A DNA stretch of 64,000 nt from Ophelia neglecta. Lineage: Eukaryota. The notes below the pieces were generated by a model. That model did no database searches and had not been told where the DNA came from. It saw only the letters and a program-made list of their open reading frames with translations. The stretch lies in assembly GCA_965285935.1 (NCBI GenBank), contig OZ260663.1, positions 49,662,001-49,726,000 of the forward strand, given 5' to 3'. The translations under genes and the position numbers were made by a program. Shown here one piece after another: positions 1-64,000 of the stretch (position 1 is the first letter of the stretch; every line of letters begins with the position of its first letter).

Positions 1-1212
1 CGGCCTAATGCCTATTGTCTATTAAAAAAAACTTATTGTACACTATAATTATATGCATGTTCTCTCACCACTAGCACTAAGGCCTCTGATGGGATTCGTA
101 AAAAATCAATATTATTAAAAGCCCAGCTAATAAAAATAGATATACGCCTGCTGAAGGCTATTGAAACAAGTAGCTGATTGCATAGATTGTCTGTTGCTGT
201 GATGTTCCTATACTTTATGTGCCATGATCGCATAAAAAATATATCAGCACTTAACCGTGTCTGGGTATTAAAATACTCTCGGGTTACCGGGCACGGCGGG
301 AAACATTGATCGGCTTAGAAAAAATAGATAAACGGTCTCACAGTAAATGATGCACATAAGCACAATACAAGTTGTTATTTATACTATAATGTGCATGGCG
401 ATCTTGAAGAATACATGGCCTATAACAAGATATATAAGCGACACTTTTCGAGGAACCTACAATTCAGCGCTTTAATATAAAAGCTGTACCTGGCATCTAT
501 ATGGGCCTACCATATTATAGGCCTAGATGTGTTACATTAATGAGATCTGTTTTAAACCTGATAAAATTCCATATAAAACTTTACACGATCTAAGAAAAAA
601 TAGGCCTACTCCAACTGTTGATGGGGATAAAGATGGCCGCAGGCTTATGTGCCAATGCCAATATAGTATATTTTCGAAATCATGCCGAAATTCTGGAAAA
701 AATTGTGGAAGGACGGTTTCTTACACATTCTGATCCAAGCAAGTAAATAAGGAATCAAGGTCTCGCCATTTTGTTATCCCCCCCCCCCCCCTACACACAC
801 ACCTCAGGACTCTATCACTATGGACCCCGCATGTTTTGGAATGCTCACAGCACTCAATCAGTAGGCCTAGTCGCCTATACTGCTGAACCGTGCGCCCTCC
901 CCCCCCCCCTTTTTTTTTCTTTCTGCGCCTGAGGGTTTCTTTTGTTTTGATGAATGATCATTCATGAGTAAATTACGAGTCTCATGTAACAAAAACAGAT
1001 ATGACTTTGGTTCAAAGCCAGGTGAGAACCTTAAGTCGACAAGATTATTTTCCTCAATATAGTTTATGTTTTTTAAGTCAAGAGTGCATTATATCAGCTA
1101 CAACCCGCATAAATCAAAATGTTAAAAAAAAAACTCTTCATGTTATTTTCAAACTTATATATTGACTTGGTCAATTACTACACAACATTTTATGCCTACT
1201 ACTCAGACATCT

Positions 1213-2403
1213 TTATGCTTCGGAAATGGTAGGTGAGGTTATTTCAAAGTGGACCTGTGCAAATGGTGGTTTGTTGGATCTTAACCCCCTCAACTTCCCG
1301 GCTGGGGCTGACACTGTCCCTCTCTCCGCCTTTTCCTGGTGCTGGTCACTGTAGAGGTTAAACAGAGTGCGCATGTCAGGGACCATGGTGGTGTGGCTCC
1401 GCGATGTCAGTGCCAGTAATTTGGGGGTGGATGCAAACCTGCTGCGGGAAGATTTCGTAGAGGAGAACCCTGAGTGCGAAATTCGAGTTGACACTTTGGA
1501 CGTTGGTCTGAGCTTTGGATTCCTGACCTGGTCGTTGATCTCTTTGATGAGGATACTGCGAGCGCTCACTCCGTCCATGATAGCCTCTTGAGGTTTGTTA
1601 GGGGGGAAGTAGCTGAATACGGCCGGGAGCCGAAGGGCCGAATCCAGTGACTCCCCAAGTGGGTGGGTGGGTGTCTTATAGTGGTGACATACGTGCCCAC
1701 TGGGGGCCCGGTACATGGTCTTCTCTCGAGTGAAGCGAGGAATTTCAGCAAAACTCCTGGACCGACTACTGCTGAATACAGCTTGCAAATCTGAGCTGCG
1801 ACTCACCCACTCAATTGCATTCAAGAAGAACTCGTTGTCTCTCAGAGTTGGCTGAGCGCGGCCACGTTTCAAGAGAATGTGTGCAGAAACGCAGTGTCCA
1901 TACTTGCAGGCCAGCAGGAGCGCCGTGTAGCCCATGCAGTTCCGTTCATCCATCGAAAGGCCAAATTTGTTGAGGACCTCGACAAGGATTTCTACCAATT
2001 CTGGGTTACCACTCAGACAGGCGTGAATCAGGGGCGTGTTCCCATCATTATCCGGAGCGTTTACTGAGACGGTCTCCTCTCGGAGAAGACGGGCCACTAT
2101 CCGAGCTTTGCCTTTCATGCATGCATAATGCAATACTGTCCTGTGCATATTATCTCTAATATTCACATAGGCTCCGGCTTTCAAAAATATTTTAATCATT
2201 TTATAACCATCGTCTTCATTTTCCAGTAAACTAGCCAACATGAGAGCAGTCCTTCCGAACATGTCTTTCGAATCCACCTTTCCGCCATGTTTGTTGACAA
2301 GCAGACGAGCTTGATGAATCCTGCTGTCGAGGACAGCTTGATGCAGGGCCGTTTTAATGGGTCGCTTTATAAGGGCGGCTTGATTGGCGACAGGTAGTGC
2401 CAT
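1213..2403 (-). CDS. Intronless ankyrin-repeat protein, ANKRD63-like (ANKRD34/63 group), 396 aa from the first ATG
   Basis: The N-terminal half has about 5 ankyrin repeats (GRTALMLAS, HRTVLHYAC, GNTPLIHAC, GYTALLLAC), followed by a Ser/Arg/Pro-rich tail. LVEVLNKFGLSMDERNCMGYTAL resembles the ANKRD63 segment as recalled from memory. The ORF track starts at a TTG (2415) with an in-frame TGA at 2416-2418, so the ATG at 2403 is the likely start. Stop is TAA at 1213-1215. Confidence 0.88.
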   Translation of the reverse strand: MALPVANQAALIKRPIKTALHQAVLDSRIHQARLLVNKHGGKVDSKDMFGRTALMLASLLENEDDGYKMIKIFLKAGAYVNIRDNMHRTVLHYACMKGKARIVARLLREETVSVNAPDNDGNTPLIHACLSGNPELVEILVEVLNKFGLSMDERNCMGYTALLLACKYGHCVSAHILLKRGRAQPTLRDNEFFLNAIEWVSRSSDLQAVFSSSRSRSFAEIPRFTREKTMYRAPSGHVCHHYKTPTHPLGESLDSALRLPAVFSYFPPNKPQEAIMDGVSARSILIKEINDQVRNPKLRPTSKVSTRISHSGFSSTKSSRSRFASTPKLLALTSRSHTTMVPDMRTLFNLYSDQHQEKAERGTVSAPAGKLRGLRSNKPPFAQVHFEITSPTISEA

Positions 2404-2945
2404 CACACTGCTCAATCAACTCAGCAGTGTAGAGGATGATACCTTTTATCTCCTTATAGGCAGTTTACGGCTCTTCCACTCTGGTCGTGTATACAACCTG
2501 CTCCGGTGTCATGAATAGCAGAATAATTGAATGCACAGTGGCGTGAACTGCCTGTATGTTTACTGTTCGGTTGCTCTTGGTACTGGCTATACCTTCTCCC
2601 AAAGTAATTCAATATTCCTTGCCGACTTAGTCTGTCGAACAAATTGTTGGCATTCAAAAGCAGGGCACAAATCTTTCAACAATGACTTAAGCCGTGATAC
2701 TTGTAAATATTACCAATATGGTATGAACAAAGTATCTACAAATGCTGTTTATATCGGCGATAATTCAGCTGCAACAAACTAAATCTCCTAATATGAACAA
2801 ACTAGATTAGTGCCGAAACGATTTTCCAAAGCACCACAATAAAGACCTTTGTGTCAATAGTCCATGTTTAAGTGCATGTACGCGGAGCAATATTTATTAT
2901 ATTTCACATGGAACAGTATATATTATGTAGCTACTCCTATTAAGA

Positions 2946-2974
2946 ATCTCTCCCACATTTAATGTGGGAGAGAT
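2946..2974. other. Perfect inverted repeat / hairpin (14-bp arms, 1-nt spacer)
   Basis: ATCTCTCCCACATT-T-AATGTGGGAGAGAT. Confidence 0.9.
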
Positions 2975-3869
2975 AAGCAATGTAGGCCTTTACCTATTAA
3001 GTTAAGGCAATTTGGTCCTATAACTTTTTTTATTTTGCTGAGAAGCCCATTCCATCCATGTGTGTTTGTCAGTCGTTTTACCAGGTGGCTGGCTCTCGAT
3101 GACAAGATCTGGTGTGGTCCACGAACGAGCCGGATTCACGAGGCATGAAGTCGTGCCAAGGTCTCTACCGATCAAATTTAATCAATACCAGTCAGATCTA
3201 GTCAGAAGGGACTTGAAAGTCGACTTAATATCTTGATTTATATTAAGGCATATTAATTTTTTTGGTGTCAAGATGGCAGGAATGTTTACTTCGGTTTTAT
3301 GTCGTTTTATTGGTTACGAAAATCAGAGAACGTGTATGCATGGTACACAAAGAGAAAGGCTTTTTTTACGCTACTTAGTTTATAAAAAAACTTGTGGATA
3401 GATTCACTTAGCGTTTTCTTTCTTTCAAACAATCAGAAACTGCTTCCATGATTTGTTTTTCTGGCAGATTCTGGCCGTTTATTAGGCCTATAGGCCTGCA
3501 TTTGTTGTCTTCAATGGTTCATTATACTAAGTAATTGTCGATCAATTTAACTGGTCGGGCGTATAAATGATATTTGAAATATTCAAGACCGTTATTGTTT
3601 CTGGTCACTCTATTATTGCAATATAATACAGGTGATGAGTTGTTTAATTTGTACCTCAGTAAGTTATATATTAGCATAGCTAGGCCTATTGTATATAGTT
3701 GGCCTACTGTTTATATTGTATAGTTTATTGGTGACAATTCTTAGAAAATGTGATCAATATTGATAGAGAATACAATACTAGAATGGTAATATCAATACTA
3801 CTTAATATTTATTGACTTTCCAATAACATTGGGTTGATTTAAATTGGGTGTTCTTATTGTTATTGCTAA

Positions 3870-4125
3870 TTGGGTGAGACCAGACTGTTTGGAAAATTGT
3901 CAAACTGTTACTGTGTCCACTGCCAATCCTTAGATACTGATAAAAAGTAACACTTAGACATTGGATTAGGTCAGGTACTTTTGTTTCAACCAATCAGATA
4001 ATCACAGATCTGGTCATACTTTGTACGAATGTAGCACAAAGTAACATTTGGTCGGCAAAGAGAAAAATAAAGAATAATATTCATATTTATAAATTACTCC
4101 AATCTTTGAGGTTAGTCCCGATTTG
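3870..4125 (+). repeat. Degenerate dispersed repeat, copy 1 of 3
   Basis: Shares the ordered blocks GGATTAGGTCAG...TTGTTTC...CTTTGTACGAATGTAGCACAAAGTAACATTTGGTCG...ACTCCAA with the copies near 24 kb and 36.6 kb. Confidence 0.65.
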
Positions 4126-7100
4126 CAATCAAGTCACACGGGATTCAATAAACTCTATTGATTTGATATAAAAACTAAACTTTACTTGACTAATTGATGT
4201 TTTTATTTTGCTGATGAAAATATTTATGCATTTGTGTCGTCTGTTACGTACTTTAAACAGTATTTGAACAACTAGACATTCAAACATCGAGTGTCTGCGC
4301 AACTAGAGAACATAATTACAACCGTAATGCTAACATAATTATGGCTCCGTAAGTAGTGGGAATTATCAGCGGCTCTAGACGAGTATCCACCTGGCGGCAA
4401 ACAGACCAACTGTAATACAGCGTTGCACACTGCCCATATTCAAAGTTTTTGCTTTAATGCGATATAATATTCCTTATTCCTGCTCTTGGGAGATTACGGG
4501 TCATTGAATTTAAACACTTGCATAAAATGAAAATATCAAAGAATGCAATTACATTTCATATGAACATAATTATAACACATAAATGGACAATGAAATAGTT
4601 GTTCGTGTAAATTGTTCTAACTTAGGAAACATTAAATTTTACATAAGCATTCTTGTATACATCGGACACATACTCGCGTGACGTATGTTTATGTGAAGCC
4701 TACAAAGGCTACAAAACTAAACCACAAGAATTTGACGTACACACAGCTAGACTTTTGATAAATAGTCAAGATGTTTGGACAACCGCATAAATCTGAAACA
4801 CATGTATGTTTTTTTATTAATATTTGTCCAATTAAGCGTAAAGGTTTTAACAATGTGTTTGAAGGTATGTTAGATTCATGGTTCGGCATCAGGTTTTAAA
4901 AAAATAACAAGTATTAAAGGCGATAAAAGACGGAATGGCGGTAAATTGTCGCTTACGTGAGAGGTTCCTACAATTAAGCTGTAATATAACTAAATCCTAA
5001 TACAAAAACATTGTTTGTATCTAAACGCCCAGGGATTCATATAACACATTGAGGCGCCTTAGACAATGTCACACGCCCCTTATCCTATTTGATTTCCCTC
5101 CCTCCAGGGCTAGGATTTGTCATAATTTCTGACAAAAAAGGTAAACTTTCATTAATTATTATATCACCCCATGGGTTCAGTGTTTTTCTATCTTCAACAA
5201 CCAGGCATTAAAGTGATATAAAAATCTACACACTGGCCGTTACATGTTACTCGTGCCCCTGCTATTTACTGAGGAGAGTAGCGGATTGGAGACCATTATG
5301 AGCGAGGTCGATAGCTAAACGTCTGCTTCTAGAACATTTTATCAACGGTACCTATTCATGATTAAATTTTAAACTAAATCAAGGCGAATTTTTGTTTTGT
5401 TTTTCCAGTTCAAGAACGAACGCTTCAAGTTGAACTACACATTTTAAAAAGAATCTTAGGATATCGAAGATTATTGTTCTGTAAGTTGTTCCTTTACCTT
5501 TATCAATTATGATAAGATTTAACAGTTGGTCGCCTTAAATAAGCTTATATACGTCTTATTATAATAATCATGACTAGAAAATCAGATGTTTGTTTACAGA
5601 TTTTGTAGGTTTTCTATACTAATTCTATTGATAAGCCACTGGTGGTAATAACTTTAATGCTTCTATTAATGTATTATAATGTTCCCCTTTTGAGTGAATA
5701 CCCTACCATATTTATTTGGTTAGACTCCTGTGAATTATGTTATTAGTGAACCAGGTAGTCTTCCATCTCCCCCTGTGTAGTTAAGCTTTTAATACATGCC
5801 AGGTCCATTAACGATGCAATATTAAATAAACAGTATACTTTGTATGAATTAAAGATCAAGCTTGCTACAAGTTTTTCATCTCGAAAGCTAAACATAAAAT
5901 ATATTGCGGTGCTTTACTATCGAACCGAGGCCAAAAGCTTTTTATAGAAAAATTACCAACCCGGACTGTTATATTTCACTATTACGTGAATAATCTTCTA
6001 CTTTCAAATGCATAAAATATATACGAATCAGAGAGTCAATAACGTTAATTTTAGTCCTCTTTGTTGTCTGCTTTATTTGTCAGAAGTCTGCCAGGACACG
6101 TAAGAAAAAAATAAGAGGAACTCGATGTGTCAATTGTTCAATAATTCCAATTAAAATGGGACCAAACAATAATTGTCCAAACGTGAAATATTTAGAGAAG
6201 GGCGTCCACAAAAAGCTTGCAAAAGTATCTGTCATTTTGTTGGCTTCCGACCAGGTGTTTCTAAGCCCCCTCACTGACTAGACACGTGCTCAATCGAAAG
6301 TCTTCAATGAAAAATTGGACCCACCTTCCTACTTCCCCAATAGTCTCAAGTTTCAGATACATTGATTCAGATTTTGCATGAGCAATATTATATCCGCCAC
6401 TGCTAAGCAATCGATAGGATTAGAATAAAAGACTTGACAAAATTGTTACTGTAAGGAAAGATGATTGTTTCACAAAGGCGACGCGTGCTACAATTTCTTC
6501 TTTCTAATAATTCAGTAACAGGCGTTCAATACATTTAAAAGGCATTAACACTGCCTCACTATTCACAACTAGCCAAATTATCTTGTTGGGGGCTTTTTTC
6601 GTACGATTTTACAGAAATCTTAGACGCGCATTTATCTTCTTTCCGATGTTAAATATTTGTTAGATTTTCTTGAGCATCTGTTTTCAAATGTGTGAGCACG
6701 AACTGCAATAAGAGAAGCGTAATTGTTTACCAAATAAATTGTTTCAATAGCTGCGTAGAGGTGTTGCTTGTTAAATGATATATATTAATTTCACTAATTC
6801 ATATGCTTCAATTGATCAAATAATAACTAGATATCACAAAACTGAATAAAGGAAACAAAGCCAATTAAAGTATCTGCTACTCCATGGCGTTCAGATTACC
6901 AGTTTTGTTCCTCAGTCATTATGTGTTAATGCAGTGGGTATTGATTACAGTTAATGAGTATTCGGTTACCCAAAGATAAAAAAAGAATTGGATTAAATTA
7001 AGGCAATTGACAGAAAGTGATTTAAGGGAAACCAAACGGTTAGAAATCGGAGGCAACTGACGTTTCCCACCCAGAAATTTCCAAACTAATAATAAACTTA

Positions 7101-7224
7101 CATGTCTTAAGAAGTAAAAACGAACTGGCCATCTGGTATCTTGATCAGTCCCTCTCGCTATTCCCAAGGAAACGTTGCTTATAGCATGACCTGTTTCGGT
7201 TAAGTTTACCAAGAGAAGCTTTAT

Positions 7225-7292
7225 TGTTGTTTGTTGGGATGTTTACTAAATTACAGCTGACAGATGTTTACTTGTGATCAATGTAAACACAA
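7225..7292. promoter_or_regulatory. Homotypic cluster of forkhead-binding motifs with E-boxes (candidate enhancer)
   Basis: TGTTTAC at 7240 and 7265, GTAAACA at 7283 and TGTTTGTT at about 7228, with CAGCTG and CAGATG in between. Confidence 0.45.
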
Positions 7293-10200
7293 TTACCGTA
7301 ACAAATGACCGGTATGGGGAAGACACCAGCCAGACTAGTCTTCATGTCTTGCCCAGCTCACTCAAGTGGCTCGTAAGTGACCCCTGCTCTTTTCCTGGGA
7401 AAATACCCATACCCTTCCTGTGCATAGTTAGATAGTTATAATAAGGTAGCTGAAATGGATATTTTACTGGTTTCTGAGATTTGCACAAGGCATAACAAAT
7501 AATGTTTACGGGAGTGGACACTGCACTATGAACAAAATATGATTGCTTTCAGTTGAAAGTAACTTATGTTTTGTTTGTATATTTGCATACAATATTATGA
7601 GAGTGTTTCTAAGGGCTTCTATAGGGCCAGAAACAAAGATAGGACTATATCATACCACGAGTAATGTCTCTTTTAAAACCTGCTTCCCATTTCCACCAGA
7701 TAAACTCCTAAATGACAACACAGCCTCCGTTGCTATATCTTAAGTTGTCAAAAATAGACAAACTATCCAAACAATTTGTGTGGCTTCGCGCTCCGCTTTG
7801 TTTTCGCTCCACGCCGCGTGTACACTGTTTATTCAAGTGAGGGCCCCGAATCTAGAAAGGTTAACTAGACACGAAAACGAATAAATAAGCCCACCTCCCG
7901 TGCTCTTTGCTGTTGAAACAACCATCTCAAGCTGAAGAACTGGCAGAAGAGCTGCTAAAATATCACCTGTGAGGCTTTCTATAAACAGATGGGAACCAAC
8001 ACTGGAGTGAAAGAATTCCGTTCGCTCTACTCTGTGGATTCCAAACAACGGTTCGGTCGTTGTCAGACTTCATCCCTCTGAATGTTTCGATTGTGATTAT
8101 GTTGTGGGGCGTAGCGATTTGTGCTGTTATCTCCAATAAAATACAAATTTGTTTTTTTTCCCATGAGAGGAAACTCAAACATGTCGCATATGATATGGCA
8201 GGAAAAGCACCCATTGCCAAATTGTGTCCGATGATTTTATAGCCACTACTGTAGTTTAAAATATTAATTTGATGTTTTTTCTCAGTGGTGTGTGGTGTGT
8301 ATAAAAGACCTCAGTGAATATTGGCTTTGTTTACCCCAATTTAAAGTCATTTTAATGTGATATTTTTGTTATTGCAATGATGATGCAGCATCAGGTTAAG
8401 CACCTTCATCTTTTCATCGAATTTAATTTTTTAAAAACAAGAGGCTTGGATACACAGAACTGAATAAATAGCCTAAATGCTAATTGCGGCCAAGGAAAAC
8501 ACAGTGATCGATTGTAATGTCATTCTGTTACAAATGTCAGCTATGGCAACACGATTCTATTATTACAATAAGTACCCAATAAGGTACGCATTTAATAGCA
8601 ATTTATCATTCAATTAATTAATTGAGTTTCATTTAGTTTAGGCGCGAGAGTATATTGTCACAATTTGTAGCTGACATTTATACCACAAGATAACAGCCTC
8701 AGGGGAAGTTCAATTGGGGAAAGAATGCAATATTTGATAGATGTTGCATATTAAAAATGTTGAAGCAGAAGATAAGTTCAAAAGAAAACCTTTTCAGGTG
8801 ACAGCGAGCTGCCAACAAATTGCAAATTAAATATCTCGATAATGGTACATTATCTGTTATATCTCACACCTCGGGCGACGCGCACATGCGATTCGTATTG
8901 TACGCTGGAGGAGTGCAGTGAAGTAGTATAACAAGGTGTAAATGGGGTTTTCACAGGGAAAGGTTAGCGCCTTTATTCGGCCAAAATCAGCTGGTTGATT
9001 TTAACTTCTTAGCTGTGCACTTTTGCTTACGCGGAAAGATACAATAATGCAGTATTTACTCTTTTTCTGTATGATTCTTTTCCTTATTATTATTGATCGT
9101 CAAAGGCGTGACTCGAAAGTTACATTCGCGTCTTAACTTTTTGCACCGAAGTAATAATTTTTTCAATGTTATTTACTGACTTCCAATATTAAATAAGGCA
9201 TTTAGCAGCAAGTGTCATAGCACCCATTGCCTTTTAGTGCAAGCCTTCCCTGCACCAAAACAAATTAGGCTTAAATACAAAGGTAAATAAAATGAAAAGG
9301 TGCTTACGGAACTACACTAAGTATTTAGATAGAACTGTAAATTGCCCTTTACAGAATAAATCTTATTACATTCTCGCGAAAATTCTATAGACACGCATTA
9401 CATTCAATTATTACTTGTCGCAGCAGGATTTAGTAAACAAATCTGCTCGGAAATAAAACATTGTCGAGATTTAGGGACTGTAATGCTTTAATAGCCTCGG
9501 GGCCTGTCAAACCTCATCGCCCACGGCTCCTTTCAACACATTTGTGTTTATTCGAAATCCTTGGTTGCACAGAAGTGCATGGCATTTTCCTTTATGCTAA
9601 TATTTATCATTATCGTAATAAGTTTATGATAGGATTTAGGCTTTCTAATTTATGACGGCCCTATCTAGTATAACCAGTTCGTTGTTGCTTCATGCGGTCT
9701 ATGCGGCATTAAAACTAATCCGTCTGCAAACTTTAGAAATATGCAGTGCTATGGAGATGGGAGAGATCATTATAGTGTGATTATATATGTATTTGGGAAG
9801 AAAAAGGAAAAGTATAACAATTGAAATATCAAAAATCTATTTATCCTCAACTATTTTATTACCCTCAAACACTTTCTTCGCTAGCAGGTCATTTGGTCAG
9901 AATATATCTCAATAACAAGTAAATTTATGTATATTAAATACTTACAATACCCGCAGATGCTTTATTCATTGGCTATGTAACTTAAGCTTGAGAAAACACT
10001 AAAAAGACTGATCTACTCTCGCCTAGGCAATAAATAAGAGAAATTAATGGTAATTGCAGCTGAAGGTATTTGATTGCCTCTTTTCTGCACTCTTCACATA
10101 GACAAAGACTAAGAACCGTGCTGCTCGCCTTGCCAACGCCGGCATTAAGAACAACAAGGCTCCTATGCTGGATCACAAGAAAATGCAGTAAAATCACTCG

Positions 10201-13200
10201 ATCTGTCGTCCATAGCTGTGGAATGAGCCTTGTCCACATTCTGCTCTGCCGGGCTCCAGGCTAGCAACAACTAACAATACAAACTATGGCGATCTGGTGA
10301 GAAAACATTAATCTAACCCCTCAATAGATCATGAAGAGCAGCACTCTGTCATAGCCCTCCATTTTTCCAATCCGCCAACCGGAATAGGCATTGTCCTCGC
10401 GACACTCAACGCCAACTGAAGTCCCGGTAAATCTGCAAAAATGAAAATAGCCAAAATACTTGTTGGAATTAAAGAATGGTGTAATTTAATGGCTCTGTCT
10501 AAGTCGGTATTATTTATGCTCGCTCAAAGCCGATGGTTAAACAGAGGGTTGCTGGTTGTATTATGCGCAGAAGCCATCATCCTCTATATAACTACACTGT
10601 TTCCTGGACACCCAACATGAATGAACCCCGACATTTTAATCATAGACAGATTAGACATGAGGCGAGCCACAAAGGATTTAACTCAGATAAAATTGTTCGA
10701 CCATCCTCCCAAAGCATCTCGACTTTCAATGACACTCCATGTCGGAGGAGAAGACAGTCGAATCCTTCTAGGCGTATTTACCTTCATTATTGTGTTGAAG
10801 CTTTCCAGATAAGAAGTTTCAATTCCATCAGAAACTAATTCATTATGAACTCCAGTAAATAATCTTTATCTATTTAGATTGCGTTTATTGCTTTCTTGAC
10901 ATTAATAAAACAGCAGATATTTGTCTCTGAAACTGGTCCGAGTCTATGGACAGTAAATATAAAATACTGGTAATATATGCGACAAAAACATCGCATATAT
11001 TGAAGATAGTAACTTAAATTATGGGAAAGAATGCCAATAAAGCCAACAGGCTATAAGACACATTCCATCCCCGCCTTACCTAACTAAAGTTCAGGAACTC
11101 TTTGTTTTGGGCCGTGTATATTAAACGAAATGGCATAGCGACACATTATGCGCTCAGCATGCTGGGTGATCTGTCTGCATTTCAAGCCTGTCCAGACCTT
11201 CGGCTTCCCATGTGAATCTGCCCGATAGACTGTCCGACATACATGCACCGGCGATTTATACTTTTATGATAGGCCTAGAGCAAAGCAATGTAAAAAAGTA
11301 TTTGGGGTGTAATGTGTGGAGGTGGGGTTCGACTGCCAGGGAAGCTTATTTATTGAATAATTTCTTTGAAAAATGTACACAGGCGCAACAATGTCGGAAA
11401 TATATCATTTACAGCGAAATGAACCCGAATAAAAAATGATCACGTGCCACCTGTAAAATGTATACAACCGGTCTGCAAATATTTGCCAGCTAAGTTAGGA
11501 CCAGTTTCAAAATAAGTAGCCTATTCAGATATTAAAATCGGCAGTTATGAAAACTCCATCACATCCTTTGCGCAAGCTATACGGACAGCATATAGGCCTA
11601 TACAGTTTTTTTTTGAAAATGTCAAAAGGCATAAAATAGAATTCGAGTGCATATAATTAATAAGCTTTGTTCATGATAGGGAAGCACAATAAAACAAGAA
11701 TGCTAGCAACTCTATTAGAAACTAACGTTAGGTTTTTGTCTTACATAAACAAGAAGGAGAAGCAGTGTGGTTATGTGTTACAGGAAATAGTTCGGTTTGG
11801 GTAATAACACTGTTGTTTAGATGCTTACAAATGGGAAAGATGGTTTATTCATTCCTTACATAAACACTAGTCTACGGGAAAAAAGTTTATGTGTTGTAGT
11901 CCCTCTTTTGATATGCAATTAGAGCTTTGTTGTTTCATGTGTTGTTTCATGTCAGCCAAGAGATAGGGAGGCTATTGGCTTCAAACAAAATGGTTTGCAT
12001 CAGAGCAACTCGAGCAGCCAACACCTATGGAAATTTTCCTTGTACATGGAATCTATAATACACGAAATAAATACCTTCCGCCTTAGCTAATTTAATGCTA
12101 TGGCTTTGGAAACGTAGTTTTTCAAACTAACTACATATGGCTCTTCATTTGCTGCCTACGAGCAAAGAAATATACATAGCCCTATAATTATCGGACTACT
12201 TGTATTATTGGCAACAAGTCCTCATGGTTGGTCCATGATTGATGAAGTTTGTCATTTGATGAGTAACGGTCACATTTTTATCGTTTAATGCAGGTGCCCT
12301 TGGGTGTTTCCATCAAGGGACTTGTTGGCTAACTTGCTTAACTGTATAGGTATAAATGGAACCCTGACAAAAGCGTCAGACAGATGTTCTCTGCTGACAG
12401 TCAGCCGAAATGGCATACTTTGTAAGGCTATTGGCTAACTACAATAACGTTTTGTAAAGACCTCTAACAGAAACCCCACATGGGCGACTCTATACCTGCA
12501 AAGCTGCTATTTTTCTAGTCTTCCTCGCGCCAAACAAGTCACTATTTTTGATGGATAATTAAGATAATATTAATCCGATGCCTTGCAAGTGAGCAAGGTT
12601 GACAAGTGAGAAGACAGTCGTGTCTCACTTCAATGGTTTCCGGCATTCCGTTCGGCATATGGCCGCGCGCGACACAATGACAGGGCGTGTCAACGCCAAT
12701 TGAGCGTACCCAACTGCGACCAAATGACATTGAGCCTCCCAATTTCCACCGTCACATGAAGTACCGGTAGTTGAATTTCATACACGACATCATCGATATA
12801 ATTAGCCGGTACTTGGCGTTGAACACTCGGATGAAGTGACCGATGCATTTAACCTACAATCAACACTTCTATATTAACCACACCAAAACACACATACAAC
12901 AAGGTGTCAGCGAAACAGGCAGTTCTGTTTTAATACTATATCTCATATGCACTTAGCAGAATTCGTGTGTTACTAAATGGTCACATCAATGAAGTAAAGT
13001 ATTCAGTCGAGGCAAGAAGGCGGCTAATCGCTGGAGCATTCGTCATACAGGACAAAAGGCTTTTCGACCGTTCAATACCAGTTTTCGGTTTTCTATTGAA
13101 ATCAGATAAAATGGTGACAAAGCAAGTCAGTTGAAACTCTCCATTCTTCTAAATATTTAAACATTTCATTGACGTTGGTTAGTGGTTATGATTAAAGTGG

Positions 13201-16200
13201 TCTTTTATCCTGTAGAAAAGTGTGGGTAAACGAAAACGAGGAAATTTACGTAGGGCAAATAATATAAAATCCAGTTATTGCACCAATCCATTGAAGGCGA
13301 TTTGCGCCAATTCCGAGCGATCGATGCCGGCCTTTGTCGCTGATTTCATCAGTCCTCCCGAAAACGCCCCCTAATTGACTAAGCTCTAAAATTAATTAAT
13401 CCAAAGACCACCGGGTGGACTTTGATTACTGCTAACTATGTGAATAGCGATTTGTGCTGCGAAGCAAAATTTCCATCAGCCATTTTGTAATAAGCTCCCA
13501 GTGTTTACAGAACCAGTTCGTGATTTCAGTTTCAAAGCATAAAAATAATAAAAAACTCACATAGTGCAACAAATAAACCATTTGGGGGCAAAGAACCACT
13601 GGCAATATGATAATTAATTATGGATTGAACTACAAAAGCGCACCTTAATATTTCATAAACACATACTGTGATGTAGGCCCGCCTTTGTATAACTAGGTTT
13701 TGTTTGCAGGGGCAATGATACGGCTAGAAGTCTTTGATGTTCAACTGATTTACCAAATATTCATACCACAGTAGTCATTGATAGTGTTCATATGATAGAT
13801 AATGTATTTATGGGGGATTTGCTTACATTTCACCTGCCGATACAGATCAAAGGCGTTTACAGCAGAGAAAAGACTAAGATTGCGCATCTTTGTCATTTTT
13901 GATTGTCCAGCAAAAGAATAAACGATTCGTTATCATCTCTTTATCTAAAGAACTCACTTTATTTTGATAGAACGAAGAAGAAAACAAAGTATTGATCAAG
14001 TCACAATACGAAGAAATCCGTTGCTATAGGTCCAAATATAGGCCTATATATATAGTCAGTCATGTGACCTCCTATCTTTACATAAATAGATTCATACATA
14101 AAATTACATCGAAATTCGTTACCTGGGACACACATGTATACCATAACCTTGTATAGGAAAGTACACAGGCCTAAATTATATCTTTTACCTGTGGGCCTAT
14201 ATGTTTATCATGGTAAGAATGCATAGTTTAATTGATTCCAGGTATCAAACGTTAATGTCGACCAAAGGGTATGCCTGTATGTAGGCCTAAAACAAAAATA
14301 TATGTATAGCAATTTATATTTTGAGGGAGAAAATATACATCTAACATGGCACTCAGACAGAAGGCCTGCTTATAACCTCCCCATTATTATGTTTTTTTTG
14401 TCCTGTGACCAAGCAGTCTTCCATGCCGACGGTGGGTTTCATTTTTGGCGGTCTCTATTAGCTTTCAACTTCATGGAGTTATTCGTGCCTCCAGTGACAT
14501 AGAGACTCTCAGTAGGACGGACGACGTGTGTCCCCCAGCAACAGCCACTGGACTACGGAATGTAATCTCATCCGTAAGGGCGAACACTTCCTGCGGTGCC
14601 TAGCGAATATTTCCAGAGAAGGCGGCGGGCTCTGCCATCCAACTCTCTTAAATCCCAATTATAGTGGATACTTTTGTGTGCTTCAAGCTCTCGTCTGGTT
14701 ACCTCCGATGAGTATTTATGTTCTCCCGTCTCCAGTGGGTCCGCAATCATCGCCATTGTTTGCAGCAATGTGGCCTGTATTGGTTTTATTGTGATAGGAA
14801 GATATTATGATTTATTACATTTTTGTCTTTAGTCTGGCTTCCTATGGGGAGAGATGGTCAATAATGTGACATTATCTTCTAGCACTAATTAAATAATCCA
14901 AATCTGACATTGCGGGTGTAAAATATAATTCGATTTCCTGTCGACGCGATGATATTAAATGTTGGCCTTTATTTGGACTTTATTTCATGAATGCACTGGA
15001 GAAATTTCAGTTGAGCCAAAATGAATGCTTTGAAAGGAATTGACATGAAAGCTATCAATTGTTCATTTATCGGTAGTAACTCTTTCAACATTATTTTACA
15101 GGTGTATGACAAATGAAATTACGGTAAATTACCATGAAGCGTAACTCGATAACCAACCAAATATTTGCTGGCCGAGCCAAAGCAGATTAGCGTCAATTAC
15201 CGCGTCAATGTGCAGATTAAATACGGTAGAACGACTTGAAAACAAGATTTCATCAATTCATCCGACATTGAGATCTTGTTACGGACAGTTCCATATGTCG
15301 TCTGCGCTCGAGGATTGCCGCAGTAATTCATCGTAACATCATCATCTGTCGGAGTCAGCAGGCTGATAGTGCGTCGCCATTTTCAGCTCAAGCCCTCCAC
15401 TAGACGCTTAATGTAATTCGAGTATAATTATGTCGGCTCGGTGGAGCGAAAGTCGCTTAACCTTCTGCTAATTCCTCGCCAGCGTCTACTTCACGGTTAA
15501 TAATTCTAGGCAATCGCTTTGATTTCGAGCTAATATGTTGATAAGTCCGTAATCAGAAGTATGATAAGTGAGCAAACTGCCCGAACCAAGCCACTCCTAG
15601 AAAACTAGGGGGGCTGGCCTGTTGTTGGCAACCATGATGTCTACTCGTTTCATCTCGCCAACATCGTTTTCCTTTCATGGCGATGGACTGTATTAGAAAA
15701 GTGCCGAGGGGAGAGATTGAAGAGACCAATGTTCTCTCAGTCTCAGGCCCATCGAGTGTCAAGAGGGACGCTCTTCTCGACCTAATCGGCCAGAAAATTC
15801 TAAGGGTGGCGAACATTATCTAAATTATGTGGTTAATTCCACGAAATTAATCGTTGATATTGCTTTTACCATGACGAGTTTCATGTAAAATTACTTTATA
15901 GAAAAGATGTGCTTAAGAAGCAACTTTAACGCAGTAACAAAGGTTTAAGTTCAACAAAAAGCGAGGGAAATAACTCATGATATCACAATTTTAAGAGGTA
16001 GGCTCGAATGAAATGATATAGCTTAATGGATAACCAGAGTTCATAACTTTTGCCCTTCAAAGCAGCCACTCTCATTTATATGAGATAAAAATTTTATAAC
16101 CATTTAGACCTAAAGAAATCTATTAAAGGCTTAAGCTTTAACTGCTCCTACAAATCATATTATAAGCAATTTTTTTCATGATTTGTATAGAATTGAATAT

Positions 16201-19200
16201 AAATTTGATACAAAAAATATTTAAAATACATATAGGTACTATAATTAATAATAGTCATTATGCTTTCTATATAGGCCTAGGGCCTATATAGATATCTATA
16301 TATTTACTAACCATGCAGAATTCAGTGCCTATATGATCATATCCAATAAAAGAATTTTGGGGGAGTTTGAACAATTCTCAGTTTCGGCGGTTAAAGTGCG
16401 GCTAATATATAGGTTATATATAAATCTCTAAAATACCACTATATCCCTGAGAGGAAATAAAACACATACATAGCAGCATCTGTTGGAAGTCATTTTGAGC
16501 AGGCCCAATACCTTTACTGAAGTGTGCAATGTGTTATTTAGAAATTCAAACAAAACGGGCGATTTCTTCCGAACTGGACCCAAGGGCAAGGCAAAGCAAA
16601 CAAGAAGAACGCTCATATTAGTCTCATCATCAGTGAGTTCCCTAACCCGCATTTTGCCAACCGCCCCCAAACATCCAATATTTAATGACCCGCGGGCTCT
16701 GACGACTAAAATATTGATTCAAGTGGCCAAATTGCCACCAAAATGTATCAGCAGCGGCACAAGTACAATCTGACAGCCACCCGGAACAATGCGGATCACT
16801 TTGTATCTCTTGGCTTATTTTCTGTTTCATAAAAACTTTCTAATGGTGAATGTATTTTATGAAATGAAAATAAACTCGACAGGTTAAAGGTTGACTTTCT
16901 TTCACTCTGCTGACACCTGTGTGATAATTTAGCCTAAATTGAAGCTATCGTTTCATCCTCCATTATGAGTCCTTTACCGGGCCAACATAAGGCGTATTTA
17001 ATCGACCATTACCCCACCTTTATGGAACACATACCTATTCAATTTGCTTCAATGCACCGGAGAATTTAAATTTACTCTCGAGAGTTAAATGCTTTTATTC
17101 ACCAGGAAATACTTTATGGGTATCATGCTGCGAATCCTCGACCTGCAATACATTTGTCAGCGATTATTCGGCGGGACAAAAACTGCACAAACATTTCTCC
17201 AACTGTCGGTATGAAAAAAGGATACAAGCTTTGTTATTTGTCCTCCTAACAAATAAACTTTAGAACCACTTAAAAGTATAATGATCGTCTGGAGTGCTAG
17301 AATCCTCTCTTTATGGTATATTCACCAAGTGAATGATTGACCACAGATAGGCAAACTGAACATATTAACCACTAATTTGTAGGAAAACATCAAAGTTGTT
17401 GCCTGGCAGGTGTTTCAAAGAAGAGGAAAGGATTAAGAGGATTTCTTGGCCAGTATTTAAGAGATTTGCCACTCCTGGCTGTAATTACTTTAACCGTACG
17501 CCGGGTTCTTCTGTAATTATAATCACAGAACGACAGGTAAATAGTAAACTTGTATTATCCTCATAGTTAACTCCCGAGCTTCCAGAACAAAGAAAATAAT
17601 ATAGAAAATGTGCTCCCAGAGGAAAGAAGAAAATCATAGAGTAACATACGGACAAAATATTTGTACGAAACTTTCCGTGTTATTTAAAGATTAATTGTTT
17701 TAACTATGCAACTGACATGCACTGCTTAAAAATTCTAATGTTGGTGGCTACATTCTTTGTCTTTATGCAAGTTAGAAGGATACTTGCTGGTGGAAAGTAA
17801 CAGTTGAACTTCTGATTCGTTTTGTAGTATTTTCCTCTCCCTCGCCTACAACGGCTATCAATATTATTCGACCAATACGCCCACGGCCATACTGGGTTCT
17901 GAGGGAAATAAACGAAGCCCTGGAAGTGGGCACAAGCTGAGAAGGCTTATTTCCTCTGAAATGATATCTTTAGGAGATAACCAACAACTGTTGACGTTGT
18001 TGAGAGATAGTTAGCCATCTTGTCACAATATCTGCGCAGGTTCATTTGTGCATGATGAAAATATGGCGACCTTCTAGGATTTCTTTTCACACACACCTCG
18101 TCGTATTATCGGCAGCAGACGCCGGAATTTCTCCATCACCGTTTCGGGATGGAGCTAGCTAAAAGCTTGGTGGACTCACGTAAAGGAGAAGCACTAGCAA
18201 ACACGAAATTATTTAGCTGCGCATTCTTCGCAAATGTATTCTAACAGAACAAATTGCTAGTCTTCACAATTTCCTCCCTCTAACCACGCGTCTAACAATT
18301 AGACCACCTTGCTCAGACAAAATTATTGTGAGAAGGATTTGTACTTTTATATTGGACAACATGCGTCAAACCAGCTAGTATAGTAACATAGAAAAGTGTA
18401 GCCTAATTTGCAACAACTTTAAAAATGAATGATTAAAATGTATAGGTTATCATTTAATGCGCTAAAACAAATGCATATTAAAGCTGTTGGATTAGGGCCT
18501 AGGGCCTATACATGCTTACACTGTTTTCTAAGTTGCAATACCTTTGGTGATAGGCCTATAGCCTGCCCCTGTGTATAGAATGGTGCCCTATCTAACCAGC
18601 CCCATGCTATCTCTTTGCGGGTCAGTAGTTGTTGTGTATTTTTCTGTCCAGCAGCTCTGTGAACGACGAGAACTAATTTGCACAAGTGGTTTGGGTGAGT
18701 AAAGTAAATAAATCGACCACACACAACTTGTGACTAAACTCCTAACGTGTTTCAGAGAAGTGGCCACCAGAGCTCGCCTCCCGGCTCCCAGCGCCATATC
18801 TGGAAATATTAACCAGTTCTTGTCCGTATAATGCTTCTGCTTGACCGAAGGGTCCTTGCGCAACGCCATATTGAATAAACATTTACCCGCAATACACTCT
18901 AAAATCACAATATCACACCCCTTTAATGTGTGATTTGCTTATCTGGACCCAAACATTGAGTTCTGCTGTTCGGCCAATTCGCCATACTTGAGCACTTGGA
19001 ACCTGTTGGTTATTAACTCGGGACATGATATATGTTGTGTAGGCCATACACTGGTTCCAATCCATTGCAAACACTCATGAAGGCATTACTAATAGTTTTC
19101 ATAAGGTGCTCTTTGAAGAGAAAATATTGCCCCAGACTAAGAGTCAATGCGGTATAACACCGTAGTGGCACATACTCGCTTCAGCATCACTTAAAGCTTC

Positions 19201-20429
19201 CTGGCTGATATGGAATTTCAGTTGAAACCTATTCTGAGGTTCCAGCCAAGCTACGTGTACTACTCAGAGAGCACTGCCACTCCATCCGATTAGGCTTAAA
19301 ATGGGAAACCCGATGACTACTCGTCAGAGTCGCTTCCTTGATTAAATAGGCTAATTTGTGTCAATTTGACATTTTGAAAAAAAAGGCGTAGACCTAAGCA
19401 TTGTATGGCCTGCGTCTTCTAATACAAATTTCATCCTCAGTTTAATACATACATTTATGATTGACGCCCCCGATATGCAAGATATTGGTTTAAAGCTATA
19501 TGTTCATTGGCTGCAGTTCTATCTAGGGCTCCATCATTTTTTTCATAAATAATGCATGGCACTTATTCGTTGCACGTTCACGATCAGCACGCAAAGCAAA
19601 TACGTGTAGTTAGCCAGAAAACATTAAACCTGAGTGATCAACAATACACTATGACTTTTCCTGAAGTCCATGCAAGACTTTAGGTCGGCTTTGATTATTT
19701 TTACTCATACAAAGTGGTCACTGTAAACGAAACGTCCAGGGGTAAGAATGAGACCCCCTATATATAAGCCTATATGATATCATTGGGAAGGAGGGAGGAT
19801 CGAGGAGAGGAGAGGAAGAGGGGAGAGGGGTGAGGGTTCTGATAGATGTGTCTCTCAACACTCCGAATATAGGACGAAATCCGATGAGAAGAAAATAACA
19901 AAAAACAACATACAGTATGACGTTAGGTTGAAAACAGCAATTTCCACTTCAAAAAGGGCAAAGAAGATTATCTACAGGCCTCAAATTTCAAGCATAGTGA
20001 CGGGTAAATGCAAGTCTGCAAATAGCTTAATAATGACAAACATGCCCTTATCACATTAGTCACATTAAAGCTGACATTTCACTCAACTAGGAGGAGTACA
20101 ATATGGGCCTACCAGCCAGACATAATCACCAACATAACATATAGGCCTACAGTAGGTCTATCGGTTATGATGATATGATTATAACAGGCTCCCAAATTGT
20201 ATGGTATATACCATATGTGTACAATCATTGACCAGTTATAATGAACATATCATAAGAAATGGCGGAGGCGGGGGCGGGGGGGGGGGGGGGTAGACGCATA
20301 AAGTCATTTTATTTTATTCCAAGTAAATGTATGTAGAGACCAAAAGACTACCCAAGAAACATATAAGATATGTGGCCTACTTTGTTATGCACCAGTTTTC
20401 AGTTTAACTGAAAGGTTTAGTGCGAGTAT

Positions 20430-20746
20430 GGGACCGGTTATCAATAACATATTTGACTCGTTTGGGCTGTTTGACCAGCATGGGGAAAATACATGTACCA
20501 CTCCCATAAGCAAGAAGTATCCCCCCTATATTGCACATTTCAGAACATTTCATCCACCCCATACCCCTCAGCTTCTTTTTCTAGCTGAAGGCGTGTCCCA
20601 AGGAATGGCGTTTGAAAGGAAAGGGGGCCCAACCCGGGGGCCTAAAGGAGTCAATTTTTGGGGGAATCCTACCAGTCTAAAGGAAACATGGTACAGAGAA
20701 ACGCTGAATAATGACTCCCCCCCCCAGGTATTTAATGATCAGTCCC
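20430..20746. mobile_element. Degenerate MITE, possibly PIF/Harbinger-like
   Basis: Imperfect terminal inverted repeats: GGGACCGGTTATCAATAAC versus GGGACTGATCATTAAATAC (reverse complement of the right end). Flanks are TAT and TAA, resembling a TWA target duplication, and there is a subterminal poly-C tract. Confidence 0.45.
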
Positions 20747-23700
20747 TAAGTTACCACTCCGTGGTATATAAAGGTCAACAGCTGGTAATCTTTATTGTCT
20801 GGGGACTAACCTAACATCCCTCTTCCTCGGACCCCCAAACACAGCAGACAATGCGTGTACGTACAGATAGCAGTGTAAATAAATCTCAGGCATCATAAAC
20901 CCATCTCTTAAAGGCAATATTTATCTAGTGTCTACCTGTTGAAAGTCTTAATTTGATTTCAACTGTGAGATTTATGAATTTATTCAATGATAAATGTAAG
21001 CTAATCGATAACATTGACGCCTATAGATATCAACTTTAGACCTATAAATGAGGGGACAGATACACTGGTACACTTCCGATATAAGCGCGGATTACGGCTA
21101 TATAGGCACAGGCACGGGCAACACCTTCTTTGTTTATGGTTATATACTTGTCCCCACTAAACATGTGGAAGTTTTCTGAGTATATTAAACTGTGTTATGA
21201 AGCCATGCGTTGTAAATAACATCTTAATACAAAAGAGAGGTTATGAAAAACTCGGAAATATTAAACGAGGAGATTTGTTTTCTTTTTCATTTCTTTTGCG
21301 GTTGCGAGATGATTTCTTCACCCCAGTCACCTCTGTAGATAAAGCAAGCCTGCGCTGACAGCACTTGAGGCCGGCTGGGATGCGATTTCTATTTGCCGTG
21401 TCTATCTCGAGGTGCATATATCATGCTGCATTATCGTTTACAGTTCTATTGACATACCCGACTCAAAAACTGAACGCTTGTAGAGATTCGAAAATTAATT
21501 TGCATCAATTTCTTAAAGCTTGTTCCCCTGAAGCAAGCTTGCCGACCTGATTACTTGAACAATTTGCCGTCAGATAGCTGCGCGTTTAACCCAATTGACG
21601 TGGAGTGTTGAATGGCCACGTGTACTCGACAAATTGGTAGAGTCAGGGTTATATCAACTGGGCTGTTAATGAGAAATGTTAGAATATCGTTGTGGGAACG
21701 ATACACGATCGGCAGCTGTCCCATCGTTTTAACTCTCACACCAGACAGTGCCGCCATTGTACAGACGAACTAGGCGGTTCTGGGCCCTGACAGCAGTCGA
21801 CCCTCGCTATAATCGGAAACTCTCCGGCTGCTCTCTGTAAGTGTATCCGACCACCGTAATCTGGAATCCATTGGATTCAAAACTTGGTGAAATTGAATAT
21901 TTGTCAACAGTTATGGTAACCTTGGGGGTCCTGTAGTTGTTTTTAATTTAGGGTCTTTTGTAACGATAATGAATAACATTCCTTCGTGCTATAACAAACT
22001 TCAAGCATATAGCGTATATACCCAAAGTCCCAAACTTAAAGCGGACTAAACATAAATTGCTAGTTTGAGCGAGATAACCTTTAAGGCGTAAATTTAATAT
22101 TACGTTTACTTATGAAGAAAACGACAAACATGAGTTCTGAGATAAAGACCAGGTTACAAAGTTATTTTCATTTAAAGATTCGGCTTGAAAGTAGAAAGTA
22201 ACTTTTATATGTTATGAGACACTGTGTTAATTAAATAATGTATAACTATTTTGAATCATACGTCCTTGCTTGGTTATATTCTTCCATGATAAACTCTACA
22301 TCTGATAAAAGTATTACTTGAGGTGTATCTTTACATGTGTACTTGACACTAATGCTGTTTATCTCTCAAATCATCAGAGGCAATGCTCAACCAGCAAATT
22401 TTCCCGTGTAGGGTTATCGACACTATCAGACTTGGCTTCGATAAGGTGTCTTTGTTTTGTAAACACCGACATCGATATGATTGTGAATTCCTCAGATACT
22501 GAGGAAGGTAATAATAAGTTTATTTGTTTCGGGACCATGTAAGAAACAGAAAGGTTCAGTATACATTTATTTAAAAGATCAAAGAAATCCAATAAAGTAG
22601 ATAAACTAACCCTTCGCGGTTTGCTGTTACACTTTCGATGAGAAATATTAACCCTTCAACAGTAATACGGGTAAGGGCTATACGCAGCTAGGCATACAGT
22701 ATATATCCCCGGTGTACAGATAGAACACATGTGTTTCTATATTCCCACATATTTTTAATGTAATCGTCCACACTCTTCATTTCTGCATTATGACTTTTAA
22801 GAGTAACCTCTAGGCCATGCAATACTTACAAGTAGCCGAGAACGTATTTAATGTTAAATCAGTTTGAGATAATTTAATGTCATTTCAAACTGGTAGTCAT
22901 TCAGCTTAGAGAGACTAATCATAACGGAGTACTTTACAAGCTGGTGAGCAGAAATTTGTTTGAGCTGAATACTTCCATATGCAAAGGAAAGAGAATAGCA
23001 ATAGCGATGTACATCTGCTAGTAATTCTGTACCAGGCACCCCCTTAAACCAGTCTCTGGCTGTTTGCACTTCCCAAAACTCTACATGTGTAAACTTGGAT
23101 CAATTTAATAACTTTCTAATTGTGTATATAAACTTGGAAACCAAATGTGCCTAGCTTACTCAGCGCGTAATCCTATAGCATGTTTCCCTGTAAAATAAAA
23201 GGACCGCCAAGTAATCCGGCCCTGCCGAGAGGGTCTGTTAAACTCATAACTACGCCATATGGAAGGCATTGCCTCTCCAAAGTACGTGAAAAATCACCGA
23301 CAATGTCAAATGAAGTAAACGCGTTCTAACTCGGTGTTAGTGAACCCCAAACCGTGTTCCTCACCCCTGCAATTCATCATCGAGTTTACCCAAACAACAT
23401 ACCCAGAGTTTTGTGTAAATATTTTGGTTCTTATACACGCGCTGGTTTCATGTTTCACCATCTTTATAAAGAAGAAAACACACAAAGCTGTTTTACCGGA
23501 CGCTTGTTGTTTTTCATCTGCTGGTGGAGGTCGTTATGACAAAACAACAGGGAATTATTAGTAAATTCAGTAACTTATGGCCGAGTAGACCTGTCAGAGA
23601 CAAGAAACTCCATAAAGGCATTGAATGTCTTTAAAGTTTAAACTAAAATGTCGCCAATCAAATCTAAAGGCACGAATACGTATCCAACTTCATAATAGTC

Positions 23701-23959
23701 AAAGTAGATAATGCATCATAGATTACAAACACTTCTAGTTAAAAGATTTAGTGGCTATAAAGACACCAATACCGGTCTTAGATTAATACATCCATTATAA
23801 CTTATTTCTATAAAATGAGACGCGAGTCTTATGCTAGAGTAATATATGGACCTATGCATCGGAGTGTTTGGATTGGATTATTTGTTCCGTCAATAGACTA
23901 GTCATTAGGCCTAGTGTTAATTAATAATATGTCATTCGATGTATTATTCCCAATATTGC

Positions 23960-24210
23960 GAGTGGCTAAAAGTTTAGAAAATTTGTCAGAATGTGTTACA
24001 CAGATTTCTGCAATATTTAGGTACAAACAAATGAAACACTTTGACATGGATTGAGCCAGGAACTTTGTTTCGAATATTCAGAAACCTAATTCAGAAAACT
24101 TTGTACGAATGTATGACAAAATAACAATATGGTCGTCATCATCAAAAGCGGAAATGAAAGAAATGCATACACATTGATACATTACTCCAAACTTTCGGGA
24201 TGGTCACAAT
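23960..24210 (+). repeat. Degenerate dispersed repeat, copy 2 of 3
   Basis: Contains GGATTGAGCCAGG...TTTGTTTC...CTTTGTACGAATGTATGACAAAATAACAATATGGTCG...ATTACTCCAAACTTT. Confidence 0.62.
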
Positions 24211-27200
24211 ATTGTGTCATATAGGCTGATGAATAAAGATATTTTTGATGAAATGGACGCCAAGATATTATTAAACCGGTATTTCAGGAGAGCAAGTAAG
24301 ACTGTATAGCCTCCTGTATGTTTCTGATGCATTCCACACCGTTATTTATCCGGCACTGCGAATAGTTGAAAACATTTGTTTATGATATTTTCAGGTTACG
24401 GGTTAATAAATAAACATATTTGATATTTTTTCTGTTATTTTCATTTGTACACCAAATCTCATTTGAATGGAGTATCCTTCCATCTTACACATACACAGTT
24501 ACGTGCAGGGTGTACATAATAAGCCAGGCCTATATGATGTTCAAGAGACAAAGAACAAGTTCAGGTCTTTGTGGGTGGTCAGTCTGTATACATTTATTCA
24601 TATTTTACAGCTCCATTTTTCCCCCTCCTAGGTCACGACCTGTTTGTTATCACACCGTCAACTAAGGAAACTGAAACAAATCTTAATAGCTTTCATGTTA
24701 GATTCCTATCAGACAACCATTCGGATTATTTGGAATATCATAAGTTCCAGGAAAAAGCCCGGAAGCGAGGGTAGTGCTCGTTTGAAGTGTCGTCTGCTTC
24801 ACATTCATGGATCTATCCCCCGGAGTACCTGGGCCCAGCGGCCTGCCGGAATATTTAGCCAGATAACTCAAACATATTTTGACAATATGCGTGCGGTTTA
24901 TGCGTATCTGTCAACAGTTGTCTTTGGTTTATTTCCTTCTCTATGCAGACTTCACACGCGGAATGGCTTAGCACCCCACAGCATATGTGTTAACGACCAA
25001 ACAACCTGTGCATCTCATCACCAAACGCTTACAAACAAATCCCCAAACCCCCTTCATTCGTTTAATAAATATTTTCCCGCTAATTAGCTTAGGGTTATCT
25101 TATCTCGCAACCGGCCTGTATAAATACATAACTAGAACTATAAAGAGCTGGGTAAAGCTCCGGTGGCAATCCGCAGATTTTGGGGCGGGCTTCTTCTGAC
25201 CCTTGAGAGGGATTGAAACTTCCAGAAGACATGATTAAACTTGTGATATCGTTCACACCCTGTAACTACAACACTTCAAAGATGTGTTAATATCCAAAAC
25301 ATGCCTTCTAGGGTACGGGCCGGTCGCCAGATACAAGAAGATTAAAGCTAATGTCTGGTTGTCATCAACGAATTCTATTATTTTCTTAATCACACCAGAA
25401 GGCGATAGAGCTCAGGAGACAAAACGCAAACAAAAGACAAGGACTGCCCACTCATTACGTCCATTTCACTGCGGATTAAGTAGAGTTTTAAGGGTTTTAG
25501 AAACCTTTGACACGTTTCTCCATTATATCAAAGGAAAACCTTAGAGTCTGATATACTTAAACTTTATGCGCGAAATGTTATTTGTAAAGTCAAGGGCCTT
25601 TTGAATTCTAGAAACCACCTGTGGCAGTTAGAAAGTGATGTTTTTCTTCTTTAAATATCATATATAGTCGGTGTCCAATTTGGTGTAGGTCTATCCAATC
25701 TGATAGAGGAGGCACGCTGATCACCCGCCTCACTGACAAAGAGGCCTGTGCTATTCCAGCACTAGCACTGAGAGTCGATACCGAAAAGTTACTACAGACA
25801 AATTATCTGATAGAATAGCTTGTATACTTAAGATAAAGAGTCATGATTCTTTGATCGAATAACAAGTATTAGATTAGGGACCGCATGAAGACTAAAGCAT
25901 GTGTCAGACTGATCTTTATTGGCATGTGGTGGGGCGCTGAGACTGCCACCTCGGCCTGCCCTCTGCCCTTTCATCTGATAAACTAATATGAAAAATATGC
26001 GAGGACCGCAAATAAACAGATCATTTAGGTTTAATTTCTTATGATGTCTTATCTTAATGACGCGTTACTCGTTTCATTCAACGGTAGCATCAAACAATGT
26101 TAAATTAATGAAGGCACGCCGCGGGAGTTTGGTAGTTTTAATCAAAGTTAATCGAATGGATGAATTTCGGACGATAAGTGGCACTATCGTCTGCCGATGA
26201 GCGCTAACTACCCCAGCTCGCACATGGCCCAGACAATAATCACCGAGCTGCTGACCCATAATGATTTTAATGAAATTACACGCGTTTGGGGTCTCGGAGA
26301 TGAAACCCTCCATGAAATCGAGCAAGACCCTTCCAGGGAGGACCGGGATGCACACATAAACCGTTGATTTAGGGCGGCAATCAGCTAGACAGAGGTCCAA
26401 AGGGGGCTAAAAGGGCGAAGCCCATCCCACCCTAACACCGCTCCCGCTGACAAATAGTCCTGTACAACATTCATCCAGTCCCCACATCGAATGGTTAATG
26501 TCATTAGAAGTCCTTCTCAATTTGGACTGATCCTCCTACCGAGACTAGATTGAGACGCAGGCGAGCCCTAACAAAGTAATGGAGATATTGGGCACTAAAT
26601 ACATTGATGAAATTACCCGAGATTAGCACTTAAGCCAGGGGATGAACTTGGCGATTAACGGAATTGACACTAACCAAGTCTTGCATGTGAAAGCGAATCT
26701 TTCCAAATGTTTACGATCGCCCTTGTTCAATTTCATTGATTTTATGTGTCAGGGAAAACCTTGTCTGAATAGGGTCTGCGTGGTGGTGACACTGGCCGAG
26801 ATAACTATGCAGTCACAATAATCTCTGAGCCCGAGAAAACCCACAAAATACTAAACCTACACATCAGATAACGTTAGATCTATTACTATCTTACGCTTTT
26901 TTTGGGAAATGCAAAATTACGTGTGCTCTACAAAAACATACTTTTTTCAGGGGCTTGCCAAAACATCCTATATAAGGCAAAAAAAAGCATGCAGCTAAAC
27001 AATTTCAAACAATAAAATAGAAAATAATTTTAATCCCCGAATATTAAACACTTATATATATGTTTAGGTGTATGTATATTATAGTGTGTTATTATATATT
27101 ACCCGCTTTATATATGCAAAATACTAAAATTGTCTTTAGTAATAAATGAAAATGCTGTTTAAATCTCAGTCTTTCTAAATTGGCAAATCCATCATATTTT

Positions 27201-30200
27201 GTGAAGAATGTTAGGTTTAGTTGCCAGTCATTAACATCGGTAAGACCTCAATTTTATTCAATTCAAACATTCGCTCTGTTTATGTAACGGTGAGTGGCAA
27301 CAGAAGTCAAACTTGATTAAGGCCCAACTCTTCTGAAGATTTCACTGCCATTTATCAGTGTGCCGCTCGAGTTGAAGCGTCATCTGTCGGTGAAGCTTGA
27401 AATTTCAATGAGGTTTCCTTTGTTACTCAGCAACAAGGATTGACCATGGAAATTATGCCTGAGGCTTTTTCGATGGATTTTTTCCAGATAGGCGCACGCG
27501 AAAACATTGAATAAGATCAGAGGGCTCTATATTTTTTCATTAAGGAGATATCACAACCTCTATAAAATGTAGTGACATTACTGTTATTTTGATCTATAAT
27601 AGAAGCATGTCAAGCTATAATCACCCTTCACTGACAAAACTGCCTTTCATCAGGTTATGTATATGTCCCCATACAACATTAAATGGTTGTAAAAGCTTAC
27701 TGGGCTGGTAAAGGTTAAACTTACAACGTGATGCGGTTTTTTTACACTCCACGGGAGCAAGGTACTGTGAGTTTCAAGTGGTTTATGTGCGGAAATAATT
27801 GGCAATTTTCGTCCACTGTCATCGGTATATAAGCAATACAACATCTGAAGTGGCTGTCGATTTCCATTGAAACCCGGCATTAGGTTGACAAGGATTCGGT
27901 CTCGACAAACGCAAAGGTGACACTGTTTTTCAGCTAACTTATTAAGACATGGAGCCTCGAAGAGATAAAAAGCCAGAGGGGTCAAAATGTGTCTGTTCTA
28001 TAAGCTAACTTGACAATTTTATCAAAAGGATGGGGTTATGTGACGGAATTTACACGGCAACATCTCGGCGTGACCCTAATGTATAGCACTCACTGTATTA
28101 TAAGAAGGCTATCAAATAAAACCATTTTTCATCCATTTGCGAGGTGTTAATATGGACATTAACTGCCGGCAATCGTTTGCCAAAGAGTGTATTGCTTTCA
28201 CGAGCAATTGTGCAATATCCAAACATAAATATAACAACAGCAAGCCATACAGAGAGACAATTTAAGGGGCAAATGTCGTTGGTTAATGAGATCTAATCAC
28301 GCAAAACTCATCGGCGGATTGTTCCACTGGTGTTAAGGGGGCGAATCCCCAACACCTTAAGAATAATTTCATTTCTAAACATCACAGAGATTCCGCACAA
28401 TACTGAGTTAGACGTGAAAGGCAAAAATAATAAAAATAATAACAATAATAACTGCTGACAAGCACGCGATTTGATCAAAGGAGAACATTCATGAGGTATG
28501 CCTGGATCACCGGTAGCTGAGCCTTTTCATGAGCAATTTAAAGGCCAAATTGTGTCAAGTTCTGTTACTGAAATGAACCTGAAACCGTTTCTTAATTACA
28601 CAGCGTGTAACTTTTTTGAAATCTGTGATGAAATTGCGCTAACCTATTGCAATGAAGGCCAAGCACACGGATATATGAAGGCGACAAAGGCGGCAATATA
28701 GTTATGAGTGCGTACATCTGCTGGGCTTCTATACTGTAATATTAATAAATAATAATTCTGAGAGCTCAAATTAAGATGGGTAGACACTCATAGTAAGACA
28801 ATTAAGCACAACAGGCAGGACCCTCGGCTAAATAAAATTCTTCAGGAAATCTTGCAAAATAACATTTACCCATCTACAATCTGTCTTATGATAATGCAAG
28901 GCGTCAATATGTTCATTTCGTTAGAAAGCACAGAAAAAGAACGCGCTTTAAACGTGTCTTTATAGCGAAGTTATTGCCGATAGGGCAAGCTTAGGTAATG
29001 ACACAAGTTAGCCTACGCAGGCAACTTTCGCATATAAAATATTAATACAAATATACAAAGATCTTCCTGCAGGCGTGCTTAATCCCGTTCTATGGAAAAA
29101 ACATCTTGTGGAGTCTTAATGCTGGAATATTGCAATTGCAAATGTAGAATTGTTTCGCCTCTCCACGTTTGGCGAGTATCATTTGCTTTCTATTCCGGAT
29201 ATCAGCGTATTAAAAGATTAGTCATCACATAATGAAAAGAAAGACATCAAACTGATTTTCATACAATCCGTCGTCTTGTAAACACCTTTCATCTATCTTC
29301 ACAAAGGGAGTGGTATTAGATACAAAAATAAATTAAATCTTGCAATAGAAAAGCGCTCAGCGGATTGTCTGAATGTAATATCGATAATTGTTATTGCTGT
29401 GGTATGAGAAGCACAAAAGACTTTGTGTATGGCAGCTCATAAATATCATGTATGTATAAATTGCTAAATCCCCGGAGATTGAAGTATTATTTCTCGTGGG
29501 AATCAGCCGATTATTTTATCATGTGCCGTCCGATAAGACCTCATCAGGGCCGTTACAGACCTAATGAATTCACGCCAATACGACACGGTAGCTTTTAGCG
29601 AAATCAAAATTGTAGTAGATGTTTGAAATGCCCTGAGGGGGCGAATGGATTTAGGGAGGGACCCCCATGTTTCCAGTTCCTCATCGCCCATCCCTACAAC
29701 ACGTGTCTAATACCAACCAGATTTCACTAAAACCGTGAAGAGATCTTAGCCGGGAGCTAGGTGGTTGATAAACAAATGGCTGGATAAAAGTGTGGGAAAA
29801 TACAACTTAGGATACCACATCCCAGCAAGATGAAAATGATCCATTTGATCGTCTGCCTTGATGTGCAGGAGCAGCAAAACAACATTTGCATAATATTCCA
29901 TTCGAGGTTTTGTTGCTCCACAAGGGGTGTAGGAGGCGACGGATGTAGGAATGGGAGGGAAAATATATTGAATATCAGGAACAGTTCACTACTTAAGTGG
30001 CTGGCACTGTCGGAGATTCCGGAATGGAAAACTGATCCGTGAAAAGTTGATTTAGTCTGTCGATCCCGGGGAGTGATTGTAAGAGGGTGGAAGGAGAGTT
30101 GGGTCTCTCGCTGAGCGCTATGGCGGCCCCATGGGCTCGGGGAATGGTGGACATGTGCGTCGGTGTTCTCTCGCTACCAACCCCCGGAGAGAGCTTGATC

Positions 30201-32602
30201 AGGTCGGCATGGCTACAGAGAATCTCTCGACAGGCCTCTAATAAATTCTGCCCCACACGAAAATTTGATGGCATTCACACGTGTAATGAGACTGACGGTT
30301 TTCTGAGTACCGTGAACATGACAGAGGCAGTGAACTTTGCCACTATCCCTCCTTTACCTGTGTACAACAAGGTGACTAGTCACTGTCCTAGAAGCGTCAA
30401 GTTATTAGCAATTAAAGAGAACGACTAGGCCAGGCCTATGTCGGTTTACAGTCCCAAGAAACCCACCCCAGCCTTTAGCTGTCTCAACCCACTCGACAAG
30501 TACGCAATATTAAGCGATGCATCATAGCTGTTACATTTACTAGACAAAAAGGAGAATAAGAATACTGACGGCTTTATCAGAGGTAGCTGGGAGGACCGGG
30601 TGAGCGACATGATAATGGTCTTTCATGTTGGCCCAGCTTATCAACCCTATTAAAAGGCGGTAGACTATCCTCTAACTGGTTACCCGGCTACTCTTTTCTC
30701 TGGTTCGCCATACACGCAACGGGCTTAATATGATTAGGTTTTCGTGGACCGGACCCTTTGTTTAGGCACAATCCACTCTTTAATATAGCCACCTTGCCAT
30801 CAAAGACACTTCTGTGTTTTCATACAATACGATGCAGCTTATCATGTTTGATTTATGCAGTTTTATTAAACAGAATTGCCACAACATACTTGACTAATAA
30901 TGAGACAACATCCGTAAGCCTGCGCAATCCCCTTCAGCCCAGCGCCCTGGTGATATCTTTTACTTCAGGCGAGTGTCTGTCTTGTATCTATATAGGCCTA
31001 GTCAATGAAAGATGCCATTGTGTTCAATGAAGTACGCCAAATGATGAACGAATCCACAATAGGCCTAATGGTCATTTATAAAGATCCACACTCATTGACA
31101 TGTATACCTAGGCCTGAAGGCCTACCAATAATGTGTTAGAAATAAAGCAATGCATTGGCCCGTTAATGTCATAACCGAAAAAGTACGTATATGGGTGACG
31201 CCACTGTATGCAGAAGTTCGGCATTTGCCTTTAATAAATGGGAATAAGGATCTGCAGCTAGATTCAGCGTAGGCCCACACTGACATGTATGAAGCGTGTT
31301 GCCAAACGTGCAAGTTCGCCTCACTAGGCCCATGGGGAACTTATTTATCATATAAATTCATTCATTTAGCTTTCAAGAATCACATAATTTAAAATTGGCC
31401 TACCTTGAGTATTTTGATTTTCGCTGATTGTAGGTCAAATAGCCATGTCGCCTGGTTTCCTCGCCAGATTGCCTGGTAGATCTCCTCGGTAGTTCCGTAC
31501 TATCAATCATTGACCTGCCCAGCGAATCCCAGCTCTCCCGACGTCTGGCCAGAATCCCAATCAGTCTCCTCCATATTGCGTGCGTAATTCAGTCATTTCC
31601 CGAGTTTGTCTTCATTAACCTGCGGACTGGAAACCTCCTGGAAAATCTTACGGTTGTACGGAAATAACTTAGAAAGTTGAAAGGGATTTTGTGGATTGAC
31701 ACAAAATTAGGAACAAATTAAAAGGCTGTTCCCGTTGTGTCTCCACGAGGGAAATTAAAATGCATTGTGCCATCTTTCTACTTCTGATTTACCTTGATGT
31801 TTGTAGGAAACAAGGAAAGAGTAGGACTATTAGTTTCTCACAAATTATATTGCTCTACTGCGAACCATCAAATTGGCCATCATGATAACGGTACAATGTA
31901 AAATCATGGAATAATTCGGTGAATATAATTTACAAGACACAACTGATAATCATTTAGGGGCAAAAAAATTAGTAAGTGTCCTTACCATTTTAATGTATAA
32001 GTTGTAGGAGAGAGACATAGATAAGCAAACACTCAGCTTAAATATATTCAGCTATACAACAAGCTAAAAAGCAATAGCAGTTATTAAGTTATCAAAGCGA
32101 ATTTATGAATTGAGTTGTGGAATGCCGAGAAGTGGCACATATATTAGGTAACATTACTACAGAATATGAAGTTTGTCTTCCTGGTGAATTACAGAGCTAT
32201 TCAATTAAAATATTTTTATTTTAATAAACACGTAGGCCATACGTTTCTTATTTTAGACTACTGACTTATATTAGAACTACTGAATTGTAGGTTATTATAT
32301 ACAGATATGTCTTACCTCATTACTTATACACATTTACCGAGAGTCCAAATTCCAAAAGATTTTAAAATCAGAAGTAAGGCGTAGGCCTAAACATCTACAT
32401 GTTATAGATCAGAGCGTATATATATTCCATCAAGGTGTGATTTTTTTCGCGATGGGTTAAGGCTAGCCTGTAGGGGCTTTATACTGAAACAGTCTATATA
32501 CTTTAAGAAGAAGCGATTATCTCTTTCTCACTAAAAAATATTAGGCTTACTATGAATGGTTTGAAAAACTAAGATGAAATCGAATTTTCAATTTTCGATT
32601 GA

Positions 32603-32608
32603 TTTATT
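32603..32608 (-). terminator. Candidate polyadenylation signal for FoxD (3'UTR about 1.2 kb)
   Basis: First canonical AATAAA noticed on the minus strand downstream of the stop; an alternative lies at 32215-32220. Confidence 0.35.
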
Positions 32609-33805
32609 ACTCACATGAGTCGTTTCAACCAAGTACAGCAACATATACATGTATGGGCCAATGCCAATTACAATTTACTAACAATATAGCTTATCAATTA
32701 ATGATGACTTTCTGACACCACGACTCAAAGTATTAATGATGACTTAGAGCACAGCCATTGGTCTGAGATCTGTTTCATAAATTTAGCAAACATCATGAGA
32801 ATTAAACCAACACTGACAGACATTTCCCACTGATCAGGGATTTCTTAACAGATTGTATCACTAGCCGGTCTAAATCTAGTGTCTCGGGCAAAAAAATGAA
32901 AAAAGGGCCCTTTGAGGGTTTAAAGGATGTTTCTACAAAAAAATTCTTAAATGTGTTCTTTATACGGGGGTTTATGTAACTATAATTGCTCTAATTGCTG
33001 CATGGTGAATTTCATATATTTACTCGTTACAATGAATAACTGATTAAAGTAGAGCTTGACATAATTTATACATATATATGCTTAATTTATATACCATTAA
33101 CAAGCATACAACTTATGAAATAACATACTTTCGCTCAACCATGCACTAACAATAATTATTGTTGCTTTCCAACTTCTATCTACATGAAATGTACAATGTT
33201 TTTGAGGGTAATCCAAATTTGTGCGTTTTTACACACAGACCTCTCCCCATCTTTGGCACAAGACAATATTAATTTGAATACATTAATACATGCATTTTAT
33301 AACAACACATTTGGCAGCACTATACAGTGGGTAGGACTATCTAATATAACGAAGAGGTAGGTTTTGGGGAAATAAAACCAGATAGCTGAAACTTGTTTAT
33401 ATTATCTCCTCATTGTTCAATATAGTTAAAATGAAGTTGGCTACATGCAGTTACTATAAAACTAAGTGGCTGACCATTTGAAGCACATGCAGGTTAAAAT
33501 TTAAATAAGACCCGATGAAAACTTCGGAGCGACATTAATTTTATGCCTACAAGCCTGCTGCTGCAGTTTACAGTCCATTACTGTTCATTATTGAGACCTT
33601 AGAGTTCTCCAGTCTATTATTTCTGCATGTATTGGGCCATGCAACTCCATGAGAGTGCAGCGAACAAATTACTTAATATGATAACAGCCACAAAACAGTT
33701 AATAATAAGTTATGCCTTACTTACATAGTTGAAAATGCCTTTACCGGCGGAATATGTAATTATTGGCAATCAGTGAAGCACAGTGTGAAATATGTACAAT
33801 CTGTC

Positions 33806-35479
33806 CTATCTTGGCCACATTGCCGGTATGGTGGTACAATGTTGCATGAATTGTCTATATTTCTCGAGGTCGACTGGGTGTGGACCGGGGCCCGGCATTC
33901 CGAGGGGGTGATTAAAAGCCGTGCCGGGGGCGAGAGCATGGGCCCGGGCCAGTTCGAGTGGTATTCGCAGAGATGAAGCGAGGCTCGGTAGATTGACTAG
34001 CGGGTTTACTGGGTGTCCGGAGAACGCCGCCATAGAGACTTGGGGTCGGAGGCCTGGCATCCCTTGACCGACGGTTAACATCTTGCCTTCTCGGAATGAT
34101 AGCCCGGCACTTGACGTCCTAGGGGGAGAAGTGGGATGGCTTGGGGACGGCGAACTTTTGGGGGGCTCCTTGTTTCCGATTATGCTGTCAATGGAGAACT
34201 TGGACGTGTGTAGAGACTGCGATGACACAGGAGGAGACACTTTCTTTTCCGTATTTTCGCTTTGTTCCTGCTTGGCAGCGGCGGCTAGAGCTGTCAAACT
34301 GCTAGAGCTGGCGTTGGCCTGTCCGGCAGAATGAGGCGGAAACGGAAATGGCATACCTGGAGGCATAGCGGGCGAGAGGGGGGTGCGAGCCATCTCGCTC
34401 GGAGGCAACATTCCCATACGTGGGGGCAGTGGTGGCATGTACTGGAAATGAAAGCCGGGTTGAGGCACTCCGCCCGAGTGTTGTCCGATGAACGCAGGGT
34501 GATTGCCCATCAAAAAGTCAGGGCCAGCCATGAACGCGGTTGGTTGCTGTAACATGTCAGGAGTGTGCCTTTTGAAACGTTTTCTTCTCCGTAAAAAAGA
34601 GCCATTATCAAACATATCTTCAGAGGCCGGGTCAAGAGTCCAATAATTACCCTTTCCCGGGTTGCCGGGCTCACGAGGAATTTTTATGAAACAGTCATTC
34701 AAGCTCAAGTTGTGTCGTATACTGTTCTGCCATGCCGGAAAGCGCTCCCGATAATATGGAAATCTGTTCATAATGAATTCGCAAATCCCGCTAAGGGTAA
34801 GTCTTTTCTGGTTTGACTGGAGTATTGACATCGTAATTAGCGCAATATAGCTGTAAGGTGGTTTGACTATATTGCTCTTCCCCGGCTTCTTGTTGGGGGA
34901 GTCCGAACACGTCCCGTCTTGCGAATCGTCGCTGTCGTCCTTAGAACCGGTATTATCTAAACAGTCTTCGTCCGTATGACTATTGAGGTACTCACCAGCA
35001 AAATTGGCATTGTCTGAATTATCCAAGTACTCGGAGTCCGAGTCCAAAGAATGTCTGCGTTTGAGGCCTCGAGGAGAGGTCTCCAGGCCAGGCTGGGAGT
35101 CGCCCACATGAGCTTCGGCCCGATGGCTGTCAACACCGGAGAGGAACGTAGGAAGTCTTGTCTCAGGATTCATCTGACGTAGGCCTATGTCGTCTTCGTA
35201 GTCGCCCTCAATGTCCAATTCATCCTCCGAAATGTCTTCTGCTTGTTGGTAATCAGTATCACCCGCTTCTACCTTGTTTTCCAGGGAAGAAGGCTGCAGA
35301 GTGGATGATCCCCGCGGGGCAGGCGGTAGCTGCTCTCCGTAATAACTACGGGGCTGACCGACAAGGGCCACCGGGCCATGCTTCTGGTGGTCCATCTCAA
35401 AACGCATCGCGCTGTCTCGCCGATCCAAGCTAAGCATTCGGGATAAACTTGGTGGCACCCTCGCAATATAATCCAGCAT
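33806..35479 (-). CDS. FoxD: Forkhead box D transcription factor (single exon, up to 557 aa)
   Basis: The forkhead domain at about 34568-34870 ([18 protein letters not shown]...[58 protein letters not shown]) is diagnostic of FoxD. There is an acidic N-terminal ELDIEG segment and an eh1 motif FSIDSII (34178-34198). The true start could be Met15 at 35437. Confidence 0.97.
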
Positions 35480-35839
35480 AAAAAGGGTAGACTTGGAACG
35501 GATAGTCTCACTGTTTATACCTGACAGTTTTCCAAAAGGTACTCGCTAAATGTCACGAAATCTTCCGCGTCTTGTCAGCTTGATTGTCCCAGGCTGTTTA
35601 ATAGGCCAACGACTCGTTTGAATTTAGAGCAACATAGCTGATGTCTAGTCGAAGTCACCATAAACCACGTTTTCCTGCCTAATAACTTTAGGACATAATC
35701 TGCAGTGACCTGCGCTCTCGGGAGTTTTGACGAACCGACTGACTTCTGGAGAGCCAGGAGTACAATAATATTAGTATGTGAGGGTGTTGGGCACAAACGG
35801 CGGCACGGGATCAGCGCAACTCGCTAGCTATGGCAGGAA

Positions 35840-35915
35840 GACTTCTGATTGGCGGACTAAAATCAATATGGACGCCCATTTGTGTCACGTGGCCTACTCG
35901 GTAGCTCAGTGGGAA
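35840..35915 (-). promoter_or_regulatory. FoxD proximal promoter: CCAAT (NF-Y) box, CACGTG E-box and a GTGGGAA CSL-core motif
   Basis: On the minus strand, GCCAATCAG spans about 35845-35853, a CACGTG lies at 35886-35891 and GTGGGAA at about 35909-35915. The context is CpG-rich and about 370-430 bp upstream of the ATG. Confidence 0.5.
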
Positions 35916-36569
35916 TGCGATCAGGATTTCCATATCAATGCATCAAAGGCAACGAGACACGCCTCCTTACTATCAGATGTAACAAGCGATATACACAGTG
36001 GAAATGGGCTACATGCGTGGTCCAATTAAGCAATTGGTTTACTGGAGATCACAGTATGATAGGCCCTGTAATAAAATTTTCTTTGGCCTGGAAGTTACAC
36101 ATACGATAGGCTGCCATGGAAGAACATGACTGTAGATTAGGCAATACATGTTTTATTTGTAATTTGGTATATCAAACCCAATATAATTAGACCTATGGAC
36201 TTATTCACTTCAGAAGCTAATTAATAACACAATGTAGATTGGTCATTATCAATGGTCTCGTAAAAAAATAAACACATTTCAATTAGGAAGTACATTGCTG
36301 GAGGACCACGACCCTCATTATTTTGTCCTGTATTCCTAGTACAGTCCCCGGGCTATTGGTCAACTATTTGAAAATAGAATGAAGTTTAGGGCCTTCAGAT
36401 AACTTAGTAACATAGAATGGTTCTTAATAAGTAAGAAACCACAACATAAATTAGCTACGGCTAGATTATATGCTCCCAGGCAAGTTGCAAGCTTTTGCTC
36501 TTACATAGAACATAATTATTTAAAAAATATAAAATAAACTGTTATGATATTGAGGCCTTTCTATGCCAA

Positions 36570-36830
36570 AATTGAGACCAGAGAGTTTGCCAGCGAACAT
36601 TGTCAGAAGATGCATGGTAATCTATTCACTGAAAGCCGGACAAAATGTAACACGTTGCCAATAGATTAGGTCAGACACTCTGTTTCAAACAACTAGATTA
36701 TACCAAAGTCATTCTTTGTAAGAATGTATCACAAAGTAACATTTGATCGGCTTAATCAATGAAAGGGTATATAGAACAGTAAAAGAATATTCCATACATG
36801 CTCAAAACTTTCAGGTTGGTTTCAAATGGC
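36570..36830 (+). repeat. Degenerate dispersed repeat, copy 3 of 3
   Basis: Contains GAGACCAGA...AGATTAGGTCAG...TGTTTCAA...CTTTGTAAGAATGTATCACAAAGTAACATTTGATCGG. Confidence 0.65.
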
Positions 36831-39800
36831 AATACAGTCTAGGATTCTTCGTGGAAGGAAACACAACATATACTGTATATAAACCTATATAGGCCAATAT
36901 ATGCTACAAATAATTCATCTGCCATCATACACAGTTGCTTGAATATCTGGTTATCTACATTTTAATTAATGGACATGGTTATTCTTTTCAGTTTGGTGTC
37001 TGGTCTTTCCAACTGACTGTAATAGTATCTTCAAGAAGCGGATGGTGATTTGAAGTGGCAATCAGGTAATGTGTCGTCTAGCTCTAATCAAACCATTTGT
37101 TAATCTTTTTTTCCTAATCAAAAGTTGGGTGTTGAGTGGAATGCACCACGTCATAGTAGGAGCCCCTTTAGATATTGTATGTAATAGTAGTCACGAGAGT
37201 GTATTGTTTACTGGTTGTTTTTGGAGAAGTGCGACAGGACGTGGAAGTCTTGGAATTCTAAAGGCAGGATTGTAGACTGAGTTTATTTTGCCCGACTAGC
37301 CTCTTGTCTGTTACACCATGATGAAATGGTTCACACGGAGCTGCTAACTCCGTAGACACAAATGTTGACACAGGGGAATGGACTGTATACCATCATAAAA
37401 GTCAAATATTGCCGTGAATTGTTTTGGCGCGGAACAAAAAAATAAACAACCAGGGGCGCTGAATAAATAAGCACGAGGAAGAAAGATGGATGTGAATCTG
37501 TTGCACACATGTAGTTGGCGGGAGCCAGTTATTTCACTGCCACCCATAGGGAGGCGCAGATCGCCGTCTTACACCCAAATTATCCTCATGTGTTTAGACT
37601 CAAATCCACCGGACTGAAATGGAGCATCTCCTGCCAAGAACTTTCGCCTGTTATTGTAGGGTTAAATGTCCATCCTTCCCACTTACGAAACCATGCTTTT
37701 GGCACGAATAACTGGCAAAGCGCATATATACAAAAACAACTTCTCAAATATCTGTAATAATATTCAAGAGTTTGTATCAAACTGTATGTCTGTGGCTTGC
37801 CCGTTTCTGATTGGTTTTGGGAGTTTTTTATCTTGCTGTTTATAAAGTTTGAAAATACCGGTAACCCTGGAATGGCTTTCTAAACAGCAAACCAAATCAA
37901 ATTTTTAACCAAGGCAATATTTCTTTCAAGTAACAAAACATGTAAGTATTTCAGGACACGGGGACAGATGTTTGAAACATAATGTTTATTCTGTTAAGGC
38001 ATTTGTTTATGCGAGACACGTTTAGTGGTGATGGATTTGACTGGCTGCAGAGGTATAGAGCATTAATGTGAACAACATTAAGACTATAGAATCTAAAGGC
38101 ATATACATCCACAGTATAGAGTGTATACAATATTTATATTATACGCTAAAGGTCCATTGTATGAAATGAGAATAACAATAGATTAGGGTTTTCTCTTCTT
38201 GGGAGTCGGAAACGACCTTACAATATATGTTAGCTGACGGAGGAAGAGAGGTCGGAGGTATAAAGCCTTACAAACAGCTCTCCCTGGTCAAATAGGCTAG
38301 AAGTTTTGCACACTTTTAAACCGCGCATCTTCAAACGAGGACTTCCTTCTCCATTTAAATTTTAAACTTTTCAAACAATCATTAGGCCTGTTCTTAAAAT
38401 AAAAGAGAGTTTATATATATATATAGAAGATTACGATTATGTAAACTTGTTATCGTTTCCGACTGAACCTGTGAAAAAAACACCTGAATGCCCAAATTGG
38501 TGAAAACATAAGCCCAGCTGTATGTTCAAGCCGGCCTGTATATAGTCTACAATAACTGAGTTGGAGTTCTCTGGCTGCGCTGTGTTAACTATGAATGAGA
38601 AACTTGAAATATAGGCCTATACAAACGCTGGTGTAATCGCTAATTGGCCATTATATTTATTTGAATTTACACGGATTCAGTAAAAAATCGATTTAACATG
38701 GCAGCTAAATGCCTTGTATTCCCTCACCTAGTAACTGGACGTATAGCGTGTTCAACTTTTAGTAAAAACAACAGTCCTATAGCCTGTATCAAATGACATT
38801 TTAGAATTAAAACTAGGAGCCCTGACATTCGACAGAACAACGAGAAGCAACTAACATTGAATTGTTTTGTTATCCACTAAATGAAATATTTCCCCTGTAC
38901 TACTACCATTAGTTACATTTAAAGGCGAGTGTATTTATAAATAGATCTCTACTCCTAATACTAATGAATGTAGCTGTAATTAGCATTGTGTGTGATGTTC
39001 TATGCTTGCGTAGGTCTATATATATGTTATTAATAAACAATAACAACATCTTCTATTACCTTAAACCTTTGGACTATAGGTGATGATATGTCGACAAATC
39101 TCCATTTTCGTAATTGCGATCGAAATAAAAGTGGCATGTTAGAGTTTACAATTAAAAGCCCTCAAGCCATGAATACTGGCAGAGAAATATTGACTTTGGT
39201 GAAAGTATTTCACTAAGTATCGTGAAGGATATTAATTGTTATTGGAGAGTAGAAACACATGCTTAATTTAACAAGGCTAGTGAATGCAATTATTATAGAA
39301 TTATATATACCTGGGAGATATATAGATTAGGTATATATACTATACATGATATACTTCAACAGGTTATGGCTTGTGCCTTAATAATCTTATAATACTACAA
39401 TAGCCCGGTAATCCTAACTTATTACAAATCTTGAATATTCTGAGAGGTTTCTTTACGAAATTTATCTATTCTTCTTTGATCTTGGGATTAAATCAGAGCA
39501 CCATTGTAATTGTTATCTCAATCCGTATGTTCAGCCAGTAGAAGGATATCAAAATAAGTGGATATTCATATGTGTTACCCTAACCTTTCATCACAAGTGC
39601 CTTAATTAACTAAACCCAGCCCTGAGATTTTGTCAAATTTTATAATATTTGTATACAAATCTCTTTATCTCTGTATTCTAATCACCGCCTCACTAATAAA
39701 TCGTACTAACGACTACCCTTATCAACACACTGATACGACTTGTTGCAACTGTAATGATAATATTTTAATATAAAGTGGTTTAAGTTTGTCATGGATTTGA

Positions 39801-42800
39801 TAAGACTTAAATTAATTACATTCGGATCGCGACCTTTCTGTTGTTTGTTTTGTCATCAGATGTAAATATGCCCACTGATCTATCTAGTAATAACAAATGA
39901 TCACGTGTGGCCATTTCTAGATATCAAAAGCTTGTATTTATGTGACAGAGCTTTGATACAAAATGGTTGCATGTATACTTTGTTCGTAGATCTACATGTC
40001 TGATTTACGCCACTCAACGAGTAGATAACATAGAGATTTGTAGTTTACAGTTAGGTTAAATTTAACTCAATTGCGCACCAAACTCTGTCAAGTGTAGGGC
40101 GGAATAAAGAAGTCTTCTTTCACGTCTTTCTAGCACCAAAGTCCGCACAAATAAAATAGTTAAGTAAGTTAGGCCCTGTTAATTTGTGTGACCTAGTTAT
40201 AAACAGCATCTTCAAAGTCTTCTTCTTGTTTTTCTGATTTTATTTTGGCTAGTATTGTAACCTAAGAAATAGGCCTATTACAATAGTGATTTGTGTAAAA
40301 TATGCGACAGAGAACATGTCCGGGGGACGGAGATACATGCAGGGGAGGCTATCGCTGCTTGGTCGTCTGACCCAAGGTCACGACCTTTACCCGCCTCTGG
40401 CTCAGTCGATTACCACGGATGGTAGCTTAACCTTGGCCACAGAGGACACGTGGCCGCCACCAAGAACTGTGTCTTCATCCTACCCGACACAACCCTCCAA
40501 GCTAGTAGAAATCATTTGACGGTTGGAGGCAGGTGGTCGCTCAAGTCCTAAGGATGTTCGGAATAAGTTTAAGTATTTAAGCCTCGACACTAATCAAAAC
40601 CGGCATCCATAAACACAGCAAAGTAGATTGTAGGCAATATATCAATTTTCTAAGCTTCTGCATCCAGGTGATCTATCATGTAGTATCCCCGGATAGTTAC
40701 ATCTCTCGGAAAATATTAGGCCTATATCATTATGTAGGCACATGGCAATATGCATTTCAACGATGGAAATGGGTAGGCCGATTAGTATATATGTAAATGA
40801 AGCCTACCTGGAATTGAACAAGAGCAAGCCTTTAAGTTTTTTATTCGTGTTCAATTTAAACAAACGCAACATAACGGTGTTTTCCAGATTTCATGATCTT
40901 TTTAAAATGGTGCACACACTGCACGTTTATATTATTTATTTTTTCAGTCCTATAAAAGTGGTGTCATTGGTCCGTCATTGAGGTGTGTCATTAATCAGTC
41001 CTCGAGATGGTTTCATTGTGGTTGATCGTATACTCAATTTCCAAGGTCATGATATCATTTCTATTTGTTTAATAGCCATATCATTGTCTTTTCCCCATGT
41101 ATATCCTAAAACAGACCGATTTCATTAAAAACACACTTTGTCTCTAATGCTAGGATTACTTAGAATTTCAAATGAAGTATGACCTTGACTTATCTCGAAG
41201 GTCAAGAATCCATTTTAGTTCCACACTGTAATTGAAACAAACGTTGAACCTTATTCATTGCTTCAGACATTTACTATCATCAGATAACCTAAATGATTGT
41301 TTGGAGTCATGCCTAGCCCAATTTCACTTGTATGGTACTTGAAAGTAACCCACTGTGGGTAGCCCTCGATGTGTATTCTTGGGATGATGCATGAAGTGGC
41401 ATGGGATTTAGGGATACACTACAGTTTGTCGCTACATTAGATCTTCATCCAAGTCACTGCGCCTTCTCCGACGGAGGCCAACGGAGGCACACTACCAAAT
41501 GTCGACAGTCGGATGAGCAAAGATCAACGTATCAGATTTTCCTTATATAAGATTTAAACAAGAATTAAGTTGGTTCTTCATAGTCACAATGTTTGTAAAG
41601 ACATTGCTCATTTACCATGCATCATTGCCAAAACTAATGGAAAATTAATGCAAAATTTAATTTTGGAACCAGACCATGCACCCAATCTCACAGTTTAACA
41701 AAGTATGGGGAGGTATTGATAGCGGCAGAACGCCCCAGAATCAGCCGACAAGGGCTATCAGCCTAAAGTCAAAAGCCAGGGGAGGAGAGCAGGCGATGAG
41801 TATCAGCAAATCTGATCGCTAATGATGGAGAAATTAATCAACTGCTGTTTGAGGTCTAACACACCATATCACTTTATACACATTTGGCCGACGGTTTGTT
41901 TGGAATTAAACCATCACAATATTGATATGCATGTAATTACCAGTCTTGATGTTTAATAATGTCTCGCTTCTGAAACAAATTAGACGCAGCCGGAGGAACG
42001 AATCTGATTAAAACCTTGTTAATTATTATTGACAGAGATCTCTGTGGAATTTTATGGGTGAGTAGCAGATGATATTGAGACAGTCATCACTCACATCAAA
42101 CGGGGTAAAATATGTACAAAAATATATACAAATTGCCAAATATTAACCTTATTATTTCTTCAGTACTTGTCTAGGCTTAATACATTTGAATGTTATCGGA
42201 TGTTGTAAATGATCATGTCCGTGTTTCACTGCAATCCCCTGGTTTTATTACTGATGCTTGAGAAGTTTGTCATCTTTAACACTCAACAGCTGTCCATCTT
42301 ATAGAACAAATGAACCGAAAGGCACTCTCCAACCTCTTTCAACAACGATTCGCGGGCTAAGAAAGCGATGAATGCTTTAGGGACTTACGCCGGGTGTCTC
42401 TTTGATATGCTGGTCAAACAGACCACAATTCACCAGCAAATGTTTATTGTATGTTAAACGTGTGTTGGGGGATTGATCTAAATATTAGTGTACAAGTGCT
42501 CGGCGGGGACAGTGCCCCTAAACGACCATATAGAGGGGCAATCAGCTGGAATCAGCTGCTAATTTCATCGATCGCCTCAGAAGAAGGATTTAGAGTAACA
42601 TCTATTTTACATTTATATGAATTGGGTTGAGTAGCCCCGTGGCGCACTGCGCCCTATCGACAGTATTATCCTCGCCTGCCGCTATCGTCCGACATTTGCT
42701 ATCGACAGAAGTAATCCATTTGACGCTGTTGTCCAAACTTATTTACTCAAAAGCTTCCCGCCATTGAGAAAATCAAAGGCACCACTGGACATCCCACAGT

Positions 42801-45800
42801 CCGCGTATTGTAAGATTGTGTAAACTGGAAGCATTCTCCTTTAAGCATCTTGGATTTTCTCAGCTGGATTTACGTAGCATTATTGAACGGTCTGACGAGA
42901 GAGGCGAGCAGACGACAGACGGTGAGAAAGGACAGCAACTGCTTTTCTCTTGAGGGAGTTGGAGTCTTGTAGTGCCTCTATTTGCGGTTCTGAGGCACGG
43001 TAGGGATCGCTTACTGGCTATTGCGAAAAGTTGGCGTGTTTTGCATCTCCTGTTGTGCCTCAACCAACGGATCGGTTACATGGAAGGCAGACGATGTCTA
43101 TGATGTGGGCGCGTCCCGTGGCGCTCTACAAATCTACATTGTTCGACAATGGCGAGATTCCTGTGGCGGATAAACAATGTACAGTCGCTGGTTGCGCCAT
43201 TATTGGCCTACCAGCACTCTGCAATAATGGAAATCTATCAGAAGAGGGAAATTCGCATGTTTACTCTACTTTGACATCTCTAGCCTGGTGTTAACTGATA
43301 CACCTATTATGTCCGTATAGGCACGTAGCATATGTCCAATAAACGCCTATATATGTTTGTGTCTAATTATACTTATTGTCTGCTTAAAGCTATTAAGGTT
43401 ACATGAAGCTCACCATACACCTATTAAATATAACGGTTTTCGACAACAGACGCAGTTCTTTAAAATATGCTCATATAATATATAGGCCTATAACCAATGA
43501 AAAATGTGATTTGGCAAAATGCCCTTTTTGGAACTTATTTAAGGATTCCCCTATAGGCGTATATATGTATAATTATTACATAATGTAGGCTGAGCCATTT
43601 GTCTTAAGCCAAAAATATAAACTCAGCCATCTGGATATCTTCAACAGATTTATGTCACTATACTGTGTGTATAACTGATATAAGTACGACATAAAGCTGT
43701 ACAAGGTAATCATAATGGCCGCAAGACATATAAAACAAACGGAAATGGTTAAAATTACAGTAAAACCTACTAAAAAGACCGCCTCTAGATTCATACCACC
43801 TGCCACTCAGGTCACTATAGTGTAGACCATACTGTTGGCATGCAATGTAAAATAACCTATATAAACAGACCAACCCTCTAATCAGACCAGCAGTATCCAG
43901 TTTCTTAATAGTCAGGTAATCTTTAACCGCACTGAGCTCAAATGAGATAGACATTTTTCATATCAAAGGTGTAAAATGTTTAATTCTTGCCAGAGACCTG
44001 CGTGCTAGTCTGATAACAGAGCCATGATTATTTCTCATATCAACGATTAATAAACAAGACCCTTTCTACAAAGGCTAACCTGTAAAAATATACACAATTA
44101 ATGACAAAAACTGTTTATAAGTCTATCTAACACTATAAGGCTAACTTGATGACCTCTCTGACATGGGATCCCCAGAGCCTAAATGTTACTTCCGCTTTCA
44201 TCACTTTAATTACCTGAGGATGAATTGGATGAGATCTAAATTGACTCTTAAGTGTGGTCTAACCGTATGGGGCGGGATATATTGGGCAGCTAATTGAAAG
44301 TTTAGCCCAGGTTTGCGTGCCGACACCTCACCACCATTGCATGACAAGGGTCCATCAGATGTGAACACGTCGGTTAAGGAGTAAATCTGGCGAACTTGCC
44401 TTTAAGAACCGAGTTGGCGTGTAGAAATAACGAGCCGTCTTCAGCGCGTAAAGGACCATAAAATTGGCCGCATTGGGTGAGCATAAAGGAGAAATTTGCG
44501 GTTGAACATGGCCGATAGGCCGACCACAATGGACACCAGCTGCGTCATAACAATGTATGAATCTTGCCGAAAATATTGATTACATCGTTTACAGGTGCCT
44601 TACAAATATAAGACAATGTTTATTCAATTCCCCTACAAGCGACCAAATTGTTTAGATTGTCAGGTCTTTAACTCGCGGGCGCTGATGGTTTGCAGAGGAT
44701 GTCAGGTCGTCAGGATCAAAGACGGCAATTTTATTTCCAATAGTCTTCTCGCCTCATCAAACGCCCGGATGAAATTTCTCGAACGACATGCGAAAATATA
44801 CGAAAAGCCGAGGAATGTAACGAGAAGCAGCTGTTCCTACTGAAACAAGCATACCAGCAACACAGGAAGGCGTCGGCGAAATGACTCAAGTGCGCGTTAG
44901 ATCTGTGTGGCAAGGCTATAGGTCTATATAGAAGTTTGTGTCGACTGGTCTGGTTAGATCGATTTATCGGTGTTGCATGCAGAGCATTTATCTGTCTATA
45001 GGCTTAAATCAATGCCAGTCGTTTTCCAAATACAACATACAAATACAAATATCTTTTCAAAGCAAGAAAAATTATAAAAAACGCATATCGTCCGTTAAGT
45101 ACACACTTTAAAAGGAGTTGGGTCATTGCTATAGGCCTACATGTGACTGTCGTAAAACTAGGCTTACACTTAGGCCCTAGAGGTTAACTTAAAATTTGCG
45201 CACAGGGCTCAGACATAGCAAGCTAGACAAAAGTTACATCGGGAAATAAGAAGGGGAATGGGGCTCTTCATCTGATAAGCGTAACCGACTTCCGCGCTGA
45301 TTAACTTACGTTATATGTGAACACCCGTGTAAATGGGGTTCCAGCCAGTGGTTGACTTTGAAGAATGCGGGTAATTTGCAAGCCGGGTCTACTTATCTTC
45401 ATTCTTGGCTTAAACCGCCATTCCGAAGATCCCGCCAAACTAACCAACCTCTTGGCACATATGTTAGTTATCGCTCTTGACGCTTTACGGTAAATATTTT
45501 AGCAAAATGTTGTACTTCAGAAAGTCAACAGCCGGTAAAATAATTACTGGGAGGTCACAAGAGGAAGCAAGTTGCGCAGTCTATCAAAGCGCGGCCGCTG
45601 CTTGTGTGTATAGGTTGTTGGCGATGGAACGTGACCATAAGCCAAACTACAGACAGCTTGAGTCAACATCTCAGCCTACTCGAGTAAATACACCCTGCTC
45701 GGGTGGCTAGAATCAATTTGTTTTGTTTACGACTCTAATAAACACTCATCTGTTAATTCGATTAGAGCAGTTTCCGAAGCACCCGGATCCTGTCGATCAA

Positions 45801-46086
45801 ACACGTTCCGGATCAGCGCCAGTGACTGGCGAGACCCCGCCCGACCCGCTCAGAACTAGGCTCGGGTTATCAAGGCGCTCGTCATGGGAATGCATTACCC
45901 TCGGCCACCCTCTCATCAGAAAACCCCACTCGGCAAGACGTGCTATACTCCTGCTACTGCTATTATAGTAGGCCTATACACATAAACCAGTAATATCTGC
46001 TTGGCGGCAGGATATTTAAATGAATATATTTGCAAACATGCATTTGACGAGGACTCGCTTTGTTTAAGCACATTTTGATTTGGGCA

Positions 46087-46088
<2 letters not shown>

Positions 46089-46129
<41 letters not shown>
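46089..46129. repeat. (TA)n microsatellite
   Basis: About 20 TA units with one interruption. Confidence 0.9.
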
Positions 46130-46131
<2 letters not shown>

Positions 46132-49100
46132 ACTATAATTAAAAGAAATACGAAGAATGGTGGTTTCCGGTCTCAGCCATTCCATATCAATTTTGCCAAT
46201 GGTGTAACAGCCAACGTTCACACATTCTTAGGCCTATAGGGGGCTATGGGCAAGAAAGGTGGGGGAAAGTAGGCATCTCCCTGACACCTGTATGCCATAC
46301 AACTTGTCGAATTTATTCCGTGTATAATATTTGTCTATTGATGTGAAAGATTCATCAGATTTAGACTGCTTCGTACAATGAGAATTTTTTTCTCGATTTT
46401 ATTATAATTATCGGCAGGGGGCATAAACACACAAAGGGGGCATAACAATATTTATTTTCTGAATAAAATCTCCTGTTTAAGAACGCCTCAATGTAGACCA
46501 TACCCTTCAAATCAATTATTCTTAACATACCCGAACTCCTACTAATATCGGCTTTAAACTGTGTTAAATGTTTCTTAGTCCATGGATGCATGAAATAGAT
46601 GCTTTGAAAAACTTTTATTAAGGAGTATTACACTTCGAGCTATTGGTCTGCTTAAAAGAAGTCTCATTTTATAAAATGATGATGACTAGTCGGTTCTGGC
46701 AAATAGAGCCCCATCGCAAAACCATAAGCTGCTTTCAAAGCAAACAGATTTTGTTATCAAAGGGCTTGTGATGCCTGTCTATTGAAATCGGAAGAGGCAG
46801 ACCAATAGCAAAAACTTTTGAAGAGAGCTAGGATATTGAGTGACTCCTGTAAAAGGTTTCATTCTCACTAAACACTTGAGGGCGTTTGCTTCTCTAGCTT
46901 CCAAAAGACATCTGCCCCTAAGGGTCTGATAATTTGTCAAATGAAACACCTTATTATTTTCAGACCGACAATATAATTGGCCTTAAACTGAAGATTGAAT
47001 AAAAAAAGACTGAATAAAATTGAAATGAATTGCCAGCACACTTTTCGCTAAAATTGCAAACGATGTTATAACGATAAATTTAATTCACTGATAAAACTTT
47101 ATTACTAGGCACATTGTAAAATGGCATATGAAAAATTATTGATACTAGTGCGCTAATGCATGATTTTCGTCAATGAGTCAAGAACGTTTCATACCATGCA
47201 GAAGCCTGACGCCCCATAACACAACTCGCCTTCCGGTTCTGATATTTGTACCCTCAGGGGTCCCTTGTGGAGCACCCAATATGAGCGCACCGGATGCTGA
47301 ATTCGTCACCTCCGGTCTGCGCAGTATTCATGTACGCAGCGGGTGCGCGTCTTCAAAGCGGAAAATGAGAATCGATCTCTACCACCACCAAAAGGCACAT
47401 TTTGTTCAATCCTTTCTTAATCTGCCATCCCCGAGCATCGCGGCCTCGCTTAATGGATTGCTACAAAACATCCAGCGAGCAAGCTTTTAGTACCCTACAA
47501 TAATATTTTCGCTGTATGCAGAGCGATCAATTCAGTTTAAGACAACAAAACACAATAAAACACAAACAGGACCAGGACCATGGGTATCTAGCCACCACCG
47601 CAATTGATTGGCTTTGACATTTTGAAAAGATTTGCCTGTGACTACCAAACTATAGGAGCCCGAAGAAGATAAAGGGTTTTGTAACTAATCTGGTATTTAG
47701 TAGCGATCGCCGCCACGAGTGGCCCACACCAATCGTTATAGGACTACAGGCAGCTTTGTAGACAGCTAGTTTAAAAGCTCGTGAAACTATTGAAAGTAAC
47801 GTAAATATGAAATCAACGCAGATATCTGATACATTAATTTCAGGTGTACAGCATGCCTCCCATCGTTAATGACTACTTCCATTCAAGGATTGAAGGGTCG
47901 CCCCCTTTCGATCGCTAAGGTCAAAGAAAAACGTGGGTTTTCTATATAAAATAGGTTTAATTGATTTTCTAGATAATTTAATTGCATACAGCGAATCATG
48001 GAGGTAGACAAAAACTCCAACAACAATTATACTGATTGTTGCAAGGGCATGAGTCTACGAGTAGCCACAAGTGTTTTTCTGTACATAACATATAAGATTC
48101 GTTTTTCAAAGCTCTGAGCTCATTTTGACTAAAGGCTACAGGTGTTGGTGGCCGCAGAGGTGAGGGATGATGCTGTTCAAAATAACATTTTTTCTTCTTC
48201 GGCAAATTGCTTTGAAATCAGGCATTCCTATACCCGCCGCCCCTGCTCACATTGCCTGGTGTCATTTATTCCTCCTTATCGAGTAGTAGATATGGGTCTG
48301 TGACAGGGTTATTCCTCCGGTCCCATGTTTTTGTGCTGTACTATTATTGTCTTTTTAATGTAGGCCAATAGTTAGTCCATACTTATATCTCTCCATCTGC
48401 AGTGCCCTTCATTTTTATTTCTTTTATGTTTTAACTTTTTCTTATTGCACATGCCGTTGGTTCTGCAAAATTGCTGCTAATAGTGACCTCGTTTAAAACC
48501 TCCCGATCTGAAAGAGAAAAGGCACTAAACGAAACGTCGTCAGCGCCAACAAAACTATTAGGACAAATCAATGTTATTGCAGTGGTCCCATATTGCAGTG
48601 GTCCCATGGATATGGAAATAAGATACACGTCAAATTTCATGACGAGTTGTATTTGGTTGAATGTGGCACACAGGGTGAGTGAAGACCCACATTGCATTAT
48701 GGCAGCCATCTTGTTTTTCTGTCAAAAGGATTTTCATCCAAACCATTGTTACTCTATGTTGCAGTTAACTAAATATCAAATATTCTATGCAGTCTCGTCT
48801 TCTGGTAGGTTTTCCAGAGCTCTCAGGGCAATAATAAAGTTCACCAAGCTGGAAAAACAGAGTAAAGGGGCCAGCCTATTTAATGTGTTGCTGGGACGTG
48901 GCTTTTGATTATTTCGGACCGATTGAATGGACTGTTCCTCGTCAATGATAAGATTTTGTCTGCCGGTTATGCACTCCCGTTTTTAAAGTTTAGCATTAAT
49001 TGCATTGCTAGCAAAGGTAATAAATGCAAATATTGATCAAAATGTGCAAAATGGGCAAAAAAACAAGATTTTTTATATATAATTATTGTCGTAAAGCACC

Positions 49101-52100
49101 TTTATATAAGACTTCGTGGTAAATGTGCAAGGCGCTTTGTGACTTATTTTGAAAAAAAAACTTTGATCATGGCTTTACTTAGACTACTACTGGATACATG
49201 TGTGATTTCGATAAACATCCCTTTTTCCTAGCCAGTATGGACCCATACAAAATAGTGAAAAGTGCTATTAAATCGGAGATGGATGTACGGGTGCTTGCTA
49301 GTAAGCCTACACGATTATTTCAGATTGGCAAACCCTCTGTTATTCGTGTACTGAACACATGCTTTTAATAATTCATTCTATATTTATCAATCTATGTACC
49401 ATCATTACCACATCAGTTTCAGCTTCAATACATGCACGAGAAATGGTTCAATTTAAATATTCTATTGACTTATGTGGGTTTTCAAGAGTGAACGATAACA
49501 TACGTAAAAATCATATTGTGGCTATAGCCCTGTTTGAACATAACTTGTTAATGACCGATTGCTTTTGGCGGATGCTTTCGAAATTGTACTCATTGTTGGA
49601 ATATTGACACCTTCAGCATGTTAGCTATCTGTGCTAACGCCTCGGCAGGTATATATCTGCAGATGGCCGCCACTAATTAAATACTTTCTCCACCGCAGAG
49701 AATGACCAGCCTTCTATTACAGCGACACCTCATTGATGTGCTAGCAAATGGGTAAAGCCAAACTGACAACAATTCAAGTTGATCATTATTAGTTCACAAT
49801 GATCCAGTTGATAGGATCTGACAAGGTGTTTGGACAATACGACCACCCGACATCTATACGGTAGCCAGGTATTGTCGTTTGAAGAGTCTTCGCGCGTCTG
49901 TTAGATGGAGTCCGGTTACGGCCTTAGTAAAGTGTCCAACTAGGTGTCTACGGTCATACACCTGTTGTGGAGTGTCTAACGGCCTTTAGTTTCCGACCTG
50001 GTGTCATAATTACACTGTCGAATTACTTAGAAATCGCCATTTAATTGCCAAGCACAAGCTTTTGTCCAGCGTTCCTTTAAGTTTTCGTGAGGAGAACCCA
50101 CAAAAGTGTGTGTTCAAAAGACAAAGGTTGACATAGCTTTTCATGTCACATCAAAACACTTAATGCTGGTTGCACAGGTGCAACCACTGTTTCAGAAAAG
50201 ATGCGCAGCCTTATGAGTTTCAAATCACCAAATTGAGTCCCACCACGCAAACTTAGGTATTTACTGTCCACAAATGCGAAAATTATATTAACATGCCTGT
50301 GCTGGAATCCAGTCTTAAGTTTATTAAGAGCTGACCCGTGTCACCTTTCAGTTCTATATTTTCACAAACTAATTGGTTTTGAATAGTTCAAAAGTGTACA
50401 AACGCTAATAAATTTCTACTTTTATGCGTGTCACCATAAATATATGGATTCGAGACATTTTATTAATCCAGCATCGGAAAAACTATTTTTTTTTAGATAT
50501 AAACAACAATGCAATGATGTTTGTGAACGAGTTTTTATGCTTTGTTTTAGAATTGGGTAAAGGTCATTTCCCCAGTGAAATGGCACAAATCTTCAGTCAG
50601 CATTTCGTTGTTTATTTAACTAATTCACTATCCATTATTGATTGAACAAGAGTAGATCTTCCTCTAAATTATGTTTTTGTTTTCTTTTGGACGACAACTG
50701 TGTTATTTCTAGGTCCGGCTTTAATCGCGCACAGTGCATCTGGCTGGTATTTGTAAAAATAATCTGTTAGATCGAAAGCGTATTAGCATTCGTCCTCGTT
50801 CAGCCTGATCGAAGGGTTCTCTCCCTGCCCCAGGGGCTATCTGGACTTCAATGGTGGGCATCTATCCTAATATTTTGCCATTCTTTTCCTTGTTAGTACA
50901 ACCAGCAACAAAATAGAGTTTCGATTATCACAACAGTTTAGATTGGGATGAAAATGGCTCTCATGTAGTGTGCTTGGGCGATATTCAAATAAATGATCAA
51001 CTCGTGTCTTCGTGAGTCGATTCAAACAGACTTAAATACAATTACTTGTTTTAAATGCTGCGACTTCGCAATGAACGGTGCCGACGGCTGACAATTCTAA
51101 CTTTGGGACAAAGACCAGTCTTCCGTTAGTCCTAAGGCACATTGCTGACTGGTTCACGACAAACTTCAAGGTGTCAGAACAAAATGTTTGTACGACAATC
51201 GCTGGTCAGCAGTGTCCCTTTCCCTGAAGAGAAGAACCACACGCAGCATAGTACATAAACCCATATAGGCCTATACACATAGGGTTAACATTTATTAAAG
51301 GGGATAACCTTTTCACATGTATGCATATATATTACTCATATTACTGGATTTGATAGTTAACAAGAGAATGGCCCACATAAAGGCAGACAGATCATTGGAT
51401 GGACGTACTTAGTCGTGGTACATATTTCTCCGGAGCTAACAGGCTTTTGGCATTGAGCGATGTAAATGCCTACTGATTTATCTGAGAACTTATGATTCTA
51501 AACTCCCTTTACAGTCTATGTAGCCAATTATTCTCATGTTCAGCGTAAGGTGTAGTGGTGAACTCCTTCCACTGTATCTCTTTCCTATTGCGAGCAACTT
51601 GCTGACATGCTGATATATATAGGCCCTTAGCCTAAATCGCAATGTTAACCTTTTCCACTTAAAATTCCGACGGTTCCTTTAAAGACCAAACAAGTAACCG
51701 ATTTCATGAATATAATCAGATAATACGCATGCATTGACCAGCCTTTATAAATTAGCATATGGGCTAATATACTGCGCAACAATAATTTTTCCAAGGAACA
51801 TTCATGATAATCAAAGCCTTAGATCGTGTTACCCATATAGAGACTGTACCATCGGGAACTTTCCGGCCGGAGATTCCACATAGGTATACATGGAGGCAAT
51901 GAATCTTCATTCCAGCGATTTATCAGCTAGGCGTTGACCGTCCTAGATTGACGGAGATGTGCTCAATTTGCATAATGATCATCTGCCAGAGGAATTGGTG
52001 AAAATTGATGGGCGTAACCAATCAAGCAGATCTTAGCAGACCTACCAACGGCTTGAATCAGAAACTCTCTTTAGTGCTGTAATGGAGGTAGGATTAATTG

Positions 52101-55100
52101 GGTGTTTGGTAGTCAATCCCCTGTGTAGCTTTGGTGGATCAGCACGGCTTTGAATTTCAGGACAACTTTTCCATCCTATGAACTGCTCATCGTTTACACT
52201 CCTTAGAAACCAACTGCTAACCCTTTCATCCTACGAAACGCCAAATTGGCAACATTGTGACTAAATTACTGCATGGAAGTACTACGCAATGAATGACAGA
52301 ACCATTGACAGAAACAGTAACAGTTTATCTGAAGAAAGCAAATGAACACTTTCGGCAGACAGTGCGCTGAAGGTTTCATCACATTTGCAAGTGTCGGGTT
52401 CAGCTGTAAAAGTGGATTCTACCAGATTGGAGGCCATATCGTAGAGTCGGCCATCTGTACAATGATATCCTTTGCTAATTATATGATGGAAATGACCTGG
52501 TTGGAAATATTTATTTAGACGAATAAAACAGAAGGCTTAATAATAGTGTATGCATAACACATGAATGATCTAAAACTACCAAGTGCTGGATTTCTATTAA
52601 TCTACAACCCCTATAGGCCCTATAGGCTATTTCAAATGTTGCCGGGTTTCGAGAGTTGCGTCTGAATCGTTTATACCACCAATATAAACATATTGTTACG
52701 GAAACGGCGTCGGGTGGTGTTCAGTTTTTTAATTCACCGACTGGAGCGTGGATTATATGTATAAAATAGATAAACATTCCAATTTCAAAGACGACAACGT
52801 TAAGCAGATAGAAAGGGACGTTTAATATTTGGACAAGATGGGCGCTCTTTTTGTGACTGGTGTCCGACACTATCTATTCTGTAATATGTGGTCACATCAA
52901 CTTTGCCTCGGCGTCCCAATCGCCCTCGGGGCTCCCCCTCTCCACCCGGGAGCCTCTTAATCAAAGACCACTTGACAACAATCACCCCAGTAACACAATA
53001 GTTCAACTTGCTGCCAAAACATTTATGGAGGATGAAATTTCAATTTACTCCTTACAGATAAGCTAACATGAGTAATGGCCTGGGGCAATCGGCGCGTTAG
53101 CTCCCCGGGTCAAACGAGCGCCCACGTTGACAGAATTTGATAGATGGCGGACAAGCATATACTACCTTGCTAATGAAAGACAGACCAACGAGGCTAGGTA
53201 ATGAGTTTCTAGACCGGCGGAGGTCTCCTTTCGGACAGCTTAACAGATGCAATCATACTTGTGCACATGGGTGTGTGAGCTTATGTCTTTTTACCACCTT
53301 TGATCCGACTGCGAACTCCTTGAAAAAGCATCGCACTCATTCCTGATGAATTAAGCTGACGAGTTTATCAGGAATAACATTGTGCTTAGCATAATTATTA
53401 GCATATTTGTACAAACTAAGCTACACAAGGTGATACGGGTGATTGCTGACGAGGGAAACAGAAGTTTTAACAATTTAAAACTAGAAGGCCTACTATAGTC
53501 ATAGCATATATGGTTTAAGATACATTTTTCCAATTTTAGGCAGGCCAGTTTGTATATATTGCTAATTTAGATGACGAAAACAGGCCTAATCAAATAGGGG
53601 CCTATATCTCTCGCACTTGACACTGTTTACTCAACAACAGATGGTCTATATAAGGCCTACTATATAGTATAGCTAACAGACCCCTTGTTTTGTCATTATG
53701 TAGCCTACGGTCATTAAAACAACTCGAAGTTAATAATAAAAAAGTATGACATAGCTCAGTATATAGTACATGTGCCTGACATATATTTAATGAATTATTG
53801 ACGTAAATGTGGATTTAACAGATTTCTGACATGTTCCTAGGATATCGGATTTAGTATTCCATTTGGACAAAGTTTGACCCGAAAAGTTTCATACAACCTC
53901 GGCGGATCATATGTTGAAAGCAGTTGGAGTCTTTTCTTCCTAGCCGTGTTATGACAAAAGAATGGTTTGTCTTCAATGCAGACGACACATGCTCAAATCC
54001 GTCTCGAATATCTGGCGAGCATGTCGTTTACATAAACTGCCAGTTCCACTCGACAGAACGTGTCAATCGAGGAGAAGTATCATCGGTCGAAGAAAAACAA
54101 ACTGCGAGAGGGGGTGAAAACGTTATCTCCTCTCCACTTAGTAATAAAGCGTGAATGTAAACGAAACCATGGCATGTTCTGTAATTCAACGGATTTGTCC
54201 AAAATACATAGACTTATTCATATATACCAATGTATCTAATTATATTATATATATATATATATAAATAAGCTGTGATAGGAAGAAGTATCTACTAACTGGT
54301 TCAAAACTTGGTTACCTCAGAATTTGTCATGGGGGGGGGGGGGGATGACATAAAAAAAGTTGCCCTTTTACACAGCGCTACTCAGTCATGCATGACTTTA
54401 TGCAAATTTACCTAACTTGGCGCAGAACGTGAGTGATTCATCAGTGATTCATTCATGTGTATTTTTCAATAACAACCAAAAAGAAAACCAGATCATTGAA
54501 CAAGTTAAATTGAAACCAACAGACATCTTGGTATTGGACACAACAGATGACATTCTAGATGAATTTCCAACCAGAAATTCTTTCTAGATATTAAGTCCAA
54601 TCCATGTGAGAAGAATCGATGTCCACGACAGCAGCATGACGGAGAGGACATTCCACGACCTTAACCAAACATGGACCTCGCAATAAATCGAAACTTATAT
54701 CAAACATGTCTAACTTTATATTTTAATCAAGCATTTTATTCAAATTTTGGCTAAAAAGCTAGGCTTATACACCGAACGTTGGGACTTGTATAGATTTTAA
54801 GAAGCAGAAGTGGAGCGCGGGAGGGGTGGGGGTGGGGTCAGTTACTCTAGTTTAATTAAGCTTATTTCCTTATACATGTACTTTCATATATGATGTGATT
54901 TTGTTTAGGGAGGGCGGTTGGGGTTTTTCGTCCTTTTCTTAGTTTGTATCTGACGTGTAAGTTGTAATATAAATATTATTTTACTTACATGTGCATTAGT
55001 GTATACTTATTGGACACATCTTATATAGACTGCTATAAGACCTAGTCTTTCTCTCCCTCCATTTTCCTCCACACATTCACATTCAGTTACTTTATCTCGT

Positions 55101-56963
55101 TATTCTATTTGACTGTTTACATTTTACCTTTACGTAAATTTATAATGTTGTGTGTTTATACTGTAAATTTACTTTTGGAATAAAATGAATTGAAGTAAAT
55201 AGGTTTATTCATCCTTGGAATTAAGGTCTGAACTGAATATGGTAAAAAGAATACCCGTATATGCTTGGGACACCACGTATCAGCTAAAGGGTCAACCAAA
55301 CCTATATATCCAAGGACTGGAAAAATTAGCATTGATCATGACCACAGAGGGCTATATAGAAGAGATTATCGTTGACAATCAACCAGACAAAGGACCCCCT
55401 GCAATATAAGAGGGATCATCCTAATGATCCTTCTTTGTCTTAGGCAGCATACGAAACAGTGATGAAATGTTTAGATTAACCCGCCAGTCTTTTACATGCG
55501 CCCGCTGTCCCTCTTCCATCGCAAAATCAATAAACTAACTTTGGGTTGGCTAAATTTGCATCTCAAATGTGCCAGACAGTCGTATCCTGCTGGAACAGAT
55601 TCCGAAATCATCGTCTCTCGAGCGCAATTAGGAGTCTGGGCAAAACAACTCGAAGCGACGTTGTTCTTAAGCACGGAGAAGTTAGTTCATGTCAAGGGCC
55701 ATGTTTACCAAACTTGGTGTCACGGGAATTGATCAGCTAGAGAACCCAATGTATCGAGCCTAAAACCGAGGCAGAAACAACCTTGATCTAGGCTATAGGG
55801 CATATATTAAATTATCGCAATCAACAAAAAAACGAACCCAAAATATCGCCCCAACGGATCAGATATGCCTAAACTTAGCAAATTTCATATTCATGGATGT
55901 TGATAAAGTAGCCGCGCCTGCTTTCCCTAAAGGCTCCACGAATTTATAATAAATTATATTTGCTATCACAGGTCTAAATTGTATTGTTCATTATATTGAA
56001 ATGACTTTAAAAAATTCCAGACTTGCAAAAACAATGCAACAAGCAGCTCGTGACATAATAAAAGGAAAAGAAAATGACATACATACTAGGCCAGTAGTTA
56101 TAAGTGGACATCCTAGATTTAATTAGTCTAAACATTAATTTTAAGAAAACAAGACCATTAATATGTCCGTACTTTCAATCCTTATATTCCAGATCGCCAC
56201 TTGTGCATGACGGATTCTCTGCTATACAAAACTTCTCCCGAGGGTGATAAGAAAGGGTCTCTAAAAAGTTGCTGATGCCCAGGACACGAGGAGCTTTGTT
56301 TTCCACATTTACCTACTTGTTAACGAAGCCGATGCTACAGGTGAGAAGCTTATATATATTTATTTATATATTATTCATCTGTGAAGAAATGTTGAACTCG
56401 GAAGACCTAACGCGCTGATGATACAGTAACAGTTCATTCAACAAAGAGTTATTCTGTTGATTGAAGTTGTGCAAACTCGCAGATATTCCTATATAAATTG
56501 TTTCATGGGGCCGGCCACGCTTTTATTTTGGCAGTACATTGCACCAAGATGAATAGAAGGCCGGGTGCTCGGACGCACAGTCTTCTGTATATACACATTG
56601 TACTAGGCACTCTTTTAACTGAAAGCCAAGGCAAAGGCGTTCATTCGATCAGCATCTGCTTCAAACTCCTAACGTATTGAATGTTGCGAATGTCCGTGTC
56701 CATGCAGTCACTGTAAAGCGCGCCTTATTTTGGTTCATAAGAGAAATTAACGATTATATGTCTACTGTAACTGGGTTTAACGCTGACATCGACTGAATCC
56801 GTTAATATTCTCAAGCGTACTTATAAAAGCCATTTGTTTTCTCCTTGGTATTTCTATATTATAACTTTCGATGCAAATTATTAACAGTACGTCAGGGAAG
56901 TAGGGATTGACAATTTGTGGGCTTGCGGCTGACGTTTGTTGATGAATTTGGACTGGATTTTTT

Positions 56964-56994
56964 GATTATTTAGGATTATTTAGGATTATTTAGG
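56964..56994. repeat. Tandem repeat (GATTATTTAG)x3
   Basis: Three exact 10-bp units. Confidence 0.85.
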
Positions 56995-58532
56995 CTTTTG
57001 TATTTTCTGCAGAGTATACACTCTGTTTTTTCTTTACAATGATACCATAGTGCAGTTTTCTGACGGTTTCTTTATTAACCTCTATTGCAAGGCAAATGTT
57101 TGACCCCTTTGCATTTTGTTGAAGAATAATACTAAGTTAAATACAAATTTTGGAATGATTGGAATGAGCAATTTGTAAGCCAGGATGTCGATGCATCGCC
57201 CGCCTAATGACAATGCTATTCGATCTCGGAATTAAGGTCACATTACAATATAAATTGCAACATTAACTAACAAGTCTCACCGAATTCGAGGTGAAGAATC
57301 GAGAATGCATTCCTTTGCGAGCAAAAGATGGCATTCTTTTGTGTTCGGCACTTCCGTTGTCGTCTGTCCTACAAGCTCCGATTAAGTTTCTCTGGCGCCC
57401 GTTTCCATTCCAACCTGCGGGAGGTTCTCATTTATTTTCGAGGAGCTTGAAAGAACCGCACATGGTGTTTATTCCTGTGGGCCTCTCGTCCAACAAACAT
57501 AGCCTCTGTATAAGTTTAGCAGGACTCCGGTTGTTAGGATAAACACCAGGACACTAGTGCTAGGGTTTTGTTTGTTAGCTTTGAAGCCATTTTCTCTTTT
57601 GATCCACTCTGCCACAGCTGTCCGGCAAATTTCATCTCGGTGTTGTTATTTTGCTTTAGAAACCTCGGTCGTTGCTGGAAGCACAATGTTTAGATAGGCT
57701 CGTATATCCGACATTTCCTCCACTTTCTCCTCTCATTTGCACCACACTGGTCTTTTTAACCAAATTTTTCTATCTATTGCCCTGCTACAATACGATTTCC
57801 AGATGGCAGACTAAATGGCTGCTCCAACCTTTTCCTGTTAGCCAGTTAGCTACAGTTCCAGATTTCTTGTAGTATTTAACTGACTAGGTAAATCATCACA
57901 GTGTTAAGTAAAATCGGCAGAGATTGCCAAGAGCACCAAGGTATACTTCATAAAAGACTGGCAATGGGTACAACTTTTGTATATGCTTATCTCATATGCT
58001 TGTTATCAAAAGAACATTACATGTAAATGAAATCAAAGAAGTAGTGTCCATAAAGCATACTGATAATATCATGTACAGTTTAGAGTAACCAAATTTTAGC
58101 CGTGAAAAATCTTTATTTTCAGTAGACGTTTTCAATAGGAATGTATGGTTTGCTTTGCGGGTGTATTTAATCTCAAAATAATGGACACCAGTCAGCATTT
58201 TTACACTGTACTGGAATAATAAACATTTTCTTAATCTTGCACAAACAAAACTAGGTAGCGTTGACACTAATTTGGAGTTATGGGCTTGGTAGAAAAACTC
58301 TTGGACAGTTGTATATATCTGGATAATTTAATTTTGGAAATGTTTACTTGATACAGCTGATTTCCAGAGAATTAACAGCCAATTATTTGTTTTAGTGTTT
58401 CCCCTTCCAAGATAAGATCTGTTGTAGCGGCTAGTGTAATGACTTGTTGATTTTAGGGTGGATGCAAAATATTGCATGTGCAGTGGGTGGTACTATTATC
58501 AACACTAACTTCAAAGTTGGTACATTTTTTTG

Positions 58533-58538
58533 TTTATT
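58533..58538 (-). terminator. Candidate polyadenylation signal AATAAA for CBWD
   Basis: tttatt on the + strand about 275 nt downstream of the CBWD stop; an alternative lies at 58112-58117. Confidence 0.45.
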
Positions 58539-58812
58539 TTATGCTATTTAATTGCCAATATTTCACAATAGTAAAACATGTTCATAAATAAACTAGTTGT
58601 AAACATACTAGGTGAGTCATAAAGATAATATACACTTAGCAAGTATCTGATTTATGTTCACACGTTAGCCAAGATAACATCAAATGATGAATGGTACCTA
58701 CACAAGCATTTATATCTGCAATTAGCAAAGATCATAATTGTATCTTGGCTTTACACTCAATCGCTTAGCACTGGTAGAAATATGTCTAAACACAGTATTA
58801 GAGTATAAGACA

Positions 58813-58877
58813 TCATGATGTTTCCACTAAGCATTTCCTAAAGTGTTCTTTTAAAACTTCATCATCAAGATTTTTAC
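58813..58877 (-). CDS. CBWD1: CBWD terminal coding exon: GKNLDDEVLKEHFRKCLVETS*
   Basis: Acceptor ttttttctag|GT; contains the GxNLD motif; TGA stop at 58813-58815. Confidence 0.9.
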
Positions 58878-61800
58878 CTAGAAAAAAGAGTTGTTATGAA
58901 TAAAAAGAAATTTATTATTGTTGAAAAGGTTCCCAAATGACTTTAGATTTAACAACATTAGATGAGAATTCTAGGTGTTGGAAACGAGGAATGACTTTGA
59001 CTAATCCATAAATTTTCTTAACCAAATTGTTGTTAGCTTTTTCTTTAAATCTGCAAGGGATAGTGCTTAGCATGACTTGAAGTATTTCTTTTGTGTTATA
59101 TATAATTAGGTGGAAAAGTATGGTGTGGTACCTATAAATACCATCCTGTTGAGGGGTTCCTCGGAGCCCCACAATGTGGTGTACTGTTTGTCATACAGTT
59201 CATGGACAGCTTGTACCAGAGCTCTCCTCTCCTTCTCAACTATGTTTAATATACCCTGAAAACAAAGCTGATTATGATCATATTTAATAACAATATCAAT
59301 AGCACAACCACATAGCTGCTCATTAAAACAAGAAGCACACATTAAATGATTTCACTAACGTACTAAAAGGCATTTAGGTAAATTTTATTTAACTTTTTAT
59401 CCCCCAAAAACTGGCCAAGGTTTAGATAATTCTCATAAAACGTTGAGATAACAACTCAATTCCAATCATTTAGATCCTGTGTACATTGGTTTTCTATGAT
59501 AACAGATGCCACGTACTGACACAAGTTATCTGGGGTGACCACTTCATCCTATATACTTTATGGCCGCTTTCCATGTTTTGGCAACGAGGGCTAAATACCC
59601 AAATTATTGCAATATAAATGACATTCTTCTATAAATATTTATGGATCAACTGCAAAGTGGAGGTTGTAATAACTGTGTTTATCTTGAGACTCACCAGACA
59701 ATGACCACAGTTATCTTTTACTAGGGTTAATAAATTGTTTTATTGCCATCTTGTTGATATTGGAATATGCATAACAAGTAAGCCAGCCTTTTGGTCATTG
59801 AACTTTACGGCCACTTTAATCCATGTATATGATAATTTTCATCAATATGTTTGTATTGATACACATCTCATCATGATTATCTGAGGCAACCATCACCCAA
59901 CAGTACTCAGTTGTATTCAATGTCCCCAATGTGCCTGAAAAGGGGTAGATGTTATCAAATCAAAAAGTTTGATGCAGTACCCACAACGGACTAATACAGA
60001 CTTGATGATTTGAGCCTTTTGAGAATGCCAAATTTATTTTCCCAAGGGAAATGTGGAAAAAAACATGGATTAGGGTTCCTTTATAACTGCTTAATGACAG
60101 ACTCTGTTTGGATGTTGTTAGAGCCAGAGCTGTTCTAGAACATCTAATTACAAACTCACACCAGATGAGCAAAAATATATATCTCTGAGCCTGTACCAAC
60201 AAATAATTAAACAGCTGATGCCTGGACAATGTTTCTGCTATGTTGTTATGCCCAAGCTATGAAAATTAAAAGGAGTCTTCATATAAGCATTTTTTTATTG
60301 TAATGATTTCCACTTAGCAAGGCCCCCAGAAACTCCATAATCATGCTTATTTATTGTACAAGTTATGTAAAGTAGCTGCCTTCCAACACTAACATTATGG
60401 CCTTCCCACACTAACATGACTGCCTTCCCACACTAACATGACTGCCTTCCCACACTAAAATGACTGCCTTCCCACACTTACATGACTGCCTTCCTACACT
60501 AACAAGGCAGATACAGCCAATAATTCTGGTGAAGTGATCAGCTTCACCCACCATTCAGTCCAATCAGATTACTGTAAAACCCTTGTATTTTGCAGCACAT
60601 AATATTAACGGTTTTGACACTCAACTTATTCTTAAGTTTGCGTTTTAGAGATTCCTACAATAGTTTTTGTGGCTCTTAATTTCATGAACCCTTTAATTGT
60701 GCCATTTCATCCTACTCATGAGATTCCCGAAATAAGGGCTTGCAAAAAATAAGGGTTTATAGTATAATAAATGGTATGGAGTTTTTTTCACTTTGGTGCA
60801 ATAGGGTTACTGTATTCAGAATACCAGATTTATTCTTCAATGAACATGCCTCCGCTTAAAAAATAACCAGGACACCCTGCTTCTAATTATATCTTTGCTC
60901 TGCTCTGCTGATAAAAATTTCTTTTGCTGTGTTGTGTTCTTGTGTGTCTGTCAACATAATTAAAAAGGTGTGGGCCTCATTTAAAAAAAAATATTTGGTG
61001 AGGATGTAGCACCTCATCAGGACTCTATATCACTACACTGTGGGTGACCTACAATCATTTTTGTCTGTCATTTGATTTTGTAACTGTTTAAGCAAACAGG
61101 TAGTTTGCTATCAGTCCTCCACATCATAAATCAGTGGTCTATCTAGATTTATTTTCTAGCCAACCAAGCCATTTTGAAAATTTCAAACCTTTCACATCCA
61201 AGCAATTAATTGACCCTAATTCCAATAAATTTAATTAACAGGAAGCCAGCCACCAGTCTATTGTGTCAAGACAATTTGCTGGACCTTTATTTTCTGCTTG
61301 TAAAATTTAGTTCTCAATACCTCAGCTGTTTATCTCTCAGCAATGATACAAACTTCTGACACATGTAGCTGTTATAAAAACACCCCCCAAAAACTCATGG
61401 TACTATTTTCAATTTTTAACAAAGTTATAGATTCTGTTCCATGTACTTAAAAGTATTAATAATATTGCCACTGGGTCAGGCAAAGATCAATGCATCCAAC
61501 TGGATACATATTTAATCTAAGATATACATTTTATCTAAGATTGACAGTTAATCTCTTTCTTTTTAAGGAGCTAAAACTAAAGCATGGCTATTTTAAGGAG
61601 TGTGGAAAATATATGTTGGTGCACTATCTTTATATCAATTATTACACTTAGATTTATTCCTGTGCTGAATAACTCTGACAGGTATACCAGAGAGTTTTCT
61701 ATGGCTTGTTGTAAAGTTTTAATTTATTATATTCTCCAGAAATATCAGCCTAGCCGGATTATAAATCTGACACAATGAACATGATATAACCTCAATAGCC

Positions 61801-63805
61801 CGGTGCACAGTGTTTTACAAGGGCTGTGTGTATCTAAGCTTTCCCAAATGTAATCTCTTATTGTTCCTATTGATAAGACTGGGTGCTTTCAACTGCTTTA
61901 TGGCTCATTGTATGAATATTATTGTTCTTATGGGTATATCTCTGGCCCAGATGCTCAGACAGAGGGGGACCAGCATGCTGGTGCTTGGAACATACTGCAG
62001 TGGGCTTCAGACCACAGTGTATTGTTCTTCTAAATATGGGGTCTTCCTTGTGGAGCAATAAGGCTGCAATGTCATGAATTTAAGAGGCAAACTGCTCCCC
62101 TTTCGCAAGTTTTCGGATGTTTGTTTCCACTGTAACCACCACATGTTAAGGGCTTGGTTAAATACTTGCAAAAAAAACATTTGTTTTGCCAAATTTTTAA
62201 AACATTTTTTTCAAGTACTATATATTAGGTTCTCTGTTCTTTCCTCTACCCCTTGTAAAATGAAATTTCCAATATTTCTGTACTTATTATCTATTCATTT
62301 TACTTTGGAACAAAAACACACATCAATTATGGGAATGATTAAATTATGCAAAGTTGGCAATGCTCAAGATAACTGAGAGCTGATCACATTGGAAATGCTA
62401 TATGCTTACTTTTAATCTGAAGATATCTATACTCTCCCCACTGGGATGCTTGATGCTCTTTTCCCAGAGTAAGTGCTGTAAAAAGGAATCTACAGCCACT
62501 TCACTAACTTCCCCAGGAAACTCAAAAGACACTGTAGTCACACTCTGAGGGAGAGAAAAACACATTGGCAAACAATGAATACAAATAATCCTCAAATTCA
62601 AGAAATAGTTAAATTTAAAGAAACAACTTAAGGTGAAAATATTACCTGATCTAAGTGTGGGCTAGCTGTGCTGCTCACATTCCTTGTGGGAGACCCAAAC
62701 CTTGAGTGAAAAACAAATTGTACTGGTAACACATTTGCATCAGAACTTGAGAGAATATATTGTACCAGGGCCACAATTTCATTCAGAACTTGAAAGAAAA
62801 TAAATTTATTCAGACCAAATTTTGTCAAAATTAATTTGGATACAATCAGCGGACACAAATAAATATATCAATTAAGATAGACACTCTGGGGTGGCTTACT
62901 TTTGTAGTTCAAGTTAAGTTTGCTTGGGAACCTGGCCAAGGGATAGACTTATCTTGTGAACACTGAAAAAGCTCATGGTTTGCTCATCAAGTGACATTTG
63001 TCCTGAGGCATGTCAAGCTTCACAACATTTGTCTAGGATGTTAACTTACAACTATGTACATTCTCCATACCAATAATACTGCTTCTTAAACCATATTCCA
63101 CACTGTACTCTTAATTGCCAAAAACATTCAATGTATACATAGTACTAGTAAAAAAAAGCGAAGGTGAATTTAGCTGAGGTTTTTATAACAAACTTAAGTA
63201 ATCTTACTTGTGTTTCCCTACATCATTGTAGGCGTTGAGATCTAGAATGTCATCCAGGTCTACCCTATTTGAAAAATGACGACAAGAAGGTAATGAAAAT
63301 AAATAGCAAACTCCAACATTTTTACCACAAGAAATTTAACTGATTGGCATAAAAAACGACAAACAAAACGAAATTCATCCAAACAGTGACAAGACATAAA
63401 GGTGCTATGTGGTAAAACCTATAAATGCCTTACTTGGATCTTGTGGTCTCTATCAGCTTGGCCATACTGTTGATTTCCCTGGAAGAAAAAAACGGTTATT
63501 GCTGTTTAGTAAATGCCTTGTTTTTCTATCTACCAGCAAGCGATTTATTTCTTCTATTAGACAATTTGTAATCATGTTTAGCTGAAGCGATCATTATTTT
63601 GAAACTATATTTACATAGGCTTTTACATCAAGGGATGGCTTGAATATTAAATGTATCAAAATATTATACCAAAAAAACAAAGAAGCTCGTATTTTTATGA
63701 TACAAAGTTGACAAAAACCTGATATTTTGCTGAAGCTGTTGTAGCTGGTCGTCACTCACCAGATCCAGTTTGTTTATTATTATCACATCAGCTAAAGCAA
63801 CTTGC
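58813..63805 (-). CDS. CBWD1: CBWD/ZNG1 COBW-domain zinc-regulated GTPase metallochaperone, 3' part (7 coding exons; 5' exons lie outside the window)
   Basis: Exons 63719-63805, 63434-63478, 63208-63264, 62646-62700, 62410-62544, 59132-59255 and 58813-58877 are all GT-AG bounded and phase-consistent. They splice to QVALADVIIINKLDLVSDDQLQQLQQNIREINSMAKLIETTRSKVDLDDILDLNAY...PHLDQSVTTVSFEFPG...FLQHLLWEK...IFRLKGILNI...VQAVHELYD...NRMVFIGKNLDDEVLKEHFRKCLVETS*, which contains the NKxD G4 motif and the CobW_C domain. Confidence 0.95.
59132..59255 (-). CDS. CBWD1: CBWD exon (124 nt): GILNIVEKERRALVQAVHELYD...NRMVFIG
   Basis: Acceptor tttcag|G and donor G|gtacc; carries the VQxVHELYD and NRxVxIG motifs. 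Confidence 0.92.
60376..60504. repeat. Minisatellite, 22-bp unit CTGCCTTCCCACACTAACATGA, about 5.9 copies
   Basis: Directly visible tandem units starting at 60376, 60398, 60420, 60442, 60464 and 60486. Confidence 0.95.
60572..60762. mobile_element. Non-autonomous DNA transposon (MITE), TA-flanked, in a CBWD intron
   Basis: Left end TA|CTGTAAAACCCTTGTATTTTGCA; the reverse complement of the right end is TA|CTATAAACCCTTATTTTTTGCA. TA lies on both sides, the element is about 190 bp and it has no ORF. Confidence 0.7.
62410..62544 (-). CDS. CBWD1: CBWD exon (135 nt): SVTTVSFEFPG...LLWEK...IFRLK
   Basis: Acceptor ctccctcag|A and donor AAA|gtaagc; start of the CobW_C domain. Confidence 0.93.
62646..62700 (-). 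CDS. CBWD1: CBWD exon (55 nt): FGSPTRNVSSTASPHLDQ
   Basis: Acceptor cactcaag|G and donor CAG|gtaat; contains the PHLDQ motif and keeps the frame. Confidence 0.85.
63208..63264 (-). CDS. CBWD1: CBWD exon (57 nt): VDLDDILDLNAYNDVGKHK
   Basis: Acceptor tcaaatag|G and donor AA|gtaaga; matches the VDLxxxLDLxA motif. Confidence 0.9.
63434..63478 (-). CDS. CBWD1: CBWD exon (45 nt): EINSMAKLIETTRSK
   Basis: Acceptor ttcttccag|G and donor AA|gtaagg; matches the CBWD SIN...ETxRS segment. Confidence 0.9.
63719..63805 (-). CDS. CBWD1: CBWD exon (87 nt): QVALADVIIINKLDLVSDDQLQQLQQNIR
   Basis: Acceptor tttctag|G and donor AG|gtttt; contains the NKxD motif. The exon is missed by the ORF track. Confidence 0.9.
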
Positions 63806-64000
63806 CTAGAAATAAAAATTGAAAATACACACAGTCATGATTAATTTCTTGACAAACTGCACTTGTTAATGTCTGTGGCAGTATGTTAAATTGCAGCCTA
63901 AGAGAGTTGCTTAGAGCGTTCTCTGGCCATGCTCCCCCCCCCCCTTCCCACTCCAGCCCCCATTCCGAGTACTTTCAGGAGTAGCCCTACATCTGCCCTA

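Follow-up and report, generated by a model that had tools for sequence, protein, structure and literature searches.

Footprints of Tc1/mariner transposons consist of the terminal 2–4 bases of the element flanked by TA, according to the accessible part of PMC6943129; taCATGta is a Tc1 footprint, as quoted in the part of PMC3520976 available to us, and Sleeping Beauty footprints read TACAGTA or TACTGTA (available parts of PMC6943129 and PMC2874221). The footprint mechanism is already known, from single sites. Two other systems concern abundant palindromes: HIP1 (GCGATCGC), the highly iterated palindrome of cyanobacteria, which is described as selected and quasi-periodic (accessible parts of PMC5861425 and PMC4390886), and the Phytophthora promoter motif TACATGTA, for which the authors, in the accessible part of PMC3520976, rejected a footprint origin on argument. 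The 8-base palindrome TAGGCCTA of Ophelia neglecta resembles the Tc1/mariner footprints in that TA is duplicated around 2–4 extra bases with a 6-base gain at TA, in that shorter and longer variants occur, and in that TACATGTA is present here too, together with TA/CAGT donors. In contrast to them, the core GGCC needs GG...CC ends, and no such element was found; moreover, whereas the described footprints come from single sites or assays, TAGGCCTA is fixed genome-wide by tens of thousands, with a bias towards CpG-rich DNA. As far as the accessible text on HIP1 allows the comparison, both are one 8-base palindrome standing far above chance amid unrelated flanks, but the gaps between TAGGCCTA copies are Poisson-like rather than regular (CV 0.97), and its copies appear to decay and likely arise by insertion. 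Likewise, judged by the available part of the Phytophthora study, both are abundant TA-framed 8-base palindromes read as possible factor sites, but for TAGGCCTA insertion alleles are observed and the prediction of a developmental code failed at the Hox cluster. Among the matches listed in a literature search that left subscription literature mostly outside, no paper treated TAGGCCTA as a genomic motif, and the accessible parts of PMC8533490 and PMC4455052 name no TA-duplicating group with GG ends.

The window, that is, the whole stretch of 64,000 nucleotides analysed, contains exactly 25 copies of TAGGCCTA within 518..51273, starting at 518, 601, 862, 3483, 3681, 11270, 11593, 14039, 14282, 16272, 18551, 20142, 23906, 30993, 31060, 32382, 35180, 38612, 40270, 40717, 43483, 45132, 45969, 46229, and 51266. 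These are the very copies that the initial annotation had counted by eye, all 25 coordinates being exact, and the full scan added none. Its chance expectation of less than one copy per 64 kb was reproduced by shuffling (mean 0.72, maximum 3, n = 100), although the GC content is 39.0% and not the ~37% assumed. Markov models of orders 0–6 trained on the window predict 0.80, 0.79, 0.95, 1.7, 4.3, 15.4, and 21.1 copies, respectively; because orders 5–6 are mostly made of the TAGGCCTA copies themselves, the 5th–6th order check that had been proposed, when run on the window, proved circular. The full TATAGGCCTATA form is found in 5 of the 25 copies, with the outward neighbour of the half-site being A in 28 of 50 cases and the next base T in 27 of 50. 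Composite forms lie at 3483, 3677, 16270, 18493, 18551, 46229, and 52612, including TATAGGCCTAGGGCCTA (16270..16286), which likely records a scar hit again at its own TA, TAGGGCCTAGGGCCTA (18493..18508), TAGGCCTATAGGGGGCTA (46229..46246), and the variant TATAGGCCCTATAGGCTA (52612..52629) beyond the last exact copy. The window also holds 54 one-mismatch sites. In a further comparison, with thin allele data, the one-mismatch excess amounted to 64 versus about 56 excess exact copies; such words are in excess at each of the four positions, with transitions and G>T predominating, and by their sequence these variants suggest neutral decay. None of the 25 copies lies in repeats found within 674 kb, which upholds the claim of unrelated flanks and rules out an origin as a dispersed or tandem repeat family; in a random sample, 4 of 119 copies fell in dispersed-repeat alignments, which cover 8.4%. 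The preference for AT-rich spacers claimed earlier is not seen, GC within 100 bases being 37.6% vs 38.0% around any TA.

Genome-wide, TAGGCCTA occurs at 69,501 sites in 762 Mb, a count that includes tandem arrays in part (119 raw vs 86 spaced sites per random Mb), and three palindromes of the same composition occur at 17,017, 12,128, and 3,592 sites. The density in the window is 4.3 times the genome mean, so that the domain restriction suggested by the initial annotation stands as an enrichment but is only quantitative, the motif being abundant throughout the genome. This enrichment follows CpG content: in an even 1-Mb sample drawn from contigs C1, C2, and C5, TAGGCCTA numbers 38, 48, and 129 per Mb in CpG-poor, middle, and CpG-rich DNA, respectively, whereas TACATGTA runs in the opposite direction (242, 132, and 101 per Mb), and within 264 kb around the window, 27 copies lie in a 69-kb CpG-rich block and 7 in the remaining 195 kb. 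With CpG o/e taken as a proxy for methylation status, the proposed link to unmethylated DNA is borne out in both data sets, and the CpG-rich DNA in which TAGGCCTA is dense is probably unmethylated. Most of the window (1..58000) belongs to a CpG-retaining, likely unmethylated domain (o/e 0.53–0.97 per 2 kb) that starts ~12 kb upstream of the window. It is followed by the CpG-depleted body of a CBWD/CobW-family gene on the minus strand (58001..64000, o/e 0.09–0.29) with no motif copies, where the gene label agrees with Pfam for two exons (cobW, 63664–63834; CobW_C, 59106–59351, both minus strand), a third frame having no match. The motif had been said to disappear over 54–64 kb; the last exact copy indeed ends at 51,273, but CpG-rich DNA continues to ~58 kb, and at the window's own rate the absence of copies has P = 0.06 for 51,274–57,000 and P = 0.03 for 57,001–64,000. 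An ankyrin-repeat open frame (1213..2415, minus strand) contains no copy. The single open frame of a FoxD-type forkhead protein (33806..35545, minus strand) contains one, at 35180–35187, which encodes Ile-Gly-Leu; an in-frame Gly-Leu insertion is rejected here, because the sequence aligns gap-free to the closest relative (P0002), and this copy therefore probably arose without insertion.

The origin of the motif can be read from repeat families elsewhere in the genome, in which empty and filled sites can be compared. Among 58 non-tandem 6-base indels between paralogous repeats in 1.66 Mb, 13 are TA-framed (2.8% expected, P = 6e-9) and seven form perfect palindromes of the type TA-XY-Y'X'-TA (0.31% expected, P = 7e-10). 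By polarity, about ten of the 13 are insertions, one is a deletion, and two are unclear; with L121 (the deletion) and L212 (ambiguous alignment) set aside, the remaining 11 of 58 are still in excess (P = 5e-7). Conversion of a single TA, the empty state, into TAGGCCTA by a 6-base insertion was found in two independent events, which are the exact support to be set against ~50,000 excess sites. In the first, 14 of 16 lengthened alleles of one repeat have TA+GGCCTA, which probably reflects a single event that spread as the host repeat was copied; this repeat has 605 pattern matches, and the first 100 listed are without the insertion, 15 of them being plain TA. In the second, one TA of another repeat with 1,463 empty copies shows 11 lengthened alleles, including one TAGGCCTA and one TAGATCTA, and locus L053 carries TAGGGCCTA at the same site, absent from 15 of 16 paralogues. 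A third family shows TAGCCTA and TACATGTA among 10 alleles, and another repeat site has one TACATGTA allele, perhaps a near-tandem duplication; two more sites gave no TAGGCCTA allele (0/25 and 0/17). As read from the sequences, the GGCC, GGGCC, and GCC cores have unrelated flanks, and GGCC is not templated. In some TA-framed inserts (ATAT, GTAC), the added bases may derive from the flanks by fold-back copying. For the window copies themselves, no paralogue covers any of them and no empty/filled pair was seen, and contigs from three runs of one sample, which drop variants, showed no GGCCTA indel between alleles in 12 of the 25 indels for 301–20300 and in 10 of 10 for 38401–46400.

It is likely that the TAGGCCTA copies are excision footprints of a TA-duplicating cut-and-paste transposon with GG...CC ends. 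In the predicted mechanism, the element would insert at TA, duplicating it, and at excision the non-transferred strands would be cut two bases inside the element, after which end-joining that retains both overhangs would leave TA+GG+CC+TA. TAGGCTA/TAGCCTA and TAGGGCCTA would then result from uneven repair, and the composite sites from a fresh insertion at the TA of a scar. Scars would accumulate patchily, with CpG-rich and probably unmethylated DNA gaining them about 3–4 times faster, and would later decay by point mutation. By extension from the insertion alleles found elsewhere in the genome, we infer that the 24 non-coding copies of the window are mostly insertion scars at TA. Excision appears to be the cause of the 6-base gains, and target choice, rather than retention, that of the CpG bias. 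Thus, of the interpretations offered by the initial annotation, the excision footprint finds support in the insertion alleles of repeat families and the CpG link is retained, but the binding or developmental code is not supported.

The donor was sought among several element groups. A TA/GG...CC/TA element was not found by scans for TIRs and element boundaries that covered up to 1.84 Mb (<0.3% of the genome), nor was a GG...CC donor seen at 30 DDE_3 and 30 DDE_Tnp_4 loci, where the ends are visible only in part; the genome holds at least 150 DDE_1 matches besides. A PF07592 profile search gave no match, and none in the controls either. A 397-base MITE with TAGGGYCAGTCGG ends (1,240 ends) was rejected, as two empty-site comparisons fall 2 bases short of a TA duplication; its flanks favour AA, those of the motif TA. 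A 512-base AGGTTGCAG MITE was rejected because its 2-base duplication varies, and both MITEs, although TAGG appears at their ends, fit better with ends that start at the A and a target duplication of 2 bases. The AACTAGGCCAACG family was excluded, as its shared end continues past TA; we take this end to resemble a Helitron 3' end. GGGG...CCCC ends gave only a weak lead, in that TAGGGGCCTA accounts for 27 of the 50 TAGGNNCCTA sites listed first, but these are unrepresentative given its genome-wide share (1,607/7,135). As an internal control, elements with TA/CAGT ends are present in the genome and match the sister word TACATGTA and the CATG inserts, and the ends of TA/CAGT MITEs (44, 38, and 15 per Mb in CpG-poor, middle, and CpG-rich DNA) run parallel to TACATGTA.

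We further speculate, more tentatively and with less than even confidence, that a TA-targeting GG...CC transposon not yet described visited ~50,000 sites with a preference for unmethylated DNA and is now represented by little other than its scars, and that methylated gene bodies are scarred by CA-ended elements, so that the two scar words together would preserve a fossil record of germline chromatin. If the footprint reading is right, one of the most over-represented words of the genome would be a by-product of past transposition, which motif finders run on promoters or developmental loci of such animals would misread as a factor site. Counts of scars would then gauge transposition that leaves no element behind, the opposite CpG biases of TAGGCCTA and TACATGTA would provide a sequence-only readout of the targets of two transposon classes, and an element class with GG...CC ends would still be missing.

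The explanation that competes best with excision dispenses with a transposon: a TA-specific staggered break would be filled in, with a repair polymerase adding untemplated G to both ends. It would account for the lack of a donor element and for longer forms that gain G/C, TAGGGGCCTA numbering 1,607 vs 482 for the reversed control, and G2C2, G3C2, and G4C2 numbering 170, 30, and 6 in ~1.4 Mb. However, the G3C2 excess is modest (30 vs 18 in the AT..AT control) and exactly two G per side prevails, as suits a fixed cut position; moreover, the CATG and GATC inserts at like sites are not G-runs, and CATG fits the TA/CAGT elements of the same genome. We regard this explanation as unlikely. Scars of MITEs that have AGG...CCT or AGGG...CCCT ends and 2-base duplications, with an unusual repair that retains three bases per end and drops one duplication, are less probable again. 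The AGGTTGCAG family has 1,606 end matches, all 11 sampled ends lie in bins with CpG o/e of at least 0.4, and a 486-base AGGTTGCAG...CTGCAACCT copy (L280) occupies the host-repeat site of the TAGGCCTA/TAGGGCCTA alleles. Against this, the duplications vary (AT, TG, GT, TC, CT) and thereby predict NAGGCCTN with direct-repeat flanks, but non-AT direct repeats number 20 vs 16.6 expected, and T..A flanks account for 170 of 437. The predicted +8 allele occurs in none of 11 lengthened alleles, and ATAGGCCTAT makes up only 33 of 136 motifs, with no left–right coupling (P = 0.72).

Finally, selection for TAGGCCTA as the site where a chromatin or zinc-finger factor binds and marks unmethylated developmental domains, in line with the binding code that the initial annotation had offered as one option, is the least probable of all, even though the motif is denser in CpG-rich DNA, non-Hox homeobox loci carry 243 per Mb (30 in 123 kb), and for the analogous TACATGTA of Phytophthora a role as factor site has been argued (accessible part of PMC3520976): the CpG-rich Hox cluster (o/e 0.76) is poor in copies (3 in 51.7 kb, or 58 per Mb, against 22.7 expected at the window's rate), eight 10-kb homeobox stretches do not stand out from random CpG-rich DNA (P = 0.39; three without copies, one with nine), the spacing is random, the one-mismatch excess led by transitions and G>T looks like decay, and the motif originates by insertion inside repeats, so that a developmental-domain code is unsupported. 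Single TAGGCCTA copies may nevertheless have been co-opted later as binding sites.

The 25 copies of the palindrome TAGGCCTA listed for the window (518..51273) in the initial annotation are all exact and the set is complete, and its estimate of fewer than one expected per 64 kb agrees with dinucleotide shuffles (mean 0.72, maximum 3; n = 100). At Markov orders 2–4 the palindrome ranks top among the over-represented 8-mers of the window after poly-C, whereas at orders 5–6 the expectation climbs to 15 and 21 because the motif itself builds the background. Genome-wide (762 Mb), it occurs 69,501 times, the same-composition control palindromes ATGGCCAT, TACCGGTA, and ATCCGGAT occurring 17,017, 12,128, and 3,592 times, respectively. 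Since the genome mean is only 5.8 per 64 kb, the 25 in the window (P = 3e-9) are a real local excess, far over chance. The copies have unrelated flanks, as had been noted, with a lean to TA in the outer flanks and random-looking gaps (CV 0.97); the proposed AT-rich spacers carry no information of their own, flank GC being 37.6% vs 38.0% around any TA. No account of TAGGCCTA as a genomic motif was found among listings of the literature.

The density is tied to CpG o/e, as had been suspected. Spaced copies, counted in 2-kb bins of 100 evenly spaced 10-kb stretches from three chromosomes, number 38, 48, and 129 per Mb at CpG o/e <0.4, 0.4–0.65, and >0.65 (rho 0.18, P = 6e-5), opposite to TACATGTA, the sister word matching TA|CAGT-ended elements (219, 129, and 109; P = 6e-4), while ATGGCCAT has no significant trend across these classes. 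With tandem arrays kept in (two loci, L025 and L031, bear TAGGCCTA within such arrays), the trend is uneven in the first 410 kb. In the 264 kb around the window, TAGGCCTA numbers 27 in the 69-kb CpG-rich block and 7 in the remaining 195 kb, and TACATGTA numbers 6 and 51. The window has threefold the TAGGCCTA density of the CpG-rich class (P = 3e-6), comparable to the top 6 of 100 random 10-kb stretches.

We consider it likely that the copies are accumulated, probably neutral excision scars favouring CpG-rich DNA, an excision footprint being among the options raised initially. According to two reports (PMC6943129, PMC2874221), Tc1/mariner transposases duplicate TA and cleave the non-transferred strand a few nucleotides inward from the element end, end-joining leaving the terminal 2–4 element bases between two TAs; a third (PMC3520976) quotes taCATGta as a Tc1 footprint. 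By this rule, TAGGCCTA would call for a donor with GG...CC ends; it works like a Tc1/mariner footprint, yet counts as a putative one as long as its donor ends are unmatched. TA|CAGT-ended elements occur in this genome, their MITE ends numbering 44, 38, and 15 per Mb from CpG-poor to CpG-rich DNA and TACATGTA 242, 132, and 101, in a sample that takes in the window's neighbourhood and to whose TACATGTA counts CpG decay may add; the CpG-poor bias is common to both.

Insertion alleles in repeat families support excision scars. Paralogous repeats found across 1.66 Mb of DNA differ by 58 non-tandem 6-base indels, of which 13 are TA-framed (2.8% expected) and mostly polarise as insertions; 7 of the 58 form perfect palindromes framed by TA (0.31% expected). 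In a first family (605 matches), 14 of 16 lengthened alleles are TA+GGCCTA, probably one event copied later; the first 100 matches listed include no lengthened copy. In a second, one TA, empty in 1,463 copies, has 11 lengthened alleles, including one TAGGCCTA and one TAGATCTA, and TAGGGCCTA lies at the same TA in L053. A third has TAGCCTA and TACATGTA among 10 lengthened alleles, and two further sites have no TAGGCCTA among theirs. A young repeat (L011:6727-6740 and L036) carries overlapping TACATGTAGGCCTA plus one TAGATCTA, so host repeats can spread scars. No TAGGCCTA copy in the window is polymorphic among the indel rows listed for a single sample, and thus we infer such events for the window from the repeat families. 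Untemplated repair as the maker of TAGGCCTA appears unlikely.

Boundary and TIR scans and 60 transposase loci (<0.3% of the genome) yielded TA|CAGT ends and no TA|GG-ended family; the donor may be rare or extinct. Two MITE families show TAGG at their ends. The 397-base MITE (L218 1503-1899, L222, L230, L232, L240, and L074 1455-1850; 1,240 end matches, always TAGGG...CCCTA) was rejected as a TA-duplicating donor, its empty sites fitting AT duplication (AGGG...CCCT ends) or none; for the L074 and L217 copies only the no-duplication reading fits. The ~512-base MITE with AGGTTGCAG...CTGCAACCT ends (L280, L032, L042, L084; 1,606 end matches) has variable 2-base duplications and often lies within tandem arrays of 0.9–1.4 kb units. 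Because one copy occupies the same host site as a TAGGCCTA allele, AGG...CCT-ended MITEs with 2-base duplications are kept as a minor rival source, albeit an improbable one, since the 8-base scar and direct-repeat flanks they predict are not seen. Many young DDE_Tnp_4 (Harbinger/ISL2EU-type) transposase copies (L182-L211) have open frames of 520–610 aa and within-family identity of 98–99.9%.

That TAGGCCTA is a selected code, proposed as marking unmethylated developmental domains, is very improbable: 12 loci (51.7 kb) of the CpG-rich Hox-type cluster (C1 60.53-61.08 Mb; L243-L268, L272, L273; one strand, ~550 kb; labelled from homeodomains), at CpG o/e 0.76, contain 3 copies vs 22.7 at the window rate (P = 3e-7), and eight 10-kb homeobox neighbourhoods (0, 0, 1, 1, 4, 9, 0, and 1) show no difference from random stretches of CpG-rich DNA (P = 0.39). 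The count is 30 across the 123 kb of 26 other homeobox loci. TAGGCCTA is patchy inside CpG-rich DNA and no general mark. By rough estimate, its one-mismatch words exceed expectation at each of the four positions, transitions and G>T foremost, as neutral decay would give.

CpG o/e per 2 kb is 0.53–0.97 up to 58 kb of the window and 0.09–0.29 beyond. An old dispersed repeat (3855-4136) has 69–77% identity to many copies genome-wide, one of which (L137:1619) shows a TA -> TAGGTCTA insertion; a TACAGT-ended MITE of very high abundance, its contig depth reaching the thousands, has a decayed copy at 43755-43900, and the ~512-base MITE a decayed piece at 48755-48852. The genes are an ankyrin frame, a single-frame FoxD (33806-35545), whose best well-covered named relatives are from molluscs and one brachiopod, pointing to a probably lophotrochozoan animal, and the CpG-depleted end of an adjoining CBWD/CobW gene (58001-64000), an arrangement paralleled by neighbouring FOXD4 and CBWD in vertebrates.
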